This document shows positions 1 to 64,000 of a DNA stretch of 64,000 nt, one piece after another. Every line of letters starts with the position of its first letter. Position 1 is the first letter of the stretch. The DNA is from Chloroflexota bacterium. GTDB taxonomy: Bacteria; Chloroflexota; Limnocylindria; Limnocylindrales; CSP1-4. The stretch lies in the NCBI GenBank assembly GCA_040905225.1, contig JBBDRY010000110.1, forward strand, positions 26,395 through 90,394. Direction: 5' to 3'. Under the pieces are notes generated by a model. It worked only from the letters and a program-made list of their open reading frames with translations, ran no database searches and was not told the origin of the DNA. The position numbers were made by a program, and so were the translations under genes.

Positions 1-928
1 GGGGGCCAGCACTTCGCAGCCATTCGTCGTAGGCACGTCCCACTGGTGCCATCGCCTTAACGTGGGGAATGTCAAGTCCCGTCGGAGTTAGGGGGACAGT
101 GCTTCCCACGAGGTTTCGCAGCCGCCCAGCTTCATGTCTCATCAACGGCTGCGATTCGAGCCAGTCGGCAAGATCAAGCTGCCCTGCACGCGCCGCCAAT
201 TCAAGCGTGCACTCGCGAATTTGGTGAACGACCAACATGATTACGTCGGCGAACACCATCATCGGCAGGCTCGCGCCGGAACTGGGAGTGCCCTGAGCAA
301 GATCGGTGCTTTCCCAAGCAGTGAGCGCGTGAAATTGACCTCGAGCGTGAAGCGTGGACGACATCGTGGCGTAGGCCTTTCCTGGATCGCTCAGTATTCG
401 TGGCCGGCGTGGGCCACCGCTCCAGACACGAGTTATGAAGGCTGCGATCGGTTCGCCGTCGCCTCGCTCGATCCCAAAGGTGAAAGCACGGTTGCTGGTC
501 CAGCGTTCAAGTTGGCCACGGAGTAATACGGAGGCCCCGATTGCCTGGCCGACAAGGATTAGCCGGAACGCTGACGCACACGAGTCGGCTCCCCAGCGAA
601 TCTGTGCGGGCCACGTTCCTATGGGAAGAGCGGGAGATGTGACTCGGTCGACCCGCGTCGAATAAGAAAGGCCAAATCGCCTGAGCACGGCATCGATGTG
701 CGGGACCGCACCAAAGCGCGGAACTGTGAAAGCACTGACAAACGGGGCAGCGTCGATTGCGTTTGACCACCTTGCGTTGTGCCGCTTGAACAACTCTGCT
801 GAAACCCGGCCCGGGCCCGCTTCTCTGGCGAGCTCTTCGTAATGAGCTAGATCGCTTGGAACGTCGAGATGGTCATCAGGAGGGTCGACCGTTTCCCCTA
901 GAGGCACTAGATCAACCAGGAAGGTCAA
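1..928 (-). CDS. hypothetical protein, 3'-truncated by the window edge (absent from the ORF track because it has no in-window stop)
   Basis: Manual minus-strand translation is open from a TTG/GTG near 905-928 down to position 1. Composition is balanced (e.g. RVWSGGPRRPRILSDPGKAYATMSSTLHARGQFHALTAWES). The listed + ORFs 134..526 and 435..665 are its Arg-rich antisense. Confidence 0.4.
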   Translation of the reverse strand, partial: MTFLVDLVPLGETVDPPDDHLDVPSDLAHYEELAREAGPGRVSAELFKRHNARWSNAIDAAPFVSAFTVPRFGAVPHIDAVLRRFGLSYSTRVDRVTSPALPIGTWPAQIRWGADSCASAFRLILVGQAIGASVLLRGQLERWTSNRAFTFGIERGDGEPIAAFITRVWSGGPRRPRILSDPGKAYATMSSTLHARGQFHALTAWESTDLAQGTPSSGASLPMMVFADVIMLVVHQIRECTLELAARAGQLDLADWLESQPLMRHEAGRLRNLVGSTVPLTPTGLDIPHVKAMAPVGRAYDEWLRSAGP

Positions 929-1714
929 TCGCTAGGTCACGCAGGATTCGTGCCGCGACAGTCATTCGTGTGTCCCCTAGAAGGTCACCAACTGCTTCAT
1001 ATGCATACGCAACCGAGGGGGCGGTGACCATGCGCAGATGACGTTCTGGCATTGGCGACCCGTTGGGGTCATAGACGGCGTCACCATCGGCCCTATCGAT
1101 CAATGAAGGCTTGAACGATGCTGCGGAGGTGTGAGAGTACGGGCTAAGAAATCGGTAGAGCATGTCATAGGCCTGACGTATGGCCCAGCTGTGCTCCGGA
1201 ATCGCAGTCTCAATTTCCTCGACCATCCGAGCGAGCGTCGGCATCACGCGATCGCCATAGTTTCGACCAGCGGCCATCGCCGCCGTCCTACCTTCGGCGG
1301 CTATTGACTCCTTCTCCTCGAGGACGTGAGTCATGTTCTCGATGCGTAGTCGCTCGTCCAACGGAGCGGGAAGGTGCGCGGCGGTCTGCCGGATCATGCG
1401 AACGTCTTCCTCTTCGGCTTGGCCAAACCAAAGCGGCGCGTTCGTATCGACATCGAGTGCCATCCACTTGATGAGGATTGCCGCCTCAACTACAGCTCTG
1501 GCATGGTGAAGAGCCGTGATCGCTGATGGTCCTGTGAGTGCGTGCAAAACACCGCGGTAGAGCAGGACGATGCGGTCACCCAAGATGCTCCCGAGCAACG
1601 CGTTGGCAGTTTCCGCCTTGAGCGGAGAAGGGATGCGATCTGCCAACCGGAGGAGCCGCTCCTCGATCTCATCCAGGGTTAGTGCGGATGGTTGCTCTGC
1701 GCCAGGCTCTTTCA
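912..1714 (-). CDS. hypothetical protein (~267 aa)
   Basis: The C-terminal 267 aa of ORF 912..2411 (from MKEPGAEQ) are protein-like. The upstream ~230 aa are R/P/G-rich and overlap gene 1814..2869 out of frame. Confidence 0.5.
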
Positions 1715-1813
1715 TTATCGACTTCAGCCATTTTGCAACTATTGAGACGAGTCGCGCGGGTCGACCTATGGAAAACCCACGACTCGGATTCTCACGGTCG
1801 GACAGTTCTCGAG

Positions 1814-2869
1814 CTACATGCCGATCAGTTGGCGGAAGCGGTGTGTGAGTGGCAGTTCGGCGCGGGCATCCAGCGAGGCTTCGGTGGGCTTCCAGTTGGC
1901 AAATTCGGGCGTCAGGTCCTGAGGCGTTCCGCGAGTGTCGGACTCGCAGAGCTTGCGCCACTCGGTGATCGCTATGTCCGGGCGGTAGAGGCGTTCGGGG
2001 GGCGCGTCCATGACGTCGACCATCAGCCGGTCCTCGTCGTTGAACATGCCGTGGAATACCCAGCGCACCCATAGCCGGTAGAACAGCCGAAACCGGATTC
2101 GCCCGATCAAGCCGGCGCGCTTGGAGACCAGCTGCAGGTAGATGTGGTGATCGGGGTCGGTCGGAGCCCACCATTCGTAATGCTGCCAACCGGCCGACGG
2201 ATACGCGACTCGCAGGAAGCACGGCAGACGGATCGAGACTGTCGCCGTCCCGCGACCTTTCGAGCGCCAGAACCGCTTTGGCGGCCATGTCCCCAGGCCC
2301 GGAAACTCGGTGTCGAAGTGGACCTCGTCCGGCACCCGCGTGATCCAGCCCTCGCCGGTCGGCTCCATGTGGTGCCGCGTCCAGGTCGGCATCTGCCGGC
2401 GGAGGGTCCACAGCGAGCGGCGATGGAGGAATTTGGCGTGGCCCTCGTCGATGCCGTTCTCAGCGCCGAAACGCCAGTTGCCGTGACGCTGGGTCAGCCG
2501 CCCAACGACGACGGCGTCGCCAGACAGAAGCTCTGAAGGGATGTCCGACTCGACAGGCGGTGCCTCTCCCTCGCCGACGAAGACCCATACGATCCCGAGC
2601 CGCTCCTCGGCGGGATACTGACGTTCGCCGCCGGTGAGCACCCTGCCACCTTCGCGACGCAGCCAGATGCGCTCTCCAGCGAGCATGACCTTGAGTGGCT
2701 CTCGCGTGCCGACGTGCTTCGACCATGTCGCGGGGTACCAGTAGTTCCTGAAGCCGAGCACGGCCGCCTCGTACCTCGGCCACGTCGCCCAGTCGCGACG
2801 GCCGGTCGAATGAGCGCCGAAGCCCTTGCGGGATTCCGGCTTTAGTCGGGCTGGAGCAGCCGTAGCCAT
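1814..2869 (-). CDS. Rieske-oxygenase alpha-subunit-like protein with a degenerate Rieske domain (no Cys ligands)
   Basis: Motif GNWRFGAENGIDEGHAKFLH resembles the mononuclear-iron site of ring-hydroxylating oxygenases (NWK..EN..D.YH....H). The first 200 aa have a Rieske-like WYP...LAGE..L.R pattern but contain no cysteine. It lies immediately downstream of UbiD copy 1 on the same strand. Confidence 0.45.
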   Translation of the reverse strand: MATAAPARLKPESRKGFGAHSTGRRDWATWPRYEAAVLGFRNYWYPATWSKHVGTREPLKVMLAGERIWLRREGGRVLTGGERQYPAEERLGIVWVFVGEGEAPPVESDIPSELLSGDAVVVGRLTQRHGNWRFGAENGIDEGHAKFLHRRSLWTLRRQMPTWTRHHMEPTGEGWITRVPDEVHFDTEFPGLGTWPPKRFWRSKGRGTATVSIRLPCFLRVAYPSAGWQHYEWWAPTDPDHHIYLQLVSKRAGLIGRIRFRLFYRLWVRWVFHGMFNDEDRLMVDVMDAPPERLYRPDIAITEWRKLCESDTRGTPQDLTPEFANWKPTEASLDARAELPLTHRFRQLIGM

Positions 2870-2878
2870 GCGCGAAGC

Positions 2879-4317
2879 CTAGGCCAGGTCGGCCGCCGTC
2901 ACGCCTGCCGGCAGCGGCTCCAGGACCGATTCCGGCTGCACTCGCGCGACCACATCTGGCGGAACCCGGCACATCGGCGGGAAAGTCTCCGGCGGAGCTG
3001 GCTTGGTCATATCGAAGATCAGCTTGGTCTCCATCGGCCCCTTCTCCTCGCGGTGGTAGCCGTACGTCACCGGATTGAGGTGGCCGCCGAGGAAGTTGGG
3101 CAACATCGTCAGGTCTCGATCGGCCTGGAAACGCGTGGCCATTGCCCAGAGGGTGTCGACCTCGTTGAAGACATCGACGTCGTCGTCGACCACGAAGACA
3201 TGCTTCAAAAGAGGGTCGACCGCCAGCGCTGCGACTGCGGCGATCTTGGGCTCACCCACTACCCGCTTCTTCATCGAGATGTACAGGTGCGAGCGCGACA
3301 TGCCTGAGAGCGGCAGGTTCACGGCCGTGACAGAGGGCATCGCCTCTTTGACCCGGCGATAGATGGAGCCCATGCGTGGCAGCGCGCCGAGGATCGAGTG
3401 CTCGGTGTGGGCATTGAAGACGTCCACGAAGATCGGCTTCGCGCGCATCGTGATCGCGGTGATCTGGATGTACGGCTGCGGCCCGACGCGCGTGTAGTAG
3501 CGCGGGTACTCGCCGAACGGCCCCTCGACCTGTGTCTTCTCGGGATCGGTGTCGATGATCCCCTCGATGATGATCTCGGCCCGCGCCGGCACCTCGAGAT
3601 CGACCGTCTTGGCGCGAACCATCTCGAGCGGTTCGCCCATCAGCCCGCCCGCAACCTCGAGCTCGCCGCCGATCCCCTCGAGCTTCGACACGGCGCCCAT
3701 GAGCACAGCCGGGTGATGGCTGATAACCAGCGCGATCTCCGCTGGCTTCCCGAGCTCGCGCATGCGCCGCAGGATGTAACCGGTGTGGTGGGCAGGGTTG
3801 ACCTGGATGCCGACCTGGCGCCCTGGTATTGGTGGCGGAAGATGCCAGCGTTGACGCGGCCGCTGTCCGGGTCGCGCATGAGCGTCGCGGCTGAGGTTAT
3901 GTAACGCCCCGCGTCGAGCTCGTTGTGGACGAGCATCGGCAGCCGCCCAACGTCGATGTCGTCACCGGTCCAGACGACCTCCTGCACCGGCGCCGCGGAG
4001 GCATCAATAGTGGTAGTCGGGATGCGGTTGCCCTCACGCTTGGCGTACTCGGGGACCATGCCCTTTACATCGGTCCCGATCGAGAGCGCCAGCCGCTCGT
4101 AAGTGGCGTGCAGGTTGAGAAGCAGCGGCATCGGCGAGCCGCCGATGTTCTTGAACAGCACAGCCGGGAAGCCTGGGTAACGCGCCGGGTCGTCCTCGAT
4201 CCGATCGACAATCGCCGTCGCCTCGAACTCCGGATCGACCTGGGAAGAGACGACCTTCAGCTGGTCCGGGTACGTCCGAATCAGGAGGTCGAGATAAGTG
4301 CGCAGATCCTGGGCCAT
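2879..4317 (-). pseudogene. UbiD-family prFMN-dependent decarboxylase, copy 1, split by a 1-nt frameshift (probable assembly error)
   Basis: ORFs 3640..4317 and 2879..3763 align end to end with the intact paralog 28229..29731. The frame is lost at GGCGCC(C)AGG around 3815-3827, a C-homopolymer. Confidence 0.75.
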
Positions 4318-4555
4318 CGCGGCGCGGCGCCTCCGGAGTGACGCTGGATTGACGTCTTGGTACAGGCTATCGACGGGGCTGCTTGTCGCAACGCCGCGTT
4401 GCTATTATCGCGGCCGGACCACGATGCGGGACGGTGGTTCAGATAGCGGAATGATCGACCGCCCCAGCGGCGATCTGAGGAGGGTAGGGAGCGCGTGAGC
4501 ATTCACGTCCTTGGCGTCGCCGCGAGCCCCAGATCCACAGCCACGACTCGCCTCG

Positions 4556-6847
4556 ATGACTGAAAGCCCGGTCAGCCCGCTCGGCCAGCGCCTCCCAATG
4601 GTCGACGCGGTTGCCCGTGTCACGGGTGCGATGGACTACGCGCTCGACATCGAGCTTCCGGGCATGCTCCAAACGCGGATCCTGCGCAGCCCGCACGCCC
4701 ACGCCCGATTGGTCCGCATTGACGCGAGTCGCGCGGCCGCCCTCCGCGGCGTGACGGTCCTGACGCGCGACGACATCCTCGGCCGCGAGGACGTGAACCC
4801 CACTTTCGGCTTGTTCATCCGCGATCAGCCGCCCGTTGCCCTCGACAAGGTCCGCCACGTGGGCGACCCGGTCGCGGCCGTCGCCGCGCCGGACGACGCC
4901 GCGGCAGAGGAGGCGCTCGACCTGATCGAGGTCGAGTACGAGCCCTTGCCGGCGGTCTTCGACGTCGAAGCAGCTCTGGAGCCCGGGGCGCCGATCCTCC
5001 ACGAGGGGCCCCGATCGCTGGCCAGCCGCCGGCCGGACATCCTCGCCCGACAGCCCGGCTTCGAAGGCACGAACGTCATCCACCAGTTCATCCAGCGCAA
5101 GGGTGATGTCGATGCCGGCTTCGCGGGGGCCGACGAGGTGATCGAGCACACCTTCTACAGCCCACCCGTCCAGCACGTGCCGATGGAGCCGCATGTCGTG
5201 GTCGCGCGCTGGAGCGACAACCGCCTGACGCTGTGGGATTCGACCCAGGCGCCTAACTGGGTGCAGATCGAGCTGGCCAACCTGTTCAAGCTGTCGGCGT
5301 CGGACGTGCGCGTGATCGTCGGGACCCTCGGCGGGGGCTACGGCGGCAAGATCGACCCGTCAATCGAACCGATCGCCGCCTGGCTGGCGCGCAAGGCAAG
5401 ACGCCCGGTGCGCCTCGCGTTGAGGCGCGACGAGGAGTTCTACACGCACACCAAGCATGCGGCGCGGGTGCGCATCCGCACCGGGGCGAAGCGCGACGGC
5501 ACCCTCGTCGCCCACCAGGCGACGTGCTGGTACAACGGCGGCGCGTACGCCAAGGAGACGCCCGAGAAGATCACCCGCGGCTATGCATCGATGGGCCCGT
5601 ACCGCGTGCCCAACGTCCACGTCGACTCGTTCGGCGTGTACACGAATATCACGCCTTCCGCGGCCTTCCGCGGCTTCGGCATCCCGCAGGTCTCGTGGGC
5701 GCACGAGTCGCAGATGGACATCCTGGCCGACGCGCTCGGGCTCGATCCGCTCGAGCTTCGGCTGCGCAACGTCCTCAAAGTCGGGGACCAGTTCTCGACG
5801 GGTGAGACGATCACCGAGGACCTGCACTATCGCGAGCTGCTGAAGATTGCGGCGGAGAAGATCGGCTGGTCGGAGGGCGTCGGCCCGTTCCGGGAGGGCT
5901 CGAAGATCCGTGCCCGGGGGATCGCCACGATCATCAAGGGCATGAGCGCGTTCCCGTCGTCGGCGGTCGCCAAGCTCAACACCGACGGGTCGCTCAACGT
6001 GCTCACGGGCAGCGTCGAGATGGGCCAGGGAGCGCTCACGGCGCTGACGCAGATAGCGGCCGACGAGGCGACCCTGCCGATGAGCCGCGTTCGCGTGTCC
6101 ACACCGGATACCGCGGTGACGCCGTGGGATCAGATGTCGGCGGCGTCGCGCACGACGAACAACATGGGCAAGGCCATCCGTGGCGCGGTCGTCGACGTCA
6201 AGAAGCAGCTGCTCGAGATGGCGGCGCAGCGGTTGGAGATCTCAGTCGACGATCTCGATGTCGTAGCCGGAACGGTCCAGCCCAGGGGCTCTCCCGACAA
6301 GGCGCTGCCGTTCGCCGCCCTCCTTGGTCCGGCGCGGGTGGGCAATCTCCTCGGCCGTGGCTCGTACCAGGCCGTATCGCACCTCGACCTGGACGGCCAG
6401 GGGATCGGCTCCCCGCAGTGGCATCCGTGCGTCTGCGCGGCCGAGGTGGAGGTCGACGAGGAGACTGGTCGGACGACGATCCTCAAGATGCACATGGCGG
6501 TCTACGTGGGCAGGATGATCAATCCGCTCCAGTGCGAGCTCCAGGTCGAGGGCGCAGCGACGTTCGGCATCGGCCAGGCGCTGTTCGAGGAGATCCTCTG
6601 GGACGAGAGCGGCAACCTGACCAACCCCAATCTGTCCGACTACATGGTTCCCTCGATGCTCGACCTCCCGGCCGAATTCGGCGAGACGATCCTCGAAACC
6701 GACACGAACGAGGTGCACGGCATCGGCGAGACGGGCCTGCCGGCAGTCATGCCGGCGGTTGGCAACGCCGTCAGTCGGGCGATCGGCAAGCGCATCCCGA
6801 CTCTGCCGCTGACGCCCGAGAAAGTGCTGCGCGCCATATGGAGCTGA
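4556..6847 (+). CDS. xanthine dehydrogenase-family molybdopterin-binding large subunit (CoxL-like hydroxylase, set 1)
   Basis: ~765 aa. N-terminus LPMVDAVARVTG...LRSPHAHARL and active-site loop SAAFRGFGIPQ are XDH-type, not the CODH AYXCSFR motif. First ATG is 4556 (a TTG lies at 4511). Overlaps the next gene by 10 nt. Confidence 0.85.
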   Translation: MTESPVSPLGQRLPMVDAVARVTGAMDYALDIELPGMLQTRILRSPHAHARLVRIDASRAAALRGVTVLTRDDILGREDVNPTFGLFIRDQPPVALDKVRHVGDPVAAVAAPDDAAAEEALDLIEVEYEPLPAVFDVEAALEPGAPILHEGPRSLASRRPDILARQPGFEGTNVIHQFIQRKGDVDAGFAGADEVIEHTFYSPPVQHVPMEPHVVVARWSDNRLTLWDSTQAPNWVQIELANLFKLSASDVRVIVGTLGGGYGGKIDPSIEPIAAWLARKARRPVRLALRRDEEFYTHTKHAARVRIRTGAKRDGTLVAHQATCWYNGGAYAKETPEKITRGYASMGPYRVPNVHVDSFGVYTNITPSAAFRGFGIPQVSWAHESQMDILADALGLDPLELRLRNVLKVGDQFSTGETITEDLHYRELLKIAAEKIGWSEGVGPFREGSKIRARGIATIIKGMSAFPSSAVAKLNTDGSLNVLTGSVEMGQGALTALTQIAADEATLPMSRVRVSTPDTAVTPWDQMSAASRTTNNMGKAIRGAVVDVKKQLLEMAAQRLEISVDDLDVVAGTVQPRGSPDKALPFAALLGPARVGNLLGRGSYQAVSHLDLDGQGIGSPQWHPCVCAAEVEVDEETGRTTILKMHMAVYVGRMINPLQCELQVEGAATFGIGQALFEEILWDESGNLTNPNLSDYMVPSMLDLPAEFGETILETDTNEVHGIGETGLPAVMPAVGNAVSRAIGKRIPTLPLTPEKVLRAIWS

Positions 6848-7317
6848 TCGAGTTCGAGCTCAACGGCCGCCAGGAGGCTGTTGCCGCGCGCCCGGACGAG
6901 CTACTGCTCGACCTGCTGCGGCGGCAGTTCCACCTGTTCAGCGTCCGCGAGGCGTGCGGCATCGGCATCTGTGGCACCTGCACGGTCGTCGTCGATGGAC
7001 GCCAGGCGAGTGCGTGCCTCGTCCTCGCCGGGCAGGCGTCGGGTCGGTCGATCGAGACGGCGGAGGTACTGTCGGAAGACGGCACGCTGCATCCCATCCA
7101 GCAGGCGTTCATCGAGCACAACGCGTTCCAGTGCTCGTACTGCACGCCCGGCTTCCTCCTTGCGACGCGGGAGCTCCTGGCGACGAATCCTTCGCCGAGC
7201 GAGGACGAGATCCGTCAGTTCCTGGCCGGGAATATCTGTCGCTGCGGGAGCTACGTCAAGATCATCGAGGCCGTGGTCGATGCGGCCGGCCGGCTGCGCG
7301 CGCAGCCGCAGCGATGA
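6838..7317 (+). CDS. (2Fe-2S)-binding small subunit of molybdenum hydroxylase (CoxS-like, set 1)
   Basis: CGIGICGTCTV, CSYCTPGF and CRCGSYVKI motifs. The start sits inside the stop region of the large subunit. Confidence 0.85.
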   Translation: MELIEFELNGRQEAVAARPDELLLDLLRRQFHLFSVREACGIGICGTCTVVVDGRQASACLVLAGQASGRSIETAEVLSEDGTLHPIQQAFIEHNAFQCSYCTPGFLLATRELLATNPSPSEDEIRQFLAGNICRCGSYVKIIEAVVDAAGRLRAQPQR

Positions 7318-8150
7318 TGGCAGAGGTCGCCGACCGGACGGCAATCGCGTTCCGCCACCGATCAGCTGGCCGCGGCCGCGCGGTTGTCCTGATCCACGCG
7401 TTCCCGGTCGATGGGCGGCTCTACGACGTGCAGCTTTCCGCTGCCGAAGCCGGACGCCTGGCAGCCCGAGTAATCGCCGTCGATCTGCCCGGGTTCGGGC
7501 AGACACCTCTGCCGGACCCGGCACCGGACGTTCTGACTGTGGAGTTCCTTGCCGAGGCCGTCTGTGGCTGGATCGAGGCGGAGAGACTCGGTCCGGCGAT
7601 CGTGGGTGGCGTCGCCATCGGCGGTTACGTGGCGATCGAGCTGGCGGCTCGCCGGCCCGACCTCGTCGCGGGCCTGGTATTGATCGGTTGCAAGGCGGCG
7701 CCGGACAACCCAACGATGGCGCCGAAGCGCGAAGAGCTCGCCCAACTCGCGCTCGATCGAGGCGCCGCGGCCGTGGCCGATGAGCTCCACGCCCAGCCGC
7801 TCGGTCCGCACGCCGACGGCGCGGTGAAGGCTCGGATGCACGAGATGATCTCGTCGGCGGATCCACGCGCGATCGCGGCGCTGATCCGAGGAATCGCGCG
7901 GCGACCGGATCCAGCGCCGGTGCTGCCCGGGCTGGCCATGCCGTCCCTGGTGATCTGTGGCGAGAGGGACCCGTTCAGCCCGCTCGACGAGGCCAGGCGG
8001 GTCGCTCAGCTGATGCCGAACGCGGACCTTGTCATCATCAAGGGAGCAGGCCACATGGCCCCGCTGGAGGCTCCCATCGCCGTGAGCCGTGCGTTGGCAG
8101 GCTTCCTCGATCGACTGAACCAGAACCAAACACCAGGAGGAGCAACGTGA
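7314..8150 (+). CDS. alpha/beta hydrolase embedded in the Mo-hydroxylase operon
   Basis: 278 aa with HAFP...GFG...GGVAIGGY nucleophile-elbow context. ATGA overlap with coxS-like and GTGA overlap with coxG-like. Confidence 0.7.
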   Translation: MMAEVADRTAIAFRHRSAGRGRAVVLIHAFPVDGRLYDVQLSAAEAGRLAARVIAVDLPGFGQTPLPDPAPDVLTVEFLAEAVCGWIEAERLGPAIVGGVAIGGYVAIELAARRPDLVAGLVLIGCKAAPDNPTMAPKREELAQLALDRGAAAVADELHAQPLGPHADGAVKARMHEMISSADPRAIAALIRGIARRPDPAPVLPGLAMPSLVICGERDPFSPLDEARRVAQLMPNADLVIIKGAGHMAPLEAPIAVSRALAGFLDRLNQNQTPGGAT

Positions 8151-8668
8151 TCATCGACCAGAACGTGACCATCCCCGCACCGCCCGAGAAAGTCTGGGAC
8201 TTCATGATGGACGTGCCTGAGGTGAGCACTTGCGTCCCCGGCGTTGAAGGGTTCGCGCAGGTCTCACCCGACGTCTACAAGGGGATCCTGGGCATCAAGG
8301 TCGGCCCGATCGGTGTCCGGCTCGAGGGGCAGGTCACGTTGGTCGAGCAGGATCGCGACAACTGGCTGGCGCGGATGGATGTCGAAGCGACCGACCGGCG
8401 CATCCGCGGCGCAGTCAACGCCAAGGCGTGGATGAAGTTGACACCGCGGGAGGATGGCCAGACCGACGTCTTCATCCACACGGACGCGTCAATCTTCGGC
8501 AAGCTGGGCCAGTTCGGCCAGGCAGTGCTGCGCAAGAAGGCCGACCAGATGGTCGCCGAGTTCGCCGCGAACATGTCGCGCCGGCTGACCACGCCGCCTG
8601 CCGAAGCGGAAACGTTGGCCGAAGCGCCGGCCGAAACGTCCGCCGAAGCGCCCGCCGGCCAGTCATGA
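8147..8668 (+). CDS. coxG: CoxG-family (SRPBCC) Mo-hydroxylase accessory protein
   Basis: N-terminus MIIDQNVTIPAPPEKVWDFMMDVPEVSTCVPGVE is typical of CoxG. Ala/Glu-rich C-terminal tail. Confidence 0.7.
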   Translation: MIIDQNVTIPAPPEKVWDFMMDVPEVSTCVPGVEGFAQVSPDVYKGILGIKVGPIGVRLEGQVTLVEQDRDNWLARMDVEATDRRIRGAVNAKAWMKLTPREDGQTDVFIHTDASIFGKLGQFGQAVLRKKADQMVAEFAANMSRRLTTPPAEAETLAEAPAETSAEAPAGQS

Positions 8669-8749
8669 CCTTGAGCCTGCCCGAGACAGACTCGCGCGCC
8701 CCATTGGATACCGTTGTACTCAACGGTACCGACTGCTAAATTCGCCCTG

Positions 8750-9646
8750 ATGCCAAGATCGATTGCCTTCCTGCGTCCCGGCTCCATCGAGGAGGCCGTC
8801 GCGATGCTGGACGAGCACGGCGAGGACGCGAAGGTCGTGGCCGGCTCAACGGCACTGACGATCATGCTGCGCGAGCGGCTGATCGACCCCGGGGCGCTGG
8901 TCTGGATCGGCCGGCTCCCCGAGCCCCAACTCTCGAGGATCGAGCACGCGGATGGTGAGCTGCGGATCGGCGCGCTGGTCACGCATCGTGACGTGGAGCG
9001 CGACTCGACGACACGGTCAGTGCTGCCGGTGCTCGCGGAAACCTTCGGCAAGGTCGCCAACGTCCGCGTGCGCAACCAGGCCACGGTCGGCGGAGTTGTT
9101 GCCGAGGCCGACTATGCGTCCGATCCTCCGGCGGTATTTCTGGCCCTTGACGCGGAGGTGGACGTCCGCGGCCCGAACGGGGCGCGCACGGTCGCGATGA
9201 GCGAGTTCACGCTCTCCTTCTACTCGACCGCGTTGGAACCGAATGAGATCGTTACCGCGGTACGCGTGCCGGTGCCCCAGCCCGGCACGCATGCCGTTTA
9301 CCACAAGTTCGTGACCCGCTCGTCGGAGGACCGCCCGTGCATCGGGGTGATCGGGGTCGTCCGGCTCGCAGCTGACGGGCGAACCGCGGAGGACGTGCGT
9401 GTGGCCGTCGGAGCGGCGGCCGAGATCCCTCAGCGGTTCACGGAGCTCGAGCAGGAGCTGGTCGGCAAGGAGCTGGACGACGCGGCGATCCGAGCCATTG
9501 CCGATGGTTATGCCGAGCGGATCGACACTCTCGACGACATGCGCGGATCAGCCTGGTATCGCACACAGATGGTGCGAGTCTGGGTGCGTCGGGCCCTCGA
9601 GGACGCGCGCACCGCGGCGCAGGGCGGAGACGCGCAGGCAGCCTAA
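8750..9646 (+). CDS. FAD-binding medium subunit of molybdenum hydroxylase (CoxM-like); the only one in the window
   Basis: AFLRPGSIEEAVAMLDEHGEDAKVVAGSTAL is the FAD_binding_5 N-terminus. ORF track start 8714 is TTG; first ATG is 8750. Confidence 0.8.
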   Translation: MPRSIAFLRPGSIEEAVAMLDEHGEDAKVVAGSTALTIMLRERLIDPGALVWIGRLPEPQLSRIEHADGELRIGALVTHRDVERDSTTRSVLPVLAETFGKVANVRVRNQATVGGVVAEADYASDPPAVFLALDAEVDVRGPNGARTVAMSEFTLSFYSTALEPNEIVTAVRVPVPQPGTHAVYHKFVTRSSEDRPCIGVIGVVRLAADGRTAEDVRVAVGAAAEIPQRFTELEQELVGKELDDAAIRAIADGYAERIDTLDDMRGSAWYRTQMVRVWVRRALEDARTAAQGGDAQAA

Positions 9647-9696
9647 AGGGTCCGGCTCCGAGCGCTCCCGGGTGGGTGCGCGCCTCGCCGCACTCG

Positions 9697-10017
9697 TCAG
9701 CGAACCGAGTAGTCGGACAGGATCTTCCTTGTCGGCCTGCCCTGAGCGTACTGAGCGGCAAGCTCGCGCACCCCGAGCATCAGCTCGCTGGCGGCATATG
9801 CATCGAGCGCCTCGCGGTCGCGCCAGGTGAGCAGGTAGTAGTGCGTGCCGGTCTCGAAATCGCCGAAGAAGCGGCCTTCGACGAAGCCCGGGAACCCGCC
9901 GATCTGCTCGATCGTGCGTCGCGCGATCGCCCGTGCGTCCTCGGGAGTCAGGTCGGGCGCCTGCCACTCGACGAGAGTCGAGATCGGCCCACCGTTGAGC
10001 TTGGGTGAGTCATCCAT
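9697..10017 (-). CDS. antibiotic-biosynthesis-monooxygenase (ABM/Dabb)-like small protein
   Basis: 106 aa ferredoxin-like ABM-type sequence. Overlaps the stop of the IDI-2 gene, so it is co-transcribed. Confidence 0.5.
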   Translation of the reverse strand: MDDSPKLNGGPISTLVEWQAPDLTPEDARAIARRTIEQIGGFPGFVEGRFFGDFETGTHYYLLTWRDREALDAYAASELMLGVRELAAQYAQGRPTRKILSDYSVR

Positions 10018-11188
10018 TCGCGTCCTCCTCCAGCTGTCTGATCCACTCGCGCGCCTCGCCAGTGACGACCCTGGCAGCGCGCCGCAGTGACGGTACGTCC
10101 CGGGACCCGGTCAGGTACATCGCCGCCACGAGGCCGCTCGCAAAGCGCTCGATCCATTCGTCGACGGCAGCATCGCCCGCCAGCGCGGCCTGGAGAAGCG
10201 GCCGCGCGACACCGACCGCGGTCGCGCCCATGGCAATCGCCTTCGCCGCGTCGAGGCCGGTGCGAACGCCGCCGGTGGCGATAACGGGCAGGCCCGAGCC
10301 ACTCGCGAGCGCAACGCTGACCAGCGTCGGGATCCCCCATGAGGCCAACAGCTCGCCGAGCAGCACTCCCCGGGAGTCGTGGGTCTGACGAGCGCGCGCG
10401 GCCTCGATCGCGGCGAAGCTGGTGCCGCCGCGGCCGCCGACGTCGAGCACCGCTACGCCCGCGCCGCGCAGCCGCACGGCCGTCGTTGCGGACACGCCTG
10501 CGCCAGTCTCTTTGGCGATCACCGGGACTGAAACGCGACCGGCGACCGCCTCGATCGCGGCCAGCCAGCCGCGGGCATCCGGTTGTCCCTCGGGTTGGAC
10601 GAGCTCCTGGACCGCGTTGAGGTGGATGGCCAGGGCATCGGCGCGGATCATCGCGATCAGCGCCTCGATCTCGGCCGGTTCCACCGCCGGTCGGTCTGCC
10701 TGGGGCACGAGCTGGGCGACACCGATGTTCGCGATCAGCAATGCAGTTGGCGCCGCCTCGCGCGCCGCGGCATACGTCCGCGCGAGCGCCGGCTCGATGA
10801 GCGCGGCACGTTGGCTACCGACGCCCATGGCGAGCCCGTGTCGCTCCGCCGCGCGCGCGAGCGTCGTATTGATGGTCTCGCCACCGGCGAATCCGCCGGT
10901 CATCGCGGCGATGACGAGCGGCAGGCGGAGGCGCTTCCCGAGGAGCTCTACCGAGGTATCGATATGCTCGGGTGCGGCCTCCGGCAGTGCCTCGTGCACC
11001 AGTTGGACGTCGTCGAATCCCGCCCGGCCACCACTGGGTAACTCCTCACCGGCGGCAAGTTCGACGTGTTCGCGCTTGCGCCGCTCGATCTGCGTCGTGC
11101 GCGCCTCGCGTTCAGCGTCGCCGGCACGAGGATCGAGCGTCGACGGCCGGTCCTCGGAAGTGGTCACGGCATACAATCGTATCCCCAC
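10010..11188 (-). CDS. fni: type 2 isopentenyl-diphosphate delta-isomerase (FMN-dependent IDI-2)
   Basis: ERRKREHVELA, AAMTGG, AIHLNAVQE, VIAKETGAG and IATGGVRTG align with the B. subtilis Fni pattern. Start uncertain; ~30 aa N-terminal extension in the ORF. Confidence 0.8.
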   Translation of the reverse strand: MGIRLYAVTTSEDRPSTLDPRAGDAEREARTTQIERRKREHVELAAGEELPSGGRAGFDDVQLVHEALPEAAPEHIDTSVELLGKRLRLPLVIAAMTGGFAGGETINTTLARAAERHGLAMGVGSQRAALIEPALARTYAAAREAAPTALLIANIGVAQLVPQADRPAVEPAEIEALIAMIRADALAIHLNAVQELVQPEGQPDARGWLAAIEAVAGRVSVPVIAKETGAGVSATTAVRLRGAGVAVLDVGGRGGTSFAAIEAARARQTHDSRGVLLGELLASWGIPTLVSVALASGSGLPVIATGGVRTGLDAAKAIAMGATAVGVARPLLQAALAGDAAVDEWIERFASGLVAAMYLTGSRDVPSLRRAARVVTGEAREWIRQLEEDANG

Positions 11189-11217
11189 CTACCCCGAGTC
11201 CCCGAGGAGAGTTTCCG

Positions 11218-12222
11218 ATGCCGGAGTTGCCTCGCGTCGCCCTGATCGTCACGGGCGGCACCATCGATTCCGTCGGCGTCGATCGGCTCGATCTGGCGTG
11301 GTACATCGAGGCTGCGAAGCGGCTTCCAGAAGGCGAGCTCCTCGATAGCCTGCCCGAGCTGTCGCGGGTCGCACAGGTCGCCGAGGTCCCCTTCCGGCGG
11401 ATCCCCAGCCAGGCCATAACCTTCCAGGACTGGATTGACCTCGTCCACCGAATCCACGAGACCTTCAGCGCCGACGAGGCGGACGGCATCGTGATCACCC
11501 ACGGGACGAACACCCTCGAGGAAACGGCCTACTTCCTCCACCTGACACTGAAGACCGACCGTCCAGTCGTCATCGTCGGCAGCATGCGACCGTCGTCGGG
11601 GCTGTCCGCCGACGGCTACCTCAACGTCCTGAACGCCGTCCGGGTCGCCGCCGACCCGCAGTCGCGTGGAATGGGCGTGCTGGTCGTGCTCAACGACACG
11701 ATCCACAGCGCGCGCGACGTCACCAAGACTGCGACTTATCGCCTGGAGGCGTTCCAGGGCAGGGACCTCGGCCCGCTGGGCTACTCCGACGCCGACGGCC
11801 GGGTTCTCTACTATCACCGGCCCGTTCGGCCGCACACGACCGCGACCGACTTCGACGTCGACGAGTTGGGCGCGGACATACCCCGTGTCGACCTCGTCGT
11901 CAGCTACGTCGGCGCCGACGGAAGCGCGATCGACGCCGCCGTGGCGGCCGGTGCTCGGGGGATCGTCTCGGCCGGGACGGGCGCGGGTCGGCCGACGCCG
12001 GGCGAGGATGAGGCCCTGGCGAGGGCGCGGGCGCAAGGAGTTGTCATCTGCCAGGGCACGCGAGTCGGCTCGGGTCGCACGGTGCAGAGCCCCAAGGCGC
12101 GCGAGCGCGGAGACATCGGCGCGGACAACCTCGTGCCCTGGAAGGCGCGCATCCTGCTCACCCTGGGTCTCGCGAAGACCTCCGACCCACAGGAGCTCCA
12201 GCGGCTCTTCGACAAGTACTAG
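11218..12222 (+). CDS. L-asparaginase (type II family)
   Basis: LIVTGGTIDS and GIVITHGTNTLEETAYFL match AnsB motifs. RBS-like GGAGAG precedes ATG 11218. Confidence 0.85.
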   Translation: MPELPRVALIVTGGTIDSVGVDRLDLAWYIEAAKRLPEGELLDSLPELSRVAQVAEVPFRRIPSQAITFQDWIDLVHRIHETFSADEADGIVITHGTNTLEETAYFLHLTLKTDRPVVIVGSMRPSSGLSADGYLNVLNAVRVAADPQSRGMGVLVVLNDTIHSARDVTKTATYRLEAFQGRDLGPLGYSDADGRVLYYHRPVRPHTTATDFDVDELGADIPRVDLVVSYVGADGSAIDAAVAAGARGIVSAGTGAGRPTPGEDEALARARAQGVVICQGTRVGSGRTVQSPKARERGDIGADNLVPWKARILLTLGLAKTSDPQELQRLFDKY

Positions 12223-13436
12223 CGGAGAGTCGCGAGAACCTCCAGCTCGGAGTCGCCGCGCGCTTCCTCTTCCAGGGCGAGCAGCTCGGCGCTTACCCAC
12301 ACGGTCCCGTCGAGGATGTGGCGCGCCGTTCGGCCAATGCGAACGCCGTCGATGACCACCTGGCCGTCGGCCTCGTGCGCGGTGACGAGGACGTCCATCG
12401 CGCCGTAGGGGTTGCCGATCCTGATCCGGTCTCGATCACGGCGCTGGGTCGCCGGCCGGGTAACTCGATGCACTAGCGTGCCGTCCGTGGCGGCCGCAGC
12501 GCCGATGCAGATCGCGCCGGTCACCTGGAGGGAGCGGTGGGCGGTCTGCATGCTCATCGATCGGACCAGTAGGTCGACGGCGTCGGCCGGGACTGCGTCG
12601 CCGGTTGTGGCGACGTACTCGGACGGCGGCGCAATCATCGCTACCTTGGGCAGCCCCGGGCTCTTGCTGAGCGCCACGTCGCGGGAGGGGACGATGCCCA
12701 TCCGCTCGGCCGCGATGGCTCGGATCTCCTCCAGCGTGTCGCACAGGCCGACGTTCGCCTCGATCTCGTCGGGCGCCTCGCTGCCCCGCGCGCCAACGTC
12801 CTCGGCAAGCACGAAGACGCATGGATTGCCGGCGTCGACGAGCGAAACGCGGACGGACCGGCCGTCGGCGAGCGTCATCTCTTCGTCGGGGCGACCAGTC
12901 GGCAGCAGCTTGCCGGTGACTGAGCCGGCCGGGTCGGTGAACTCGAGGTCCACTCGCGCACCGGTGCCGGGGACTCCGGGGATCGCGTAGTCGCCGTGGC
13001 GGACGGCGCGCCCGTGACGAACCGGGACGTGCGCGACGATGATCTTGCCGGTGTTCGTGTTGTGGATACGGACGATGGTCTCGCCCTCGACTGCGGGGAC
13101 AAGCCCAGCATCGATCGCGAACGGGCCGACGGCAGACGAAATGTTGCCGCAGTTACCGCCCCAGTCGACCAGCGGCGTCTTGATGTCAACCTGGGCGAAC
13201 GTGTAGTCGATGTCGGCGTCGCCGCGGCTGGGCGGTCCGATGATCGCCGCCTTGCTCGTGTTCGGCGTAGCGCCAGCCAGTCCGTTGATCTGTCGCGCGT
13301 CCGGGCTTCCGAACACGTCCCGCAGGATGGGTTCGATCCTCTCGCGAGCGTGCGGCAGATTCTTGGCGAGAAAGAAGATGCCGCGGCTCGTGCCGCCGCG
13401 CAGGATCGAGATCGGCAGCGGACGGACGTCGCTCAT
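12219..13436 (-). CDS. PrpF/AcnD-accessory-family isomerase (3-methylitaconate isomerase or 4-oxalomesaconate tautomerase-like)
   Basis: ISILRGGTSRGIFF N-terminus and ~405 aa length. Start chosen at MSDVRPL; the ORF track start 13520 adds an Arg-rich extension. Confidence 0.7.
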   Translation of the reverse strand: MSDVRPLPISILRGGTSRGIFFLAKNLPHARERIEPILRDVFGSPDARQINGLAGATPNTSKAAIIGPPSRGDADIDYTFAQVDIKTPLVDWGGNCGNISSAVGPFAIDAGLVPAVEGETIVRIHNTNTGKIIVAHVPVRHGRAVRHGDYAIPGVPGTGARVDLEFTDPAGSVTGKLLPTGRPDEEMTLADGRSVRVSLVDAGNPCVFVLAEDVGARGSEAPDEIEANVGLCDTLEEIRAIAAERMGIVPSRDVALSKSPGLPKVAMIAPPSEYVATTGDAVPADAVDLLVRSMSMQTAHRSLQVTGAICIGAAAATDGTLVHRVTRPATQRRDRDRIRIGNPYGAMDVLVTAHEADGQVVIDGVRIGRTARHILDGTVWVSAELLALEEEARGDSELEVLATLR

Positions 13437-14338
13437 TGGTTCCGATTCTCCACCTTGGCGTAACGCTCCGCCAGCACGCGGTATTCGCCGAGCCCGACGA
13501 GGCGCTGGCGCTCGTCCCACGGAAGCAGGCGATCGGCCAATGAGCCGGACGTGCCGTCGCGGCGCAGCACCGCGAGGCCTTCCTGGACGGCGCGCGCCGC
13601 GAGACGCAGCGCGGTGTTGGCGAACAGGACGATGCGGTAACCCAATGCGCCGAGCTCCGCGGCCGAGAGCTCCGGCGTCCGGCCACCCTCCACCACGTTT
13701 GCGAGCAGTGGCGCGGGGATCTCCGCCGGCAGCCGCTGGAGCACCTCGCGCGATGGCGGCGCCTCGACGAAGACGACGTCAGCGCCCGCCTCCGCGTAAG
13801 CCCGCCCACGCTCGATCGCCTCGTCCACCCCGAGGCTGGCCAGCGCGTCCGTACGGGCGATGACGACGAGATCCTGGTCCCTGCGTGCGTCGAGCACGGC
13901 CGCCAGCTTGCCCAGGAATTCCACAGCCGGGATGACCTCGGTTCCCTCGAAGTGGCCGCAATGCTTGGGGAAGACCTGATCCTCGATCTGCACACCGGCC
14001 ACGCCGGCCCGCTCAAACGCACGCATGGCACGCGCGGCGTTCAGCGCGTTGCCGTATCCGGTATCGAGATCGGCGACCACCGGCACGTCGACGGCGGCAA
14101 CGATGCGCTCGACCTGGGTGAGCATCTCGGTCGCGGTCAGGAGCCCGATGTCGGGCACGCCGAGCTGCGCGTTCGCGATGCCGGCACCCGTGGCATAGAC
14201 CGCCTCGAAGCCGGCCTCGACCACGATTCGCGCGGTCAAAGCGTCGGCGCAGCCGACCAGCAGTAGCGGATCGCCTGGGCCTTCGATGAGTGACCGCAGC
14301 TGCACCGTTGGCGAGTCAGCGCTGGTGGACCCGGACAT
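13433..14338 (-). CDS. isocitrate lyase/PEP mutase-family lyase (methylisocitrate or dimethylmalate lyase, or oxaloacetate decarboxylase-like)
   Basis: KHCGH signature, DTGYGN motif, 301 aa. 4-nt overlap with the PrpF-like gene. Confidence 0.75.
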   Translation of the reverse strand: MSGSTSADSPTVQLRSLIEGPGDPLLLVGCADALTARIVVEAGFEAVYATGAGIANAQLGVPDIGLLTATEMLTQVERIVAAVDVPVVADLDTGYGNALNAARAMRAFERAGVAGVQIEDQVFPKHCGHFEGTEVIPAVEFLGKLAAVLDARRDQDLVVIARTDALASLGVDEAIERGRAYAEAGADVVFVEAPPSREVLQRLPAEIPAPLLANVVEGGRTPELSAAELGALGYRIVLFANTALRLAARAVQEGLAVLRRDGTSGSLADRLLPWDERQRLVGLGEYRVLAERYAKVENRNQ

Positions 14339-14344
14339 AGGTCC

Positions 14345-14941
14345 TCAGCGCTCGAGCAGCCGGCGCGCGAGCTCATCGAAGCGCTCGGCAGGCACGAAGA
14401 CGACCCCGCCGTCGTCGGCGATGACGACGTCGCCCGGGCGGACCTGGACCCCACAGATCGCGACCTGTTCTCCGAACGCGGCCGCCTCCAGCCGCCAGCG
14501 ACCGGTGATCGGCGTCCGTGTGGATGCCCAGCACGGGAAGCCGAGGCGGGCGAGGCCCTCGATGTCACGAACCGCTCCGTCTACAACGGCGCCGACGATC
14601 CCTGCGCGTCGCAGCGCATCGGCGGCCTCGGACCCGAGCACGGACACGTCCGGCCGGGGACTCTGGACGACCATCACGTCACCCGGCCGCGCGACCTCGA
14701 CGAGTCGCTTGTTGCCGAGCCTTCCCTCCGGGTCCTCCCGCCTCAGCGCGCCCGGCTCGCGCCGTTCTGGAAGGTAGCGAACTGTCGTCGCCGGTCCGAT
14801 GAGCCGCGACCCAGCGTCCGTGGGCGCCAGCCGGCTGGCCGGGACGGCGAGTCGGTAGCCCTCGCGCTCGAGCAGATCGCTGAATTCGGCCGAAAGGTCA
14901 GGAACCGTGCGCAGTCTTTCGACGACAGCCTGGTCGAGCAC
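14345..14941 (-). CDS. RraA-family protein (HMG/CHA aldolase-like)
   Basis: 198 aa. GAVVDGAVRDIEGLARLGFPCWA is the RraA/MenG-family core. Confidence 0.7.
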   Translation of the reverse strand: MLDQAVVERLRTVPDLSAEFSDLLEREGYRLAVPASRLAPTDAGSRLIGPATTVRYLPERREPGALRREDPEGRLGNKRLVEVARPGDVMVVQSPRPDVSVLGSEAADALRRAGIVGAVVDGAVRDIEGLARLGFPCWASTRTPITGRWRLEAAAFGEQVAICGVQVRPGDVVIADDGGVVFVPAERFDELARRLLER

Positions 14942-14947
14942 GTCGGT

Positions 14948-15811
14948 CTAGAGGAGCCGCGCGGCCGCGTCGAGCTGGTCGAGCTCGAGCAGCGTCGGGA
15001 AGAGGTACAGGATGTCCAGACCGGCTTCGCGGTACTCTCCGACCTGGTCGCGCAGCGCCGCATCGTCACCGGTGTGGGCCATCTCGAGGAACGGCTTGCG
15101 CAAGGTGCCGTAATAGTGCTTGAGGTTGCTCTCGGCCTGATCCAGCCGGTTGGGATCGTCGGTCGCCGCGAAATAGGCGAGGCCGCCGATCGGGAGATCC
15201 GGGCGGCCGGCCGCGCGGTACGCAGCGCGTATCTCAGGGATCTTCGCGCGCATCGCCGCGACCCCGGCGACGCCGAAGATGTAGCCGTCGCCGAGCGTCA
15301 CGGCGCGCTTCAGCGCGTCCGGCTGGTAGCCGCCGACCCGGATCGGCGGCCGCGGGCGCTGGACGGGCGGTGGTCCGAGGACGCCCGATTCGTCGCCGTG
15401 CTCGATGGAGCGTCGCCATGCCTCGTCGATGCGGCGGAGCTGGCGCTCGAAGCGGCGGCCGCGCCCGGCCATGTCGCTACCGAGGGCGGTGTAGTCCTGC
15501 TCGCGCCCGCCGAGCCCGACACCCAGCTCGAATCGCCCCCCGGAGATGGCATCGATTGCTGCCGACTGCATCGCCACGAGCCCGGCATCCCGCGCAGGCA
15601 GGATCAGGACCGTGGTCACCAGCCGCACGCGGCGGGTGAGGGGAGCCACAGCAGCCAGGGTTATGAGCGGGTCCCAGGTGTCGTGGTCCGGACGGTCGTG
15701 CGCCGAGACCGCCGCGAACCCGGCCTCGTCGGCGCGACGGGCCCACTCGAGGACGAGGGGCGGATCAACGGCAGTGCCGAGGTACCCGGGAAGCCCGATG
15801 CCAAGCTCCAA
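14948..15811 (-). CDS. LLM-class F420-dependent oxidoreductase
   Basis: Luciferase-like monooxygenase fold, 287 aa. First gene of the minus-strand operon LLM, RraA-like, ICL/PEPM, PrpF-like. Confidence 0.6.
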   Translation of the reverse strand: MELGIGLPGYLGTAVDPPLVLEWARRADEAGFAAVSAHDRPDHDTWDPLITLAAVAPLTRRVRLVTTVLILPARDAGLVAMQSAAIDAISGGRFELGVGLGGREQDYTALGSDMAGRGRRFERQLRRIDEAWRRSIEHGDESGVLGPPPVQRPRPPIRVGGYQPDALKRAVTLGDGYIFGVAGVAAMRAKIPEIRAAYRAAGRPDLPIGGLAYFAATDDPNRLDQAESNLKHYYGTLRKPFLEMAHTGDDAALRDQVGEYREAGLDILYLFPTLLELDQLDAAARLL

Positions 15812-15984
15812 AGGCTGTCTCCCTGTGCGACGAAAGGGCCCGGTCGGTGCGCCTCGTTGCGTTATCGTTCTCTACGGCGTACGGCTGTATGCACGGGGCG
15901 CCGAGGGCACGATAGCGGCTGCCACGACGCGCCGCCAGAGCGCTTGCGGACTGACCGGGATGAGCGGTTGGGAGGTACCTTTTC

Positions 15985-16467
15985 GTGACCGAGTCGCTGA
16001 CGTTCCGCGTCAATGGCGCCTCTCGGACGGTCGAGACGGAGCCATGGACTCCCGTGCTCGAGGTTCTTCGCGAGCGTCTCGGCCTGACCGGGACGAAGGA
16101 GGGCTGCGCGGTCGGGGTCTGCGGACTCTGCTCCGTCACCGTCGACGGCGAGCTCCTCTCGGCATGCCTCGTGCCGGTTGCCGCAGTCGCCGGATGCGAC
16201 ATCACCACGGTGGAGGGGCTGGCCGACCAGGAGCGGCTCTCCACGATGCAGGATCAGTTCATCGCGCATGGCGGGTTCCAATGCGGCATCTGCACGCCCG
16301 GTCAGCTCATCGCCGCAACTGCCTTGCTCGACGAGAATCCGCGCCCGAGCGAAGACGACATCCGTGACTGGCTGGGCGGCAACCTGTGTCGCTGCACTGG
16401 CTACCAACAGATCGTGGACTCGGTCAGCGCTGCCGCCGCCTCACGGGCTGGGGACGTCGCGGCATGA
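15985..16467 (+). CDS. (2Fe-2S)-binding small subunit (CoxS-like, set 2)
   Basis: CAVGVCGLCSV, CGICTPGQ and CRCTGY motifs. GTG start. ATGA overlap with the following large subunit. Confidence 0.85.
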   Translation: MTESLTFRVNGASRTVETEPWTPVLEVLRERLGLTGTKEGCAVGVCGLCSVTVDGELLSACLVPVAAVAGCDITTVEGLADQERLSTMQDQFIAHGGFQCGICTPGQLIAATALLDENPRPSEDDIRDWLGGNLCRCTGYQQIVDSVSAAAASRAGDVAA

Positions 16468-18776
16468 GCGACCATCCTGATCATCACGGGCACGACGTGC
16501 CAGCCCGCCCGGCGCCGGCTTCGCTCGCGGGACCCGAACGGCGCCTGGATGGCCGAGCGAAGGTCACCGGAAGCGCGAAGTATGCGGCCGACCGTCACAT
16601 CCCCGGCGAGCTCGTTGCCCGTTTCCTCGCCAGTCCTCTGCCGCACGCTCGCATCGTCGACATCGACGTCACGCGGGCGAGCGCCGTGCGAGGCGTTCTG
16701 GCCGTACTCACCGGCCGTGACATCGGCCCGGTCCGTATGGGCCGCCGCCTGCAGGACTGGCCGGTGCTGGCACTGGATCGAGTCCGTTTCGTCGGCGAAC
16801 ACGTTGTCGCGGTCGCGGCCGAGACGGCCGCGACGGCCGAGGAGGCAGTGGGGTTGATTCGCGTCGACTACGAGGCGCTCGACCCGATCCTCGACGTCGA
16901 GCAGGCGCTGGCGGACGGCGCCCCTGTGCTCCATCCCGAGGCCGCCGGGTACGTCTACCTGGGCGGCACGCGGCCTTCGGTCCCGCACCCGAACGTCCAG
17001 GGGCATCGCCTGGTGACGAAGGGCGAGGGCGACATCGACTCGATCTTCGCCTCGGCCGCGCGGGTGTTCGAGCACACCTTCAACATCCCGCCGCTGCCCG
17101 CCGGATACCTCGAACCGCACGCGACCATCGTCTGGATCGACGAGGACGACCTGATCCACATCGTCACTCCGAACAAGGCTCCGTTCAACCTGCGCGCGCA
17201 GATGAGTCAGGCGCTCGGTATCGCGGCCGATCGCATCGTCGTGGAGGTCCCCTACATCGGCGGCGACTTCGGCGGGAAAGGCCTCACGATCGACGAATAC
17301 GCGTGCGTCTTCCTCGCGCGGCAGACGGGTCGGCCGGTCCGGGCGGTGATGTCGGCCGCGGACGATATGGCCACGATGAACCCGCGCCATTCCGCGACGA
17401 TCGCTCTCCGTACGGCGGTCAATTCCGATGGCCGCTTCGTTGCGCACGACGCGCGGATCCTCCTCGACGGCGGCGCGTACGCGGCAGCGAAGCCCCTTCC
17501 CCATCTCACGCTGGCCGGGGCGATCAACACCCTGCCCGCGTACGCCGTACCAAACGTGCGGATTGAAGTCACCGTCGCGTACACGAACAATCCGCCGGCG
17601 GGCCACGTCCGGTCGCCGGGCGAGGTCCAGGCCCTGTTCGCGGGCGAGTCCCACGTCGACGAGATAGCGCGGGCGCTCGGCCGCGACCCGCTCGAGTTCC
17701 GGTTGCTCAACGCCGTGCGCGAAGGAGACAGCGGGATCGACGGGTCGCGCTTTCGCGAGCCGCGAGCTGTGGAGATCCTGGAGACCATCCGTCGTGAATC
17801 GCGCTGGGACGAGCCACGGCCGCCCGGAGTGGGTCGCGGAGTCGCTCTCGCCGTGCGGCATATCGGCGGCGGTAAGACGGGCCTTCGCGTCCGCTGCTCG
17901 CCCGCCGGACAGATCCGCGTCGTGACCGGCGCGCCGGACCAGGGAGGCGGTGTCGCAACTGTCATCCGGCGCGTCATGGCCGCCTCGCTGGGCATCGACG
18001 AGGCGAGCGTCGAGGTCGTCCATGGCTCGACCGCCGAGGCGCCCTTCGACATGGGTGTCGGCGGTAGCAGGGCGACCCATCTCGCGAGCCGCGCCGCCGA
18101 GCGGGCCGCCCAGCAGCTGATCGAGGCTCTCGAAGAGCGCATCGAGCCGCGCGTGGCACAGCACGTGGATTTCGAATCCGGGACCTTCGTCGGCGAACGC
18201 GGCCGCCGGCTGTCGTTCGGCGAGGCCGCGGCACTCGCGCTTTCCGGGGAGATCGAGCTGACCGCGACATACGAGGCCGCGGTCCACGACGACGATGAGC
18301 CGGGCGACTTCAACTTCTCCGGCTACGGCATCGCCGTGGAGGTCGATCGGGAGACCGGAGTCGTCCGCGTGCGCGACGCGGTGCTGGTGGCCGACGTCGG
18401 GACGGTCATAAACCCAGTCGCACACCGCGGCCAACTGCTCGGCGGGTTCGCGTTCGGGATCGGGGCCGCTCTGACCGAGGAGCTGGTGCGCGCCGATGGT
18501 CAGGTGGTCAGCGCCAACCTCGGAGAGATGAAGCTGCCGACGGCCGAGGACGTGCCGCCGCTGCGCATCGTGGAGATACCCACGGCCGTCGGACCGGGCG
18601 CGTTCGGCGCGAAGATGGCCGGCGAGCTCACTAACACGGCCGTTGCGCCGGCGATCGCCAACGCGGTGCGCGACGCCGTCGGCGTCCGCGTCACGAGCCT
18701 GCCCATCAAACCCGAGACGGTCCTCCGCGGCCTGATCGAGGCGGCGACCGAACGCGAGCGGGTGCCCACGGCTTGA
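16464..18776 (+). CDS. xanthine dehydrogenase-family molybdopterin-binding large subunit (set 2)
   Basis: 770 aa. N-terminus RLDGRAKVTGSAKYAAD...ASPLPHARI. Active-site loop PAGHVRSPGE differs from sets 1 and 3, so the substrate class is probably different. Confidence 0.8.
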   Translation: MSDHPDHHGHDVPARPAPASLAGPERRLDGRAKVTGSAKYAADRHIPGELVARFLASPLPHARIVDIDVTRASAVRGVLAVLTGRDIGPVRMGRRLQDWPVLALDRVRFVGEHVVAVAAETAATAEEAVGLIRVDYEALDPILDVEQALADGAPVLHPEAAGYVYLGGTRPSVPHPNVQGHRLVTKGEGDIDSIFASAARVFEHTFNIPPLPAGYLEPHATIVWIDEDDLIHIVTPNKAPFNLRAQMSQALGIAADRIVVEVPYIGGDFGGKGLTIDEYACVFLARQTGRPVRAVMSAADDMATMNPRHSATIALRTAVNSDGRFVAHDARILLDGGAYAAAKPLPHLTLAGAINTLPAYAVPNVRIEVTVAYTNNPPAGHVRSPGEVQALFAGESHVDEIARALGRDPLEFRLLNAVREGDSGIDGSRFREPRAVEILETIRRESRWDEPRPPGVGRGVALAVRHIGGGKTGLRVRCSPAGQIRVVTGAPDQGGGVATVIRRVMAASLGIDEASVEVVHGSTAEAPFDMGVGGSRATHLASRAAERAAQQLIEALEERIEPRVAQHVDFESGTFVGERGRRLSFGEAAALALSGEIELTATYEAAVHDDDEPGDFNFSGYGIAVEVDRETGVVRVRDAVLVADVGTVINPVAHRGQLLGGFAFGIGAALTEELVRADGQVVSANLGEMKLPTAEDVPPLRIVEIPTAVGPGAFGAKMAGELTNTAVAPAIANAVRDAVGVRVTSLPIKPETVLRGLIEAATERERVPTA

Positions 18777-19975
18777 GTCTTCGGGCAAAAGTCTCGGGCG
18801 CGGGAGCCCGCCGTCTCTCGCTCTACCTGACGACGTTCCTGACGCAGCTGGGCACGGGCGTGGCCATCCCCATCCTGCCCGAGCTCCAGGACCAGTTCGG
18901 CGTTTCCATCGCCGCCGTTTCGCTCGTGACCGCGCTGTGGGGGCTGGCTAGGCTGGCTGTCGACCTGCCACTCGCGGGCTTCACCGCGCGGGTTTCGACC
19001 GGGAAGATGCTCCTCGCCGGCGCCGGGTTGCTGGGCGCAGGCGCGCTGGTGTCCGCTCTCGCATCATCGTTCGAGGTCCTGCTCGTGGGACGGATCGTGA
19101 GCGGAGCCGGGGCCGCCGTGCTGGCCATCACCAACACTCTCGCGCTGCTCGCACTCAGCACCCCGGCCAACAAGGGCCGCGTGCTCGGCATCTACCAGGT
19201 CGCCCTCCAGGGCGGCGCCTCGCTGAGCCCGGTCGTGGCGGGCGTGGCCAGCCTGCTGTTCGGCTGGCGCGCCGCGTTCCTTGTCGCCGGGCTCGGGGCC
19301 CTGGCAGGACTGGCCGTGCTCGCTCTCGCAGGCCCGTCAAGAGAGCGCGATGCCGGGCCGCCGGAGCCGCCCGAAGAGGCGCCGCGCCAGGTTCGCGCCT
19401 CCCCGATCTGGCTGGACGTGCTCCTCGCGAACGTCGCCACGTTCGTGCTCTTCTTCATGACCGGGGGCATCTTTTCGAACGTGATGCCGCTCTTCGGGGA
19501 CCGGCTCGGCCTCGACGCAGCCGGAATCGGGCTCGTGCTCAGCATCGCCACCGGGCTGCGCGTGCTCGTCAGCGTCGTCGGTAGCGTGATCTCGGATCGC
19601 ACCGGCCGCCACCCGGTCGTCCTGGCCGGCTTCGCACTGACCCTTGTGCCGTTGCTGCTCTTCCCGTTCGTGGACAGCGTGGTCGCGTTCGCGGCGCTCG
19701 CGTGGTTGATGTCGATCGGTCGGGTGGGCAACACGATGCCGATCGCAATGCTCAGCGACCGAGTGCCCGAGGAGCATCACGGCCGCTGGATAAGCCGCAA
19801 CCGTTTCATCGCTGACCTGGCGCTGTTCATCGGTCCCGTCGTCCTCGGCGTCGCTGTGGACGAGGCCGGGTTCGGCGCCGCGTTCTACCTCGGCGCGCTG
19901 CTCGTCGTCGGCGTCCTCGTGCTGATGCTTGTCGAGTGGCGAGCGCACCGCCGAGCGGGTCAAGCGCCGGCGTGA
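18773..19975 (+). CDS. MFS transporter
   Basis: 400 aa, 12 predicted TM segments. TTGA-type overlap with the upstream gene. Confidence 0.75.
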   Translation: MSLRAKVSGAGARRLSLYLTTFLTQLGTGVAIPILPELQDQFGVSIAAVSLVTALWGLARLAVDLPLAGFTARVSTGKMLLAGAGLLGAGALVSALASSFEVLLVGRIVSGAGAAVLAITNTLALLALSTPANKGRVLGIYQVALQGGASLSPVVAGVASLLFGWRAAFLVAGLGALAGLAVLALAGPSRERDAGPPEPPEEAPRQVRASPIWLDVLLANVATFVLFFMTGGIFSNVMPLFGDRLGLDAAGIGLVLSIATGLRVLVSVVGSVISDRTGRHPVVLAGFALTLVPLLLFPFVDSVVAFAALAWLMSIGRVGNTMPIAMLSDRVPEEHHGRWISRNRFIADLALFIGPVVLGVAVDEAGFGAAFYLGALLVVGVLVLMLVEWRAHRRAGQAPA

Positions 19976-19976
19976 C

Positions 19977-21725
19977 CTAGCGGTACTCGCAGATCACGTC
20001 CACCAGCGCGGGACGGCCCTCGCGCAGTACGACGTCCGCCGCGCGCTCGACTGCGGCCTCCACCGCCTCGGGATCGACAATGGGTCCCTCCGACCACCAT
20101 CCGAACGCGCGTGCGAGCGCGGCGAAGTCGGGCGCCGGCTGGTCGAGCGCGATGCCCTCGCGGGCGCGCTCGGGCGGTGTCCCGCGCACGTTCGCCATTG
20201 TCAGTTGGTGGTTCCAGTCGTTGTAGTAGGCGCGGTTGTTGAACATCACCACGAGCAGCGGCAGCCGATGGGCGACCGCGGTCCACAGCGCGCCCGGGTG
20301 GTAGAGGAGATCTCCGTCGGGCTGGAGGTCCACCACGAGCCTGCCCGTCCCTCGGTGTGCCAGCGCCACGCCCAGTGAGACGCCGATCTGGGTCGCCGTG
20401 CCCAGGCTGGAGCCGGGGTGCCGGTATGGTCGGTCGAAGTCCCACAACCGGCGCGCCCAGCCGCCGGCATCGCCGGCGGTCAGGACCCAATCGTGGCGGC
20501 GAACGATGCTCCAAACCGCGGCGGCGAGGTGCGCCGTGGCCACCGGCGAGCGGCGGGAAGCCGCCGCCGCCTCGGCCGCCCAGCCCTCGCGTCTCCGGGC
20601 GTGCACATCGGCGATTTCGCGACGTCGCCGTTCTCGTTGCTCGGCGCGCGCCGGCTCCTCGTCCGCAACGGCGGCGCCGACCGCTTCGATGAGCATGGGC
20701 AGACAGACGCTCGTGTCGGCGACGACGCGCACCTGTGCCGGCCGAAGCGCGCCGTGGTCGATGACCCACGACGAGATTCCCATGTCGGCGAAGCCGATCT
20801 CCACGATCTGAGCGCCGTCGCGCAGCCGTGACCGAAGCCCGCGCTCCCCGACAACGTCCGGCGGCTGGTTGAGCGTCCTTCCGACATCCTTGCCGTCGAG
20901 CAGCAGCACGACGTCAGCCTCCTCGACGAGCTTCCCTTGGTCGCCGGTGCCGTTCAACCGGTGATGGCTCGGCATGGACAGCCGCGTGGCCGTGTCGATC
21001 ACGGCTGCCCCGAGCAGCTCGGCCAGGCGGGGGAGCTGCTCAAAGCAGGCCGGGTCGCGTCCGCAGAAGTCGGCCACCACGAGCGGGCGCTCGGCGGCTA
21101 CCAGTGCGTCCACGGCGCGCCTGAGCGCGTCCGGCTCTGGCGCGAGCCGCGAAGGGACGGCGTACAACGCCACATCCATAGGCTTGAAGCCCTGACCCAG
21201 TTCCTGCTCCTGGAGGTCGACGTCGAGCGCCACATAGACGGGTCCGGCGGGCTCGCTGACGGCAATGCGATGGGCGCGGATGAGCGACTCACCGATCGCG
21301 TCGACCGACGCCGGCTGGTCGTCCCACTTGACTAAGTCCCGGATGGCGTTCGCCTGCACGTTCGCCGTGTGGCGCCAGTCGATCTCCGGACGACGGCGCG
21401 CCGCGTCGACGGGCCCAGAGCCACCCAGGGCCAGCACCGGGACCCGATCGGTGCTCGCGTAGAACAGGGCCATGGCACCGTTCAGGAGACCGACCACGTC
21501 GTGCAGCACGACGGCCATCGGCCGGCCGCTCGCCTTGGCGTAGCCGTGCGCGAGCTGGACACAGATGTTTTCGTGGGCGCACAGCAGGTGCTCGGGTGCT
21601 CCCGGCGTGTTGACGAGTGAATCGTGCAGGCCGCGGAAGCTCGCGCCGGGGTTGAACGCGACGTACTCGACGCCTAGCTCCTGGAGCAGTTCGACCACCA
21701 CATCCGACCCGTACCGAAGCCCCAT
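19977..21725 (-). CDS. thiamine pyrophosphate-dependent enzyme (acetolactate synthase or benzoylformate decarboxylase family)
   Basis: TPP motif DGDLLY...NNRAY. Three-domain architecture. Start chosen at MGLRYGS. Confidence 0.75.
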   Translation of the reverse strand: MGLRYGSDVVVELLQELGVEYVAFNPGASFRGLHDSLVNTPGAPEHLLCAHENICVQLAHGYAKASGRPMAVVLHDVVGLLNGAMALFYASTDRVPVLALGGSGPVDAARRRPEIDWRHTANVQANAIRDLVKWDDQPASVDAIGESLIRAHRIAVSEPAGPVYVALDVDLQEQELGQGFKPMDVALYAVPSRLAPEPDALRRAVDALVAAERPLVVADFCGRDPACFEQLPRLAELLGAAVIDTATRLSMPSHHRLNGTGDQGKLVEEADVVLLLDGKDVGRTLNQPPDVVGERGLRSRLRDGAQIVEIGFADMGISSWVIDHGALRPAQVRVVADTSVCLPMLIEAVGAAVADEEPARAEQRERRRREIADVHARRREGWAAEAAAASRRSPVATAHLAAAVWSIVRRHDWVLTAGDAGGWARRLWDFDRPYRHPGSSLGTATQIGVSLGVALAHRGTGRLVVDLQPDGDLLYHPGALWTAVAHRLPLLVVMFNNRAYYNDWNHQLTMANVRGTPPERAREGIALDQPAPDFAALARAFGWWSEGPIVDPEAVEAAVERAADVVLREGRPALVDVICEYR

Positions 21726-21859
21726 TTTGCCCTCGTCACGATTGACCCCGGCCGCCGCGCGACCATAAGATACCGTTGCATACAATTACGCGGTTGACGC
21801 GGCGACCGGCTGCCGGCCGCGCCCGTTGGACCAGTTGACGCCCGGCTGGAGGAGCTCGC

Positions 21860-23356
21860 ATGGTCACCCAGACGCGTCCCGATCTCGCGGACCGGGTGCA
21901 GCCCTGGGCTGACACGCGGGAGTGGCTGGAGCGCGTCGAGGCCCGCGGGGAGCTGCGCGTCGTCCACGGCGTCGACTGGCAGGAGGGGATCGCCCAGGTC
22001 ACCGAGCTGCTCGACCACACCGACGGATCGCCGGCCGTGCTGTTCGACGACGTCCCGGGTTACGCGAGCGGCTACCGCGTGCTCGTCAACGCCAACGGAA
22101 CTCCGACACGGCAGGCAGTGACGCTCAACCTCCCTCCGTCGGCGGGCACGCACGACGGTCTGCGCAACTTCTGGCGCGGCGTCCTGGAGGATCTGCGCCC
22201 CATCCCGCCAGTCGAAGTCGAGACGGGGCCTGTAATGGAGAACATCATCGAGGGCGACGAAATCGACCTCGAGCGCTTCCCCGTTCCGATCTGGCACCCC
22301 AAGGACGGCGGGCGCTACATCGGCACCGCGAGCATGAACATGCTCCCCGATCCCGACTCCGACTGGGTCAACGTGGGCACGTACCGCAACCAGATCTTCA
22401 GCCGTGACACGATGGGCATCTACATCAGCCCCGGCAAGCACGGCAAGCTCATCCGCGAGAAATACTTCGAGCGCGGCCAGCCGTGTCCGGTGGTCGTCGT
22501 GGTCGGCGCTGATCCGCTCCTGTTCATGGCCGCCTGCGCGGAAGGCATCGCCTACGGCCAGAGCGAGCTCGGCTGGGCGGGTGGGGTTCGTGGCCGTCCG
22601 ATCGAGGTGGTGCGCGCGAAGCACACCGGGATCACGTTCCCGGCTAATTCCGAGATCGCGATCGAGGGCTGGATCGACCCGCACGAGCGGCACGCCGAAG
22701 GCCCGTACGGAGAATGGATGGGCTACTACGCGAGCGGCGAAGGGGAGACGCCGGTCATCCGCGTGAAGGCCATCTACCACCGTAATGACCCGATCCTGCT
22801 GGGCTGCCCGCAGGGCAAGCCGCCGCACGAGGACAACCGCTTCCTGGCCTACCTCAAGGCGGGGCTGATCGAGTCGCAGCTCAAGGCCGCCGGTGTCCCC
22901 AAGGTGACCGGCGTCTGGACGCCGCCCGTGGCGGGCAACCGCATGATGGTCGTCGTGGCGATCCAGCAGGCGTACCCGGGCCACGCCACGCAGGCGTTGC
23001 TGGTCGCCTCTCAGACCGGCACGTCGGCGTACGCCGGCCGAATCGCGGTCGTCGTGGACGAGGACATCGACATCTATTCGATGGACGACGTCATGTGGGC
23101 GATCATGACCCGCTGCGATCCGGTAAGAGACGTCCGCATCATCGACCGAGCCTGGAGCGGCCCGCTCGATCCGGCGATCCATCCCGACCACCGCGGCTTC
23201 AACTCGCGCCTTTTGATCGACGCCACGAAGCCGTGGGAGTGGAAGGACCGCTTTGCCGAACCTGTGGTCACGGCAGAGATGGCCGCCGAGCACCGCCGCC
23301 GCTGGGGCTGGATCCTCGATCCCAACGCGACCGATCCGCGCGTGCGGCCCGGCTAA
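21860..23356 (+). CDS. UbiD-family prFMN-dependent decarboxylase, copy 3 (divergent paralog)
   Basis: 498 aa, collinear with the other UbiD copies over its whole length. Immediately followed by cyclic amidohydrolase 23425..24846. Confidence 0.8.
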   Translation: MVTQTRPDLADRVQPWADTREWLERVEARGELRVVHGVDWQEGIAQVTELLDHTDGSPAVLFDDVPGYASGYRVLVNANGTPTRQAVTLNLPPSAGTHDGLRNFWRGVLEDLRPIPPVEVETGPVMENIIEGDEIDLERFPVPIWHPKDGGRYIGTASMNMLPDPDSDWVNVGTYRNQIFSRDTMGIYISPGKHGKLIREKYFERGQPCPVVVVVGADPLLFMAACAEGIAYGQSELGWAGGVRGRPIEVVRAKHTGITFPANSEIAIEGWIDPHERHAEGPYGEWMGYYASGEGETPVIRVKAIYHRNDPILLGCPQGKPPHEDNRFLAYLKAGLIESQLKAAGVPKVTGVWTPPVAGNRMMVVVAIQQAYPGHATQALLVASQTGTSAYAGRIAVVVDEDIDIYSMDDVMWAIMTRCDPVRDVRIIDRAWSGPLDPAIHPDHRGFNSRLLIDATKPWEWKDRFAEPVVTAEMAAEHRRRWGWILDPNATDPRVRPG

Positions 23357-23424
23357 CCCGCACGACGCGGCACCGGCCGCGACATGAAGCTGATGGAACC
23401 AGAACTGAGTCCGAAGGAGGAACC

Positions 23425-24846
23425 GTGTCCGACAAGGTCGATCTGATAGTCAAGAACGGTACCGTTGTCACGAGCGACGCCACCATGCAGGCGGACATCG
23501 CAATCGACGACGGCAAGTTCGTGGCCATCGCCCCGAGCGGCGGGCTGGGCCTCGACGCGGACGAGGTCTACGACGCGGCCGGCCAGCACGTGCTGCCCGG
23601 GGTGATCGACGGACACGTCCACTTCCGCGAGCCGGGCCTCGAGTACAAGGAGGATTGGCGCACGGGCTCGACTGCGGCCGTCTTCGGCGGCGTTACGACC
23701 GTTGTCGAGATGCCCAACACCAAGCCCAAGACTGACACCGTCGAGAACGTGGAGCTGAAGCGCCGCCTCGCCGAGGAGAAGTCCTACGTGGACTTCGGGA
23801 TCATCGGCCTGCTCGTGCAGGACAGCGTTCCGCAGCTCCGGCCGATGGCCGAGGCCGGCGTGGTCGGCTTCAAGTGCTTCCTGGGCGAGACGATCGGCAA
23901 TATCCCGGCGCCCGACGACGGAATGATGCTCGACGGCCTGCGCGAGATCGCCGCAACCGGGCTGCGCATCGGCTTCCACGCCGAGAACAACGAGATCATG
24001 CAGCACCTCATCCGCCAGATGAAGGAGGCGGGCCGCAGTGATCCGCAGGCGCACGTCGACTCGCGACCGGCGCTCGCGGAGGTCGAGTCCATCCAGCGGA
24101 TGGGCCTCTACGCGAAGCACACCGGCACCAAGATCCACATCTTCCACCTCTCGTCGCGCGAGGGGCTCGACATGATCGACGAGTGGCGCGCCAAGGGCGT
24201 CGACATCACCTGCGAGACCGGTGCCCACTACGTCTTCCTGAAGGCCGAGGACATGGACCACCTGGGCGTGCGGCTGCGCATGAACCCGCCGGTCCGCTAC
24301 GGCTCGGAGGGCCACGGCGACTACCTGCTCGAGGGCCTCAAGGACGGCCGCGTCAACGCCATCGCGACCGACCACTCGCCACACACCGCCGAGGAGAAGC
24401 TCACCGACAACATCTGGACGGCCATCAGCGGCTTCCCTGGTGTCGAGACCTCGGTGCGCTTCTTCCTGACCTTCGGCGTCAACGCCGGTCGAATGACGCT
24501 TCAGCAGTTCGTTCGGGCCTCGTCCGAGGGTCCCGCCAAGATGTGGGACATGTACCCGCAGAAGGGCTGCATCGCACTCGGATCGGACGGCGACCTGACC
24601 ATCGTCGACCTGGCACAGGAGGGGGTCATCCACGAGGACGAGCTCCACTCCAAGAACCACGTCACGCCGTTCGACGGCACGGCGACCAAGGGCGCGCCGG
24701 TGGCGACCATCGTGCGCGGCCAGATCATCATGCGCGACGGCCAGCTCGTGGGTTCACCGGCGGGACGAATGGTTCGTCCGAACCTGAGCGGCGAGAATCG
24801 CGGGGCGGGCGTGCGCGAGCTCGTCGGCGCGGGCTCGGCCGGCTGA
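23425..24846 (+). CDS. dihydroorotase-like cyclic amidohydrolase (DHOase/dihydropyrimidinase/allantoinase family), copy 1
   Basis: VIDGHVHFREPGLEYKEDWRTGS...GGVTTVVEMPNTKP is very close to type-I PyrC. GTG start with a GGAGG RBS at ~23413. Confidence 0.8.
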   Translation: MSDKVDLIVKNGTVVTSDATMQADIAIDDGKFVAIAPSGGLGLDADEVYDAAGQHVLPGVIDGHVHFREPGLEYKEDWRTGSTAAVFGGVTTVVEMPNTKPKTDTVENVELKRRLAEEKSYVDFGIIGLLVQDSVPQLRPMAEAGVVGFKCFLGETIGNIPAPDDGMMLDGLREIAATGLRIGFHAENNEIMQHLIRQMKEAGRSDPQAHVDSRPALAEVESIQRMGLYAKHTGTKIHIFHLSSREGLDMIDEWRAKGVDITCETGAHYVFLKAEDMDHLGVRLRMNPPVRYGSEGHGDYLLEGLKDGRVNAIATDHSPHTAEEKLTDNIWTAISGFPGVETSVRFFLTFGVNAGRMTLQQFVRASSEGPAKMWDMYPQKGCIALGSDGDLTIVDLAQEGVIHEDELHSKNHVTPFDGTATKGAPVATIVRGQIIMRDGQLVGSPAGRMVRPNLSGENRGAGVRELVGAGSAG

Positions 24847-24857
24847 CCCGCGCCCGG

Positions 24858-24876
24858 GGCCACGAACCTGGTGGCC
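24858..24876. terminator. GC hairpin after amidohydrolase stop (GGCCAC-N7-GTGGCC)
   Basis: Inverted repeat 12 nt after the stop at 24846. No T-tract, as is usual in high-GC genomes. Confidence 0.25.
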
Positions 24877-24993
24877 TCACGCTCGCGCCAGCGTCACGCA
24901 CCTTGGTTCAGGCCCTGTCGCGGCGCTCCGACCCGCGTAACGTCGGCCAAATAGACATCTGACAGAAAGTTGGACAGTGGTGGGAGGCGCGGC

Positions 24994-25895
24994 TCAGCAG
25001 GCAGCGAAGCGGTTCGGATCACGTTCGCCGCTGGGTGACCACCTGGCGAACGAGTACGACGTCGACGGCGTGGTCCCCACTTCGCGGACCTGTTCGACGA
25101 GCTCCTCGAAGTCTGTCCCGTCGAGCGTAAACAGGAAGTTTCTATTCCCGTACGCACGCCGGATCAGCTCAGGCCCGATGACACGGACCACCTGGCCGAT
25201 CTCGCGGTACACGGTGACCATGTCCTGAGGGGCGTAGTAGACGAACCCGAGGATCGGGGACTGGTTCATTGGGTAGGGACGCTCCCGGTCCTCATAGTCG
25301 AGAAACCAAAGGTGGTCGTGCGCCGGGATCTTGGCGCGTACTTCCTCAAGGTCACTCGGGGCGTGTCCCATTTGGACCTCAACGAACCCAGCCTCGCGCG
25401 AAACCGGCTCGCCCTTGAGTAGCTCGTCGATCGCGACCTTTGCGTACGCCAACGGGCCTCGCGGTGACCCACTCCAGTATTCGCCGACATAGAGATCCGC
25501 GATCGGACCGCGAATCACCAGATCGGCGTCACTGACGAGTTCGGCGATGGAAGACGGAAGCGGATCGATCCCGAACCAGCAATCGCTGATCCAGTTGGCC
25601 CAGAAGCGGTCGGAGGCCGCAAGCCCGGGTTGAAACGACGGCGAGGGCAATGGCGACGCTCCGACCGGCGACGTGGGACGTGCAGTTGTGCGCTCGGTTG
25701 GCGTCGGCGAAGGGATCGCGAAATGAGTCGGCGTCGGAATGCTCGGTGGCTCGACCGATGTGCTGGGTTCCGGCGAAACCTCGATGGCGCGGGCGATAGT
25801 TCCGCCGGAGCGGCAGTTTGGAGCACAGCGGGGCGCGAGCAGCCGATGACCAGCGACACAAGGAGAGCGGTCGCAACGACGCCACGGTCTCGCAC
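24994..25895 (-). pseudogene. putative lipoprotein split by a frameshift (probable assembly error)
   Basis: ORF 25515..25895 begins MRDRGVVATALLVSLVIGC, a lipobox signal. It runs into ORF 24994..25650 in another frame through a Pro/Thr/Ser-rich linker (EVSPEPSTSVEPPSIPTPT). Confidence 0.4.
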
Positions 25896-25927
25896 TGCTT
25901 ACTTCGGCTTGGAGTTAGCGGTGGTAG

Positions 25928-26977
25928 TCAAATCCGCTCGAGCAGGATGTCCAGGCGGCGACGAAGGTTGTGCGCGCTGTTCGTGTCACCCTCTGCCAGC
26001 GCCGTGTACTCCAGATATGACGGATCGGCGTCGCGCGGTGTGGCGAGGGCCGCATGGCGCGCGACCTCGAAACGCGCGAGCGCTTCGCGCAACGCGGTTG
26101 GGGATAGATCGGCGCGTTCGCGTCGAGCACGCTTGATGGCGAGGTAGACGAGCGGCGCGCCCGCTGCGCGTGTCAACAACGGGTCACGGCCCTGGAACGT
26201 GCGCGCCATCAGCGAGAGCGGGACGAGCGCCCATTCCTTGAGTCGTTCGCGATCGTCGTGCCCCAGCGCGCGGTGCTCACGGACGAAGCGGTCCAGCTGA
26301 CCGGCGTGCAGGTCCGGCACGGCATTGCGGTCGTCGCGCTGCGCGCTCTCGAGTACAAGAAACTTCGTCGCCTGGTCGAAATGCTGGTGGCGCTCGTTCC
26401 CGTACGGCAGGCGGTCGGTGAAGAACGGATGGCGCGCCAGTTCGCGCGCGAGCTGGACCACCGAGCCGCCGATCGCGTTGCGCTTCTCGGCCGCGTTGAG
26501 CGGCTCCCCGTTGTTGAGCCGCGAGAAGAGTTCTTCGATGTCGTCTGGCGTGGCGTTCTGGATGAGGACGACGGAGAGGTAGGTGCCGGTCAGGACGCGC
26601 TGCCAGGCCGGATCCAGCTCCGAGAAGCGCTGGCCAGGACCCGGCGGCGCCGCGTCGCGCGCCTCGTCGGGAATATTCGCTTCGATGGTGGTGTAGTCGG
26701 GCGCGAGCGCCAGCTCGTCGCGCATGAAGCGCCAGATCGTGGTCAGCCGCTGCTTGCCGTCGACGATCGCGTAGACGCTGGTCGGGTGGCGGCCGCGCAG
26801 GTCGTGCAGATACATCTTCGGCACGTCATAGCCGTTGAGCAGCGAGTCGATGAAGAGCTGTTGCTGCTCGACAGACCAGACCTGCCCCTCGCGCTGGTAG
26901 GGCGCATTCTCGTCGATCGAGCTGCGCCACGCGAGCGCCTTGCCGACGGTGAAGTCGCGGGCGGCTACGCAGCGCAT
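25928..26977 (-). CDS. DUF262 (ParB/GmrSD N-terminal nuclease-like) domain protein, standalone
   Basis: QREGQVWSVEQQQLFIDSLLNGYDVP and IVDGKQRLTTI are the DUF262 (D)GQQR signature. 349 aa with no recognisable DUF1524/HNH C-terminal domain. Confidence 0.7.
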   Translation of the reverse strand: MRCVAARDFTVGKALAWRSSIDENAPYQREGQVWSVEQQQLFIDSLLNGYDVPKMYLHDLRGRHPTSVYAIVDGKQRLTTIWRFMRDELALAPDYTTIEANIPDEARDAAPPGPGQRFSELDPAWQRVLTGTYLSVVLIQNATPDDIEELFSRLNNGEPLNAAEKRNAIGGSVVQLARELARHPFFTDRLPYGNERHQHFDQATKFLVLESAQRDDRNAVPDLHAGQLDRFVREHRALGHDDRERLKEWALVPLSLMARTFQGRDPLLTRAAGAPLVYLAIKRARRERADLSPTALREALARFEVARHAALATPRDADPSYLEYTALAEGDTNSAHNLRRRLDILLERI

Positions 26978-27019
26978 CGGCGCGCCACAGTTTGGCCGCC
27001 CAGCTGCAGGGCCGTCACG

Positions 27020-28135
27020 TCACGGGCGGGCGATCGCCGTCTCGCGGTGCTCGACTTTCGCGAAGCCCTTCCAGAGCGGCTCGTAGAAGTAGCGTATGCC
27101 GAACTCGATGCGCAGGGTGCGCGTGCGCGAGTCCGACGGGTTGAAGTGCTCGTGGCGCGTCATTTTCGGTGGTACGTGGACGGCGTCGCCGGCCTCCCAG
27201 TCGTAGTGCTCGTAGTCGATCTCCGAGAAGCCGACGCCCTCCAGCACGTAGAGCACGGCCTCCGTGTGGGAGTGGCAATGCGATGAGGTGTGCGGCACCT
27301 CCTCGAAGATGTTGGTCATCGCCACCGACACCGCCTGGAAGCCGTTGCGCTCGTCGGACGGACTCTCCCCGCCGCCCATCAGGATGTAGATCGCACCGTG
27401 GCGGTGTGGGTTTTCGGATGGCTTGTGTTCGCCGCCGCCGTGGCCGCCGTGCCCGCCACCATGGCCGTTCCCGCCGTGCTCATGCCCGTGGCCGTCGCCT
27501 CGCGCTGCCGCCGCGGCCTCGCGCTCTTTGCGCGCCTCCTCGCGTCGCTTCTGCTCGTCCGGCGCATCCTCGAGATGCAGCGCGATGCGTCGACCCTCCG
27601 CGTCGAACTGGCCGTCCTCGGCGGGAAAGGCGGACACTAAGCCCGGCGCATTGGCACCTTTGGGCTCCAGTTGCTCCAGCCTGCCCAGCTTCGCGAACAG
27701 GTCCAGATCCATCGCCGACGCGGTCACGTATTCGACCTCGTCCGAGCCCGTGTTGAAGAGCTGATGCTCGGACGCCCAGGGGACGTGGATGGTCGTCCCG
27801 GGCCGGAACTCGTACCGGCGCCCATCCACGACGATGAAGCCGGTCCCGGCCAGGACGTGGATCGCCTCCTCGCCGTGCCTGTGTCTGCCGCTGTGGTGAT
27901 CAGCTGGGATGCGCACCTTGCACAGGTTCGTGCCCTGGGTCGGAAACCCCGCCTGTGCGCCGATCAGCATGCCGATGGCGTAGTCGTTGACAGTCTCCGT
28001 CCAGGGCATCTCCCGCGCGCGCGCCACGACGGGCGAGCGGTTGACGTCGATCTCGTTGCGCTCGCTCTGCTCGAGCCAGCCGGCATAGAAGTCCGCCGGC
28101 TCGAGGCGCTCGATGGTGCGCCATTTGTCGCTCAT
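27020..28135 (-). CDS. bicupin protein with an internal His/Gly-rich metal-binding insert
   Basis: Two cupin motifs (HRHGEEAIHVLAGTG and HCHSHTEAVLYVLEGVG) separated by GDGHGHEHGGNGHGGGHGGHGGGEHKPSENPHRH. Confidence 0.7.
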   Translation of the reverse strand: MSDKWRTIERLEPADFYAGWLEQSERNEIDVNRSPVVARAREMPWTETVNDYAIGMLIGAQAGFPTQGTNLCKVRIPADHHSGRHRHGEEAIHVLAGTGFIVVDGRRYEFRPGTTIHVPWASEHQLFNTGSDEVEYVTASAMDLDLFAKLGRLEQLEPKGANAPGLVSAFPAEDGQFDAEGRRIALHLEDAPDEQKRREEARKEREAAAAARGDGHGHEHGGNGHGGGHGGHGGGEHKPSENPHRHGAIYILMGGGESPSDERNGFQAVSVAMTNIFEEVPHTSSHCHSHTEAVLYVLEGVGFSEIDYEHYDWEAGDAVHVPPKMTRHEHFNPSDSRTRTLRIEFGIRYFYEPLWKGFAKVEHRETAIARP

Positions 28136-28228
28136 GGGTTCCTCATGCGAGGGCGAGCGAGGGTCGCCGGCGGAGGAGGAAGCCGGCGACCCCTGCCCGC
28201 ATGGGCCGAACGTTCTGTCGGGGGACGA

Positions 28229-29731
28229 TCAGGACTGACTGGAGAACGACGTTCCCGGTTCGAGCGGCTTTACGACGCTCGCCGGATCGACGGTCTCCAC
28301 GATGTCCTTGGGCACCTCGCACTTGGGTGGGAAGGTGGCTGGAGGAGCGGGCTTGGTGCAGTCGAGGATCATCTTCGTCTCCATCGGCCCCTTCTCCTCG
28401 CGGTGGTAGCCGTAGGTGACCGGGTTGAGGTGCCCGCCCAGGAAGTTCGGCATCACGATCAGGTCCCGATCGGCCTGGAAGCGGGTCGTCATCGCCCACA
28501 GCACCTGGTCGTTATCGAAGACGTCGATGTCATCGTCGACGATCCAGATGTGCTTGAGGATGGGGTCGACGGCGAACGCCGCCGATGCCGCGATCTTGGG
28601 CTCCCCGTCGACGCGCTTCTTCATGGCGATGAAGAGCGAGGAGCGGATCCCCATGAGTGGCAGGTTGACGGCCGTTACTGTCGGCATCGATTCGCGGACG
28701 CGCCGGTAGATGGAACCCATCCGCGGCAGGGCGCCAAGAACCAGGTGCTCGTCATGCGCGTTGAAGACGTCGACGTAGATGGGATTGCGCCGCATCGTCA
28801 CGGCCGTGATACGCATCCACGGCATCGGGCCGATCCGCGTGTAGTAGAGCGGGTACTCGCCGAATGGTCCCTCGTTCTGAACCTTCTCCGGGTCGGTGTC
28901 GACGACGCCTTCGATGATGATCTCGGCCCGCGCTGGGACGAACATGTCGACGGTCTTGGCCTTGACGACCTCGAGCGGCTCGTTGAGCAAACCGCCCATC
29001 ACCTCCAGCTCGCCGCCGATGCCGGCCAGCTTGGAGACTGCGCCCATCAACATCGCCGGGTGGTGGCCGATCGCGAGCGCGACCTGGAGCGGCTCCTTTC
29101 GCTCGCGGCGGGCACGGAGGATGTACGAGGTGTGGTGTGCCGGGTTGGACATGAAGCCGATCTGGCGCGGGCCCTGGAGCTGATGGCGGAAGATGCCGGC
29201 GTTTTCCCGGCCGGAGTCGGGATCGACCGTGATGGCGGCCGCCGAGGTGATGTACTTGCCGGAGTCGAACTCCTGGTGGATCAGCAGCGGCAGCTGGGTT
29301 ATGTCGATCTCGTCGCCCGTCTGGACGACTTCATGGACGGGGGCCTCCTCGGAGGTGACCTCCTTCCACGGGAGCGGCGAACCCTCACGCTTGCCGTACT
29401 CCGGGACCATCCCCTTGATGTCCGAGTCGATCGACAGGGCTACCCTCTCGAACGTCCCGTGCAGGTTGAGGATCAGCGGGATCTTCGAGCCCTTGATGTT
29501 GCGGAACAGCACGGCCGGGTAGCCCGGAAAGTTCGCGTCGTTCTTCATCTTGTGGACGATGGCCGCGGCCTCGAATACCGGGTCAACCTCCTCGTCCACG
29601 ACCTTGAGCTGATCGGGATAGGTGCTGACCAGCTGGTCGAGGAAGGTGCGCAGGTCCTTCCCGTGGCTCGCTGGTGTGCCGCTTGCCGGTTGCGCGGCGG
29701 TGGTTTCGCTGGGCGTGAGCGTGGTGGCCAT
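28229..29731 (-). CDS. UbiD-family prFMN-dependent decarboxylase, copy 2 (intact)
   Basis: 501 aa from MATTLTPSE. The 850-aa ORF in the track extends out of frame into the DMT gene. Lies 8 nt downstream of the DMT transporter gene. Confidence 0.85.
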   Translation of the reverse strand: MATTLTPSETTAAQPASGTPASHGKDLRTFLDQLVSTYPDQLKVVDEEVDPVFEAAAIVHKMKNDANFPGYPAVLFRNIKGSKIPLILNLHGTFERVALSIDSDIKGMVPEYGKREGSPLPWKEVTSEEAPVHEVVQTGDEIDITQLPLLIHQEFDSGKYITSAAAITVDPDSGRENAGIFRHQLQGPRQIGFMSNPAHHTSYILRARRERKEPLQVALAIGHHPAMLMGAVSKLAGIGGELEVMGGLLNEPLEVVKAKTVDMFVPARAEIIIEGVVDTDPEKVQNEGPFGEYPLYYTRIGPMPWMRITAVTMRRNPIYVDVFNAHDEHLVLGALPRMGSIYRRVRESMPTVTAVNLPLMGIRSSLFIAMKKRVDGEPKIAASAAFAVDPILKHIWIVDDDIDVFDNDQVLWAMTTRFQADRDLIVMPNFLGGHLNPVTYGYHREEKGPMETKMILDCTKPAPPATFPPKCEVPKDIVETVDPASVVKPLEPGTSFSSQS

Positions 29732-29739
29732 GGAACCTC

Positions 29740-30603
29740 CTACAGGGCAATGACGCCAAGGACAACGAAGGCGACTCCGAGGACGATGCGCCACGTGACC
29801 AGTTCCTGGCCGCGCAGAAGCAGCGCAGTGAAGCCGAGCGTAAAGAGGGGAGCGCTGGATGTCACCGGGTAGATCACGGTGACATCGTTCGCGGACAGCG
29901 CGAGCATGAAGGCGAGGAAGCCGACTGCCTGGAGCGAGCCCGAGACGACAAAGAGCCACAGGGCCGGCGACCGTACGTCGATCGCGCCACGCAGATCCGC
30001 GAGGCGAGTCAGCGCCGTGGCGTAGATGAAGGCGGCGACGGCTCCGATGAGCGCGGCCGTCAGTGGGATGTTCGCGGCGTCCAGGCCAAACTCGAGAAAC
30101 AGCGGCCGGATGCCATAGGAGATCGCCGAGCCGACCGCGGCGAGGACGCCGGCGGCCGCGAGCTGCTTGATGCCCTGGCCCTTTTTCCAGGTCACGAGCG
30201 TGATGCCGACGACGATCCCGGCGATCGCCGCCGCCTGGATCCACGTCACCGTCTCGTTGAGCAGCAGCACCGCCAGAAACGTGGTGATGACGGGTGCCGA
30301 GTTCTTGATCGCGGTGGCCGGCGCGGCACCGAGCTTGTCGATCGCGGTGTACATCCACCGCCGGCCGATCCCACCGCCGAACAGGCCGCCGAGGATGAAG
30401 CCGCCGAGCGCCGGCAACGTCAGTTGGTCGATGTGGAGGCCGCCCCAGAACGGAAGGAGGAGCAGGTAGATGGGGATCGCGACGGCGAGCCCGATGACGA
30501 CGGCCACGTCGGACCGCCCATGACGCGCGAAGGCGAGCTTGAGGGTGACCGGGTTGAGCCCGAAGCAGAGCGCCGACACCAGAGCTAGCTCCTTGCCGCC
30601 CAC
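29740..30603 (-). CDS. DMT/EamA-family transporter
   Basis: 287 aa, ten hydrophobic segments, duplicated EamA architecture. Confidence 0.75.
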   Translation of the reverse strand: MGGKELALVSALCFGLNPVTLKLAFARHGRSDVAVVIGLAVAIPIYLLLLPFWGGLHIDQLTLPALGGFILGGLFGGGIGRRWMYTAIDKLGAAPATAIKNSAPVITTFLAVLLLNETVTWIQAAAIAGIVVGITLVTWKKGQGIKQLAAAGVLAAVGSAISYGIRPLFLEFGLDAANIPLTAALIGAVAAFIYATALTRLADLRGAIDVRSPALWLFVVSGSLQAVGFLAFMLALSANDVTVIYPVTSSAPLFTLGFTALLLRGQELVTWRIVLGVAFVVLGVIAL

Positions 30604-30807
30604 GATGGCACGCGCTCCTCCTACTCTCCTCCGCCCACGTTAGAGGCCGCGATCTCGCACGCCGCGGTCCTCCGGGAAGCGCCGCGTTGCGGCGATAAGC
30701 TGAGCGTCTCAAGCGTCCGAGGCCGCTCGGTCGGCCGTCAGTATGCACTGGTATCCTAATCGGCCCAGGGGTTCCCCGCAACGCCGCTCCCAGGACAGGA
30801 GATCACG

Positions 30808-31047
30808 ATGACCGAGCCCGCGGCCGATCGCTGTACCCAGCTGGCAGCCGAGATCGATGCCCTCCAGACGGAGTTCGAGCAGACCTGGCTACAGATCAGC
30901 GCGGGCGGCGGGGACCCTGCGAAGTACCGCGTCCTGCGCCAGGATCTCCAGGAGAAGCGCATCGCGTTCAATCGCGAATGCGGCACTGGCCTCGTCCAGG
31001 ACTCGACGCTGCCGCGCAGCGTGACCGCGGACTGGCGCGGCGGCTGA
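30808..31047 (+). CDS. small hypothetical protein (79 aa)
   Basis: ATG preceded by AGGAGAT. Helical, Gln/Glu-rich. No recognisable family. Confidence 0.35.
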   Translation: MTEPAADRCTQLAAEIDALQTEFEQTWLQISAGGGDPAKYRVLRQDLQEKRIAFNRECGTGLVQDSTLPRSVTADWRGG

Positions 31048-31082
31048 CCCTGCCGAGCCGACTCGCTGGCTGATCTGTTCGA

Positions 31083-31805
31083 GTGACCTACTGGATCGGC
31101 CGCATCGAGCCCTCGATGTGGTTTGAGGGCGCCTGGTGGCAAGAGATGCTGCCCGCCGATGTCCGCCTGGCCGTCCTCTCGCTCGGAGTGGGCCGCCTCA
31201 CGCCCGAGGAGCTGGAGAGGGCGCACGCTCAGATCCTGGAGAAGGTGGATCTGCTCGAGCGTGAAGGGGTGGACGTCATCAACGTCGGCGGTTCGCCGGT
31301 CGTCACCGCCTACGGCATGGCCGGACATGCGCGCCTGGTCGACGAGATCGCGGCCCGCGTCAGCCGGCCGTTCGTGACAGCGCTCCAGGCCGAGCTCGAG
31401 GGCATCCGCGCAGTCGGGGCGACGCGCGTCGCGATTGCGTCGCCATATCCCGCGGCGCAGACGGAGCGGCGGATCGCCATCCTCGAAGAGGAGGGCTTCC
31501 GGGTCGTCGGCTTCGAGAGCCTGGACATCCTGCGGAACCGCGAGATTGCGATGCTCGATCCGCGCGACGTGATCGATCTGGCCGTGCGAGTGGCCGACGC
31601 GAGCCCCGGCGCGGAGACCGTCTACCTGCCCTGCGGCTCGCTTCCCGTAGTTTCCGTGATCGACGAGATCGAGGCGCGTACCGGGCTGCCCGTGGTCGCC
31701 TGTGCGCAGGCCCAGGTCGCGGCCTGCCTCAAGCGGGTCAGCTATCCGGCACCCATTGATGGGTTCGGCCGTATTTTGAGGGAGATGGCGCCTCTCGCGG
31801 CTTGA
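31083..31805 (+). CDS. Asp/Glu/hydantoin racemase-superfamily protein (maleate isomerase or arylmalonate decarboxylase-like)
   Basis: 240 aa. VINVGGSP, VAIASPYPA and YLPCGSLP blocks are typical of maleate cis-trans isomerases. Confidence 0.65.
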   Translation: MTYWIGRIEPSMWFEGAWWQEMLPADVRLAVLSLGVGRLTPEELERAHAQILEKVDLLEREGVDVINVGGSPVVTAYGMAGHARLVDEIAARVSRPFVTALQAELEGIRAVGATRVAIASPYPAAQTERRIAILEEEGFRVVGFESLDILRNREIAMLDPRDVIDLAVRVADASPGAETVYLPCGSLPVVSVIDEIEARTGLPVVACAQAQVAACLKRVSYPAPIDGFGRILREMAPLAA

Positions 31806-31837
31806 GGGTGGCAGTCTCGACTGCAGCGACGCCCGAG

Positions 31838-31898
31838 GAACGACGCATGTTCTCAGGACATCGATTTAGAGCATGTGCCGCGGGCATTGCGTCGTTCC
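31838..31898. terminator. long imperfect hairpin (AGGAACGACGCATG ... CAT-T-GCGTCGTTCCT) downstream of the racemase-family gene
   Basis: ~14-bp stem read directly, sitting at the edge of the GC drop. Confidence 0.3.
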
Positions 31899-32145
31899 TG
31901 GGGGAACGGACGCTGACAGCGTCATTTCCGTAACCTGACAGAGAAGTGCTTCTGCCCGAGCAGAGCGAGATCGTGGCGCGGAAGAGCAAAGGGGTTCTCG
32001 CGGCAAATTGAGCTTAGAACATTGTGGTCGACGCCCCCATCCGGGCTCGACGGACGAGGAAAGAAACTCTTGACTTCCCGTTAAGTACCTCTAGCTTGAG
32101 TGGACAGAGGAGAGTCACACGCGGTTTAGGGCACTTGGGGCGGCG

Positions 32146-32667
32146 TTGGGACTAATTGCAGGACTGCTGGTGATCGCGCCTGCACCCGTCCTCTCGTGGG
32201 AATGGATTGGTTTCACGTGGGTTGACGAGAGCGACATCAGCACCTACCGATACGGGTGTTGCGATGCGAGCTATGCGGCATGGGGGACCGCGCGAAGCGA
32301 TTGGAATGCTACGAATACGCCAATTAACTTTACCGTGGAACCCAACGTCGGCGAAGAGAACATCAGATTGCGAACCGTCAACAAGAATGATGTGGAATGG
32401 GACGGAATAGCGAGCGTGACCATTGCCGGCGGTGTGATCAACTGGGTGGACGCCCGGTTAAATGAGTTCTATACCGACGGGTATGTGGCTGCGAAACGAT
32501 TGTCGGTCACGAGTCACGAGCTGGGCCACACGCTGGGGCTCGCTCACGAGAACGGCGTCGCCGTCGTCATGAATGGCATCACCTGCGGCTTCAATAGTCG
32601 GTGGTGCACGTTCGGAGTTAGTAAGCCGCAGCAGGACGATATCAATGGAATCAATGCGATCTACTAG
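32146..32667 (+). CDS. secreted zinc metalloprotease (metzincin, snapalysin/M7-like)
   Basis: HELGHTLGLAHE is the HExxHxxGxxH motif. Hydrophobic N-terminus; start ambiguous (TTG). Lies in the low-GC islet. Confidence 0.65.
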   Translation: MGLIAGLLVIAPAPVLSWEWIGFTWVDESDISTYRYGCCDASYAAWGTARSDWNATNTPINFTVEPNVGEENIRLRTVNKNDVEWDGIASVTIAGGVINWVDARLNEFYTDGYVAAKRLSVTSHELGHTLGLAHENGVAVVMNGITCGFNSRWCTFGVSKPQQDDINGINAIY

Positions 32668-32692
32668 GCCGCAACGCGGGAGGTCGTCACGG

Positions 32693-33253
32693 ATGCGTAT
32701 TGCCGTGGCATTCCTGGCCTCCACCGTCGCAGCCGCTTGCGGCACTTCGAACCCGAGCACGAGCGGCGCGGTTCCGCGAGCTGATGATGCGTACGTCAGA
32801 CTTAATGCGAGCTGGGCGTGGGCGTACCGCGACCTCAGTGAGCTTCAGGAACAAGCCGATGTCGTAATCCTCGGCCAAGTGTCGCGAATCGCGTATCAAG
32901 GCGCAGATCCACAGGATGAAGGCGGCGACCTTCCGCTTACTATCTTCGAAGTATCTGTCACAAGAATATTGAAAGGTCTGACCGACAACACGATTCTGGT
33001 CGGCCAGACTGGTGGGCCAGTCGCCGGAAGGATGGCCGAGGTGAACGGTGATCCACTGATGCGGGAAGGGGAGCAATTTGTCATGTACCTACGCCGCATC
33101 ACGTCGGGGCCGTCCAAAGGTCGTTACACCGTCCTGGGAGGACCGCAAGGTCGGCTCGCGGTGGGGCCGGGCGGAACGCTGTCTAAAGTAGGCGACAGTG
33201 CCGTGTCTGTGCCGAAGGGACTGACGCTCGACACGCTAGTCGCCACACCCTGA
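32693..33253 (+). CDS. putative lipoprotein (hypothetical), partner of the metzincin
   Basis: MRIAVAFLASTVAAACGTS signal with a lipobox Cys. 186 aa. Low-GC region. Confidence 0.5.
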   Translation: MRIAVAFLASTVAAACGTSNPSTSGAVPRADDAYVRLNASWAWAYRDLSELQEQADVVILGQVSRIAYQGADPQDEGGDLPLTIFEVSVTRILKGLTDNTILVGQTGGPVAGRMAEVNGDPLMREGEQFVMYLRRITSGPSKGRYTVLGGPQGRLAVGPGGTLSKVGDSAVSVPKGLTLDTLVATP

Positions 33254-33565
33254 ACCTGCAGGGCTGCCCGCACCACGACTACGGCACGCGCGCCTTAGAA
33301 GGTTGAGGGCCCAACGGGCGTAGCAAGGTGCCGCGATGCCCCCGAGCGTCGAAAGTGCACTTTCGAGGAAGTCGGCGGTAAGCGGAGGTTCCTATAGCTG
33401 GGTGCCTCCGCCAAGCGGGGAGCGCCGCTGACTTCTTTATCTTTCGGGTCCAACGGCCCGCCAGCGGACGTCCGGGTGGCGCCGAGATCCCATGACGTGG
33501 ACGCACGTCGGGTCTTTGTGTGCTTCTACCCATCCGCTCGACGCCCCGACGTCCATGAATTTTTC

Positions 33566-34399
33566 TTAGAACGCCCTCGGGAAGACGGCCAGCAGGCCGC
33601 CATCGCAGGGCAGGTCGACGCCCGTAATGAACGACGATTCGGCCGACGCGAGGAAGAGCGCCGCGTTCGCCTGATCGATCGGGCGCCCCCAGCGTCCGAG
33701 CGGGATACCGCGCGGCTCGGAAGCCCGCACCGTGGACGCGAAGTCCTCGTCGGCGACGCCGACCGGCGATCCGGTCTGGGTCGGCGTCAACGTGTTGACT
33801 CGGATGCCGTGCTCGGCCAGCTCCATGGCCGCCGCCCGGGTCAGGTTGTAGACGCCGGCCTTGGCCACTGCGTAGGGGAACTTGCCCCGGATCCCGCGCA
33901 GCCCGCTCGTCGATCCCATGTTTACGATCGACCCGCCGCGGCCCTGCGCGATCATCTGCCGCGCGGCGTGCTTGGAACACAGGAACGTCGCCTTGAGCGT
34001 GACGCCGTGAATCATCTCCCACTGCTCGAGGGTGCAGTCGACGAGTGAGGCGTTGACCGTCGCGGCGACGTTGTTGACCAGCACGTCGAGACCACCGAAC
34101 GCCTCCACCACCGAGGCGACGAGTTGCTCCACGGCCGCCTCGTCTGTCACATCGGCGACGAACGCGGCCGCTTGACCGCCGGCGTTCCCGATCGCTGCGA
34201 CCACGCGCTCGGCCCGCTCCTCGTTCAGCTCCACGACGGCAACCGCGCTGCCCTCCGCCGCAAAGAGCTCGGCCATGGCGCGGCCGATGTTCTGGCCGGC
34301 GCCGGTGATGATCGAGACCTTGCCCGCCAGCCGTCCGCGGCCGATCGCCGTTCCTGGCTCCGCCGTCACATCTTGACGCGTGCGGTCGATGGCATCCAC
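33566..34399 (-). CDS. SDR-family oxidoreductase
   Basis: TGAGQNIGRA (TGxxxGxG) and YAVAKAG (YxxxK). Confidence 0.8.
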   Translation of the reverse strand: MDAIDRTRQDVTAEPGTAIGRGRLAGKVSIITGAGQNIGRAMAELFAAEGSAVAVVELNEERAERVVAAIGNAGGQAAAFVADVTDEAAVEQLVASVVEAFGGLDVLVNNVAATVNASLVDCTLEQWEMIHGVTLKATFLCSKHAARQMIAQGRGGSIVNMGSTSGLRGIRGKFPYAVAKAGVYNLTRAAAMELAEHGIRVNTLTPTQTGSPVGVADEDFASTVRASEPRGIPLGRWGRPIDQANAALFLASAESSFITGVDLPCDGGLLAVFPRAF

Positions 34400-35214
34400 G
34401 AGGTGAGTCGCCGGTCGATGATCTGGACGAGCTTCACCGCGAACATCGCCACGATCACGATCACGAGCAGCACGGCCAGCACGCCGGCAGCGTCGAAGCG
34501 TTTGCCCTGGTTCATGACGACCGCGCCCAGGCCGACCACTGCGATGAACATCTCGCCGTTGATCATGCCCTTGACGGCGCGCCCGGAGCCCAGCCTGAGG
34601 CCGGCCATGATCAGCGGCAGCGCGGCGGGCAGGATGATCCGCCAGAACATCCTGCGGTCATTGGCGCCGAAGCTCCGGCCCATCTCGATCAGCGAGGGCG
34701 GCACCGAGCGGATCGCAGTCTGTGTATTCACGATGATGATGAAGATCGTGTACATGACGACAACCGCGATCGTCGTCTCGCGCGTGTTGGTCGCACCGAA
34801 CGCGGCGAAGAAGATCGGCGCGAACACGAGGGATGGCGCGGTCAGCAGCGAGTACACGTAGACGTCGAGCGCCGAACCGATCTTCGGGTAGGCGCCCATG
34901 AGCGTGCCGATGACGACTCCGCCAATGGCGGAGATCCCGAAGCCGATTGAGAGGTTGATCAGGCTCTGGACGAGGTTGTTCAGGATCACGCCCTTGGCGA
35001 GATCGCCGTTGGGAGCAGTCAGCTCGAAAAGGCGCACGATCACGTCCGAAAGCGGTGGGAAGAACACCACGTCCCAGGCGCGACCCACGACTTCCCAGGC
35101 GATGGCGCCGATGAGCAGCGCCACGAACCCGGAGCCGAGCCCGATCGAGGCTGGCGAGAACCGTCGCTTCTGGGCGACGGCGCGCCGAGCCTGGGTCGCG
35201 GCGGCGGTGCTCAT
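34366..35214 (-). CDS. ABC transporter permease (NitT/TauT family)
   Basis: 282 aa, 6 TM, EAA-like loop. 4-nt overlap with the ATPase gene. Confidence 0.75.
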   Translation of the reverse strand: MSTAAATQARRAVAQKRRFSPASIGLGSGFVALLIGAIAWEVVGRAWDVVFFPPLSDVIVRLFELTAPNGDLAKGVILNNLVQSLINLSIGFGISAIGGVVIGTLMGAYPKIGSALDVYVYSLLTAPSLVFAPIFFAAFGATNTRETTIAVVVMYTIFIIIVNTQTAIRSVPPSLIEMGRSFGANDRRMFWRIILPAALPLIMAGLRLGSGRAVKGMINGEMFIAVVGLGAVVMNQGKRFDAAGVLAVLLVIVIVAMFAVKLVQIIDRRLTSWMPSTARVKM

Positions 35215-36044
35215 GCGGCCCCGGTCGAGGTTGTGGTCGGCGGCGCGTGCTTGCCCTGCGCCTGGTGGCGGCGGGACACCTGCATGTCACGCAGTCTCGA
35301 CCACAGGTGCTGGGTGATCGCCGTGAACTCCGGCGAGCCTTCGACGCTGTCCACGTTCGTCGAGCGCGGGCGCTTGAGCGGCACCTCGACGATCTCCTCG
35401 ATCCGGCCCGGGCGCGCACTCATCAGCACCACTCGGTCGCCGAGCAGCACGGCTTCCTCCATCGAGTGCGTGATGAAGACGACGGTCGTCCGCTCCTTCT
35501 CCCAGATCGCCAGCAGCTCCTCCTGGAGCAGGCGTCGGGTCTGCTCGTCGAGCGCGCCGAACGGCTCATCCATGAGCAGCACCTTGGGCCTTACGGCGAG
35601 GGCGCGGGCGAGACCGACACGCTGCTGCATGCCGCCCGATAGCTCCATCGGGTAGCGCTTTTCGAAGCCCGTGAGGCCGACGATCTCGATCAGCTCGTTC
35701 GCCCGTTCATAACGCTTCTGCCGCGGAACGCGGGCGATCTCCAGCCCGAAGGCGACGTTGTCGAGGACGTTCATCCACGGCAGCAGGGCGAAGCTCTGGA
35801 ACACCATCGCTCGCTCGGGCCCGGGGCCGCGGACGGCTTTGCCCTCGATCGTGATCTCGCCCTCGTCCCAGTGCAGGAGCCCAGCGATCAGACGCAGGAG
35901 CGTGGTCTTGCCGCAGCCCGACGGCCCGAGGATCGTCAGGAATTCGTTGTCGCGGACGCTCAGGTCCACGTCCTTGAGGGCGAGCACCGGCTCGGATTGA
36001 CGCTTGCCGGGGAAGAGCTTGCTGACGCCGACTATCTCGATCAA
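35211..36044 (-). CDS. ABC transporter ATP-binding protein (NitT/TauT family)
   Basis: Walker A GPSGCGKTT, signature LSGGMQQR, Walker B LLMDEP. Confidence 0.85.
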   Translation of the reverse strand: MIEIVGVSKLFPGKRQSEPVLALKDVDLSVRDNEFLTILGPSGCGKTTLLRLIAGLLHWDEGEITIEGKAVRGPGPERAMVFQSFALLPWMNVLDNVAFGLEIARVPRQKRYERANELIEIVGLTGFEKRYPMELSGGMQQRVGLARALAVRPKVLLMDEPFGALDEQTRRLLQEELLAIWEKERTTVVFITHSMEEAVLLGDRVVLMSARPGRIEEIVEVPLKRPRSTNVDSVEGSPEFTAITQHLWSRLRDMQVSRRHQAQGKHAPPTTTSTGAA

Positions 36045-36054
36045 CTGCCCGCTC

Positions 36055-36783
36055 CTAGCCTGCCAGGACCGACTCGTTCGCCCAGGGAGCCACGCGGCGC
36101 TCCACCCATCGGGCCGCCGAGATGAGGATCAGCGACTCGACGACGATCAGGATGACGACGCCGTAGAGCGTCGGCCCGTCGAAGCGGCCGCGGGCATTGA
36201 TGATCAGGTTTCCGATACCGACGGCGAACATCAGCAGCTCGACGATCACCATGCCGGTGATCGCGCGGCCGACGCCCAGGCGGACGCCGGTCATGATCGC
36301 CGGCAATGCGCCCGGGAGAAGGATCTTGCGCCAGATCGTGCGCTCGTTGGCCAGGAAGCTGGTCGACATCTCGATCAAGGACGGATCCACCTGGCGCACT
36401 CCGGCGCGGGCGTTGACGATCAGCATCGGGATCGCGAAGACGATGACGAGGAGCACGCGCGAGGCGAGGGTGAAACCCAAGGCCATCAGGAAGATGGGGA
36501 TGAGCGCCGCCGTCGGCGTGACCAGCATGATGTTGAGATAGGGGTCCATGAACTTCTCCAGCCGCTCGAAGCGCGCCGCCGCGAGGCCCAGGGGAAGACC
36601 GAGGACGACGGACACGGCGAAGCCGACCACCAGCGCCTGGTTGCTGTCGAGGAACGCCTTCCAGACCACCGGTTCGAAGAGCAGCTGCACGGTCCGGACG
36701 ACGGTTTCCGAGAACCCCGGGATGATCAGGCTGCGGGAGGTGGCCCCATACCACTCCCACAGCACGGCGATCACCACGAGCAC
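36055..36783 (-). CDS. ABC transporter permease (NitT/TauT family), second membrane component
   Basis: 242 aa from GTG 36783. The in-frame upstream region carries the G13 run but no start codon. Confidence 0.7.
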   Translation of the reverse strand: MLVVIAVLWEWYGATSRSLIIPGFSETVVRTVQLLFEPVVWKAFLDSNQALVVGFAVSVVLGLPLGLAAARFERLEKFMDPYLNIMLVTPTAALIPIFLMALGFTLASRVLLVIVFAIPMLIVNARAGVRQVDPSLIEMSTSFLANERTIWRKILLPGALPAIMTGVRLGVGRAITGMVIVELLMFAVGIGNLIINARGRFDGPTLYGVVILIVVESLILISAARWVERRVAPWANESVLAG

Positions 36784-36840
36784 GATCAGGCGGTAGGTCC
36801 AGGGCGACTCGGTGATCGCGCTGATCGCGTTGAAGCGGGG

Positions 36841-36869
36841 GCGGGCCTGAGGCCCGCCCCCCCCCCCCC
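36841..36869. repeat. perfect 7-bp hairpin (GCGGGCC-TGA-GGCCCGC) fused to a 13-nt poly-C (poly-G on the mRNA strand)
   Basis: Read directly at 36841-36869, between the SBP stop (36885) and the permease start (36783). Confidence 0.8.
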
Positions 36870-36884
36870 ATGCCTACTCGGCTG

Positions 36885-37997
36885 CTACTGGCGACCGAGC
36901 TCATCGAGGACCGTGTTCAGGAACGACAGGTCAGCCCACTCCTCGAGTGCGAAGACCTTGTCGACCGTACCGGTGCCTTCTGGTCCGAAGAAGTCGGCGG
37001 TGTAGTTGAGTCCTTCCTCGGTGACGCCGCCGTTGACGTCGAACATGCCGAGGTCGACGTACCGCGCCGCGGCCTGGTCGATCGTGTCCGGGTTGATCGC
37101 GTCGGGCACCTGCTCCTCCGCGACCGTCCTCAGGTACGCCGCATCGGCGGAGACCAATCGGAACTGCTGGATGACTGCGCGCACCACGTCGGTGACCGAC
37201 TGCGGATTCAGCGCCGCCCAGTCGCCGTTGACGTAGATGGACGTCGTCTTCAGGTCGGGCAGGTCGGCCGAGAAGCTCGACAGGAGGTGGTAGCGATCGC
37301 CCGCCTCGTTGTCGATCGTGATCGAGTCGCCCAGCTCGAGGGGGCTGGCGTCGATCTGGTCGGCCAGCAGGGCGGCGACGCGGTTCGGCGAGCCCTCGAT
37401 GAAGATCTCCTGTGGCGTCGTGCCCGCGCAGTTGACGTTGATGTAGTTGCGGACCATTGCCGTGCTGACGGCGCCGTCGCTGTGCAGGGCAAGTCGCAGG
37501 CCAGCGAGACCGGCGCACTCCGTGACTTCGGTGGGGGCGTAGAGCGTCCACTCGTTGGCCACGCGGTCGACGACGACCTTGATGTTCGCGCCCTGCTCGA
37601 TCGCCGCGAGCACGGCGTTGTTGGCGCCCGACCCGAAGGCGAACTGGCCCTGCGCCACACCCTCGGCGACGAGCTCTGACTGGGCCAGGATCGGCGTCTT
37701 GATGTCATAGCCGTGGTTGGCGTTGAGGTCGGCGATCGCCGCCAGGAACGGCGCGCTTGACAGGCCGACCGAGGTAAAGCCGATCCAGAAGTCCTTGCTA
37801 TTGGTGATCGCTGGGGGTGCCGGCGTGACAACAGGTGCCGGCGTGACAACAGGTGCCGGCGTGACAACAGGTGCCGGCGTGACGGCCGGTGGGGCCGCGG
37901 TCGGCGCCCGAGTTGGCGCGGCCGCGCTACACGCGGCCAGCAGGAGCGCGCCCACGACCAGCACGGCCGTGGAGCGTCGGACGATCGAAAGTTGCAT
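36885..37997 (-). CDS. ABC transporter substrate-binding lipoprotein (NMT1/THI5-SsuA/TauA-like)
   Basis: MQLSIVRRSTAVLVVGALLLAAC lipobox, then a (TPAPVV)x4 linker. ~370 aa. Confidence 0.75.
   Translation of the reverse strand: MQLSIVRRSTAVLVVGALLLAACSAAAPTRAPTAAPPAVTPAPVVTPAPVVTPAPVVTPAPPAITNSKDFWIGFTSVGLSSAPFLAAIADLNANHGYDIKTPILAQSELVAEGVAQGQFAFGSGANNAVLAAIEQGANIKVVVDRVANEWTLYAPTEVTECAGLAGLRLALHSDGAVSTAMVRNYINVNCAGTTPQEIFIEGSPNRVAALLADQIDASPLELGDSITIDNEAGDRYHLLSSFSADLPDLKTTSIYVNGDWAALNPQSVTDVVRAVIQQFRLVSADAAYLRTVAEEQVPDAINPDTIDQAAARYVDLGMFDVNGGVTEEGLNYTADFFGPEGTGTVDKVFALEEWADLSFLNTVLDELGRQ
37816..37887. repeat. 18-bp tandem repeat x4 (GGTGCCGGCGTGACAACA) encoding the TPAPVV linker of the SBP
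   Basis: Three perfect copies plus one degenerate copy, read directly. Confidence 0.9.
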
Positions 37998-38098
37998 GCC
38001 TATGTCCTCCAGTGGTTCCCGAACGACGTGTTTCGTGTGGCCTTGTCTCAACGAGCTCCTCCTCTAATTTGCCCGATCGCTCTCCTCGTTTTCCGGGT

Positions 38099-38737
38099 TC
38101 ACCCAGCCGGCGGCGCGGGTGCGCCGTCGCCTCTGCTGGTCTCGTTTGAGTCTCCACCGCTTGCGTCGCGCGCGCGGTGACCGCCCCCGTCACTCATCAG
38201 TCGCTGCCTGGCGTCCATGACAGCGTCGAGGATCTTCACGTAGCTCCCGCAGCGGCACAGGTTGCCCCCCAGATATGCGCTCGCCTGATCACGGTCCGCC
38301 TGGGGCTCCTCGTCCAGAAGGGCCTTGGTGGCGACCACGAAACCCGGCGTGCAGTAAGAACACTGGAACCCAGTGTGTTCGACGAATGCGTCCTGGACCG
38401 GGTGGAGCTCGCCGGCCGGGCCAAGCAAACCCTCGACCGTCACGATCTCTCGACCCTCGGCCTGCATTGCGAGCATCAGACAGCCTGACACGATGCGGTC
38501 GTCGACGAGCACCGTGCAGGCGCCACACATCCCGACCCCGCAGCCCTCCCGGATGTCGATCAGGCCGACACGGTTGCGCAGGGCGTCCAGGAGGGTCTCC
38601 TGCGTGCGGACGCGAACCTGATGCTCCATGCCATTTACGCGCAGGACGAGGGTGACCCACTCCGCGTCTGGGTCCGGCGCCTCGGGGAGTGACGGGAAGG
38701 AGGGCGCCGGGGCGCTAAGGAGGTCTTGCTCCATCAC
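38099..38737 (-). CDS. (2Fe-2S)-binding small subunit (CoxS-like, set 3) with N- and C-terminal extensions
   Basis: CGVGMCGACTV, CSYCTPGF and CRCGSYVKI motifs. 212 aa. 4-nt overlap with the large subunit. Confidence 0.8.
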   Translation of the reverse strand: MMEQDLLSAPAPSFPSLPEAPDPDAEWVTLVLRVNGMEHQVRVRTQETLLDALRNRVGLIDIREGCGVGMCGACTVLVDDRIVSGCLMLAMQAEGREIVTVEGLLGPAGELHPVQDAFVEHTGFQCSYCTPGFVVATKALLDEEPQADRDQASAYLGGNLCRCGSYVKILDAVMDARQRLMSDGGGHRARDASGGDSNETSRGDGAPAPPAG

Positions 38738-41118
38738 GCGGCCGCTCCCTCGAGCTCGCGCTCGCCGGAGGCATCCGCGCTGCTCGCAGAGCCGCCCATC
38801 TTGCCGTCGCGCAACTCCTGCAGGCCGCGCAGCACCTTCTCCGGGGTGAGCGGAAGGTCGCGGATGCGCACCCCAGTAGCGCGGTAGACGGCATTGCCAA
38901 TGGCCGGCATGACCGGCGGCAGCGACGTCTCGCCGATACCGTGAATCTCGCGCGCCTCCAGGTGCTCCAACACGTGGATCGAAAGGTCAGCCGGCATGTC
39001 CTCGATGCTCGCGATCATGTAGTCGCCGAGGTTCCCGTTCTGGAGCTGCCCATTGTCGAAGAGCATCTCCTCGTACAGCGCCTGGCCGAGGCCGAACGCA
39101 ACATTGCCCTCCGTCTGGAGCTCCGCCTGCACCGGGTTGATCGTGCGGCCGGAGTACACACCGGCGTGGTAGCGCAGAACTGTGATGTGGCCCGTTTCGA
39201 GGTCCACCTCGACCTCCGCGGCACCGGCCGCCTGATGCCAGTGGACGCTGCCGATTCCCAGGCCTGTCTCCGGGTCCAGGCCGCCCTTCGTCTGGAAAGT
39301 GCCGCTCCCCTGGATGTTGCCGGCACGATCGCGGCGGATCACCTCTCCGTAATCGAGCCCGCGGTCCGGCGCGCCTTTGGGCAGGATCCGCCCATTGGCG
39401 AACTCCAGATCGTCGGGTGCTATCTCGAGCTGCTCGGAGGCCAGCGCGCGCAGCTTCGCCTTGATCTCCTCGATTGCGCCGACGATCGCGCCACCCATCG
39501 CCTGGGTCGAGCGACTGGAGCTCGTCTGCTGGTCATACGGCGTGAAGTCGGTGTCGGGAGAGGAGATCGATATCCGCTCGATGGGTAGCGCCATCGCCTC
39601 GGAGGCCAGAAACGCCATCGCGGTCTGGAGGCCTTGCCCCATCTCGACCGAGCTGGTCAGCACCTGGAGGCTGCCGTCGTCGTTCAGCTTGGCGGCCGCG
39701 GTCGACGTGGACGGCGTGACCGTCCCCTTGATGATGCAGGAGAGGCCCTTGGCCCGCGCCTTGCGGCCGCCATCGAGGAGCGTCCGCCCGCTTTGCCAAT
39801 CGGTGAAGTCCCAGCCGATGCGCCGCGCCGCCTCGTCGAGCAGTTCGTGGAAGTGAGCGTCTTCGATCGGCTCGCCGGTCATCACCGTGTCGCCATCCTT
39901 GAGCAGGTTGATCCGACGAAGCTCGAGCGGGTCCATGGCCAGGCGCTCGGCGATCATGTCCATCTGCGTCTCGTACGCCCAGGCCGCCTGGCTGATGCCG
40001 TAGCCCCGGAACGCCCCGGCCGGCGGGAGGTTGGTGTAGATGGCGTACGAATCGACCCAGACGTTATCGATGGCGTGCGGGCCGCCGGTCCCGTAGCCGC
40101 CGTTCTTGATCAGCCGCGGGCCGATGTCGGCGTACGCCCCGGTGTTGAACCAGCAGGTGCTCTGCCGAGCCAGGATGCGCCCGTTGCCATCAAGACCCGT
40201 CTTCATCCGGATGGACACGCCGTGCTTCGTGACGGTGACGAACTCCTCCTCGCGAGTCAGGTGCAGCCGGACAGGCTTGCCCGTGACTTTTGCGAGGATG
40301 GCCGTGATCGGCTCTATCTTCGGGTAGCACTTGGCCCCGTAACCGCCGCCGAGCGTAAGCACGATGACGCGTACTCGGGAGGCGGGCAGCCCGAACATCT
40401 CCGCCAGTTGCGAGCGGACGATGTACGGGATCTGCGTGCTCGACCAGATCGTCAGCTGGCCGCCGGTGAAAGACGCGACGGCGACGTGCGTCTCGAGCGG
40501 GACGTGCTGGACCGGCGGACTGCTGAACTCGTCCTCGAAGACGTGCGTCGCGCGCGCGAATCCATCCTCCACGTTGCCCTTCCGAAGCCTGAACGAGTTG
40601 CACACGTTCGTGCCGCCCTGCGCGTGGATGATCACGTCGGCGAAGGTCTGTCCGATCCGGGGAGGCCCCTCGTGGAGCAGCGGGGCGCCCGACTCAAGGG
40701 CTTCTCGCGCGTCGAAAACTGCCGGCAGCTCTTCGTACTCGACGTCGATCAGGTCGAGCGCTTCCGCTGCGGTGTCGGCGTCAACTGCGGCCACCGCCGC
40801 GACCGGCTCGCCAACGAAGCGGACCTTGTCGATGGCAAGCGCTGGCTGGTCGCGGAACACCGGGCCGAAGTAGGGGAACACGCCGGCGCGCTCGGCGATC
40901 TCGTCGCCCGTGAGGACGGCGACGACGCCTGGCAGCGTGCGCGCACGGCTTGTGTCGATCCGGCCGATCCTGGCGTGCGCCGCGACGCTTCTGAGCAGCT
41001 TCGCGTGGAGCATCCCCGGAACGGCGACGTCCATCACGTAGGGGACGCGGCCAGTGACCCGCTCTCTTGCGTCGATCATCCCGGGACGGCGCTGGGAGCC
41101 GGCGGAGGAGACGGTCAT
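38734..41118 (-). CDS. xanthine dehydrogenase-family molybdopterin-binding large subunit (set 3)
   Basis: 794 aa from MTVSSAGSQ. The long ORF upstream is out-of-frame overlap. Active-site loop PAGAFRGYGISQ is XDH-type. Confidence 0.8.
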   Translation of the reverse strand: MTVSSAGSQRRPGMIDARERVTGRVPYVMDVAVPGMLHAKLLRSVAAHARIGRIDTSRARTLPGVVAVLTGDEIAERAGVFPYFGPVFRDQPALAIDKVRFVGEPVAAVAAVDADTAAEALDLIDVEYEELPAVFDAREALESGAPLLHEGPPRIGQTFADVIIHAQGGTNVCNSFRLRKGNVEDGFARATHVFEDEFSSPPVQHVPLETHVAVASFTGGQLTIWSSTQIPYIVRSQLAEMFGLPASRVRVIVLTLGGGYGAKCYPKIEPITAILAKVTGKPVRLHLTREEEFVTVTKHGVSIRMKTGLDGNGRILARQSTCWFNTGAYADIGPRLIKNGGYGTGGPHAIDNVWVDSYAIYTNLPPAGAFRGYGISQAAWAYETQMDMIAERLAMDPLELRRINLLKDGDTVMTGEPIEDAHFHELLDEAARRIGWDFTDWQSGRTLLDGGRKARAKGLSCIIKGTVTPSTSTAAAKLNDDGSLQVLTSSVEMGQGLQTAMAFLASEAMALPIERISISSPDTDFTPYDQQTSSSRSTQAMGGAIVGAIEEIKAKLRALASEQLEIAPDDLEFANGRILPKGAPDRGLDYGEVIRRDRAGNIQGSGTFQTKGGLDPETGLGIGSVHWHQAAGAAEVEVDLETGHITVLRYHAGVYSGRTINPVQAELQTEGNVAFGLGQALYEEMLFDNGQLQNGNLGDYMIASIEDMPADLSIHVLEHLEAREIHGIGETSLPPVMPAIGNAVYRATGVRIRDLPLTPEKVLRGLQELRDGKMGGSASSADASGERELEGAAA

Positions 41119-41175
41119 CAGGCTCCGATTCTTCGGGGCAAGCGGGCCGCGCACGGTTCTCGCTGCGACCATCGT

Positions 41176-43359
41176 ATGCCGTGGCATTCTATTGGACGCC
41201 GAGAGCGTGTCAACGCGCGGGCACCTTGTCACCGGCCGCAGCAAAGGGGTCGTATCACGGATTCCAGCGGAGTCCATTACACGATCGGTGTGGACATCGG
41301 CGGCACGTTTACCGACGTCATCGTGCTCGGCACCGATGGCTCGCTCGAAGAGGCGAAAGCCGCCACCACGCCCCACGACCGGGCCATCGGGGTCATCGAC
41401 GCGATCGTCGCCGCTGCCGACGGCATGGGCATGACCGTGGGCTCGCTGCTCGCTCGGTCCGCGTTCGTCAAGCACGGCAGCACGGTTGCGACCAACGCCC
41501 TGATAACGCGTGCCGGAGTGCGCGTCGGCCTCATCACGACCCGCGGCTTCGAGGACACGACGACGATCATGCGCGCGGTCGGTCGTGTAGACGGGCTGCC
41601 GCCGGAGGAGGTGCGCCACGTTGCGGCGGTGACGAAGCCGGAGCCGCTGGTTTCGGCAGACCTTGTCCGCGGCGTGCGCGAGCGGATCGATGCCTATGGC
41701 CGCGTGATCGTCCCGCTCGTCGAGGACGACGTCCGCCACGCGCTTGACGAGCTCGTCGGTGAGCAGCGCGTGGAGGCGATCGCCGTCAGCCTGCTGCACG
41801 CCTGGCGCAACCCCGTCCATGAGCAGCGGATCCGCGAAATCGTCGAGACGCGCTACCCGGACCGCGAGCTTTACGTCGCCTACGGCGCTCAGCTGTCCGG
41901 TGTTGCGGGCGAGTACGCGCGCACGAACACCGCGGTCGCGGATGCCTTCGTTGGTCCCATCGTGCGAACGTACCTGGCCGACCTCGACGGACGATTGCAG
42001 AGCCTCGGTCTCCACGGCCGCCTCCTGATCATGCAGGGCAACGGCGGACTCGCCGCTCGCGCAGGTGCAACCCCAATCTCGACCCTCCAGTCCGGTCCCG
42101 CCGGTGGGATGCTCGCCGCCGCACACATGAGCGCGGCTCTCGGGCACCGGCGCGTGATCACGACCGACATGGGCGGCACCAGCTTCGACGTCGGGATCCT
42201 CGACGAGGGTCGCTGGCGTTACGCTGAGGAGCCTATCTTCGATCGGTTTCGCATTCTCCAGCCAGTCATGGACATCGTCTCGATCGGGGCGGGTGGCGGC
42301 ACGATGGCCCGTGTCGAGCCCGCCACGAAACGGCTGCTGGTGGGTCCCGAGAGCGCCGGTGCCGCTCCTGGCCCGGTCGCCTACGGCGCAGGCGGCGATA
42401 CCCCGACCGTCACCGACGCCGACCTCGTTCTCGGTTACCTCGACCCGGGCTATTTCCTGGGCGGCAGACGCTCGCTGGACGTGGAAGCGGCCCGTGGCGC
42501 GATCGCGGCGTGCATCTCTGAGCCCCTCGGCATGGACGTGGTGGACGCGGCCGCCGGCATCAAGCGGATCATCGACAGCAAGATGTCCGACCTGATCCGC
42601 CGCGAGGTCGTTCGCAGCGGCTACCTGCCGTCCGCGTTCGTGCTGTACGCGTTCGGCGGCGCGGGACCTGTACACGCCTGTGGTTTCGCGGCCGACCTGG
42701 ACGTCGGCGAGATCCACGTCTTCCCGACGTCTGCGGCCTTCTCCGCGTTCGGGATAGCCATGGCCGACCTGATTCGAACGCGGGTCGCGACGCGCGAGTA
42801 CGCGCTCCCCATCGAGGCCGAGTCGATCAACGCCGATCTCGCCGCGCTGGAGCGCGAGCTTGCCGCCGAGCTGCGTGCCGACGGACTTGGCTCGGAGCCG
42901 GTGTTCCGGAGGTCGGTGACGATGCGCTTCCGGCGGCAGACGACGGGCGAGGAGGTCGCGCTGCCCTGGGACCGTCTGACGGACGCGCGACTGGCCGAGC
43001 TGGTCACGCTGTTCGTCCAGCGCTACGAGGAGCTCTATGGCGCCGGTACTGCGTATGTCGACGCCGGCATCGACATCAACGCCATCCGCGTCGACGCCGT
43101 GTCCGAGGTAGCGAAGCCCGAGCTGCGACCCGAGCCACCGGCCGCGGACACCGATGCTTCAGTCGCGCGCAAGGCAATCCGACCGGCGTGGTTCGATGGC
43201 GCCATGGTCGAGACGCCGGTCTTTGAGCACGATCGCCTCCCGGTCGGGTCGCGGCTCAACGGCCCCGCTATCGTGGAGTCGCCCTTCACGACGATCGTCG
43301 TGCCGACCCGATGGGAGGCGGCGGTGGACCCGTATCGCGCGCTGGTTCTGCGCCGATGA
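41176..43359 (+). CDS. hydantoinase/oxoprolinase-family protein A (HyuA-like)
   Basis: YTIGVDIGGTFTDV N-terminal ATPase motif. Start uncertain; the first ATG at 41176 gives a ~35-aa leader. Divergent from the set-3 large subunit. Confidence 0.8.
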   Translation: MPWHSIGRRERVNARAPCHRPQQRGRITDSSGVHYTIGVDIGGTFTDVIVLGTDGSLEEAKAATTPHDRAIGVIDAIVAAADGMGMTVGSLLARSAFVKHGSTVATNALITRAGVRVGLITTRGFEDTTTIMRAVGRVDGLPPEEVRHVAAVTKPEPLVSADLVRGVRERIDAYGRVIVPLVEDDVRHALDELVGEQRVEAIAVSLLHAWRNPVHEQRIREIVETRYPDRELYVAYGAQLSGVAGEYARTNTAVADAFVGPIVRTYLADLDGRLQSLGLHGRLLIMQGNGGLAARAGATPISTLQSGPAGGMLAAAHMSAALGHRRVITTDMGGTSFDVGILDEGRWRYAEEPIFDRFRILQPVMDIVSIGAGGGTMARVEPATKRLLVGPESAGAAPGPVAYGAGGDTPTVTDADLVLGYLDPGYFLGGRRSLDVEAARGAIAACISEPLGMDVVDAAAGIKRIIDSKMSDLIRREVVRSGYLPSAFVLYAFGGAGPVHACGFAADLDVGEIHVFPTSAAFSAFGIAMADLIRTRVATREYALPIEAESINADLAALERELAAELRADGLGSEPVFRRSVTMRFRRQTTGEEVALPWDRLTDARLAELVTLFVQRYEELYGAGTAYVDAGIDINAIRVDAVSEVAKPELRPEPPAADTDASVARKAIRPAWFDGAMVETPVFEHDRLPVGSRLNGPAIVESPFTTIVVPTRWEAAVDPYRALVLRR

Positions 43360-45581
43360 GCGTGCCGGTGGCGCACGAGACGCGCCTGGACCCGGTCGCC
43401 TACGAGGTGTTCGCCCACAGGCTCTGGGCGATCGGGGAGGAGGGCCGCATCGCGCTCCAGCGGGTCACCGCGTCGCCGATCGTCGCCCAGGGCGGCGAAT
43501 GCATGTGCTCCTTCTACGACACGGACGGCAGGATGATCCTCGCCTGCTCGGGCCATCTGCGCTTCGCTTCCGCGACGTCGGACGCGATCAGGCGCGTGAT
43601 CGAGTGGTACCAGGACGACCCCGGGATCTTCGAGGGCGACGAGTTCTTCTTCAACGACCCCTACGTGGCCGGTTCCCACACCTACGACGTCATCCAGATG
43701 GCGCCCGTATTCCACGACGGCCACAGGATCGGCTGGGTCGCGTCGAGCTCCCATACCGCCGACACCGGCGGGGTGCTGCGCGGCCAGGCGACCGAGATCT
43801 ACCACGAGGGGATCCGCATCCTGGGCTTGAAGATCGTCGACCGAGGCATCTTCCGGCAGGACGTTTTCCGCACGATCGTCGAGCAGTGCCGCGACCCGCA
43901 CTATGTTGGCCTCGACCTGAAGTCGCGGACCGCGGCCAACAGCGTCTGCGCGCGCGGGCTGCTCCGCCTGGTCGAGGAGCTTGGTGTCGAGTTTGTCGAC
44001 GCCGCCGGCCGCCGCCTGATTGAAGATTCCGAGCGGCTGGCCCGAGAGAAGCTGCGGCGGATTCCAGACGGGACCTGGCGGTCGCGCATCTACGGCTCGG
44101 CACGCAACGCGGCCACAAATACGGCCGAGCCATACCAGGTCGTCTGCACGGCAACCAAGACGGGCGATCAGCTGGTGCTCGATTTCGACGGCTCGAGCGC
44201 GCAGCTTGGCAACGACCAGAACTCGACTCTGCCGTCGACGACGGCTCACGTCGCGATCGCGCTGACCAATCAGCTGTTCTGGGACGTTCCCTGGAGCGAC
44301 GGCAAGATGGCGCCGGTCGACATCCGCGTCCCGGAGGGCAGCGCCCTCAACTGCCGTTTCCCGGCCGCCTGTGGGCGCTCTCCGCGGATCGGCCAGTACG
44401 TTGTTGAGGCCGTGCGCGAGTGCCTGTCGCGGATGCTCTTCGCGGCCGGGATCGAGGAGGACGTGAACGCGTCGTGGGGGTCGTTCTGGTACCTCGGCGG
44501 GCCGGGTTTCTTCTACGGCGGCCACAACGCCCGGGGCCTGCCAAACCCGCAGGGCCTGTACGACATCCACGGCGGCGGCATGGGCGCAGCCCCGCTGCGC
44601 GACGGCGTCAACACCGGCGGCCAGTCGAACATCCCGTCCGGCGGCATCAGCGACGTCGAGCGGATCGAGCTCCAGTACCCATTCGTCTACTTCACGCGCC
44701 GACACAATCCGGACGGTGGCGGCGCAGGCCGCTGGAACGGCGGCAACGGCAGCGCCCGGCTGCTCATGGTTCACGGGTCGCGCGACCTCTCCGTCGATCA
44801 CGCTCCATACGGCGGCTTGCCGCAGGGCGCCTTCGGGCTCTTTGGCGGCTATCCGGCGGGCACGGGCGGAATGAGGGCGGTGCTCGAGGCGGCCGGTGAT
44901 CTGCCCGAGCGCCTCCAGGCAGGCGGCTATCCGATCGACCCCGATGATGCGCTGGCAGACGGCTGGGCAGAAACGTGGGTGCCGCCCACGGATTCCGGCC
45001 GCATCCGGGTCGCGGAAGGCTGGCTGGTGAGCGACTTCACGCAGGGCGGCGGCGGGTACGGCGATCCGCTCGATCGCGAACCGGTGCGCGTGGCCGACGA
45101 CGTCGCCAGACGCCTGGTGACACACAGAACGGCGGAGCTGCTCCACGGTGTCGTGCTGCGCGACGGCGGCATCGTGGACGACGACGCGACCGAAGCGCGA
45201 AGGCACGCGATCCGCGAGGAACGGCGCAGCGGAACGGCCGCGCGTGCGCTGCCAACCCAGCCAGCCGGGTGGGAGCTCGTGCTCCCGTACCACGCGCTCC
45301 TGGAGCTCGGGCGCAACGACTCTGGGCACTGGATCCGCTGCTCGCGGTGCCACACCGTGCTCTCGCGCGGCGACGAGAACCCAAAGCTTGCCTGCCTGCG
45401 GCGCGACCGCGACCTGAGCGAGCTGAGCGGCCGGGCGCTGCCCGACGGATCTCCACACATCGGCGTCCTGCGCGAGTACGCGTGCCCGGGCTGCGCGACG
45501 CTCGTCCAGGTCGACGTCTTCTGCCCTTCACTCGGCGGCGAGGAGGATCTCTGGGATACGCGCATCGAGATCGCGCCATGA
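43356..45581 (+). CDS. hydantoinase B/oxoprolinase-family protein (HyuB-like) with a C-terminal Cys4 zinc-ribbon extension
   Basis: DPVAYEVF...GGECMCSFYD is the hydantoinase_B core. ATGA overlap with hyuA-like. C-terminus has CSRC...CPGC. Confidence 0.8.
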   Translation: MSVPVAHETRLDPVAYEVFAHRLWAIGEEGRIALQRVTASPIVAQGGECMCSFYDTDGRMILACSGHLRFASATSDAIRRVIEWYQDDPGIFEGDEFFFNDPYVAGSHTYDVIQMAPVFHDGHRIGWVASSSHTADTGGVLRGQATEIYHEGIRILGLKIVDRGIFRQDVFRTIVEQCRDPHYVGLDLKSRTAANSVCARGLLRLVEELGVEFVDAAGRRLIEDSERLAREKLRRIPDGTWRSRIYGSARNAATNTAEPYQVVCTATKTGDQLVLDFDGSSAQLGNDQNSTLPSTTAHVAIALTNQLFWDVPWSDGKMAPVDIRVPEGSALNCRFPAACGRSPRIGQYVVEAVRECLSRMLFAAGIEEDVNASWGSFWYLGGPGFFYGGHNARGLPNPQGLYDIHGGGMGAAPLRDGVNTGGQSNIPSGGISDVERIELQYPFVYFTRRHNPDGGGAGRWNGGNGSARLLMVHGSRDLSVDHAPYGGLPQGAFGLFGGYPAGTGGMRAVLEAAGDLPERLQAGGYPIDPDDALADGWAETWVPPTDSGRIRVAEGWLVSDFTQGGGGYGDPLDREPVRVADDVARRLVTHRTAELLHGVVLRDGGIVDDDATEARRHAIREERRSGTAARALPTQPAGWELVLPYHALLELGRNDSGHWIRCSRCHTVLSRGDENPKLACLRRDRDLSELSGRALPDGSPHIGVLREYACPGCATLVQVDVFCPSLGGEEDLWDTRIEIAP

Positions 45582-46786
45582 CCGGTCCGCTCGTCGGGCT
45601 GAGCGTCGTCGAGGTGGCGAGCTACGTCACCGGTCCCTACGCCTGCGCGCTGCTGGCCGACATGGGCGCACAGGTCGTGAAGGTCGAGCCCATGGAGCAG
45701 GGCGACCCGTTCCGCGGCTGGGGGAAGGGCGGCTACTCGCCGACGTTCCGTTCCGTGAACCGCGGCAAACGCAGCCTCTCTCTTGACCTTCGGAGCGCCG
45801 CGGGGCGGGACATCGTCCTCGAGCTGGCGGCGCGTGCCGATGTCCTCGTCGAGAACCACCGGCCGGGGACCGTTGAGCGGCTCGGCATCGGCTACGAAGA
45901 GGTTCGGAGGCGCAACCCGCGGATCGTCTACTGCTCGATCTCGGGGTTCGGGTCGAGCGGGCCGTACCGGGACCGGCCGGGCTACGACACGGTAGGGCAG
46001 GCGGTCAGCGGCCTCTTGAGCCTCCTGACGGACCTCGACCGGCCGCGGCCGATGGGTATCTCACTCTCCGACCACCTGACCGGGCTGTACGCCTGCTACG
46101 GGATCCTCGCCGCGTTGGTCGGCCGGTCCGTAAATGGCGAGGGACGCCTCGTCGAGACCTCGCTGCTGCAGGCGACCACGGCCTTCCTTGCCGAGAACGC
46201 CGCGCGCTACTTCGCCGAAGGCGACGTGCCCACACGCGAGACCCGTGCCGAGATCGCGCAGGCCTATGCCTTCGTCTGCGGTGACGGGCTTCCATTCGCG
46301 ATCCATCTATCCTCCCCGCCGAAGTTCTGGGAGGGCTTGACCGAGGCGATCGGCCGCCCGGACCTGCGCGACGACGCGCGCTTCGTGGACCGCGCGGCGA
46401 GGGTCCGGCACTACCGCGCGCTCGAGGAGATCCTCGCCCAGGCGTTCGCCACCGCGCCACGCGCGGAGTGGCTCGAGCGGCTCGACCGGCACGATGTCCC
46501 GGCCGGCCCTATCAACCGCCTCGACGAAGTGTTCGTTGATCCCGGCGTGCGCCACCTCGGGCTTACACAGGAGGTGGTCCATCCCACCGCAGGTGCGATG
46601 ACATTGCTCGGAGCAGGGGTCACCGTGGCCGGCCACGACGAGGCCTCGATCGCGCCACCGCCACTGCTTGGGGAGCACACCGACGAGATCCTCGGAGAGA
46701 TTGGAATTGCCGGTGCCGATCTCGAAAGGCTCGCGGCCGAAGGCGTCATCCGTCGTCCGGCCCCGGCCGCCAAGGGCGCGACGTGA
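45578..46786 (+). CDS. family III CoA-transferase (CaiB/BaiF family)
   Basis: LVGLSVVEVASYVTGPYACALLADMGAQVVKVEP N-terminus. 402 aa. ATGA overlap upstream and GTGA overlap downstream. Confidence 0.85.
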   Translation: MTGPLVGLSVVEVASYVTGPYACALLADMGAQVVKVEPMEQGDPFRGWGKGGYSPTFRSVNRGKRSLSLDLRSAAGRDIVLELAARADVLVENHRPGTVERLGIGYEEVRRRNPRIVYCSISGFGSSGPYRDRPGYDTVGQAVSGLLSLLTDLDRPRPMGISLSDHLTGLYACYGILAALVGRSVNGEGRLVETSLLQATTAFLAENAARYFAEGDVPTRETRAEIAQAYAFVCGDGLPFAIHLSSPPKFWEGLTEAIGRPDLRDDARFVDRAARVRHYRALEEILAQAFATAPRAEWLERLDRHDVPAGPINRLDEVFVDPGVRHLGLTQEVVHPTAGAMTLLGAGVTVAGHDEASIAPPPLLGEHTDEILGEIGIAGADLERLAAEGVIRRPAPAAKGAT

Positions 46787-47583
46787 GCGACACCGGCGAG
46801 TCGCGCGACGTGGCCGAGCCTCGCCCGCTGCGCACGCGACTGGGCCACGCGCTTCCCGATCGAGTACTCGTCCGCGGGCACGACCTGACCGCCGACCTCC
46901 TGGGCAACATCACTTACACCGACATGGTCTCCCTCATGCTGCTCGGCCGGCTGCCAACCGAGGCCGAGCGGCGGATGCTCGACGCGCTGCTCGTCGTGCT
47001 GGTCGAGCACGGACTGGTGAAGCCCGTGGTCGCTGCCCGTTTCGTCTACAGCAACGCGCCCGAGTCTCTCCAGGCGGCCGTGGCCGCATCGCTTCTGGGC
47101 GCCGGCAGCAAGCATCTTGGATCGAGCGAGTGGTGCGCTCGGATGCTCCAGGAAGCGATCGGGCGGGAATCGACGGACGAAGAGGTGGCGGCCGCCGGCG
47201 AGCGCGTCGTCGAGGCTTTCCGAGAGCGGCGCGAGCGGATCCCGGGCATCGGCCACCGGACGCACGCCGCAGGCGACCCGCGCGCGGATCGGCTCTTCGA
47301 GATCGCCCGCGAGACTGGAACCTACGGGCCCTACTCGGCGCTGCTCGAAAGGATCGCCGTCGTGGCCGGGGAGCGCGCCGGCCGGGGGCTACCCGTCAAC
47401 GTCACCGGCGCCATCGCCGCCATCGCGTCGGACATGGGCTTCCGCTGGGAGATCACGAGGGCGTTCGCCCTGATCGGCAGGACGCTCGGGGCACTGGCGC
47501 ATATCCAGGAGGAGATGGACGAGCCGATCAGCGACGCGCTGATCGAGCGGATCCGGCGCGATGTCGAGTACGAAACCGACTGA
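46783..47583 (+). CDS. short citrate-synthase-family protein (citryl-CoA lyase-like)
   Basis: GHRTHAAGDPRA matches the GHRVYK..DPR citrate synthase signature. 266 aa, the short form. Confidence 0.65.
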   Translation: MSDTGESRDVAEPRPLRTRLGHALPDRVLVRGHDLTADLLGNITYTDMVSLMLLGRLPTEAERRMLDALLVVLVEHGLVKPVVAARFVYSNAPESLQAAVAASLLGAGSKHLGSSEWCARMLQEAIGRESTDEEVAAAGERVVEAFRERRERIPGIGHRTHAAGDPRADRLFEIARETGTYGPYSALLERIAVVAGERAGRGLPVNVTGAIAAIASDMGFRWEITRAFALIGRTLGALAHIQEEMDEPISDALIERIRRDVEYETD

Positions 47584-48445
47584 GGAGTTCACCCCGGCGG
47601 AGATGCCGACGTCGATCGGGCTTCCCGGCGCGGGCATCAGGATGCACGCCCTCGATTGGGGCCCCGAGACCGCACCGCGCCTGATCCTGCTGCTCCACGG
47701 CGTCGCGGGCAACGCGCACATCTGGGATGCCGTTGCGAAACGGCTCAGCGCGCGACTCGGGGACGCGGCCCGGGTCGTCGCTCTAGACGGCCGCGACGGC
47801 GGGTTGACAGACCATCCCGCCGCGGGCTATTCGCCCACAGACTTCGGCGCCGATCTCCTGGCTGTCCACGATGCCCTCGGCCGGCGCCCCTTGACGCTGG
47901 TGGGGCATTCTCGTGGCGGATGGCTCGCGGCGTGGTTTGCCGAGCGCCACCCGGACCGCATGGGACGGCTTGTGCTGGTCGATCCCGCCCGGCTCCACTT
48001 CGTCTCCGACGAGTTGTCTGACCGCTTCTTCCGCCGCGTCCTCGAAGGACTCGGCCCCTTCCCGTCAGACGACGCGGCCCTGGAATGGGCGCGCGGCGAG
48101 GATCCGGGAGGAGACTGGAACGAGCATCGGCGGCGCGGCTTCCTGGCGAACTTCCGCAAGCTTGACGATGGATCGCTCGTCGGGCACCTGCCGGCACATG
48201 CCGTGGCACAGCTCAGGCGCGGAGCTGGGGAGGATCCTGTAGGGCCGTTCCTCGACCGTGTCCGTTGCCCGACGCTGCTCATGGTCGGGACGCGCCAGCA
48301 GCCGGACCGCATCGAGGACAAGCTGGCCTACGCCGACGGCATCCGCGACTGCCAGGTCATGAGACTCCCGGCGAGCCACTTCATTCACACCGACCTCCCC
48401 GACGAGACGGCCGAGGCAATCGCAGCCATCCTCGCCGGCAGCTGA
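47561..48445 (+). CDS. alpha/beta hydrolase
   Basis: LLHGVAGNAHIW and GHSRGG nucleophile elbow. 294 aa. Confidence 0.75.
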   Translation: MSSTKPTEEFTPAEMPTSIGLPGAGIRMHALDWGPETAPRLILLLHGVAGNAHIWDAVAKRLSARLGDAARVVALDGRDGGLTDHPAAGYSPTDFGADLLAVHDALGRRPLTLVGHSRGGWLAAWFAERHPDRMGRLVLVDPARLHFVSDELSDRFFRRVLEGLGPFPSDDAALEWARGEDPGGDWNEHRRRGFLANFRKLDDGSLVGHLPAHAVAQLRRGAGEDPVGPFLDRVRCPTLLMVGTRQQPDRIEDKLAYADGIRDCQVMRLPASHFIHTDLPDETAEAIAAILAGS

Positions 48446-48485
48446 CGGTGCACTCGTAGAGGCCTGACTCCGGGCGGCCCGCTCG

Positions 48486-50351
48486 CTACGTACGCAGCGA
48501 ACCGAGCCCGCCCACTCGTCGTAGGAGGATCGCCAGCGTAAGCGTGATGCAGATCATGAAGACGCCCACGACGGCGGTCTCGTCGGTGTCGGCCTTGTCC
48601 CACAGGTTCCAGACGAGGGTCGACAGAACGACGCTCTTGGGCGAGTAGAGCATGAGGGCGAGCGTCAGGTTCTTGATCGAGAGCAGGAACACGAGCAGGG
48701 CGCCGTTCAGGAACGCAGGCAGGACGAGCGGGAGGACCACGCGTCGCATCGTGTGACCCCAGCCGGCGCCGCTGGTGGCGGCCGCCTCCTCGAGATGGCC
48801 GTGGATCTGCGCGATCCCGCCGGTCATCAGACGCGTCGCGATGCTGACGTACTGCGTCGTGAGGGCGATGACGATGATCCAGATCGTGCCGTAGATGGGC
48901 AGCGGCAGCAGCAGGTAGAGCAGCAGGACCGAGAGCCCGATGATCACGCCCGGCATCGCGTGCGGGGTGAAGGCGAGCACGTCGAGCAGAAATCGCAGCC
49001 GGCTCTTGCCGCGGACGAGGATCCAGCCGATGAGCAGTCCCAGGGTCATGCTGGCGAGCCCAGTGGCGATGCCGAGCAGGAGGGTATTGCCGATCGCGTT
49101 GCGGAACGCCGAGCTGCGCAGGACCGCCCCGTACGCGTCGAGCGAGGCCCGCCCGATCGATTCGGCGCTCGGCACGGCGTAGAAGCTCTGCAGGCTGGTC
49201 CAGAGCAACGTCAACGTGGGCAGCACAAAGATGAAGACGATGAACGTCGCCACGAGAGCCACGGCGGCAGGCTTCCAGCGCCCGAGTCGCACGCGCCGTG
49301 TCCGGAAGCTGTGGCCTGAGACGGTCGCGTACCGGCTGGAGCGGGCGATCACCCGGTTGTAGAGGAGCAGCGGCCCAATCGCGATCGCCAGCAGGAACAC
49401 GCTGTACGCGGAGGCGAGCCCGTAGTCGGGCAGACCCGCGGCCGGGTTCGCCTCGATGAAGATGCGCGTAGACAGGACGGTGATGTTGCCGCGCAGCCCG
49501 ATCACGAGCGGGATGTCGAAGGACTCGACGACCGAGACGAACTGGTAGACGAGCGCGCTCAGGAGCGCCGGCAGCAGCAGCGGAAGCACGATGCGCCGGG
49601 CCACGACCGGCGGCGATGCGCCCGAGGTCGCGGCCGCGTCCTCCAGGCTGGCGTCCATGGCGCGGAACGCGGCGACGACCAGGAGGAACGTGATCGGCAC
49701 GAGGGCGAGCCCCTGGACGAAGATCATTCCCGGGATCGTGTACACGTTGATCGGCCCGGGGCCGGCGAGCCCGAAGAGGCCGCGCAGCCCGATGTTGAGC
49801 ATGCCGTTTGTCGGGTTGAGCAGCAGCGCCCAGGCGATCGCGGCGATGACGTTGGGCATCCCGATGGCGGCCACGATCAGCACGAAGACGACGTTGCGGA
49901 AGGGCAGGTCCGTCCGCTCGATCAGCCACGCCAGCGCGATCGCGAGCGCGAAGCTGACGGCCAGGGAGCCGCCCGCGAACACGAGTGTCGCCACGAGTAC
50001 GCGGTAGGTCTGCGAGTTGAGGAAGACGTCGACGTAGTTCTGGAACGTCCACGGCACGCCGCCCTCGAACGGGAGGGCGTTGTGGGTCTCCTTGAAGCTC
50101 GCCACGAGCAGCATGACAAGCGGGCCGCCCACGAGATAAAGCAGCGTCGCCACAGCGAGCACGACCACGATCGTCCGGCTGTCGAGCCTGCGCCGGGCGA
50201 GGCCGCGCGCTGGCGAGAACCTTTGACGGGCCGGCGGCGGCCCTTCGGTGGCGGTCAGCCGGCGCCGCCGTTCTCGGTGCCGAGCTCCGACATCGCAGTC
50301 GCAGATGTCTCCGCGCGATCCGGACCGAAATCGCGCGGAAAGAGCCGGCAC
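48486..50351 (-). CDS. ABC transporter permease, fused two-domain (Fe3+/polyamine FbpB/PotB-type)
   Basis: ~600 aa with two 6-TM modules. True start probably downstream of 50351, because the ORF overlaps the ATPase gene by ~95 nt. Confidence 0.7.
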   Translation of the reverse strand: MPALSARFRSGSRGDICDCDVGARHRERRRRLTATEGPPPARQRFSPARGLARRRLDSRTIVVVLAVATLLYLVGGPLVMLLVASFKETHNALPFEGGVPWTFQNYVDVFLNSQTYRVLVATLVFAGGSLAVSFALAIALAWLIERTDLPFRNVVFVLIVAAIGMPNVIAAIAWALLLNPTNGMLNIGLRGLFGLAGPGPINVYTIPGMIFVQGLALVPITFLLVVAAFRAMDASLEDAAATSGASPPVVARRIVLPLLLPALLSALVYQFVSVVESFDIPLVIGLRGNITVLSTRIFIEANPAAGLPDYGLASAYSVFLLAIAIGPLLLYNRVIARSSRYATVSGHSFRTRRVRLGRWKPAAVALVATFIVFIFVLPTLTLLWTSLQSFYAVPSAESIGRASLDAYGAVLRSSAFRNAIGNTLLLGIATGLASMTLGLLIGWILVRGKSRLRFLLDVLAFTPHAMPGVIIGLSVLLLYLLLPLPIYGTIWIIVIALTTQYVSIATRLMTGGIAQIHGHLEEAAATSGAGWGHTMRRVVLPLVLPAFLNGALLVFLLSIKNLTLALMLYSPKSVVLSTLVWNLWDKADTDETAVVGVFMICITLTLAILLRRVGGLGSLRT

Positions 50352-51427
50352 GCGTTGGGCGGCAGGACGAGCTGGATGTCCTCACCCTCCTCCATCGGTC
50401 GGCGCGATCCCGAGCGTGCCTGCAGCGTCATGCCGTCGACCTCCACGTGGTAGTCGACGAAGGTGCCCGTGAAGAGCCCGATCTGCACCTTGCCCGCGAT
50501 GACGTTTGGTGCCTCAAGCGCACCATGCGACGACCCCGACCGGCGATGCACCTCGATCTCCTCGGGCCGGACGGCGATCATCACAGCGCGCCCGGGCGCC
50601 CAGTCGTAACTGGTCTCGCAGTCGAGTGTCCCGCAGGGTGTCGAGACGCGGACGGTGCCGTTTTCGCCTGGTCCCTCCACCTCGCCCGGCACAAGGTTGG
50701 TCGAGCCGATGAAGCTGGCCACGAACTCGCTCGCCGGCGAGTGGTAGATGTCGCGCGGCGTGCCCTGCTGAACGATGATGCCGTCCTTCATGACCGCGAC
50801 CTGGTCGGACATCGAGAGCGCCTCGATCTGGTCGTGCGTCACGAAGAGCGTGGTCAGGCCCAACCGGCGCTGGATTAGGGTCAGCTCGCCGCGCATACGT
50901 TCGCGGAGCTTCGCGTCCAGGTTCGAGAGTGGTTCGTCCAGCAGCAGGACCTTCGGCTCGCGCACGATCGCCCGAGCCACCGACAGCCGCTGCTGCTGGC
51001 CGCCCGACAGCTCGGTCGCCATGCGGCGCTCCAGTCCGCTCAGGCCGACGAGCTCGAGCGCCGTCGTCACCTTCTGTCGGACCACCTCGCCGCGCATCCG
51101 GCGACGGCCAACGCGGAGCGGGAAGGCGACGTTCTCGAAGACGTCCATGTGCGGCCACACGGCGTAGCTCTGGAAGACCATGCCCAGGTCGCGTCGGTAG
51201 GTGGGCACGTTGACCCGGTCGGACACGACCACGGTGTCGCCCAGCTCGATGGTGCCCGAGTCGGGCTGCTCCAGCCCTGCGATGCAGCGCAGCGTCGTTG
51301 TTTTGCCGCAGCCGCTCGGGCCGAGAAGCGTGTAGAAGCGGCCTTCGTCGACCGTGAACGAGACACCCGCCACCGCCGGGGCGGCCTGCCCCGGATACGT
51401 CTTGCGGAGCTGGGTGACGCGGATCAT
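50255..51427 (-). CDS. ABC transporter ATP-binding protein (FbpC/PotA-type with C-terminal TOBE domain)
   Basis: GPSGCGKTT, LSGGQQQR and LLLDEP motifs. 390 aa. Confidence 0.85.
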   Translation of the reverse strand: MIRVTQLRKTYPGQAAPAVAGVSFTVDEGRFYTLLGPSGCGKTTTLRCIAGLEQPDSGTIELGDTVVVSDRVNVPTYRRDLGMVFQSYAVWPHMDVFENVAFPLRVGRRRMRGEVVRQKVTTALELVGLSGLERRMATELSGGQQQRLSVARAIVREPKVLLLDEPLSNLDAKLRERMRGELTLIQRRLGLTTLFVTHDQIEALSMSDQVAVMKDGIIVQQGTPRDIYHSPASEFVASFIGSTNLVPGEVEGPGENGTVRVSTPCGTLDCETSYDWAPGRAVMIAVRPEEIEVHRRSGSSHGALEAPNVIAGKVQIGLFTGTFVDYHVEVDGMTLQARSGSRRPMEEGEDIQLVLPPNACRLFPRDFGPDRAETSATAMSELGTENGGAG

Positions 51428-51481
51428 TCAGAAAGAGAAGGGCGCCGGGTTATCGTCCCGGCGCCCGATAGTTCCTGCGCG

Positions 51482-52552
51482 TTACTCCGTCCAGATTGGG
51501 CCGATCAGGTCGCTCATCGCCCCGACTGCGTCGGCCTTTTCGGGCGTGTCGATGGCGAGGACCTCAGCGCCCGCAGGGGCGCTGGAGGGAACCGTCTCGT
51601 TCGACTTGAACTCCGACTCGTCGTGGATCTGCTTGCCGGCAGTCGCGATCCAGCCCACCCAGCATGCCGCGGCGTTGGGATGCGTCGCGTCGTTGAGGAC
51701 GGCGTGGTACGCGTCGAGCGTTGGGATGATGTCCAGGTACTTGATATCGATCGGCGCGTCCTCGGCCTGCTGCTCCAGCGTCTCAGCGGAGCGGCCGCCC
51801 GTGGTGATCGCGTACTCGCCGCTGGCGACCGCGACCATGCCGGCCGTCCCGCCTTCGATGACTATCGGATTGACGGTCGTCTTCAGCCGGTTCACGTAGT
51901 CGAGCGTCGCCTCCTCGCCCCAGCTGAGCGAGAGCTGATCGAACGGGCGGCCGCGCGGGTCGACGATGACCTGGCCGTTCCACTCGGCGTCGATCAGCTC
52001 CTCCCACGTGGAGGGGATCTCGTCGGCGGTGTAGTTGTCGGTGTTATACCCGAGACCACCTGCCACTCGGTAGATGCGGACCATTCCCGAGTTGACGATG
52101 TCGTCGGCGGCACCAAGCGCGGCCCAGTCGATCGTCTGGTTGATCAGGTTCCCCCCGAGCACCGGCTGGAAGACATCGAGCCCGCCGTAGATGAGGTCGG
52201 CCGACACCCGGCCAACGGAGGCCTCGGTCAGGACTCGCTGGGCGCTGTCGTCGGGACGCAGCTGCGTGCTCTCGATCTGGATGTCGGGGTAGGCGGCATT
52301 GAAAGCCGCCATGATCGGCTCGGGGTTCGAGAGGTTGTTCCAGTAGACGAGCGACCCTTCAGCCGAACCGGCCGCGCAAACGGCGGCAAGGTCACCGGCG
52401 ACGACACCTGTGGCGGTACTCGCCTGGGGTGTGGCGGTCGGCGCCGCAGGCGTGGCGGTCGCCGCCGGCGGCAGACTTGCTCCTGTCGTGCCGGTGGGAC
52501 GTGGAGTCGCCACTGGTCCGGCACACGCGGCGGCAATAAGAGATACGACCAC
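51482..52552 (-). CDS. ABC transporter substrate-binding protein (family 1, Fe3+/polyamine type); N-terminus probably mis-framed
   Basis: A strong-RBS ATG at 52584-52586 in another frame encodes MSTLARSLIT. A 1-nt indel at the CGGTGG site would fuse it to VVSLIAAACAG and give a perfect lipoprotein signal. Confidence 0.7.
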   Translation of the reverse strand: MVVSLIAAACAGPVATPRPTGTTGASLPPAATATPAAPTATPQASTATGVVAGDLAAVCAAGSAEGSLVYWNNLSNPEPIMAAFNAAYPDIQIESTQLRPDDSAQRVLTEASVGRVSADLIYGGLDVFQPVLGGNLINQTIDWAALGAADDIVNSGMVRIYRVAGGLGYNTDNYTADEIPSTWEELIDAEWNGQVIVDPRGRPFDQLSLSWGEEATLDYVNRLKTTVNPIVIEGGTAGMVAVASGEYAITTGGRSAETLEQQAEDAPIDIKYLDIIPTLDAYHAVLNDATHPNAAACWVGWIATAGKQIHDESEFKSNETVPSSAPAGAEVLAIDTPEKADAVGAMSDLIGPIWTE

Positions 52553-52652
52553 CGACGGTGATCAGAGAACGAGCAAGGGTGGACATGCGGCCTCCTACAA
52601 CCGGGCTATGTACGCCTCTGCATCTAACGGTATACCGATGGTCAACGGCGGG

Positions 52653-53495
52653 TCAGGCCGCAGCGTCAAGCCATTCCAGAACGATCGACGCCGATTGCTC
52701 GGGCGCCTGCCAGAAATAGCCATGAGCGCAGCCGGCGATGGCGCGGAACGGTGCATTGGGCAGATGCTTCGCGAGGTACTGAGACTGTTCCCAGTGGGAA
52801 CCCGTCCCACCCTGGTGCGTGTCGCGGTCACCAACGAGGACCAGGCACGGATGCGCGATCTCGGAGAGCCGCGCGGTCGTCTCGTGCTGCTGGCGTGCAA
52901 TCACGTGCTTGAAGTAGTCCTCGATGCTGGGACGCGTGTCGAGGTATGCCCGTATCAGCCACTCGACGCGCTTGGGGCTCGCATCCCGGAACTCGGGCGT
53001 GAAGAACGTGGTCGCGATCTGGTGACGGATGTAGCCCTCGAAGCCGTGCTCCGCGATCATCACCGCTGGCTTCAGTGGAATGCCCCGGGTGACTGGTCGC
53101 GACGCGTCGAATTGACCGGGTCCGCTGGCCGCCATGACCGCCCGACGGACCAGTTCCGGACGATCGAGGAGGAGCCACTGGAGGATGCGGCCACCCATCG
53201 AGTGGCCGATTGCGTCGACCGGCCCCAGGCCGAGCTCATCGAGGAGCCGCGCGGCATCTGCCGCGAAGAGGCGCGTGGAGTAGTCACCCGGCATGCCAGC
53301 GGTCGCTCCCGTCCCGCGATGGTCGAACGTTACGACCGTCCGGTGCGGCTCGAGCTGTGCCATGAGCTCCGGGAGGCGCCACGTGTCGCCGGCGTAACCG
53401 GTGCCGGCGATTAGCAGGAGCGGCGGGCCGGTCCCCGTGACACTGTGCGCGACGAGTACCGTCTCGAGCAGCCCTGCATCCCTCAGGCCAGTCAT
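52653..53495 (-). CDS. alpha/beta hydrolase
   Basis: 280 aa from MTGLRDAGL, with a GHSMGG nucleophile elbow. The upstream part of the ORF in the track is Arg/Pro-rich junk. Confidence 0.7.
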   Translation of the reverse strand: MTGLRDAGLLETVLVAHSVTGTGPPLLLIAGTGYAGDTWRLPELMAQLEPHRTVVTFDHRGTGATAGMPGDYSTRLFAADAARLLDELGLGPVDAIGHSMGGRILQWLLLDRPELVRRAVMAASGPGQFDASRPVTRGIPLKPAVMIAEHGFEGYIRHQIATTFFTPEFRDASPKRVEWLIRAYLDTRPSIEDYFKHVIARQQHETTARLSEIAHPCLVLVGDRDTHQGGTGSHWEQSQYLAKHLPNAPFRAIAGCAHGYFWQAPEQSASIVLEWLDAAA

Positions 53496-53535
53496 CGCGT
53501 GCGCGGTCGCCCTCGCCCTGAACGCGTACCGGCCC

Positions 53536-53766
53536 TCACTCGTAAACGGTGAAATTAGCCTCGTACCGGCAACGGCAGCCGGCCGGCCGGGTGCAGTCGG
53601 GGACGGGCACAGATGGGAGCGTGGACGGGGTGTACATCTGGCCGTCGGAGCGGGCGCACGCTTCGCAACGCGTCGAATCTGCGGCGACCACGGCCACACC
53701 ATCGATATCGCCTTCGAGGTACAGGCGCTGGAAGCGCGCGATGAGATCGTCGTGCGGCGCGTTCAC
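53536..53766 (-). CDS. small cysteine-rich protein, paralog 1 (76 aa, unknown family)
   Basis: IDGVAVVAAD...C.AC...C...GCRCRYE..FTVYE. ~55% identical to 61477..61674. Sits between the GntR gene and the hydrolase in one operon. Confidence 0.5.
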   Translation of the reverse strand: MNAPHDDLIARFQRLYLEGDIDGVAVVAADSTRCEACARSDGQMYTPSTLPSVPVPDCTRPAGCRCRYEANFTVYE

Positions 53767-53779
53767 CGATCCCTCGCGC

Positions 53780-54496
53780 TCAGCTGGCCACGGAGAGCTC
53801 GTGCCCGATCGCCTTCCTCACGTGCAGCTGCGTCATGTACTCGGACGCGGCCCGGAGGTGCCGCGTCGACGCGAACTCGGCCGCGTCGGCATCGTGCTCC
53901 TCCAGCGCCCTCAGGATCTGCTCGTGCTCGTCGAAGACCGTGTTCACGCGCGGACTGCTGCTGAATGCCTCGGTGCTGAAGCGGCGCACGAAATCTGAGA
54001 GATCGCGCGCGAGCCGCGACAGCGTCGCGTTGCCGGCGGCGCGGTAGATGACGTCGTGGAAGGCCATGTTGGCATTGACGACGATCTCCGTGCGGCCCGC
54101 ATTCAGCCCCTCGTGCATCGAATCGAGAATGGCTCGCAGGCGCAGGAGCTCCTCGGGCGCGATCCGCTGCGCGGCGAGCCGCGCAGCCAAACCCTCGAGG
54201 ACCTCGCGCACCAGGTAAACATCCTGGATCTCGTGCGGCTCTGGCTCGTGGACGACAAGGCCGCGCACGGGATCTGCGTGGACCAGCTTGTCGGTCATGA
54301 GCCGCTTGAGCGCCTCGCGCACCGGCGTGCGGCTGACTTCGAACTCCGCGGCGAACTGGAGCTCCACCAGCCGCGTGTGGGGCGGAAGCTCCCCCGAGAT
54401 GATCATCTCTTTCATCCGCCGGTACACGCGCTCGCTGCTCGGAAGCCCGTCATCGCGGACCCCTGCAACAGCGCTCCTGGTGCGCGAACGAGCCAC
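53780..54496 (-). CDS. GntR-family (FadR/FCD subfamily) transcriptional regulator
   Basis: wHTH ...YRRMKEMIISGELPPHTRLVELQFAAEFEVSRTPVREALKRL plus an all-helical FCD C-terminal domain. Start is GTG near 54496 or ATG 54415. Confidence 0.75.
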   Translation of the reverse strand: MARSRTRSAVAGVRDDGLPSSERVYRRMKEMIISGELPPHTRLVELQFAAEFEVSRTPVREALKRLMTDKLVHADPVRGLVVHEPEPHEIQDVYLVREVLEGLAARLAAQRIAPEELLRLRAILDSMHEGLNAGRTEIVVNANMAFHDVIYRAAGNATLSRLARDLSDFVRRFSTEAFSSSPRVNTVFDEHEQILRALEEHDADAAEFASTRHLRAASEYMTQLHVRKAIGHELSVAS

Positions 54497-54524
54497 CTGC
54501 TCCGCCTCACCTGCCCTCGATCGG

Positions 54525-54534
54525 TACCGCGGTA
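54525..54534. promoter_or_regulatory. perfect 10-bp palindrome TACCGCGGTA in the GntR/FAD-oxidase divergent intergenic region
   Basis: Read directly. It has the ACC..GGT core seen in GntR-type operators. Overlaps the 8-bp palindrome CGGTACCG. Confidence 0.25.
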
Positions 54535-54604
54535 GGGCACCTGCGGCCGAGTATACGGCAGCATGCCGCGGCCGCAAGAAGCACGGGACCGATAGGCTAC
54601 GGTC

Positions 54605-55708
54605 GTGGAGGTGTGCGTGGTCGGCGCGGGGATCATGGGCGCAGTCACGGCCTACCACCTGTCGCGCCGCGGCGCACGAGTGATGGTGATCGAGGCCACC
54701 ACCCTGGAGCCGCGCGGCGCGAGCGCGGCGACCTTCGGCTGGATCAACGCCAACTCCAAGCAGCCGGAACACTATTTCGAGCTGAACCGCGCGGGCATGG
54801 AGGCGCACGGCGAGCTCCGCGATGCTCTCGGCGGCGGATCGTGGCTGCGCGGCGGTGGGAGCGTGGAGTGGGCCGATCCGGAAGGCGCTGCCGCTCTTCG
54901 CGCTCGCGTTGACGCGCACGCAGCGCGGGGCTACCCGGCGGAGCTGATCGATGCCGCGCGTCTCCGTGAGCTCGAGCCTGAGCTCGAACCCGAACCCTCG
55001 CCGACCGAAGTCGCCTTCTTCCCATCCGAAGGCTCGGTCGACACCGTTCCGCTGATAGGCGTCCTGCTCGCCGCCACGCAGGGCATGGGCGCCGTGATCA
55101 AGCGCGGCGTCCGCGTGACGCATCTCGACGCCGGCAGGGATGGCCGCGCCATCATCGTTCTGGACCCTTCCGAGACGATCAGAGCCGACGTGGTGGTGAA
55201 CTGCGCGGGAGCTGATGCAGGCCCGCTGGCGGTGCAGGGCGGGCTGATGGTGGATACCGGTGGTCCTGTGGGACTTAACGCCGTGACGGTCCCGGTCTCC
55301 GTTTCGCTCGGTCGGGTCGTCCGCGCGCCAGGAGTCCATTTTCGTCCCGAGCGTGGTGGCCGGATCATGATCGCGTCCCCTTCGGCCGACGCGGCGCTCG
55401 CCACAGGTACTGACACGAGCGGGTTGGCCGAGCGCCTGGTCGACGCGGCCGCACGTCATCTTCCCGGCCTCGCCGGTGCGGCCATCGAGGAGGCACGCGT
55501 CGCGCGGCGCGCGATTCCTCCGGATGGGCTACCGATTGCCGGACGCCTGGCGGACGCGCCGTGGCTTTACCACCTCGTGACCCACAGTGGCGTGACCCTC
55601 GCGCCGCTGCTGGGTCGCCTGGCGGCGGAGGAGATCCTCGGCGGCGCAGAGGACGCGCGCCTGGCGCCTTACCGTCCGGATCGATTCACCACTTCGGTAA
55701 GCTCTTGA
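54605..55708 (+). CDS. FAD-dependent oxidoreductase (DAO/glycine oxidase/sarcosine oxidase-beta family)
   Basis: VCVVGAGIMGAVTAYHLSRRGARVMVIE dinucleotide-binding motif. 367 aa. Confidence 0.75.
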   Translation: MEVCVVGAGIMGAVTAYHLSRRGARVMVIEATTLEPRGASAATFGWINANSKQPEHYFELNRAGMEAHGELRDALGGGSWLRGGGSVEWADPEGAAALRARVDAHAARGYPAELIDAARLRELEPELEPEPSPTEVAFFPSEGSVDTVPLIGVLLAATQGMGAVIKRGVRVTHLDAGRDGRAIIVLDPSETIRADVVVNCAGADAGPLAVQGGLMVDTGGPVGLNAVTVPVSVSLGRVVRAPGVHFRPERGGRIMIASPSADAALATGTDTSGLAERLVDAAARHLPGLAGAAIEEARVARRAIPPDGLPIAGRLADAPWLYHLVTHSGVTLAPLLGRLAAEEILGGAEDARLAPYRPDRFTTSVSS

Positions 55709-55789
55709 GATGCGGCTCATCGCCGAGGAGATTGTCTGCGTCCTCGCGGCCCAGGGGCTCGCGCCCAACCGTCCGCTGCGGTTACAAGC

Positions 55790-56468
55790 ATGATCTCTGT
55801 CGACGGACGCGAGGCGCTTCGGGCGCTCGCCAACCGGCCCGCGGTCGTGACGATCGATCTGCATCGCGGACACCTCGATCCCGAGGTCGCGACACTCCCG
55901 ATGCCTGCCGATCGGGCCGCGGCGCTTATGGAGCGGGTCGTCCCGCTGCTGGACCGCTACCGCGCGGCCGGGCTGCCGGTGTTCCACCTCGTGACCTGGT
56001 ATCGGGACCGCTCGGAGATCCTGAGCAACCCCATCTGGCGCTATCGCGCGGAGCGCGCGGCCGGGCTCCGCAAGCGGATCGCAGACCACAACATCGACGG
56101 AATGCCAGGCATCGAGCTGATGCCCGGAATCGCCCGGCCGGGGGACCGGATCCTGACGACGAAGAAGCGCTACGACTGCTTCGTTGGGACCGACCTGGAG
56201 TTTCGTCCTTCGCTCGGGCGACCATGACGCGCTCTTCGTGATGGGCGTTAACACCAATTCGTGTGTCCTTGCGACGTCGACTGCGGCATCGTCGCGGGAC
56301 TTCGCGGTCTTCGTGGTCGACGACGGCTGCGACTCGATGCTCGGCCGTGACCTCCACGAGGCGGCCGAATCGGTGATCAACGGATCGTTCGGATGGATCG
56401 TGACCGGCGAGCAGACGCTCGAGCTGCTCGCCGAACGAGCTGGCGCCGTCGGCGCCGCGGGAGGTTGA
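55790..56468 (+). pseudogene. isochorismatase/cysteine-hydrolase-family amidase with a 1-nt frameshift (probable assembly error)
   Basis: ORFs 55790..56227 and 56184..56468 join as ...KKRYDCFVGTDLEFVLRSGDHDALFVMGVNTNSCV... if one T is removed from the TTT at 56201-56203. Confidence 0.7.
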
Positions 56469-56470
56469 GC

Positions 56471-56680
56471 GTGCCGAGGCTGATCGTCCAGCAGATCGAA
56501 GGCCGAAGCGTCGAGCAGAAGCGCGAGCTCGCGCGGAGGCTGACGGACACCGTCGTCGACATCCTGAACGTAGACCCGGAGACCGTGACGGTGTTCATCG
56601 AGGAAGTCCCACCGGAGAATTTCGCTCGCGGCGGCGTACTCGCGGTGGACCGCCGTGCGGGGGAACGCGCTAGCGAATAG
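56471..56680 (+). CDS. 4-oxalocrotonate tautomerase-family protein
   Basis: MPRLIVQQIEGRSVEQKRELARRLTDTVVDIL has the catalytic Pro1 and aligns closely with 4-OT. 69 aa. Confidence 0.8.
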   Translation: MPRLIVQQIEGRSVEQKRELARRLTDTVVDILNVDPETVTVFIEEVPPENFARGGVLAVDRRAGERASE

Positions 56681-56689
56681 AGTCGGACC

Positions 56690-57808
56690 GTGACCGTCGA
56701 GCTCAACGGGATCCGCCTGCGCAACCGGCTGCTGACCTCGGCCAGCCTGCTCGGCTACGGTGCGGGCAAGGGCCGGCTGATCCTCTACGGGCTGTCGCCG
56801 ATCGCCCAGTGGGTGCCGCTCGAGCGGTTCGGCGCCGTCGTGACGCGGACCATGACCGTCCAGCCCCGCGAAGGCCACTTCACGCTCCGCGAGGACTGGA
56901 AGATCTGGCAGTTCCCCGAGATGCTCGGCATGTATTCGCGCGCTCTGCGCCGCGTAGACGCGGGCTGGTTGAACGCTTTCGGCTGGTCGAACATCGGGAT
57001 CGATCGGTACTTCGAGGAATACGAGCGGAGGACGCGGAAGCAGAACCGCATTCTCTCGCTAGGTGGCTTCTCTGCCGAGGAATTCGGCTCGCTCGTTGAA
57101 ACCGTGAACCAGCGCATGAAGCCGGGCGAGATTGCCGCGGTCGAGTTCAACGTCTCGTGCCACAACGTGAACTTTCCCTTCGAGACGATCCTGGAGGACG
57201 TCCTGGCGACCGCGGTTCCGCTGTCCCGCCACCCGGTCATCCTCAAGCTCTCGCCCGACTACGACTACGTCGAGCACGCCCACATGGCGGCGCGCCACGG
57301 AGTCGCCGCCCTGACCGCCATCAACGCCGTCAAGGCGCTGCGGCTGGATCCCAGGACCGGGGAGCCGCTGCTCAAGAACCGCTACGGCTCGCTGTCCGGC
57401 CGTGCCATCAAGCCGATCGGCCTGCGCATCGTTTCGGAGCTGCGGGAGGCCGGCGTCCGCCTGCCGATCATCGCGTCGGCCGGGATCCGGACGTTCGACG
57501 ACTGCCGCGAGTTCTTTTGGGCAGGTGCAGACGCAGTCTCGCTCGGCTCTGCGGTCTGGCTCAAGCCGATGCCGCTCTACGCGCTTGGCCCGCTCGAGGG
57601 TCTGCGCATCCGCCGGCTGATCGGCAAGGTCGAGCGTTACGACGTGCCCGAGCGCAAGCCTCAGCCGATCGACTTCACCCCGCACCCGCTCGAGGCTGAG
57701 CCGTACGAGGCTGAGCCGTACGACGCCGAGCCGGACGAGGCTGAGCCATACGAGGCCGGCGAGGGCGTGCGCGACGAGGCGGAGCTCGCCGGCACCGGGA
57801 CTCGTTGA
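56690..57808 (+). CDS. dihydroorotate dehydrogenase-family protein (PyrD/PreA-like TIM-barrel flavoenzyme) with an acidic EAEPY-repeat tail
   Basis: EFNVSCHNVNFP (cf. NLSCPN) and IIASAGIRTFDD are DHOD-family blocks. The C-terminus is EAEPYEAEPYDAEPDEAEPYEAGEG. Confidence 0.7.
   Translation: MTVELNGIRLRNRLLTSASLLGYGAGKGRLILYGLSPIAQWVPLERFGAVVTRTMTVQPREGHFTLREDWKIWQFPEMLGMYSRALRRVDAGWLNAFGWSNIGIDRYFEEYERRTRKQNRILSLGGFSAEEFGSLVETVNQRMKPGEIAAVEFNVSCHNVNFPFETILEDVLATAVPLSRHPVILKLSPDYDYVEHAHMAARHGVAALTAINAVKALRLDPRTGEPLLKNRYGSLSGRAIKPIGLRIVSELREAGVRLPIIASAGIRTFDDCREFFWAGADAVSLGSAVWLKPMPLYALGPLEGLRIRRLIGKVERYDVPERKPQPIDFTPHPLEAEPYEAEPYDAEPDEAEPYEAGEGVRDEAELAGTGTR
57682..57756. repeat. 15-bp imperfect tandem repeat x5 (GAGGCTGAGCCGTAC) encoding the EAEPY tail
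   Basis: Read directly. Confidence 0.85.
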
Positions 57809-58422
57809 CCCGAAAGCGACTGTCGGACGCCGGCCCTGGCCGGGAGCCGACCGCTTCGCGCTCAGCAGGGGCCGAAGGCCCGCTGCGGAGGAAGGTCGAC
57901 CGCGACGGCCTCGCTCGTGATCTGGTCGCCGCGGCCGTCCTGCGCGGCACATTCACGCTCCGGTCGGGGCAGACGAGCAGCTACTACATCGACAAGTACC
58001 GACTGACGACCGAGCCTGGGCTGCTCTCGCGCATCACCGATCGACTGGCCGAGATGGTTCCCGAAGGCATCGAGCGTGTCGCGGGCACCGCACTCGGTGC
58101 AGTCCCGCTGGCGACCGCGCTGTCGCTCGCGACCGGCCTGCCATCCGTGTTCGTGCGCGTCGACGCGGCGAAGGACCACGGGACGGGGAAGTCGATCGAG
58201 GGCCGGCTTGACGCAGGCGATCGCGTGGCGCTGGTAGAGGACGTTGTTACCACGGGCGGAGCGAGCCTGACCGCGGTTGAGCTGCTGAACGCGGCAGGTG
58301 CGCAGGTCGTGGCCGTGATCGCCGTGGTCGACCGTGAGGAGGGCGGCCGGGAGCGGTTTGTCGATGCCGGCATCTCGTTCCGCCCGCTTTTCACGGTGAC
58401 GGAGCTCGGAATCGGCGACTGA
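57805..58422 (+). CDS. orotate phosphoribosyltransferase-family protein (PyrE-like)
   Basis: LRGTFTLRSGQTSSYYID and the PRPP loop LVEDVVTTGGAS. TTGA overlap with the DHOD-like gene. Start uncertain. Confidence 0.75.
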   Translation: MTRKRLSDAGPGREPTASRSAGAEGPLRRKVDRDGLARDLVAAAVLRGTFTLRSGQTSSYYIDKYRLTTEPGLLSRITDRLAEMVPEGIERVAGTALGAVPLATALSLATGLPSVFVRVDAAKDHGTGKSIEGRLDAGDRVALVEDVVTTGGASLTAVELLNAAGAQVVAVIAVVDREEGGRERFVDAGISFRPLFTVTELGIGD

Positions 58423-58454
58423 GCTCGCTCTAGGCGCGCAGCAGAGCCCAGGGG

Positions 58455-59411
58455 CTACTGCGCAGACCGAAATAGCCGCGCCACCAGCGCAAAGGTTCCC
58501 GTGGCCAAGGCGATACCGGTGAGGACCAGCGCTGCGCCGGCGAGCTGGAGGGGGGAGAGCGACTCGCCGAGGACCGGTACTGCCAGGATTGCTGCCGTCA
58601 ACGGGTTGAGCATCAGGTAAGCCGAACCCTCCGATGTCGGCAGTCGACGATGGCTCTCGGCCAGCAGGATCGTCGCGATGGCACCCGCAACGATGCCCAA
58701 CCAGAGGACGGCCAGCCATGCGTCGGGCGGCGGCGACGGTCTGACCAGCGGGTCGCCGGCGGCTATCGCGAGCAGGAGGCCGGACACGCCGAGGAGCGCG
58801 AAATTGGTGAACGTGATCTGGGTCGGCCTGATGCCCCACGGCCGCTGCCACCGTCGCGACAGAAGCATGAATAGCGCCGTTCCTACGGCGGTAGCCCCCG
58901 CCACGAGCGCACCCTCGACGCGGATGCCCGCGACATCGAAGCCGGCGATCAGGAGCGTTCCAGTGAAGGCAAGTCCGAGGCCGGCGACCGCGGCGACCCG
59001 TAGCGGCTCGCGCAGGACGAGCGGCGCGGCGGCCGAGGCCAGCACCGGATATGCGCCTGCGATGAAGGCCGTGATCGCCGCACCGGTCAGCATGATCGAG
59101 ACGTTCATCCCGATCCCGAACGCAGCGCCTCCGAGAAGGCCGAGCACTACCAGGCGGACGAGCCAGCCCCGCCTCGACGGCGCCGCTCCGGTCGGCGGCG
59201 TCGATGCCGCGTTGCTCGGGCGTCGCAGCCACAGGATCGCGGGCACGAGCACCACGACGGTCACGAGGGAACGCCACGCCGCGAGGGCGAACGGGGAGAA
59301 GCCGTGCAGCGCGACACCTGTGGCGACCCACGACGTCCCGTAGAGCACCGCGGCTCCTATGGCTGACGCCGGCCCGCCCCATCCGTGGCGGCGCTCGTGG
59401 GCTGCGGTCAC
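58455..59411 (-). CDS. DMT/EamA-family transporter (second copy)
   Basis: 318 aa, ten TM segments, two EamA halves. Confidence 0.7.
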   Translation of the reverse strand: MTAAHERRHGWGGPASAIGAAVLYGTSWVATGVALHGFSPFALAAWRSLVTVVVLVPAILWLRRPSNAASTPPTGAAPSRRGWLVRLVVLGLLGGAAFGIGMNVSIMLTGAAITAFIAGAYPVLASAAAPLVLREPLRVAAVAGLGLAFTGTLLIAGFDVAGIRVEGALVAGATAVGTALFMLLSRRWQRPWGIRPTQITFTNFALLGVSGLLLAIAAGDPLVRPSPPPDAWLAVLWLGIVAGAIATILLAESHRRLPTSEGSAYLMLNPLTAAILAVPVLGESLSPLQLAGAALVLTGIALATGTFALVARLFRSAQ

Positions 59412-59452
59412 GTGCTCACGGTAACTTCTTCACATCCGCCGGGGCGGCTAAT

Positions 59453-59462
59453 CTGCATGCAG
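59453..59462. promoter_or_regulatory. 10-bp palindrome CTGCATGCAG ~90 nt upstream of ubiX
   Basis: Read directly in the 170-bp divergent intergenic region. Confidence 0.15.
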
Positions 59463-59550
59463 TCGCATCCGAGACGTCCCGCCGCGACGGTAGTCTGTTC
59501 CGGGAGGAGAGAGCACCTGTGATCTTTCAGCGGCAGGCAGGGACCGCTCG

Positions 59551-60165
59551 GTGACGGACGGTTCGCCCAGGCGGATCGTGGTCGGGATGTCCGGCTCCAG
59601 CGGCGCGATTTTCGGTATCCGCCTCCTGGAGGTGCTTTCCCGGGTCCCGGAGCTCGAGACCCACCTCGTGATGAGCACCGCGGCCGCACAGACGATCGCC
59701 CTCGAGACCGACTACAAGCCGCGCGACGTCGAGGCGCTGGCGACCAGGAGCTACAAGATCGGCGACATCGCCGCATCGCTGTCGAGCGGCTCGTTCCGGA
59801 CTGATGGCATGATCGTCGTGCCCTGCTCGATGAAGTCCGTAGCGGCCATCGCCTACGGCTACGACGAGAACCTGCTCTCGCGGGCAGCGGACGTGACGCT
59901 CAAGGAGAGGCGCCGGCTGATCGTCTGCCCCAGGGAGACGCCGCTCCACCTGGGCCACCTCCGGGCGCTCACCCAGCTGGCCGAGATCGGCGCGATCGTC
60001 GCGCCGCTGATGCCGGCGTTCTACGGCCGACCAAGCTCGATCGACGATCTCGTGGACCACCAGGTCGGACGCCTGCTCGACCTGATCGGTGTGAACGTCG
60101 AGGGGCTGGCCTTTCGCTGGCAGGGCGCGAAGAGCGCGTCGCCGGAGGCTAAGGCCGATGACTGA
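59551..60165 (+). CDS. ubiX: flavin prenyltransferase UbiX (prFMN synthase)
   Basis: [22 protein letters not shown]...[19 protein letters not shown]...[13 protein letters not shown] aligns across the whole E. coli UbiX length. 204 aa. Confidence 0.9.
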
Positions 60166-61452
60166 CTTCGATCTCGTCGTTCGCAACGGCACCGTCGTCA
60201 CGAGCAACCGGCGACGCGAGGTCGACATCGGTGTGATCGATGGCCGTATCGCATCCATCTCTCGACGCGGCGGACTGAGCGGGACAGGTGACGAGGAGAT
60301 CGACGCGACCGGTCACTATGTCCTTCCCGGCGTCATCGACGGCCACGTCCAGTTCCGCGAGCCGGGCATGGAATACAAGGAAGACTGGATGACCGGCTCC
60401 CGCGCCGCCGTGATGGGCGGCGTCACGACGGTGCTGGACATGCCGAACACCATTCCCCAGACGAGCACGCCCGAGGGCGCGCGGGTGAAGCAGGGGCCGA
60501 GCAGGGCCTGGTCGTCGGCATCAAGGCTTTCCTTGGCATCACCATCGGTGGCATTCCGGCACCGCATGACGGCGCGGTGCTCGACGGCATGCGCGCCATC
60601 CAGAGCGTTGGCCTGCGCCTCGGGTTCCACGCCGAGAACAACGACGTGATGGCGAACGAGATCCGCAAGCTCCAGGAGCAGGGACGCAACGACCCGCTGG
60701 CGCACGTCGAATCGCGGCCCGTGATCGCCGAGGTCGAGTCAATCCAGCGCATGGGCCTTTTCGCCAAGCACACCGGCTGCAGGGTCCACATATTCCATCT
60801 CTCGTCCATGCACGGGCTCGAAATGATCGACGAATGGCGGGACAAGGGCGTCGACTTCACCTGCGAGACGGGCGCCCACTACTGCTTCCTGACGTCCGAC
60901 AACATGAAGGAGCTGGGCCCGATCCTGCGCATGAACCCACCGGTCCGCGAAGCCGGCCACGGCGACGCGCTGGTGGTCGGTCTGGCCGATGGACGGGTCA
61001 CCTCGATCGCTACCGACCACTCCCCGCACACGCGCGAGGAAAAGCTCAATCCCGACATCTGGAAGGCGATCAGCGGGTTTGCCGGCGTCGAGACTTCGGT
61101 GCGCCTGTTCCTGACCTACGGCGTCAACGCGGGCCGCATGACGCTGGAGCAGTTCGTTCGCGCGTCCTCGGAGGGACCCGCCAAGACGTGGTCGATGTGG
61201 CCGCGCAAAGGTGCGTTGGAAATTGGCTCGGACGCAGATTTCACGATCATCGATCTTGAGAAGGAAGGCGTCATCCGCGAGGCCGAGCTGCACGGCAAGA
61301 ACAACATCAACCCGTTCGAGGGCCACGCGACGAAGGGCATGGCAGTGGCCACTGTTGTGCGCGGCAGAGTGCAGATGCGCGACGGCGAGCTCACCGGCGA
61401 ACAGGGTTTGGGCCGGCTGATCTCTCCGCTCGTGCCGGTCGCGGCGGGCTGA
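60158..61452 (+). pseudogene. dihydroorotase-like cyclic amidohydrolase, copy 2, with a 1-nt frameshift in a G-homopolymer (probable assembly error)
   Basis: ORF 60158..~60500 ([23 protein letters not shown]...MPNTIPQT) and ORF 60577..61452 join if GGGG at 60493-60496 is read as GGGGG (…[17 protein letters not shown]…). 8-nt overlap with ubiX. Confidence 0.75.
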
Positions 61453-61476
61453 CCAACGGACGAGCAAATCGATCGT

Positions 61477-61674
61477 TTGCAGACGCTGTTCCTCGACGGC
61501 GTCATAGACGGAGTGGCGCTGGTCGCCGCCGACGCGAACGCATGTTCCGTGTGCGCCGAAGTCACCGACCGGGCGTACCTCCCCACGCAGCTGCCGCGCC
61601 TGCCGATCTATGGCTGCACCTCGGCGCGGGGATGTCGCTGCCGCTATGAGCCGGGCTTCACCGTGGTTGAGTAG
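61477..61674 (+). CDS. small cysteine-rich protein, paralog 2 (65 aa, unknown family)
   Basis: VIDGVALVAADANACSVCAEV...CTSARGCRCRYEPGFTVVE. Lies between the amidohydrolase and the MoxR gene. Confidence 0.5.
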   Translation: MQTLFLDGVIDGVALVAADANACSVCAEVTDRAYLPTQLPRLPIYGCTSARGCRCRYEPGFTVVE

Positions 61675-61683
61675 ATTCGGCTG

Positions 61684-62568
61684 ATGGACAGCATCGACGC
61701 CGTCGAATCGGGCCTGCGCGAGCGTGGCTACGTCGCTGACCGTGCCCTCGCCACCGCAGTCTTCCTCGGGCTGCGCCTCGGCCGTCCGTTGCTGCTGGAG
61801 GGCGAGGCGGGCGTCGGCAAGACAGAGCTCGCCAAGGTCCTCGCTGAGGCGCTCGGCACGCGGCTGATACGGCTCCAGTGCTACGAGGGCCTGGACGTCA
61901 ACAACGCGGTGTACGAATGGAATTATCCGCGCCAGATGCTCGAGATTCGGCTGCTCGAGGCGCGCGGGATGGCCGACCAGGCCGCCAGGCAGATCTTCGG
62001 CCCCGACTTCCTCATCCGGCGGCCGCTTCTCCAGGCGCTGGAGGCGGTCGATGGCAAGCCGCCCGTCCTGCTCATCGACGAGGTCGACAGGGCCGACGAG
62101 CCCTTCGAGGCCTACCTGCTCGAGATCCTGTCCGACTACCAGGTGACGGTGCCCGAGATCGGCACGATCAAGGCCGAAACGCCGCCGCACGTGATCCTCA
62201 CGTCGAACCGGACTCGCGAGGTCCACGACGCGTTGAAGCGCCGCTGCCTGTACCACTGGATCGACTACCCGTCGAGCGAACGAGAAGTCGAGATAGTGCT
62301 GTCGCGCATTCCCGAAGCGCCGCGTGTGCTCGTGGGGCAGGTGGTGGCCTTCGTCCAGGGTCTACGGCAGGGGGACCTCTCGAAGTTGCCCGGCGTGGCG
62401 GAGACGCTCGATTGGGCGGCCGCGCTGATGGCCCTGGGCGCGGGCGAGCTCGACGATCCGGTGGTCGACGCGACCCTGGGCGTGATCCTGAAGTACGAAG
62501 AGGACGTGCACCGCGTCCGCGGAGACGAGGCGGGCCGGCTGGTCGCGGCCGCGCGCGAGGTGGCTTGA
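61684..62568 (+). CDS. MoxR-type AAA+ ATPase (CoxD-like Mo-hydroxylase maturation factor)
   Basis: Walker A GEAGVGKTE, Walker B LLIDEVDRA. 294 aa. Confidence 0.8.
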   Translation: MDSIDAVESGLRERGYVADRALATAVFLGLRLGRPLLLEGEAGVGKTELAKVLAEALGTRLIRLQCYEGLDVNNAVYEWNYPRQMLEIRLLEARGMADQAARQIFGPDFLIRRPLLQALEAVDGKPPVLLIDEVDRADEPFEAYLLEILSDYQVTVPEIGTIKAETPPHVILTSNRTREVHDALKRRCLYHWIDYPSSEREVEIVLSRIPEAPRVLVGQVVAFVQGLRQGDLSKLPGVAETLDWAAALMALGAGELDDPVVDATLGVILKYEEDVHRVRGDEAGRLVAAAREVA

Positions 62569-63842
62569 TCCAGCTCGACCCGGAGCGGCTGCTGGCCGCC
62601 GCGGTCGGGTTCGGACGCGAGCTGCGTGCCGCGGGCGTGGCGGTGGCGATGCCGCAGACGCTCGATTTCGTCCGCGCGCTCGGCGTGATGGACCTCGGTG
62701 AGCGCGCGGACGTGCGTTCAGCGAGCCGGTCGATCCACGTTCGACGCCGCGAGGACGTCGAGGTCCACGACGCGCTGTTCGATTCTTTCTGGTCCGCGCG
62801 TCGGGAATTGATCGTCTCGAAGCCATCGTCGGAGGCGCCCCACCGAGGCGCATCAGGCCAGGGACCGGACGGATCGGTGACGCCTCCACGGAGAGCCCAC
62901 CCAGGTACGGCCCGCGACTCCACATCGGCCGCGCCGGCGTTCGTCGTTTCGCGGCGGAGCTACAGCCGAGAGGAGCTTCTTCGCCAGCGCGACTTCGACC
63001 GAATGACGCCCGACGAGTTACGGGAGGCAGAGCGCCTGTTCGATCGGCTGGCCACGAGCCTTGCAACGCGTCCGGCGCGCCGCTACGAGATACACGCTCA
63101 CGGCACTCGACTCGCGCCGCGTCCGATGCTCCGGCGCAGCGTCGCGACCGGCGGTGAGCTCGTGGACTGGCTCTGGCGCAGACCGCGCGTGGTTCCGCGA
63201 CCGGTGACACTGCTCATCGACGTGAGCGGCTCGATGGAGTCGCACGCCCGCATGATGTTGCGCTTCGCCCATTCGCTGCGGCGCGTGAATCGACGAGCCG
63301 AGGTGTTCGTCTTCGGCACGCGCCTGACCCGCGTCACCCGGGCCTTAGCTGCGCGAAATGCGGACGAGGCGCTCGCGCGCGTTTCGACCGAGGTTGCGGA
63401 CTGGTCGGGCGGCACGCGCATCGGTGACTGCCTGCGCGAATACAACAATCGTTGGGCGCGACGCGTTGGGTCGTCGGACGGCATCGTCGTCGTGATGAGC
63501 GATGGCTGGGACCGCGGCGACCCGGATCTGGTGGGTACGGAAGCGATGCGGCTGCGTCGGAATTGCCGCCGCCTGCTGTGGCTAAACCCGCTCGCCGCCG
63601 CGGCCGGATTCGAGCCACTCGCGGCCGGGATGGCCGCTGCCGCGCGGCACGTAGATCGGCTGTTGCCGGCCGGCTCGCTCGATGACCTCGAGGATCTTGC
63701 TGGGCTACTGACCGCGACTCGCTGGGGCGGTCGCCCGTCGCCGCAGCGGCAAACCTCTCCGGAGTCGACGCCTGCAATCAAGGCTCGGACCGTAGACAGG
63801 GTGGCTGCGGATCGACGACCAGACGCGACGAGCCCACTCTAG
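62565..63842 (+). CDS. VWA-domain protein (CoxE-like)
   Basis: MIDAS motif LLIDVSGSM. TTGA overlap with the MoxR gene. ~425 aa. Confidence 0.7.
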   Translation: MIQLDPERLLAAAVGFGRELRAAGVAVAMPQTLDFVRALGVMDLGERADVRSASRSIHVRRREDVEVHDALFDSFWSARRELIVSKPSSEAPHRGASGQGPDGSVTPPRRAHPGTARDSTSAAPAFVVSRRSYSREELLRQRDFDRMTPDELREAERLFDRLATSLATRPARRYEIHAHGTRLAPRPMLRRSVATGGELVDWLWRRPRVVPRPVTLLIDVSGSMESHARMMLRFAHSLRRVNRRAEVFVFGTRLTRVTRALAARNADEALARVSTEVADWSGGTRIGDCLREYNNRWARRVGSSDGIVVVMSDGWDRGDPDLVGTEAMRLRRNCRRLLWLNPLAAAAGFEPLAAGMAAAARHVDRLLPAGSLDDLEDLAGLLTATRWGGRPSPQRQTSPESTPAIKARTVDRVAADRRPDATSPL

Positions 63843-64000
63843 GTCGTCGCTCGTGACCGTCGCGAGGAGAACACGGCCGTCGACGGCCAGCATCCCCGAG
63901 AGAATCCTGGACGCTCTCGACTGTGGCGGCGCATCGCTCGTCGTCGCCCAGCCGCCGAGTCTAGCTGGCAGGTCGTCGAGAGGAGTCCCCGCTTCCGGTC

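Follow-up and report, generated by a model that had tools for sequence, protein, structure and literature searches.

A recurrent gene set of Limnocylindria-type soil bacteria and its probable role as a GntR-repressed regulon for carboxylated N-heteroaromatic acids

Three pathways published recently appear to come closest in logic to the locus described here: that for lumazine (PMC12391406), that for lumichrome (PMC12746152) and that for the reductive degradation of urate (PMC12507026). Lumazine cluster I brings together a dehydrogenase of the XOR family, a UbiD decarboxylase with UbiX, and an amidohydrolase (PMC12391406); an Amidohydro_2 isomerase, a CobW-like GTPase and a pterin or cytosine deaminase define it. 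In the lum operon, hydrolases acting on the uracil ring stand beside a heterocycle decarboxylase and a xanthine oxidase, and dioxygenase, hydrolase and aldolase steps are encoded as well (PMC12746152); the ThDP enzyme of that operon is the LumK/L pair. A preliminary description of the 64,000-nucleotide stretch of Chloroflexota DNA analysed here (the window), most likely from an uncultured soil member of the Limnocylindria, presented it as one catabolic supercluster not known to match any described pathway; our literature search found no paper describing such a gene combination, but the three pathways above use the same logic.

About 58 genes were called independently between positions 1814 and 63842 and assigned to families with Pfam and NCBIfam profiles, most of the enzymes scoring beneath the NCBIfam equivalog cutoffs. 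Nearly all the families listed previously were recovered, with the corrections given below, and several others were added: a family III CoA-transferase, a citryl-CoA lyase, a ThDP enzyme, an F420-type luciferase-like monooxygenase (LLM), a DAO-family flavoprotein, an SDR, a type-2 IPP isomerase, CoxD and CoxE. The genes form at least ten operons or transcription units with frequent strand changes. Three of them are disrupted (the third UbiD, the isochorismatase and the second DHOase copy), so that the copy present here may be partly decayed. A lower-GC patch at 32.1-33.3 kb, carrying a secreted matrixin-like protease and a lipoprotein, and the hypothetical gene g23 lie inside this range and are apparently unrelated.

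Comparison with about 30 related loci from Limnocylindria-type MAGs and soil metagenomes, all of them MAGs or metagenome contigs with no cultured carrier found, indicates that the same families reappear in shuffled order and frequently in far more compact form, often as operons of 13-20 kb (for example L010, L012 and L154), and in another arrangement in L156. The recurring families are XDH, a PhdA-like UbiD with a DHOase-like gene, an NMT1-type ABC importer, SDR, an AMDase-like gene and CoxG; a DHODH-like gene with OPRT, UbiX, an HmfF-like UbiD with EamA, and bicupin/4-OT/DAO; and asparaginase/PrpF/ICL, HyuAB/CoA-transferase/citryl-CoA lyase and GntR. Of the 17 related loci on which the counts below are based, 8-12 contain XDH, and likewise CoxG, ABC1, asparaginase and GntR, each counted by itself; a core of UbiD-B, UbiD-A, L1, FAD, L3, S and ABC1 extends to Binatia and other phyla. 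Most catabolic families thus co-localise repeatedly elsewhere, rather than being scattered paralogs of unconserved synteny. Against its closest relative, L153, the window is nevertheless a mosaic with insertions and with copies that are duplicated or decayed, the inserted modules being HyuAB-CoAT-CCL, ABC2, EamA54, and g57 together with the decayed DHOase copy.

The GntR/FCD regulator (53780 to ~54470, minus strand), whose ortholog is conserved with the catabolic families, probably represses the regulon. A conserved block, GAGTATACGGCAGCATGCCGC, occupies 54549-54570 in the divergent GntR/DAO promoter, and related sites lie at 41174-41193 (between L3 and HyuA), at 30751 (EamA/g28) and at 52630-52635 (ABC2 promoter). 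A GTATAC-N4-GCAT element marks these four promoters, and in relatives it precedes numerous operons of the cluster; within the window GTATAC occurs twice against 1.35 expected, a weak statistic when taken from the window only. A riboswitch search of the window returned none. Recurrent synteny, the conserved regulator and the shared promoter element speak for one supercluster; the mosaic structure relative to L153 does not, and the genes may or may not make up a single pathway.

One has to ask whether the window is a catabolic island rather than a pathway, that is, a collection of independent operons for different substrates (for instance a heteroaryl dicarboxylate operon, a lactam operon acting via HyuAB and a tricarboxylate operon) with neither a single substrate nor common regulation, clustered because degradation genes are prone to build up in flexible parts of genomes. 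The number of transcription units and strand switches, the free shuffling of modules among genomes and the insertion of whole modules relative to L153 all fit such an island, as do the counts of Mo enzymes (three), UbiDs (three) and transport systems (four or five), which suggest several substrates, and the restriction of perfect GTATAC sites to two promoters of the window. However, about 25 families are found together again in widely varying order, also in distant lineages, as would not be expected of unrelated operons, and the operons depend on one another, there being only one FAD subunit, one UbiX and one GntR; they also share a promoter element and include a DHODH-like/OPRT pair that is fused in one locus. 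We regard the island as unlikely, though well worth keeping in mind.

The announced three XDH-family hydroxylases are indeed present, each Mo subunit having its 2Fe-2S subunit: L1 (4556-6847) with S1 (6838-7317) and S2 (15985-16467) with L2 (16464-18776) on the plus strand, and S3 (38099-38737) with L3 (38734 to ~41100) in a minus-strand block spanning 38099-41130; an L3 reading frame reaching 42717 was rejected as a spurious extension. These three pairs are matched by only one CoxM-type FAD subunit (8714-9646, plus), which has a single Cys and thus no 4Fe-4S insertion, and whose orthologs lie directly upstream of L3-S3 in compact related loci. L1-like genes adjoin UbiD-A orthologs in Binatia-type operons, and in L004 and L006 L2/S2 occur together with the ThDP enzyme. 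A CoxG/SRPBCC protein (8147-8668, plus) is found in 11 of the 17 loci. Maturation proteins, a CoxD-like AAA (MoxR) and a CoxE-like VWA protein, are encoded at 61684-63842 (plus); in L153 CoxD comes after UbiX, and CoxE is not reached in the comparison because that locus ends inside CoxD. The gene at 1814-2869 (minus), previously read as a Rieske-like oxygenase, is a remnant of a ring-hydroxylating oxygenase with the catalytic domain only (PF11723): its protein lacks the Rieske motif CxH...CxxH and has no homolog among the related loci.

Of the three UbiDs announced with UbiX, two are intact. UbiD-A (21860-23356, plus) has the prFMN decarboxylase PhdA (7PDA, 362 bits) as its closest solved relative, an enzyme reported to turn over a quinoxaline carboxylate as well. 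The HmfF-like UbiD-B (28229-29731; closest solved relative 6H6V, 276 bits) forms with an EamA transporter a pair (28229-30603, minus) that is conserved across related loci. The third, UbiD-B2 (2879-4317, minus), is an HmfF-like paralog of UbiD-B that shares 72% nucleotide identity with it and is interrupted by a single frameshift at about residue 189. The flavin prenyltransferase UbiX (59551-60165, plus) would serve the UbiDs at 22 and 28 kb. A hypothetical gene, g10 (9697-10017), and a type-2 IPP isomerase (10010-11188; TIGR02151 score 363 against a cutoff of 281) lie on the minus strand; the isomerase is kept in the nearest relatives only, and the EbN1 plasmid likewise has an idi gene beside UbiX/UbiD.

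These genes invite a second alternative, namely that pteridines or flavins are degraded by a variant of the lumazine/pterin or lumichrome/alloxazine type of pathway, in which the DHOase-like enzyme would open the fused uracil ring, UbiD-A would decarboxylate the heteroaryl carboxylate so formed, XDH would hydroxylate the freed C-H and the rest of the cluster would degrade the remaining ring. The gene contents of lumazine cluster I and of the lum operon, the constant adjacency of UbiD-A and the DHOase-like gene, the quinoxaline activity of PhdA, the Amidohydro_2 gene beside UbiDs and XDH in Binatia-type operons, and the ThDP enzyme, bicupin, hydrolases and RraA-like aldolase of the window are all in its favour. 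Yet the three defining families of lumazine cluster I are missing from the window, as are a P450 and any Rieske or extradiol dioxygenase that is intact; the ThDP enzyme, unlike the LumK/L pair, consists of one polypeptide; UbiD-A (g21) is only 31-32% identical to alphaproteobacterial UbiD+UbiX loci that may or may not be of the XCDC type; and the DHODH-OPRT coupling is left unexplained. We consider this alternative improbable.

The coupling in question belongs to what is, as our best guess from family assignments and gene fusion, an orotate-like hub. The DHOase-like cyclic amidohydrolase g22 (23425-24846, plus) adjoins UbiD-A in 17/17 loci, passes TIGR00857 (pyrC_multi) and carries the substrate-binding segment HxHxREPG...MPNT; its version, HVHFREPG...MPNTKP, best matches true dihydroorotases (3GRI, CAD, 3MPG), allantoinases and hydantoinases matching less well. 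A decayed paralog (60158-61452), with a deletion of about 28 aa, a frameshift and HxH changed to HVQ, is accompanied by g57, a paralog of g47 (together 60158-61674, plus). The DHODH-like g52 (56690-57808, plus), with a Cys motif read as NVSCHN, has DHODH-B as best solved relative (82 bits) and falls far under all PyrD cutoffs (158 against 269). The PyrE-like OPRT g53 (57805-58422, plus; pyrE model 145, cutoff 106.8) overlaps it by 4 nt, and the two are a single fused 534-aa gene in L154; related loci additionally carry a hydrolase of the isochorismatase type and a gene for aspartate dehydrogenase. That these three genes are instead anabolic or salvage genes, leading from an environmental precursor through orotate to UMP, or simply the host's pyrimidine genes, would suit the model scores of g22 and g53 and a fusion fitting the direction dihydroorotate to orotate to OMP, but is very improbable in view of the poor scores of g52, of pyrB, pyrF and carAB not being found nearby in the window, of g22 always lying beside UbiD and XDH genes and never pyr genes in related loci, and of the decayed second DHOase copy, which argues for a dispensable function.

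As to the ring-opening amidases claimed for the window, DHOase-like, hydantoinase A/B and asparaginase genes are present, and the isochorismatase (55790-56468, plus) is frameshifted at a TTT run. That gene belongs to a plus-strand operon (54605-58422) of DAO-family flavoprotein (54605-55708), isochorismatase, 4-OT tautomerase, DHODH-like gene and OPRT, which L153 has without isochorismatase. The maleamate route fares worse, its amidase being this frameshifted gene and its supposed maleate isomerase a single-Cys AMDase-like decarboxylase, nearer to arylmalonate decarboxylase, with Gly where the second Cys is expected; the latter is encoded with the small protein g28 (30808-31805, plus), in a conserved convergent arrangement with the ABC1/SDR genes (SDR 33566-34399, minus; SDR/ABC1 in 9-11 of the 17 loci). 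The type II asparaginase-family amidase (11218-12222, plus) occurs in 10/17 loci. The proposed PrpF-like (12219-13436), ICL/PEPM (13433-14305) and RraA-like (14345-14941) genes are all there by annotation and co-localisation, and are joined by the LLM oxidoreductase (14948-15811), assigned likewise, all four on the minus strand. HyuA (41266-43359, overlooked by naive ORF calling) and HyuB (43356-45581, with an acetone-carboxylase-gamma-like tail) head a plus-strand set with the CoA-transferase, the citryl-CoA lyase, which exceeds its NCBIfam cutoff, and an alpha/beta hydrolase (41266-48445); HyuAB-CoA-transferase-citryl-CoA lyase is a conserved operon that adjoins the core in L097, L085, L083 and L086, lying in L097 next to XDH and DHOase-like genes. 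The ThDP enzyme (19977-21785, minus; one 602-aa polypeptide) is also found in L004, L006 and L011, and a DUF262/GmrSD_N protein (25928-26977) with bicupin (27020-28135), both minus, recurs as a pair in L011, bicupin standing with UbiD-B/4-OT/DAO in L156. A PcaD-like alpha/beta hydrolase scoring below cutoff (abH7, 7314-8150, plus) found no co-localisation support in related loci; another (52653-53495) lies next to the Cys-rich small protein g47 (53536-53766), both minus.

The tautomerase, bicupin, transporters and GntR of the preliminary description all stand, the Rieske-like oxygenase being the exception. ABC1 (34366-37964, minus) comprises permease, ATPase, permease and an NMT1-type lipoprotein substrate-binding protein, g36, whose model resembles NitT/TauT proteins in a generic way only (11-16% identity). 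ABC2 (48486-52513, minus), with a fused permease, an ATPase with TOBE domain and SBP_bac_1, adjoins the core in L009, L011, L041 and L154. The MFS transporter (18773-19975, plus) has a 41%-identical neighbour in L009 only, and co-localisation support in related loci was found neither for the second EamA transporter (EamA54, 58455-59411, minus) nor for g23.

Taken in order, the route that we favour would start with uptake through the NMT1-type importer, ABC2, EamA and MFS possibly being further transporters. The three Mo-hydroxylases, using the common FAD subunit and CoxG, may put oxo groups beside the ring nitrogen, and UbiD-A and UbiD-B would remove ring carboxylates with prFMN from UbiX, to whose supply the IPP isomerase possibly adds; the order of hydroxylation and decarboxylation is guesswork. 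Both could converge on an orotate-like ring (2,6-dioxo-4-carboxy), either orotate or its 1-deaza analogue citrazinate, to be reduced by the Cys-type DHODH-like flavoprotein and opened by the amidohydrolase with its DHOase-type Arg/Asn carboxylate-binding segment. Asparaginase-type and isochorismatase-type amidases would free ammonia, and the aspartate or tricarboxylate-like skeleton may pass to the AMDase-like decarboxylase, PrpF, ICL/PEPM, RraA-like enzyme, CoA-transferase and citryl-CoA lyase. HyuAB might act as an ATP-dependent lactamase on a related lactam, and some of the orotate-like base may be channelled into nucleotides by the OPRT that is coupled, or fused, to the DHODH-like enzyme. 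The AMDase-like protein, SDR, LLM, ThDP enzyme, bicupin, 4-OT and DAO are not convincingly accommodated.

For the substrate, the earlier guess of pyridine or pyrimidine carboxylates or orotate-like compounds is still the best guess that the sequence allows. Judging from gene content, about 45 recurrently linked genes most likely degrade a carboxylated N-ring compound by an undescribed route, and it seems reasonable, on balance, to lean towards the view that the window represents a conserved catabolic regulon, probably under repression by GntR, in soil bacteria of the Limnocylindria type, by which one or a few carboxylated N-heteroaromatic acids would be hydroxylated, decarboxylated, reduced and hydrolytically opened at an orotate-like ring.

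The window carries a real, conserved and uncharacterised catabolic gene set. Genes were called with a codon log-odds model and corrected by hand, raw ORF lists being useless at the GC content of the window (~68%), and were annotated with Pfam and NCBIfam; this gave ~58 genes at 1814-63842 of the 64-kb window, within which no tRNA gene was found. No Rfam family reached its gathering score across the window and three compact related loci, which leaves us without a riboswitch clue to the ligand. The preliminary description had listed three XDH-family hydroxylases, PrpF, ICL/PEPM and RraA-like genes of a lower pathway, DHODH-like and PyrE-like genes, a GntR/FCD regulator and dedicated transporters, and all of these were recovered: three Mo-subunit genes (L1 to L3), each with its 2Fe-2S subunit gene (S1 to S3), the lower-pathway genes by Pfam/NCBIfam, the pyrimidine-type genes, the regulator (g48), and two ABC systems, one MFS and two EamA transporters. 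Other items stood in part. UbiX and two of the three claimed UbiD decarboxylases are intact, DHOase-like, hydantoinase A and B and asparaginase genes represent the ring-opening amidases, and the 4-OT tautomerase and bicupin are present, but the third UbiD and the isochorismatase are disrupted by frameshifts and the Rieske-like oxygenase consists of the catalytic domain only; as this gene lacks the CxH...CxxH cluster-ligand motif, we reject it as a functional Rieske oxygenase. The inventory is extended by a DAO-family flavoprotein (54605-55708), a family III CoA-transferase, a citryl-CoA lyase, a ThDP enzyme, an F420-type luciferase-like monooxygenase, an SDR, a type-2 IPP isomerase and CoxD/CoxE.

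Scanning genomes with UbiD-A (g21, 21860-23356) returned MAGs exclusively, of which the best matches (71-87% identity) are Limnocylindria/Limnocylindrales Chloroflexota, with a few bins labelled otherwise, and relatives at ~55% identity are Binatia, 'delta-proteobacterial', Verrucomicrobiota and Eisenbacteria MAGs. Exact-protein lookup of g21 gave only an 8-kb Logan contig whose genes are identical to g20-g25, a 50-kb part of the window had no related plasmid replicon in PLSDB by megablast, and the right half of the window is closest, among the relatives found, to a Ca. Limnocylindrales contig (L153; 80-92% protein identity). Co-localisation was counted in 17 UbiD-A-anchored loci of Limnocylindria type, searched by tblastn with every window protein. 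The DHOase-like gene (g22, 23425-24846) adjoins UbiD-A in 17/17 of them, and the same loci contain XDH subunits (8-12), CoxG (8147-8668 in the window; 11), genes of the first ABC system, ABC1 (9-11), asparaginase (10), GntR (9), PrpF (7), and ICL, AMDase-like and SDR genes (5 each). Genes spread across 50 kb in the window form a single 13-18 kb run in several loci, such as L010 (CoxG-DHODH-UbiX-FAD-L3-S3-UbiD-A-DHOase-ABC1-SDR, with AMDase convergent) and L012, which adds to this set UbiD-B/EamA, asparaginase, an alpha/beta hydrolase, a small Cys-rich protein, bicupin and PrpF. A second set of loci, anchored on the ABC1 substrate-binding protein and read from precomputed Pfam labels, gave the same picture: L154 runs ABC2-UbiD-A-DHOase-FAD-L-S-ABC1, then AMDase, CoxG, a 534-aa DHO_dh+Pribosyltran fusion and EamA-UbiD-B-ICL-PrpF, and L156 combines DHOase/UbiD-A, RraA, aspartate dehydrogenase, isochorismatase, ICL, PrpF and asparaginase with GntR, ABC1, SDR, AMDase and EamA-UbiD-B-bicupin-4-OT-DAO. 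In a metagenome scan anchored on HyuB, HyuA-HyuB-CoA-transferase-citryl-CoA lyase proved to be a conserved operon, neighboured by XDH/CoxG/DHOase in L097, UbiD-B/EamA/PrpF/ICL/GntR in L085 and DHODH in L083.

That ~25 families re-associate independently and in many orders argues strongly for a functional link, which is also backed by internal dependencies, since the window has one FAD gene, one UbiX and one GntR. The window itself is a mosaic. Relative to L153 it carries as inserts HyuAB-CoA-transferase-citryl-CoA lyase plus the second ABC system, ABC2 (41.2-52.5 kb), the isochorismatase, the second EamA (58455-59411) and a decayed DHOase copy with g57, a small Cys-rich protein; relative to L002 and L040 it carries L2/S2-MFS-ThDP and g23-bicupin. 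An alpha/beta hydrolase (7314-8150), g23, the second EamA and the protease region find no support in the related loci examined. On conservation of synteny, the test set for the reading of the whole window as one supercluster, the results are for the most part in favour of that reading, within the limits set by the inserted modules and the unsupported genes. Lower-GC patches (60-62%) occur at ~1-2 kb (1-1800), with a weak DUF5677 ORF, and at ~32-34 kb (32100-33300), with a secreted matrixin-like Zn protease (HELGHTLGLAH) and a lipoprotein, and both look like unrelated or foreign insertions.

The copy of the gene set in the window appears to be partly decayed. One frameshift, near residue 189, interrupts the third UbiD (UbiD-B2, 2879-4317), otherwise a full-length paralog of UbiD-B; the isochorismatase (55790-56468) is broken at a TTT run, with its frameshift at about 56206; and the second DHOase copy (60158-61452) misses ~28 residues, is frameshifted and reads HVQ for HVH. 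Two of the three show a single 1-nt frameshift without other damage, one of these being the break at the TTT run. Some of the three disruptions may be assembly errors rather than pseudogenes, because similarly split matches are seen in UbiD-A in the long-read MAG loci L040 and L041.

Two small groupings accompany the set. The bicupin (27020-28135), whose two cupin domains are separated by a His/Gly-rich linker (GHGHEHGGNGHGGGHGGHGGGEH), is paired with a DUF262/GmrSD_N gene (25928-26977), and the pair recurs in L011:3952-6150; the usual reading of the DUF262/GmrSD_N family is that of a restriction/defence protein, and the pairing suggests a non-defence role. Small Cys-rich proteins of about 65-76 aa without Pfam match occur at 53536-53766 (g47), 61477-61674 (g57), L012:17191-17385 and L153:4757-4987; g47 and g57 are 52% identical, the family is kept beside an alpha/beta hydrolase, and it may be a zinc-ribbon-like partner protein.

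Both intact decarboxylases, UbiD-A and UbiD-B (g26, 28229-29731), contain all three UbiD domains (N, Rift-related and C) by Pfam, with TIGR00148 at 306 against a cutoff of 245, and UbiX (59551-60165) scores 253 on NF004685 (cutoff 188) and passes TIGR00421 as well. The closest solved relative of UbiD-A is PhdA, the phenazine-1-carboxylate decarboxylase (362 bits), and that of UbiD-B is 6H6V (276 bits), which we take to be HmfF, the furandicarboxylate decarboxylase. UbiX requires a dimethylallyl phosphate donor. The type-2 IPP isomerase (10010-11188), kept only in the closest relatives, may be the source of the prenyl donor in prFMN formation and not an unrelated housekeeping enzyme; it is possibly relevant because idi also lies beside UbiX/UbiD pairs in the phthalate region of A. 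aromaticum EbN1 plasmid 2 (L159, NC_006824.1 62067-87551), which holds the best plasmid homolog of UbiD-A.

The three Mo subunits (hammerhead, MoCoBD_1 and MoCoBD_2 domains by Pfam) and their partners (two 2Fe-2S domains each) all score below every NCBIfam equivalog cutoff; the L genes are of generic hydroxylase type, with the 4-HBCoA reductase alpha subunit as best match. A single FAD (CoxM-type) gene (8714-9646) is present for the three L/S pairs and is contiguous with L3-S3 in relatives. The best solved match of L3 is 1RM6. 4-Hydroxybenzoyl-CoA reductase has an extra 4Fe-4S site in its FAD subunit; judged from its sequence, the FAD subunit of the window has a single Cys and lacks this site, and a dehydroxylating L3 of that type is not favoured. 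As to uptake, the NMT1-type substrate-binding protein of ABC1 (g36, 36885-37964), which carries an (APVVTP)n linker behind its lipobox, had no match in the PDB by sequence, and a Foldseek search with its AlphaFold model returned generic NitT/TauT neighbours only, including thiamin-, FAMP- and PQQ-binding proteins; since these are at 11-16% identity, we make no substrate call.

Most telling as to function is a trio of PyrC-, PyrD- and PyrE-like genes. The g22 protein passes both the dihydroorotase model TIGR00857 (337 vs 279) and the allantoinase model TIGR03178 (373 vs 358), and its metal- and substrate-binding segment (HVHFREPG...MPNTKP) is closer to DHOases (S. aureus, human CAD, B. anthracis) than to allantoinases or hydantoinases; in CAD, the Arg and Asn of the corresponding motifs bind the substrate carboxylate. 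The DHODH-like gene (g52, 56690-57808) encodes a divergent class-1 DHODH/DPD-type flavoprotein, which scores below all PyrD models (158 vs 269), has an NVSCHN catalytic-Cys motif on reading the sequence, and ends in an acidic (EAEPY)n tail. It overlaps by 4 nt (57805-57808) with the OPRT-like g53 (57805-58422; pyrE model TIGR00336, 145 vs 107), and the two are one fused 534-aa gene in L154:14309-15913 (JGI Ga0597075_0000002), a Rosetta-stone link which suggests that both act on the same base. Neither the window nor the related loci examined contain pyrB, pyrF or carAB. Among the other genes, HyuA (41266-43359) and HyuB (43356-45581), the A and B subunits of a putative ATP-dependent lactamase of the hydantoinase/oxoprolinase type, are paired with a 4-nt overlap and both score below the caprolactamase and acetophenone carboxylase cutoffs, and the citryl-CoA lyase (46783-47583; NF004868, 292 vs cutoff 193) comes after the family III CoA-transferase. 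Upstream of UbiD-A, six relatives (L003, L004, L007, L009, L041 and L156) carry an isochorismatase-family hydrolase and an aspartate dehydrogenase (Asp_DH_C); both genes are absent from the window, that isochorismatase being only 27% identical to the frameshifted gene of the window.

From these family assignments and linkages we propose a route whose substrates, order of steps and hub compound we infer. The hydroxylases and decarboxylases would together lead from a carboxylated N-heteroaromatic acid to a 2,6-dioxo-4-carboxy ring, which could be orotate or its isosteric 1-deaza analogue citrazinate; an orotate-like hub is proposed because of the trio together with the isochorismatase-type hydrolase and aspartate dehydrogenase of the relatives. 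The ring would next be reduced, opened and deamidated, and its skeleton would reach aspartate/oxaloacetate or enter a tricarboxylate route via PrpF, ICL and the CoA-transferase plus citryl-CoA lyase.

A common regulatory element may tie these operons together. Exact palindromes common to the intergenic regions of the window were not found, and the motif emerged only from cross-genome alignment, the window and L153 sharing a conserved block GAGTATACGGCAGCATGCCGC in the GntR/DAO intergenic region (54549-54570). GTATAC occurs twice in the window, both times intergenic (GntR/DAO promoter; ABC2 promoter, 52630-52635), a count not above chance; one-mismatch versions with a GCAT co-motif lie in the EamA/g28 promoter (30751-30770) and in the L3/HyuA promoter (41174-41193), where the site is GTATGCCGTGGCATTCTA and its reverse complement yields a TAGAAT -10-like box. 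Outside the window, a GTATAC-N4-GCAT(TCTA) element, often beside a TAGAAT-like -10 box, recurs at the promoters of many cluster operons (L002-L015, L040, L041, L085, L086, L097 and L153-L156). The 34 GTATAC sites in 25 related loci are nearly all intergenic and stand upstream of GntR, XDH, the ABC1 substrate-binding protein, asparaginase, ICL, bicupin, ABC2, ThDP, EamA and HyuA; the number of intergenic occurrences was 21, where hexamers of equal composition gave a median of 3.5. These results suggest, but do not prove, that GTATAC is a common repressor site. DipR, a GntR/FadR regulator of dipicolinate catabolism, has this hexamer as its operator (PMC11472048), and the match may simply reflect a generic FadR-type site.

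We found no paper describing this gene set, nor any matching literature on citrazinate/isonicotinate genes, orotate catabolic clusters or pyridinedicarboxylate decarboxylases. The earlier claim that the combination fits no described pathway holds to that extent, but the window is a variant of N-heterocycle degradation systems and shares its logic with three recent pathways, those for lumazine, lumichrome and reductive urate breakdown. The first of these is the lumazine/pterin cluster I of Cupriavidus sp. LA-1 (LA1_0140-0152), found in soil bacteria with an organisation that varies across phyla, which comprises a three-subunit XOR-family enzyme, an Amidohydro_2 isomerase, UbiD and UbiX (PMC12391406). 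The likeness lies in an XOR-family hydroxylase, a ring opener or rearranger of the amidohydrolase superfamily, a UbiD acting on the resulting heteroaryl carboxylate, and UbiX. The window differs in its DHOase-type (Amidohydro_1) amidohydrolase, two UbiD types, three Mo enzymes, the added DHODH-like/OPRT pair and a large lower pathway, and it has none of the Amidohydro_2 alpha/beta isomerase (DHLI), the CobW-like helper LA1_0143 and the pterin deaminase: no window gene matches PF04909 or CobW, and Pfam shows no pterin/cytosine-type deaminase family in the window. Membership of cluster I is rejected on these missing defining genes, the distinction being one of gene families. Alphaproteobacterial UbiD+UbiX loci, candidates for the xanthine-8-carboxylate decarboxylase (XCDC) type, are only 31-32% identical to g21. 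Among the loci, Amidohydro_2 occurs only in distant Binatia-type operons, whose narrower core (UbiD-B, UbiD-A, L1-like and L3-like Mo subunits, one FAD, one FeS and ABC1) follows a LysR regulator, a DUF3891 gene, an Amidohydro_2 gene and a second NMT1 substrate-binding protein. The last three lie directly upstream of UbiD-B and UbiD-A in L033:5376-8342 and L029:7476-8315, a layout nearer to the lumazine cluster than that of the window.

The lum operon of Nocardioides simplex ATCC 6946, for lumichrome/riboflavin, encodes uracil-ring hydrolases, a ThDP heterocycle decarboxylase, a xanthine oxidase, dioxygenases and an aldolase (PMC12746152). It resembles the window in the order of its chemistry (a uracil-type ring opened, amides hydrolysed, a heterocyclic acid decarboxylated, a xanthine-oxidase-type hydroxylation, with hydrolase, hydratase and aldolase steps then leading on to central metabolites) and in its size of ~25 genes. 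Its decarboxylase is a two-subunit ThDP enzyme (LumK/L) and not a UbiD, whereas the ThDP enzyme of the window is one 602-aa chain, and it needs the P450 LumU, the Rieske dioxygenase LumABCD and the extradiol dioxygenase LumE, which are absent or decayed in the window, where Pfam found no P450 or extradiol dioxygenase family. Membership fails on these defining genes, again by gene families and not by protein alignment. The reductive urate cluster of E. coli and gut anaerobes combines an XDH homolog, a flavin reductase and cyclic amidohydrolases (PMC12507026), and a DHODH-like 'X1' family has been noted (PMC4016543). With its flavin-dependent dearomatising reductase, cyclic amidohydrolases and ureido/amide hydrolases it is a template for reduction followed by hydrolytic opening, but it belongs to anaerobes, uses other subfamilies (YgfK, SsnA, YgeW-Z), and has no UbiD/UbiX, OPRT or tricarboxylate/CoA lower pathway.

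Citrazinate (2,6-dihydroxyisonicotinate) is the 1-deaza analogue of orotate. In Mycobacterium sp. INA1, isonicotinate is reportedly converted to citrazinate by two successive Mo-dependent hydroxylations (Kretzer, Frunzke and Andreesen, 1993), and the later route is said to proceed by ring reduction, imide hydrolysis, a tricarboxylate product and CoA activation. To our knowledge this pathway includes no decarboxylation step, runs through CoA-ester intermediates from citrazinate on and has no gene sequences; our literature search found no paper on its genes. Among UbiD/UbiX dicarboxylate systems, HmfFG (furandicarboxylate), PhdAB (phenazine-1-carboxylate) and the EbN1 phthalate region hold relatives of UbiD-B and UbiD-A, and the EbN1 homolog of UbiD-A (45.7% identity) is likewise accompanied by an ABC transporter, UbiX, CoA-transferases and idi; these systems have neither the DHOase/DHODH/OPRT trio nor an asparaginase, and an XDH-type enzyme only in the hmf cluster, on a CoA ester.

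The maleamate-type reading of the preliminary description does not survive. The nic/pic and Eubacterium barkeri nicotinate routes also begin with an XDH-family hydroxylation, and the latter likewise opens the ring with an enzyme of the amidohydrolase superfamily and uses an isomerase (Mii) of the PrpF family and a lyase (Dml) of the ICL family, but the window has no NicC/PicB monooxygenase, NicX, two-Cys maleate isomerase or B12 mutase. The supposed maleate isomerase (g29) aligns best with arylmalonate decarboxylase (86 bits vs 63 for isomerases) and keeps the Cys188 equivalent with a Gly in place of the second catalytic Cys, on which ground that identity is rejected; the frameshifted amidase is not NicF-like, its best NCBIfam matches being weak ones to BiuH and RutB. 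The dipicolinate dip cluster, monooxygenase-based and Moco-independent, is no match.

It is tempting to join these observations into one reading, which we hold as possible but with low confidence: the window may encode an undescribed pathway of Limnocylindria and some other soil lineages, in which pyridine or pyrimidine (di)carboxylates, candidates including lignin-derived 2,4- or 2,5-pyridinedicarboxylate, quinolinate, dipicolinate and isonicotinate, would pass through sequential Mo hydroxylations and two kinds of prFMN decarboxylation to an orotate- or citrazinate-like ring, to be dismantled by recruited PyrD and PyrC paralogs, with a PyrE paralog coupled to PyrD, towards aspartate or a tricarboxylate/citryl-CoA lower pathway, all controlled by a GntR repressor that binds GTATAC. 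This hypothesis can be tested in vitro without cultivation, given the gene set, the fused DHODH-OPRT and the putative GTATAC operator. If true, it would bring new substrates for UbiD decarboxylases and Mo hydroxylases, both of biocatalytic interest, would show biosynthetic PyrC/PyrD/PyrE-type enzymes recruited to ring degradation, and could fill in the genes still missing from classical pathways, isonicotinate/citrazinate breakdown for example. Little is known of the carbon and nitrogen sources used by Limnocylindria-type Chloroflexota, which are widespread in soils but uncultured, and a regulon of ~25 families for N-heterocyclic acids would, if true, give them a concrete niche.

Follow-up and report, generated by a model that had tools for sequence, protein, structure and literature searches.

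The occurrence of three UbiD-like genes and a single ubiX gene within one stretch of DNA raises the question of whether the encoded enzymes act on three different substrates, as proposed in the preliminary description of this locus, or contribute to a common function. The stretch analysed (64,000 nucleotides, hereafter the window) comes from an uncultured member of the Chloroflexota living in soil (Candidatus Limnocylindria-like). A tblastn search of the window located UbiD-like sequences at exactly three sites and UbiX at one, in agreement with Pfam analysis; however, only copies 2 and 3 are intact UbiD genes, while copy 1 is frameshifted and is not the single open reading frame that had been described (Table 1). 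The Pfam trio UbiD_N, UbiD and UbiD_C is present and the UbiDs also pass TIGR00148, a generic model of the UbiD subfamily, while the UbiX product scored 253 bits against the NCBIfam UbiX subfamily (cut-off 188) and has 1SBZ as its closest solved relative (197 bits). The 3' end of the latter gene overlaps a frameshifted amidohydrolase gene (60158–61452) by 8 nt. The UbiD- and UbiX-related genes are spread across 57 kb of the window, with copies 2 and 3 being convergent and not co-transcribed.

Table 1. Coordinates of the UbiD and UbiX genes and of the surrounding genes in the window.
Feature	Coordinates	Strand	Basis and remarks
Ring-hydroxylase catalytic-domain homolog	1814..2869	-	PF11723 only; 9 nt downstream of copy 1
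UbiD copy 1, C-terminal part, other frame	2879..3817	-	UbiD and UbiD_C domains; frame analysis
UbiD copy 1, N-terminal in-frame part	3820..4317	-	166 codons; UbiD_N and start of UbiD domain
Mo hydroxylase operon 'a'	4556..9646	+	Pfam; divergent from copy 1
PrpF-family isomerase	12219-13436	-	Pfam and NCBIfam; 4-nt overlap with lyase gene
PEP-mutase/isocitrate-lyase-family lyase	13433-14305	-	Pfam and NCBIfam
Mo hydroxylase 'b' (2Fe-2S and large subunit)	15985..18776	+	Pfam
UbiD copy 2, PhdA-like, intact	21860..23356	+	498 aa; UbiD_N, UbiD, UbiD_C
Cyclic amidohydrolase (allantoinase/dihydroorotase/hydantoinase type)	23425..24846	+	Amidohydro_1; 68 nt downstream of copy 2
Bicupin (gentisate-1,2-dioxygenase-like)	27020..28135	-	Cupin_2 twice; downstream of copy 3
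UbiD copy 3, HmfF-like, intact	28229..29731	-	500 aa; UbiD_N, UbiD, UbiD_C
EamA/DMT transporter	29740..30603	-	PF00892; ends 8 nt upstream of copy 3
Amdase/Asp-Glu-racemase-family protein (maleate-isomerase-like)	31083..31805	+	PF17645; divergent from EamA-UbiD3 operon
Mo hydroxylase 'c'	38099..41100	-	Pfam; 2Fe-2S 38099-38737, large subunit 38734 to about 41100
Cluster from DAO-type FAD oxidoreductase to PRTase	54605..58422	+	Pfam and NCBIfam; gene calls on Logan contig L029
Isochorismatase, frameshifted	55790-56227 / 56184-56468	+	within 54605..58422 cluster
4-OT tautomerase	56465-56680	+	within 54605..58422 cluster
DHODH-like reductase	56690-57808	+	within 54605..58422 cluster
PyrE-like PRTase	57805-58422	+	within 54605..58422 cluster
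UbiX flavin prenyltransferase	59551..60165	+	204 aa; PF02441; only UbiX in window

Copy 1 (2879–4317, minus strand) is 1439 nt long (2 modulo 3) and holds two open reading frames in different frames, encoding 225 aa of the N-terminus (3640–4317) and 294 aa of the C-terminus (2879–3763), the former running out of frame past the break to position 3640. Comparison with its ortholog in locus L024 (QYQGPKQVGIQ, versus QYQGA/RQVGIQ in the window) places the break at about 3818–3820 and indicates the loss of 4 nt at this position. The identical 225-aa split product was called on Logan contig L028, and contigs of the public run SRR27977661 carry the same break, suggesting that copy 1 is probably a recent pseudogene; however, these Logan contigs may share their reads with the window, in which case they would provide no independent confirmation of the frameshift. 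Relative to L024, the N-terminal part is 88% identical at the amino acid level with a dN/dS of 0.13, while the C-terminal part, in which the catalytic EGPFGE is kept, displays a dN/dS of 0.09–0.10. Such low values on both sides of the break, together with the same split on the Logan contig, suggest that copy 1 was probably inactivated in this strain by a recent 4-nt deletion.

One of the UbiD genes had been described as preceding a Rieske-like oxygenase, and copy 1 is indeed followed by a gene for a ring-hydroxylase catalytic domain; its product nevertheless lacks the Rieske cluster ligands, as there is no Cys among its first 100 residues. The H-x4-H motif (GHAKFLH) is present, and the L024 ortholog is 84% identical with the same architecture. 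The divergent operon 'a' encodes a large subunit, a 2Fe-2S subunit, an alpha/beta hydrolase, CoxG and an FAD subunit, and this divergent arrangement recurs in L024, where UbiX lies inside the operon.

The repaired copy 1 and copy 3 share 69% amino acid identity (72% at the nucleotide level), while copy 2 is 30–31% identical to either. The window thus holds two UbiD lineages rather than three, i.e. a pair of HmfF-like paralogs (copies 1 and 3) and a PhdA-like copy 2, so that of the divergence formerly ascribed to all three copies only that of copy 2 stands, although no two copies are near-identical. Residues N156, R161, H180, E221, E267 and E272 (copy-1 numbering) are invariant in the three copies, HmfF and PhdA, the prFMN- and metal-binding residues being retained throughout, and they match the R-Xn-E-X4-(E/D) motif needed for UbiD catalysis (PMC5818171). 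Against PF01977, copies 2 and 3 yielded E values of 2.7e-64 and 5.5e-56, respectively. The closest solved relative of copy 2, far above the next match (199 bits), is 7PDA (E 5.5e-107, 362 bits), the structure of PhdA, the phenazine-1-carboxylate decarboxylase of Mycobacterium fortuitum, with an N-heteroaromatic carboxylate as substrate. Approximately half of their residues are identical (estimated by eye from the HMMER alignment), and both carry an Asp-Gln/Asn motif at the position aligning with HudA N318; in contrast to PhdA, copy 2 lies beside a cyclic amidohydrolase and Mo hydroxylases rather than in a phd-type operon, and no phenazine genes are present in the window. Copy 3 is closest to 6H6V (E 5e-81, 276 bits; next match 174), the structure of HmfF, the 2,5-furandicarboxylate decarboxylase of Pelotomaculum thermopropionicum, a system also represented by HmfF/HmfG of Cupriavidus basilensis. 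Both HmfF and PhdA act on heteroaromatic acids, the carboxyls flanking the heteroatom in the case of HmfF, which shares the need for a UbiX partner and the three-domain architecture.

The catalytic motif and the equivalent of HmfF His297, which has been reported to be crucial for specificity towards furans (PMC7976604), are kept in copies 1 and 3. These copies might consequently be viewed as true HmfF orthologs, decarboxylating 2,5-furandicarboxylate to feed a furoate (Trudgill-type) pathway with the Mo hydroxylase as furoyl-CoA dehydrogenase, particularly as HmfF is the best solved relative of copy 3, homologs bear the JGI label '2,5-furandicarboxylate decarboxylase 1', a three-subunit Mo hydroxylase operon with an enol-lactonase-like alpha/beta hydrolase lies divergently to copy 1, and a family III CoA-transferase is present. 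We regard this as unlikely, since identity to the HmfF chain reaches only about 38% for copy 1, and copy 3 is 29–34% identical to proteobacterial UbiX-paired UbiDs, including an hmfFG-like pair. Furthermore, hmf pathway genes are lacking in the window, whose annotated genes include neither an AMP-forming furoyl-CoA synthetase nor a GMC oxidase (HmfH) nor an enoyl-CoA-hydratase-type HmfE. The HmfF-like UbiD genes are instead tied to EamA, bicupin and Mo hydroxylases as well as to a cyclic amidohydrolase and another type of UbiD, and in relatives such a gene occurs in operons that also encode a cyclic amidohydrolase, a DHODH-like protein and PrpF along with a further UbiD.

A role in quinone biosynthesis, either as UbiD (ubiquinone) or as an MqnL-type enzyme (menaquinone), would agree with the JGI label '4-hydroxy-3-polyprenylbenzoate decarboxylase' of some copy-2 homologs, but appears highly improbable. 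The window UbiDs scored 177 and 157 bits against the UbiD equivalog (cut-off 788) and 216 and 204 bits against the menaquinone decarboxylase equivalog (cut-off 496); no UbiD, Mo hydroxylase or hydrolase of the window reached the NCBIfam equivalog level. UbiA, UbiE and Mqn genes are absent from the approximately 55 annotated window genes, and no prenyltransferase or methyltransferase genes lie nearby. In contrast, a Paracoccus ubiquinone-type UbiD/UbiX locus lies beside genes for U32-peptidase and SCP2-domain proteins (likely UbiU/V/T). These low scores, together with the catabolic gene setting, bear out the catabolic role that had been suggested.

That the three copies are independent decarboxylases of three unrelated substrates might be argued from the distance of copy 2 and from the differing neighbours (the Rieske-less hydroxylase and operon 'a' for copy 1, the amidohydrolase for copy 2, and EamA and bicupin for copy 3). 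The disruption of copy 1, its membership of one subfamily with copy 3 and the gene neighbourhoods of relatives render this doubtful. UbiDs of the copy-2 and copy-3 types are repeatedly found together in one operon, accompanied by Mo hydroxylases, a cyclic amidohydrolase and UbiX, in several lineages. L051 displays, on one strand, the order EamA-UbiD3-ICL-PrpF-UbiD2-amidohydrolase-MoFAD-MoL, L042 displays CoxG-DHOdh-UbiX-MoFAD-MoL-MoS-UbiD2-amidohydrolase, and L033 and L077 hold similar operons. In 24 of 51 metagenome loci the gene immediately upstream of the copy-2-type UbiD is of the copy-3 type, and in 28 of 52 a Mo large subunit gene directly follows the copy-2-type UbiD; the 20 tandem loci compared (83–100% amino acid identity) belong to one soil clade and therefore count as one lineage rather than as independent observations. 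In the MAG BP_601, EamA-UbiD3 is convergent with UbiD2-amidohydrolase and a third UbiD is present; the BP_601 orthologs of copies 2 and 3 are 87% and 88% identical, with dN/dS values of 0.115 and 0.14, respectively, while the exact copy 2 product was found on Logan contig L001. The neighbour modules are reshuffled among relatives yet drawn from one gene set, and the recurrent shared operons suggest that copies 2 and 3 most likely serve one heteroaromatic (probably pyridine-type) carboxylate pathway rather than unrelated substrates.

The two types could alternatively form a hetero-oligomeric (de)carboxylase like phenylphosphate carboxylase alpha/beta, which might carboxylate, given that their genes abut in L077-type loci (stop 7961, start 7962) and that phenylphosphate carboxylase subunit beta is the best NCBIfam match of copy 2. 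We attach little probability to this, as that match (310 bits) is well under the cut-off of 469, both proteins bear full catalytic motifs, the gamma/delta subunit and phenylphosphate synthase were not found, the genes lie on opposite strands in the window and in BP_601, and O2-dependent dioxygenase-type genes occur in the context.

The individual modules are likewise conserved. The amidohydrolase next to copy 2 (373 bits against TIGR03178, above the 357.85 allantoinase cut-off) directly follows the copy-2-type UbiD in L002, L013, L014 and L033 as well as in 16 of 52 metagenome loci, and orthologs of Mo hydroxylase 'c' precede this UbiD type in relatives (MoFAD-MoL_c-MoS_c adjoining UbiD2-CycAmidase in L042, L052 and L066). 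The DMT transporter already noted before one UbiD proved to be the EamA gene of copy 3, and EamA directly precedes copy-3-type UbiDs in 12 of 22 genome loci (L004–L010, L012, L013, L025 and others). In L008–L011 and L030 this UbiD type is followed by the bicupin and then by 4-OT tautomerase, DAO oxidoreductase and PRTase genes, and the Amdase-family gene retains its divergent position in L005, L008, L009, L010 and L030. Genes of the 54605..58422 type adjoin EamA-UbiD3 in L006, L012, L013, L030, L042 and L051, PrpF and ICL-family genes lie between the two UbiD types in L051 and adjoin copy-3-type UbiDs in L007 and L019, and UbiX shares an operon with a Mo hydroxylase and UbiD in L005, L006, L024 and L042.

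The island additionally contains three xanthine-dehydrogenase-type Mo hydroxylases with CoxG, CoxD and CoxE, hydrolases (cyclic amidohydrolases, amidases, asparaginase, isochorismatase and hydantoinase A/B), a DHODH-like (DHO_dh-like) reductase, a PyrE-like PRTase, the bicupin dioxygenase, 4-OT tautomerase, PrpF, the ICL-like lyase, the Amdase-like protein and a family III CoA-transferase. Since Mo hydroxylases of this type also use furoyl-CoA, 4-hydroxybenzoyl-CoA, aldehydes and CO, they are no proof of an N-heterocycle. The same combination of enzyme families is reportedly found in the nicotinate fermentation cluster of Eubacterium barkeri (Mo hydroxylase, ring reductase, amidohydrolase-type ring opening, PrpF-family isomerase and ICL-family lyase), a pathway not known to involve a UbiD; its B12 mutase and dimethylmaleate hydratase were not seen in the window. 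The phthalate locus on plasmid 2 of Aromatoleum aromaticum EbN1 resembles the window in holding three UbiDs and a DMT transporter, along with two UbiX and an ABC transporter, and one of these UbiDs, WP_011255029, shares 46% identity with copy 2; however, that system is anaerobic and dependent on CoA esters and CoA-transferases, and its phthaloyl-CoA decarboxylase shares only about 25% identity with the copies in the window. A precedent for Mo hydroxylase and UbiD/UbiX in N-heterocycle breakdown is the lumazine pathway of Cupriavidus sp. LA-1, whose inducible cluster I combines XCDC (xanthine-8-carboxylate decarboxylase, inactive on FDCA and furoate), UbiX and lumazine dehydrogenase (PMC12391406), although the amidase-signature isomerase and pterin deaminase needed there were not seen in the window.

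On balance, we favour, with some confidence, prFMN-dependent decarboxylases in a catabolic island for carboxylated N-heteroaromatics, most plausibly pyridine-type mono-/dicarboxylates. The single UbiX would supply prFMN to all UbiDs, copy 3 acting in an operon with the EamA importer and bicupin dioxygenase, and copy 2 in one with the cyclic amidohydrolase. Within one pathway, copies 2 and 3 would jointly take carboxyl groups off the ring, either before the Mo hydroxylases hydroxylate the position next to the ring nitrogen or afterwards; ring reduction by the DHODH-like enzyme, ring opening by the cyclic amidohydrolase or bicupin, and deamidation by asparaginase and isochorismatase may follow, with the carbon chain handled by the PrpF isomerase and ICL-family lyase. 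Copy 1, the paralog of copy 3, would be tied to operon 'a' and have been inactivated in this strain. We infer the substrate class, the step order and the decarboxylation direction; UbiD enzymes being reversible, carboxylation is still compatible with the sequence. UbiD is an already known enzyme family, and the copies in the window add members to it.

Pfam searches and tblastn of the window substantiated the three UbiD genes and the single ubiX gene of the preliminary description, and identified no fourth UbiD and no second UbiX within the 64-kb window. The UbiD_N, UbiD (Rift-related) and UbiD_C domains are all present in copies 2 and 3, and are distributed across two reading frames in copy 1. 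Alignment of the three copies with HmfF (2,5-furandicarboxylate decarboxylase) and PhdA (phenazine-1-carboxylate decarboxylase) revealed that N156, R161, H180, E221, E267 and E272 (copy-1 numbering) are invariant; of these, we take N156, H180 and E221 to be the metal (Mn2+)/prFMN-phosphate ligands, equivalent to N168, H191 and E233 of Fdc1. Residues R161, E267 and E272 constitute the R-Xn-E-X4-(E/D) network (R173, E277 and E282 in Fdc1), which is required for catalysis (PMC5818171). The ligands and catalytic residues are thus retained throughout, and pairwise identities range from 30 to 69%. Copy 2 is only 30–31% identical to copy 1 or copy 3, in keeping with the divergence first ascribed to all three genes, but copy 3 and the frame-repaired copy 1 are paralogs (69% amino acid and 72% DNA identity), and copy 1 is broken.

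Comparison with NCBIfam placed the UbiD proteins in the generic subfamily only, with scores far below the cut-offs of the ubiquinone, menaquinone, VdcC and phenylphosphate carboxylase models. A quinone-biosynthetic role is less likely: scores of 177 and 157 bits were obtained for NF008175 (cut-off 788) and of 216 and 204 bits for TIGR03701 (cut-off 496), quinone-biosynthesis genes are absent from the annotated window, as initially noted, and catabolic genes surround the copies, all of which sustains the catabolic function proposed at the outset. A hetero-oligomeric carboxylase is also considered less likely; the phenylphosphate carboxylase beta model yielded 310 bits (cut-off 469) and the alpha model 191 and 119 bits (cut-off 565), and no homologs of the gamma and delta subunits were seen. 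Among 20 island proteins, no equivalog was assigned to any UbiD, Mo hydroxylase, hydrolase, bicupin, DHODH-like protein or PrpF, and only the generic UbiD/UbiX models, a pyrE domain model and (marginally) an allantoinase model were passed. An exact-protein look-up of copy 3 returned no record, while megablast of 24 kb against plasmids returned short ABC-transporter matches only. The ubiX product is a PF02441 flavoprotein (E 3.3e-42) that passes the UbiX subfamily models NF004685 (253 bits, cut-off 188) and TIGR00421 (237 bits, cut-off 109); its best solved relatives in the PDB are 1SBZ, followed by PAD1 and UbiX. The best-supported reading of these sequence data is that the copies would be catabolic, prFMN-dependent decarboxylases of heteroaromatic carboxylates, with the one UbiX presumably supplying them all.

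Coordinates of the features of the window
Feature	Position	Strand	Details
UbiD copy 1	2879-4317	-	1439 nt (2 mod 3); frameshift near 3818-3820
Copy 1, ORF 1	3640-4317	-	225 aa; UbiD_N and first third of UbiD domain
Copy 1, ORF 2	2879-3763	-	294 aa; remainder of UbiD domain and UbiD_C
UbiD copy 2	21860-23356	+	498 aa, frame intact
UbiD copy 3	28229-29731	-	500 aa, frame intact
ubiX	59551-60165	+	
Ring-hydroxylase homolog	1814-2869	-	PF11723
Mo hydroxylase operon a	4556-9646		xanthine-dehydrogenase family; with alpha/beta hydrolase, CoxG, FAD subunit
Mo hydroxylase b	15985-18776		xanthine-dehydrogenase family
Mo hydroxylase c	38099 to ~41100		xanthine-dehydrogenase family
GmrSD_N-domain gene and 218-aa protein gene	24994-26977	-	between bicupin and amidohydrolase
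Hydantoinase string	41068-47583	+	hydantoinase A, hydantoinase B, family III CoA-transferase, short citrate-synthase-like (citryl-CoA-lyase-like) protein
Isochorismatase	55790-56468	+	frameshifted, 145 + 94 aa
Amidohydrolase adjoining ubiX	60158-61452	+	frameshifted, 163 + 287 aa; overlaps ubiX by 8 nt
CoxD/CoxE-type maturation genes	61684-63842		
Lower G+C stretches	1-2000; 32000-33500		0.60-0.62 vs ~0.68
DUF5677-like ORF	912-1811		in first low-G+C stretch
Matrixin-like fragment	32146-32667		in second low-G+C stretch

Only copy 1 lacks an intact reading frame, being encoded by two overlapping ORFs in different frames, as evident from ORF listing and translation. Its ortholog in L024, a locus of a Chloroflexia MAG (MFD00392.bin.2.302), shares 90% of its amino acids over the comparable part and is intact at this site, reading QYQGPKQVGIQ where the window copy reads QYQGA and then, in the other frame, RQVGIQ; comparison of the two sequences thus indicates that four bases are missing from the window gene. 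The ortholog has a frame change of its own farther downstream (~11070-11080, after ...TAVNLP), which may be an assembly error of that MAG. The Logan k-mer assembly of the public run SRR27977661 contains DNA of 100% identity to this gene, and its gene caller produced the same truncated product of 225 aa (contig L028). As this assembly contains not only the break in copy 1 but also the same splits in the isochorismatase and amidohydrolase genes, an assembly artefact was judged unlikely, although the two assemblies may share reads. Against the L024 ortholog, copy 1 gives a dN/dS ratio of 0.13 for the part upstream of the break and of 0.09–0.10 for the part downstream (against orthologs, copies 2 and 3 gave 0.115 and 0.143, respectively), and these low values on both sides indicate that purifying selection acted on the gene until a recent time. 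The break is therefore regarded as young, an error common to both assemblies being the less likely alternative. That three genes of a single catabolic island are broken within 64 kb suggests pathway decay in this strain.

The gene 9 nt after copy 1, which is itself divergent from Mo operon a, had been described as a Rieske-like oxygenase. It encodes only the catalytic domain of homotrimeric ring hydroxylases (PF11723), including its H-x4-H motif; a search for the Rieske [2Fe-2S] signature CxH...CxxH gave no Rieske Pfam match, and its product cannot bind such a cluster since the first 100 residues contain no cysteine. The L024 ortholog (about 12400-13500, 84% identical) displays the same architecture, indicating a family trait rather than a local deletion. 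The DMT transporter reported before one UbiD was located as the EamA gene preceding copy 3, in the string EamA, copy 3 and bicupin (gaps of 8 and 93 nt), which is divergent from an Amdase/maleate-isomerase-like gene. Directly 3' of copy 2 lies a cyclic amidohydrolase gene, whose product is the one that marginally passed the allantoinase model, with the dihydroorotase and hydantoinase models close behind. Additionally, the island carries genes for an asparaginase, the isochorismatase, a DHO_dh-like reductase, a PyrE-like PRTase, hydantoinase A/B, a family III CoA-transferase, a citryl-CoA-lyase-like protein, PrpF, an ICL/PEP-mutase-family lyase, an RraA-like aldolase, a luciferase-like oxygenase, two ABC systems, two EamA transporters, an MFS transporter and a GntR regulator.

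The hydantoinase B of this island has a C-terminal acetone-carboxylase-gamma-like domain, and the string from hydantoinase A/B to the citryl-CoA-lyase-like protein follows the UbiD3 operon in the compared loci L011 and L025; a spurious ORF of 1327 aa, produced by mechanical ORF calling on the opposite strand, joins the 5' end of this string to the Mo large subunit. The GmrSD_N (restriction endonuclease domain) gene and its neighbour, whose product is without Pfam matches, resemble an insertion into the convergent UbiD3/UbiD2 junction, as both are absent there in the closest MAG, BP_601. The G+C content of the window is ~68%, and the two stretches of lower G+C may be DNA of foreign origin, or DNA in decay, at the margins of the catabolic modules.

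The nearest relatives are found in MAGs of Chloroflexota/Candidatus Limnocylindria, the closest being isolate BP_601 (GCA_034667005.1), which has three UbiDs within 20 kb and whose orthologs of copies 3 and 2 share 88 and 87% of their amino acids, respectively. In soil metagenomes, each of the two subfamilies is represented by >100 clusters at ≥67% identity, a level reached by every one of the best 120 clusters listed, and almost all of the listed clusters are unnamed or carry automatic names only. To compare gene order, window proteins were mapped onto 22 genome loci and 80 metagenome loci, with precomputed Pfam tables for six places. EamA precedes the copy-3-type UbiD in most Limnocylindria loci; genes for bicupin, 4-OT tautomerase, DAO and PRTase often come after this UbiD, with an Amdase-like gene, an SDR and an NMT1-type ABC system upstream (L008-L011 and L030). 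Directly 3' of the copy-2-type UbiD lies a Mo large subunit gene in 28 of 52 loci and a cyclic amidohydrolase gene in 16, while a copy-3-type UbiD is located directly upstream of it in 24 of 51. The 20 tandem UbiD loci compared (83–100% amino acid identity, 55–57% G+C) form one clade and were thus counted as one extra lineage, with the operon UbiD (551 aa), DUF3891, copy-3-like, copy-2-like, MoL, FAD, MoL, FeS, SBP and permease. In L077 (3714-16804; also L078-L101), from this soil clade, the operon comprises three UbiD genes and an NMT1-type ABC transporter, and its copy-3-like gene directly adjoins the copy-2-like one (7961/7962); a DUF3891 gene is likewise found next to UbiD genes in L003 and L033. 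Other arrangements are EamA, UbiD3, ICL-like, PrpF, UbiD2, amidohydrolase, MoFAD, MoL (L051); CoxG, DHOdh-like, UbiX, MoFAD, MoL, MoS, UbiD2, amidohydrolase (L042); and ABC, amidohydrolase, isochorismatase, RidA ... FAD, MoL, FeS, UbiD2, DHOase-like ... MoL, MoL, FeS, UbiD, DUF3891 (L033). This linkage in several lineages identifies the window genes as a reshuffled form of a recurrent set, whose members (Mo hydroxylases, UbiX, a ring-opening amidohydrolase and the two UbiD types) stay associated. Since the copy-2 and copy-3 types share operons elsewhere, a single pathway is the most likely setting for copies 2 and 3, and not unrelated substrates, contrary to the earlier suggestion of three different substrates.

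The main competing explanation is a true HmfF/furoate pathway. The best solved relative of copy 3 is indeed HmfF (6H6V, E 5e-81), and copies 1 and 3 also possess a histidine at the position aligned with HmfF His297 (AHxEH versus ASREH), the residue described as decisive for furan specificity and as the counterpart of HudA N318 (PMC7976604). However, identity to HmfF-type genes is low, a search of the window for hmf/furoate partners (HmfABCDE, HmfH) found no AMP-dependent ligase, GMC oxidase or crotonase-type gene, and nitrogen-handling enzymes occur in the same operons; the conserved partners of the HmfF-like copies are instead EamA, bicupin, amidohydrolase and Mo hydroxylases. By far the best PDB match of copy 2 is PhdA of M. 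fortuitum (7PDA, 362 bits, E 5.5e-107), and its Asp325/Asn326 at the His297 position resemble the Asp-Gln of PhdA, although its operon partners (amidohydrolase and Mo hydroxylase) differ from those of a phd-type operon, and a PhdA-type NCBIfam equivalog neither exists nor was reached. On plasmids, copy 2 has its closest relative (46% amino acid identity) in the uncharacterised WP_011255029, the middle UbiD of the phthalate locus on plasmid 2 of Aromatoleum aromaticum EbN1 (L027, 67067-82551), which has three UbiD and two UbiX genes; it adjoins an ABC transporter and a DMT transporter.

An N-heterocyclic substrate fits the neighbours of the copies, namely Mo hydroxylases, a DHODH-like reductase, cyclic amidohydrolases, amidases, a PrpF isomerase and an ICL-family lyase. 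The nicotinate pathway of Eubacterium barkeri employs a Mo hydroxylase, a DHODH-like reductase, a cyclic amidohydrolase, an amidase, PrpF and an ICL-family lyase, and is not known to include a UbiD. A trio of Mo hydroxylase, UbiD and UbiX has been demonstrated experimentally in lumazine breakdown (PMC12391406), the only characterised case retrieved by literature searches for UbiD enzymes with pyridine dicarboxylates, quinolinate, dipicolinate, orotate or purine intermediates as substrates. Two plasmid matches were rejected as lumazine XCDC clusters: in Paracoccus kondratievae the UbiD/UbiX pair lies beside U32-peptidase and SCP2-domain genes and likely serves O2-independent ubiquinone synthesis, and the Paraburkholderia match is an hmfFG-like pair. 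An orotate decarboxylase, prompted by the PyrE-like, DHODH-like and DHOase-like neighbours, received no specific support and was retained as one candidate only. The substrate is most economically guessed to be a pyridine-type carboxylate; substrate, step order and reaction direction we infer throughout. It is an improbable proposal that the copy-3- and copy-2-type UbiDs, two Mo hydroxylases, UbiX and the cyclic amidohydrolase form an undescribed, widespread soil pathway performing two successive prFMN-dependent decarboxylations of pyridine dicarboxylates. Among such substrates dipicolinate, from bacterial spores, would be the most attractive candidate; like FDCA, it bears one carboxyl on each carbon flanking the heteroatom. 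If true, this would constitute a second dipicolinate route, independent of the dip monooxygenase pathway.

The copies add new, uncharacterised members to the UbiD family, in a catabolic context that is conserved but undescribed, and the window offers a natural example of the recent loss of one UbiD paralog. UbiD enzymes are wanted as reversible C-H carboxylation catalysts, few of their substrate specificities are known, and both uncharacterised subfamilies are abundant in soil metagenomes, in conserved Mo hydroxylase operons. Assignment of their substrates would extend the known heteroaromatic (de)carboxylases and could show how carboxylated N-heterocycles are recycled by soil bacteria, uncultured Chloroflexota among them, with pyridine carboxylates, spore dipicolinate and nucleobase-like acids as candidates; the finding would gain in importance if the module of two decarboxylases and Mo hydroxylases turned out to provide a new route for dipicolinate or other abundant compounds of soil.

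Follow-up and report, generated by a model that had tools for sequence, protein, structure and literature searches.

One flavoprotein subunit gene beside three molybdenum hydroxylase modules: a possible common electron exit in a catabolic island of soil Chloroflexota

A 64-kb stretch (hereafter the window) of a 92.6-kb contig from a Candidatus Limnocylindria metagenome-assembled genome (MAG) carries three pairs of large (L) and small (S) subunit genes of the xanthine dehydrogenase (XDH) family, but only one gene for an FAD subunit (M), as judged with Pfam. Neither the lone M nor any of the three L/S pairs is disrupted, and all evolve under purifying selection (dN/dS of 0.08-0.22 for M, L1-L3 and S1-S3, values that are qualitative with dS near saturation at 0.5-1.5). 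Molybdenum hydroxylases are customarily treated as fixed L-M-S units, and their gene neighbourhood is used to pair the subunits. Comparison with related loci indicates that this region belongs to a catabolic island conserved in soil Chloroflexota, and gives a slightly better than even chance, in our estimation, that a single M together with CoxG would serve this island as a common electron exit in trans.

Table 1. Positions of the genes and gene groups discussed, numbered from the first letter of the window.
Feature	Position	Strand	Basis and remarks
L1, molybdopterin-binding large subunit, 763 aa	4556..6847	+	Pfam, motifs, exact public protein P0241
S1, [2Fe-2S] small subunit, 159 aa	6838..7317	+	Pfam, Cys motifs, gene call in L011
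Alpha/beta hydrolase (PcaD-like)	7314..8150	+	Pfam, NCBIfam, synteny
CoxG-type SRPBCC protein	8147..8668	+	Pfam, hydrophobicity
M (M1), FAD subunit, 298 aa	8750..9646 (8714 alternative start)	+	Pfam FAD_binding_5 + CO_deh_flav_C
12-kb module between M and UbiD-amidohydrolase	9697..21785		Pfam, NCBIfam, synteny
S2, [2Fe-2S] small subunit, 160 aa	15985..16467	+	Pfam, Cys motifs
L2, large subunit, 770 aa	16464..18776	+	Pfam, P0121, PDB alignment
MFS transporter	18773..19975	+	Pfam; coupled to L2, kept downstream of L2 orthologues
UbiD decarboxylase + allantoinase/dihydroorotase-like cyclic amidohydrolase	21860..24846	+	Pfam, NCBIfam, synteny
NMT1-type ABC transporter + SDR, downstream of L3-S3	33566..38051	-	Pfam, synteny
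S3, [2Fe-2S] small subunit, 212 aa, N- and C-terminal extensions	38099..38737	-	Pfam, Cys motifs
L3, large subunit, 794 aa	38734..41118	-	Pfam, P0001
Hydantoinase A	41305..43359	+	Divergent from L3; no FAD gene precedes L3
UbiX-type flavin prenyltransferase	59551..60165	+	Pfam; cofactor source for the island's UbiD decarboxylases
CoxD-like AAA ATPase	61684-62568	+	Pfam, start codons
VWA_CoxE (CoxE-like VWA protein)	about 62565-63842	+	Pfam, start codons

The large subunits L1, L2 and L3 share the architecture Ald_Xan_dh_C, MoCoBD_1 and MoCoBD_2 (PF01315, PF02738 and PF20256, with E values of 1e-23 to 1e-76), and their gene starts match the public protein calls P0241, P0121 and P0001. The small subunits each combine Fer2 with Fer2_2, both [2Fe-2S] motifs (CX4CX2CXnC and CX2CXnCXC) are complete in S1, S2 and S3, and all eight cluster cysteines are kept. 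An M profile run against all six frames of the window returned a single match (E 6e-134) and no remnants or fragments of deleted M genes. The count of three pairs and one FAD subunit given in an initial annotation is thereby confirmed, as are its gene orders. Set 1 runs L1-S1-alpha/beta hydrolase-CoxG-M, with the start of S1 overlapping the stop of L1 and the hydrolase translationally coupled to both S1 and CoxG, and the whole junction is reproduced in an independent Logan assembly (L011). Set 2 is S2-L2, joined by an ATGA stop/start overlap with no M between, and set 3 is L3-S3 on the minus strand, joined by a GTGA overlap, where L3 heads its operon with no M upstream. M thus adjoins none of the three L genes, and the pattern of one M per L/S pair does not hold here, which is what makes the locus unusual.

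Membership of the XDH superfamily follows from the hammerhead and two MoCo-binding domains, the two-cluster small subunits, and the pairing of an arginine loop with a C-terminal glutamate. The active-site motifs are AFRGFG, AFRGYG and GHVRSPG, accompanied by GIGET and MAGEL. Specifically, the L1 loop AAFRGFGIPQ lies at aa 385 of the 778-aa ORF from 4511 (aa 370 of the 763-aa protein), with HGIGETG as the catalytic-glutamate motif, and the L3 loop GAFRGYGISQ lies at aa 369, with HGIGETS. The L2 loop PPAGHVRSPGEVQ lies at aa 404 of the 796-aa ORF from 16386 (aa 378 of the 770-aa protein); in alignments with PDB structures its GHVRSPG falls on the xxRxPG loops of KdhL and PaoC, and its AKMAGE motif falls on the glutamates of HcrA, KdhL, PaoC and CoxL. 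Motif searches uphold the earlier reading of the first two loops as XDH-type (XDH/AOR) and of the set 2 loop as different. The same holds for the earlier view that none is a CO dehydrogenase (CODH): the form I and form II loops, AYRCSFR and AYRGAGR, are absent from L1-L3, GHVRSPG aligns to GVAYACSFR of 8uem without the Cu-binding cysteine loop, and scores for form I CODH are far below the cut-offs (TIGR02416, 228-283 bits vs 991; NF040766, 215-312 vs 950). Some homologues of L2 are named CODH by JGI. Scores are likewise below the cut-offs for 4-hydroxybenzoyl-CoA reductase (TIGR03194, 400-540 vs 995; TIGR03195, 111 vs 405), for XDH sensu stricto (XdhA, at best 365-481 vs 780; PucD, 371-421 vs 784) and for PaoC (NF041671, 265-281 bits vs 1180). 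All NCBIfam scores of L1 are under the cut-off, and no curated NCBIfam family cut-off is reached by any of the window enzymes. The residues after GGG(Y/F)G(G/A)K in the three large subunits are I, C and G rather than the Glu of GGGFGGKE in the bovine sequence. Nor are the enzymes of the IorAB/NicAB type, as PF01315 is present in all three L and the orthologues have M.

The ancestry of M points away from the pair beside which it lies. M shares 59-75% identity with the M genes that directly precede L3-type large subunits elsewhere, the value being 63-66% for M-L-S operons in which L shares 68-71% with L3. Identity is only 55% to the M gene of an L-S-M operon with an L1-like large subunit and only 40% to the M of an S-M-L operon, the usual M of L2-type enzymes. 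Among 80 relatives of M drawn from species-representative genomes by peptide patterns that find close relatives only, 57 have an L directly downstream (M-L or M-L-S), and this L is most like L3 in every one of the 57. A solitary M occurs only in the two closest of the 80 (84% identity), and in the tree the solitary-M clade is nested inside the M-L3-S3 clade. Gene order elsewhere indicates that each type is a three-subunit enzyme, namely M-L3-S3, S-M-L2 and L1-like-S-M. Synteny and phylogeny together mark M as the former first gene of an ancestral M-L3-S3 operon, now orphaned. In this lineage the operon broke such that M stayed by CoxG and L3-S3 moved; L3-S3 now heads an ABC-transporter operon some 30 kb from M on the opposite strand. 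The M genes of L014 and L015 are solitary, neither L nor S lying within 8 kb of them, and adjacency consequently says little about partnership in this clade. A perfect 20-bp palindrome in the CoxG-M spacer was considered as a shared operator and rejected, since the window has no second copy and relatives have not kept it. The surroundings of M showed neither a sigma-70 promoter nor an intrinsic terminator.

The L1-S1-hydrolase-CoxG operon carries no dedicated M. Close orthologues of L1 occur as L-S-hydrolase(-asparaginase)-CoxG without an M of their own, and the hydrolase is kept in the L1 operons of relatives. In two loci where L1 is 87-93% identical (L016 and L008), the order is L1-S1-hydrolase-asparaginase-CoxG-...-M-L3-S3-UbiD-amidohydrolase. 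The earlier statement that a cognate FAD subunit belongs to set 1 alone is not supported: relatives of M sit upstream of L3-type genes, and relatives of L1 lack their own M. CoxG closely precedes M, either next to it or at a remove of one to two genes, in L094, L174, L016, L023, L027 and L036. The CoxG of Mo-CODH shuttles quinone, docking on CoxM/CoxL (PMC12202499), and is not the maturation factor for which it had been taken here; by analogy, the window CoxG, which has no transmembrane helix by hydrophobicity, is likely the quinone shuttle partner of the FAD subunit. The distance of coxG from coxD/coxE, earlier given as 50 kb, measures 53 kb in the window. A CoxD/CoxE pair also lies near L3-S3 in L005.

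Orthologues of L3 at 63-72% identity reside in M-L-S operons. The closest relatives (82-85%) are L-S only, and one of these has an M about 46 kb off on the same contig. The order in L025, UbiD-amidohydrolase-M-L3(72%)-S3-NMT1-ABC-maleate isomerase-like gene, is syntenic with the L3 operon of the window, the NMT1-type transporter and SDR genes matching those downstream of M-L3-S3 in L025. Immediately upstream of L3 there is no FAD gene, and the hydantoinase A gene stands there instead. A long ORF (38734-42717) might suggest an FAD subunit either fused to L3 or just ahead of it; this was rejected because the upstream part of the ORF is antisense to the hydantoinase A gene and has no Pfam match.

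Set 2 belongs to the 12-kb module, which comprises an ABM-like ORF, a type 2 IPP isomerase, an asparaginase, PrpF-like and PrpB/ICL-like genes, followed by an RraA-like aldolase, an F420/LLM oxidoreductase, S2, L2, the MFS transporter and a ThDP enzyme. Synteny (L006, L014 and L174 vs L016 and L008) places this module in the position of the relatives' L3-S3, and in relatives the UbiD-amidohydrolase pair comes straight after M-L3-S3. Orthologues of L2 at 60% identity stand beside a luciferase-like gene as S-M-L-MFS, and S-M-L is also found in L007, L001 and 12 metagenome loci. Because set 2 orthologues elsewhere are S-M-L, the lineage of the window has lost an M by a clean deletion between S2 and L2. 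The sister MAG has L2 in the S-L order as well, in full synteny, and L095 has L3-S3-S2-L2. Two leads concerning set 2 were discarded: ORF 14948-15811, M-sized and divergent from S2, is a luciferase-like/F420 oxidoreductase, and the L2 of L103, a candidate sharer of an M1-type M, has a fragment of its own M upstream and so does not count as sharing.

We propose that the L/S modules take up one flavoprotein in trans, which would provide their common electron exit, electrons passing from Mo through two [2Fe-2S] clusters to FAD, and CoxG delivering quinone to the FAD site of M. Gene content and synteny are what make it probable that several pairs share M. As rough estimates, use of M by its ancestral partner L3/S3 is quite likely, use by L1/S1, a paralogue of L3/S3, is reasonably likely, and use by the distant paralogue L2/S2 falls a little short of an even chance. 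The still more tentative extension is a modular XDH in which a CoxM-like flavoprotein and CoxG would dock interchangeably on three substrate-specific Mo/[2Fe-2S] modules, L2/S2 included, even though the ancestral flavoprotein of L2/S2 shared only about 40% identity with M. No convergence of S2/L2 towards the L3/S3 type was detected (own-type residues at 11 of 12 discriminating sites in S, one variable, and 45 of 59 in L), nor of M towards the S-M-L type (15 of 16 sites own-type, like the controls).

Alternatively, the pairs without M could be two-subunit enzymes that dispense with FAD and pass electrons from the distal [2Fe-2S] cluster to a ferredoxin, cytochrome or quinone. FAD-less members of the XDH family exist, and the pairs can be likened to the Desulfovibrio gigas aldehyde oxidoreductase or to IorAB/NicAB-type enzymes. 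The arrangement is stable, with no M adjacent to L2-S2 or L3-S3 in at least three related genomes; the S-L order evolved repeatedly among L2-type pairs (L095, L099 and L115); and the low identity of M to L2-type M, with no sign of adaptation of S2/L2 to it, fits this reading as well. We nevertheless consider it unlikely, given that no ferredoxin or cytochrome gene appears among the window ORFs scanned or the Pfam-called genes of related loci, that L and S of the M-less clades show no clade-specific deletions or loss of structural segments relative to M-bearing orthologues, and that in L094 an M1-type gene directly precedes set 2 (CoxG-M(84%)-S2(77%)-L2(77%)). Moreover, a solitary M is retained under purifying selection (dN/dS 0.11-0.12), and therefore something must use it.

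Equally improbable is that every pair relies on an FAD subunit of its own from another part of the genome, the apparent economy being an artefact of an incomplete MAG. The sequence examined is 64 kb, the scan of the collection finds close relatives of M only, and a non-adjacent M is known from Thermomicrobium roseum, 3.4 kb upstream of L-S. Against this, M is embedded in the orthologous operons (S-M-L and M-L-S) and cleanly excised here, so that a compensating copy would demand extra events, and the recurring link of an M1-type gene to the S2-L2 module (window, L174 and L094) argues that this M is the one in use. Soil Chloroflexota usually carry many XDH-family loci, and further M genes may exist beyond the window. 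That the M-less pairs are decaying remnants with no active enzyme can hardly be credited: a neighbouring UbiD gene does carry a frameshift, a sign of some decay in the island, but the L and S ORFs are intact, the active-site Arg and Glu and the eight cysteines are kept, L-S translational coupling is conserved, and dN/dS is 0.10-0.22 against relatives at 71-86% identity. A shared M remains the reading we prefer.

Among solved structures, the best match is HcrCAB of Thauera aromatica (1rm6; E 1.7e-107, 4.8e-76 and 5.9e-110 for the three L), which likewise has a three-domain L, a two-cluster S and an FAD subunit. It differs in its loop (GAMRGHG vs AFRG[FY]G or GHVRSPG), and unlike HcrCAB the window has an M with a single cysteine and no 4Fe-4S insertion, in an organism and gene context of aerobic type. 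KdhLMS (7dqx), QorMSL (quinoline 2-oxidoreductase, 1t3q) and nicotinate dehydrogenase (3hrd) belong to the same family (E 1e-57 to 1e-78), and GHVRSPG matches the GAYRAPG type of KdhL. As with these N-heterocycle hydroxylases, the context in the window is catabolic, with decarboxylases, amidohydrolases and a maleate-isomerase-like gene; yet they are too distant for substrate inference, and the window has one M for three L/S pairs. Physical separation of subunit genes has a precedent in pAO1, where kdhL is separate from kdhMS. IorB is a large subunit that lacks the hammerhead domain and works with a non-flavin partner such as cytochrome c, and PaoABC has an FAD subunit, PaoB. The window resembles IorAB, NicAB and NdhAB in having L and S with no adjacent M, but L2 and L3 have the hammerhead, their orthologues carry an ordinary M, and the window ORFs scanned include no cytochrome domain or gene; the L2 loop also resembles the NAMRAPG loop of PaoC. 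The initial annotation had supposed that sets 2 and 3 may share the FAD subunit or use other acceptors in the manner of IorAB and PaoABC. Sharing is consistent with the comparative genomics, whereas the analogies are poor, L2 having a hammerhead and syntenic orthologues that are S-M-L enzymes. CoxMSL CODH has the same subunit types, and the window holds homologues of CoxG, CoxD and CoxE, the pairing of CoxG with M fitting the quinone-shuttle model (PMC12202499); the gene orders, the CoxG with no membrane helix and the lack of an AYRCSFR/AYACSFR loop set the window apart. A looser analogy, from unrelated families, is offered by Rieske multicomponent oxygenases, in which one reductase/ferredoxin serves several oxygenase components encoded at different loci; electrons flow in the opposite direction there, and sharing was demonstrated by experiment in those systems.

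With respect to function, the substrates of the island are probably aromatic or N-heterocyclic carboxylic acids. The literature on UbiD with Mo hydroxylases, dipicolinate, quinolinate and isonicotinate yielded no matching cluster; dipicolinate catabolism in Alcaligenes is independent of Mo. The best cultured homologues, at ~50% identity, are in a Thermomicrobium roseum cluster and on a plasmid of Arthrobacter crystallopoietes, where an M-L-S cluster is accompanied by an asparaginase, a CoA ligase and TcuA.

Adjacency is misleading in this locus, since the sole FAD gene adjoins an L/S pair other than its evolutionary partner, and the two other pairs, L2/S2 and L3/S3, have lost their FAD genes. 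The locus also illustrates that coxL-like genes of abundant soil Chloroflexota are catabolic hydroxylases and not CO dehydrogenases. If the proposed sharing is true, paralogous molybdenum hydroxylases would for the first time be seen to have a subunit in common, and the L-M-L-S operons of other phyla, with two large subunits and one M (L041 and L064), would be a second manifestation of such sharing. Metabolic reconstructions from MAGs would then need care in how they count enzymes and assign subunits, heterologous expression of such L/S pairs would fail unless M were supplied from its separate locus, and the interface between L/S and M would be more permissive than has been assumed.

The window has a G+C content of about 68%, and its genes were called from codon-position G+C combined with Pfam. 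As the initial annotation described, correctly in every particular, it holds three large/small subunit pairs in differing gene orders (L1/S1, L2/S2 and L3/S3), one FAD subunit gene (M, or M1) and distant CoxD and CoxE genes. L1, L2 and L3 are identical to public proteins of a Chloroflexota (Candidatus Limnocylindria) MAG, and the gene junctions are reproduced in an independent Logan assembly (L011). Translational coupling runs across all four genes from L1 to CoxG. A six-frame profile search of the window returned a single M match, with no second M and no M fragments. A long ORF that seemed to extend L3 upstream was rejected as the antisense of the hydantoinase A gene.

Features of the window (window positions)
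Feature	Position	Strand	Basis or remark
UbiD-family decarboxylase	2879-4317	-	frameshifted; overlapping ORFs 2879-3763 and 3640-4317
L1	4556-6847	+	Pfam, large subunit
S1	6838-7317	+	Pfam, small subunit
Alpha/beta hydrolase	7314-8150	+	Pfam
CoxG	8147-8668	+	Pfam
Palindrome TACCGTTGTACTCAACGGTA	8709-8728		perfect, 20 bp; in CoxG-M spacer
M, FAD subunit	8750-9646	+	Pfam; 81-nt spacer after CoxG
Type 2 IPP isomerase and ABM-like ORF	9697-11188	-	TIGR02151, above cut-off; ABM-like ORF conserved, 106 aa
12-kb module			ABM-like ORF, type 2 IPP isomerase, asparaginase, PrpF-like, PrpB-like, RraA-like, LLM, then S2, L2, MFS, ThDP enzyme
S2	15985-16467	+	Pfam
L2	16464-18776	+	Pfam; ATGA overlap with S2; then MFS transporter
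GmrSD_N/DUF262 gene	25928-26977	-	within catabolic island
Low-G+C segment	32000-34000		0.62 against ~0.68; matrixin-like ORF 32146-32667, ORF 32573-33253 without family match
S3	38099-38737	-	GTGA overlap with L3; then NMT1-type ABC transporter and SDR
L3	38734-41118	-	Pfam
Hydantoinase cluster	41305-48445	+	hydantoinase A; hydantoinase B with C-terminal acetone-carboxylase-gamma-like domain; family III CoA transferase; protein with only a citrate-synthase C-terminal domain; alpha/beta hydrolase
Tautomerase, dihydroorotate-dehydrogenase-like, orotate-phosphoribosyltransferase-like	56393-58422	+	trio
CoxD and CoxE	61.7-63.8 kb	+	Pfam

All three large subunits have the hammerhead and MoCo-binding domains, the conserved loop arginine and the catalytic glutamate, and all three small subunits have both cluster motifs. 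The active-site loop is AFRG[FY]G in L1 and L3, while that of L2, GHVRSPG, aligns with GAYRAPG of KdhL, NAMRAPG of PaoC, GAMRGHG of HcrA and GVAYACSFR of mycobacterial CoxL. The proposal that these are not CO dehydrogenases holds: a motif check, with alignment of L2 to CoxL, found no CODH loop in L1, L2 or L3, and the curated NCBIfam models for CODH, like those for 4-hydroxybenzoyl-CoA reductase, XdhA, PucD and PaoC, were all missed widely. The closest solved structure for each large subunit is the alpha subunit of 4-hydroxybenzoyl-CoA reductase, although M differs from that enzyme in having one cysteine and no 4Fe-4S insertion. The three enzymes are members of the xanthine dehydrogenase family that belong to none of the named curated types. 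Several L2 homologues carry the JGI name “carbon-monoxide dehydrogenase large subunit” despite a GHVRSPG-type rather than a CODH loop, and a public L1 homologue of 943 aa (P0276, 72% identity) contains a Fer2_2 domain and is an L-S fusion.

In many relatives these enzymes are surrounded by a recurring set of genes for UbiD decarboxylases with UbiX, an allantoinase/DHOase-like cyclic amidohydrolase, asparaginase, a PrpF-like isomerase, a PrpB/ICL-like lyase, an RraA-like aldolase, a bicupin, maleate-isomerase-like and isochorismatase-like proteins, hydantoinase A/B, CoA transferase and transporters. This set points to catabolism of aromatic or N-heterocyclic carboxylates, in which hydroxylation, decarboxylation, ring hydrolysis and deamidation would follow one another. 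Neither the NCBIfam models nor cultured homologues offered a characterised relative near enough to name the substrate, and no described cluster matching the set was found in the literature. The best cultured L3 homologue (50% identity; order M-L-S), on plasmid pLDW-10 of Arthrobacter crystallopoietes (L012), is accompanied by asparaginase, an SRPBCC protein, CoA ligase, NADPH:quinone oxidoreductase, XdhC, PaaI thioesterase and the tricarballylate dehydrogenase TcuA, a gene set that we take to resemble the isonicotinate/citrazinate pathway of Mycobacterium sp. INA1.

Several further features of the island recur elsewhere. The frameshifted UbiD gene is whole in L008 (480 aa) and split also in L011. 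The type 2 IPP isomerase, the divergent neighbour of UbiX in relatives (L017, L019, L021), suggests a dedicated supply of dimethylallyl phosphate for prenylated-FMN synthesis, serving three or four UbiD enzymes. The tautomerase trio recurs beside hydroxylase clusters in L004, L005 and L010; its dihydroorotate-dehydrogenase-like gene stands alone in L023, L027 and L036, just ahead of M, and L025 has a PyrE-like gene adjoining L3-S3. GmrSD_N/DUF262 is usually a restriction-endonuclease domain, and the gene is kept within the island in L006 and L025. The low-G+C segment, which separates the maleate-isomerase-like gene from the SDR, may be inserted foreign DNA. The conserved hydantoinase cluster, divergent from L3 here, adjoins the S-M-L2 operon in L007.

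The relatives of M lie overwhelmingly with L3. L3 orthologues of 68-71% identity are housed in M-L-S operons in which M overlaps L; the M proteins of these operons share 63-66% identity with M1, that of an S-M-L operon only 40%. Scanning species-representative genomes with M1 gave 80 loci, in 57 of which an L follows M directly (M-L or M-L-S), and in all 57 that L is most like L3. An L or S lies upstream of M in ten loci and within 5 kb in eight; M stands at a contig end in three. A solitary M is seen in only two, the nearest of all to M1 (84% identity). The clade of solitary M genes (window, L094, L014, L015) falls inside the M-L3-S3 clade, beside L016, in a tree built by neighbour joining. 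The order at L025, UbiD-amidohydrolase-M-L3(72%)-S3-NMT1-ABC-maleate isomerase-like gene, corresponds to the run of genes that follows L3 in the window, which identifies L3 as a true orthologue. Its nearest relatives (82-85%) have L-S only, like the window, and in one (L004) an M (84%; L015) lies about 46 kb off on the same contig.

The initial observation stands and its interpretation is right in part, but its reading of M as the cognate subunit of set 1 does not hold. M1 is 59-75% identical to the M of L3 operons and only 55% to the M within the L1-like L-S-M operon of L030, whereas L1 is closer to the L of L030 (63%) than to L3 (53%); M has therefore not co-evolved with L1. At L008 (L1 93%), L1-S1-hydrolase-asparaginase-CoxG is followed by two divergent genes and M-L3type-S-UbiD-amidohydrolase; in L016 UbiX replaces the divergent genes and the order is otherwise unchanged, and L010 has L1-S1-hydrolase-CoxG-UbiX without M. 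The window's 12-kb module lies between M and UbiD-amidohydrolase, in the former L3-S3 place as judged against L016 and L008. M's place after CoxG is the surviving left half of the old CoxG-...-M-L3-S3 layout.

Set 2 has lost its own flavoprotein gene. The sister MAG (L006, 80%) likewise has S-L-MFS, in full synteny with the window, while the orthologous locus of L007 (60% identity) reads luciferase-like gene, then S-M-L-MFS, and L2 relatives in the metagenome survey comprise 12 with S-M-L and four with S-L. The S-M-L order in L007 and those 12 relatives implies that M was cleanly removed here. Three loci tie the M1-type gene to S2-L2: in L094, CoxG(78%)-M(84%)-S2(77%)-L2(77%) share one strand; L174 has the window's CoxG-...-M-module-S2-L2 layout, and L095 reads L3-S3-S2-L2.

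CoxG keeps its place a short way upstream of M, either next to it or at a distance of one to two genes. It had been counted among the maturation genes, but in Mo-CODH it is a menaquinone shuttle that docks on CoxM/CoxL and supplies the FAD site; its association with further members of the enzyme family has also been reported (PMC12202499). Given this role and its place near M, CoxG and M are best read as an electron-exit module. The window's CoxG ends in an Ala/Pro/Glu-rich tail without a transmembrane helix, whereas that of Mycobacterium smegmatis is membrane-anchored. The palindrome TACCGTTGTACTCAACGGTA occurs once in the window (0.01 chance matches expected) and is missing in relatives; it may be an operator, in which case M would have its own regulated promoter.

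All three Mo/FeS modules are intact, as is the one remaining flavoprotein gene, whose ancestry lies with L3; in this lineage M has been lost or separated. Ratios of dN/dS against relatives, qualitative since dS is near saturation, are 0.11-0.12 for solitary M, 0.08-0.20 for L1, 0.16 and 0.13 for L2 and S2, and 0.10-0.15 and 0.18-0.22 for L3 and S3, and the L and S of M-less clades have no deletions relative to M-bearing orthologues. We infer that M acts in trans. Two large subunits with one M are a recurring design, as the L-M-L-S operons of Actinomycetota and Acidimicrobiia MAGs show (L041 5570-11748; L064 5599-11693), in which two UbiD genes precede two differing L, one L1-like and the other L3-like, together with a single FAD subunit and a single small subunit. 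Against sharing by L2/S2 count the convergence tests, which were negative, and the identity of only 40% between M types; the alternatives are that the pairs operate without FAD, or that further M genes lie elsewhere in the genome, beyond the 64-kb window. What stands out is less the gene orders as such than that two of three flavoprotein genes have been lost while the survivor, unhooked from its partner, has been retained, and this pattern makes sharing of M in trans the most economical explanation.
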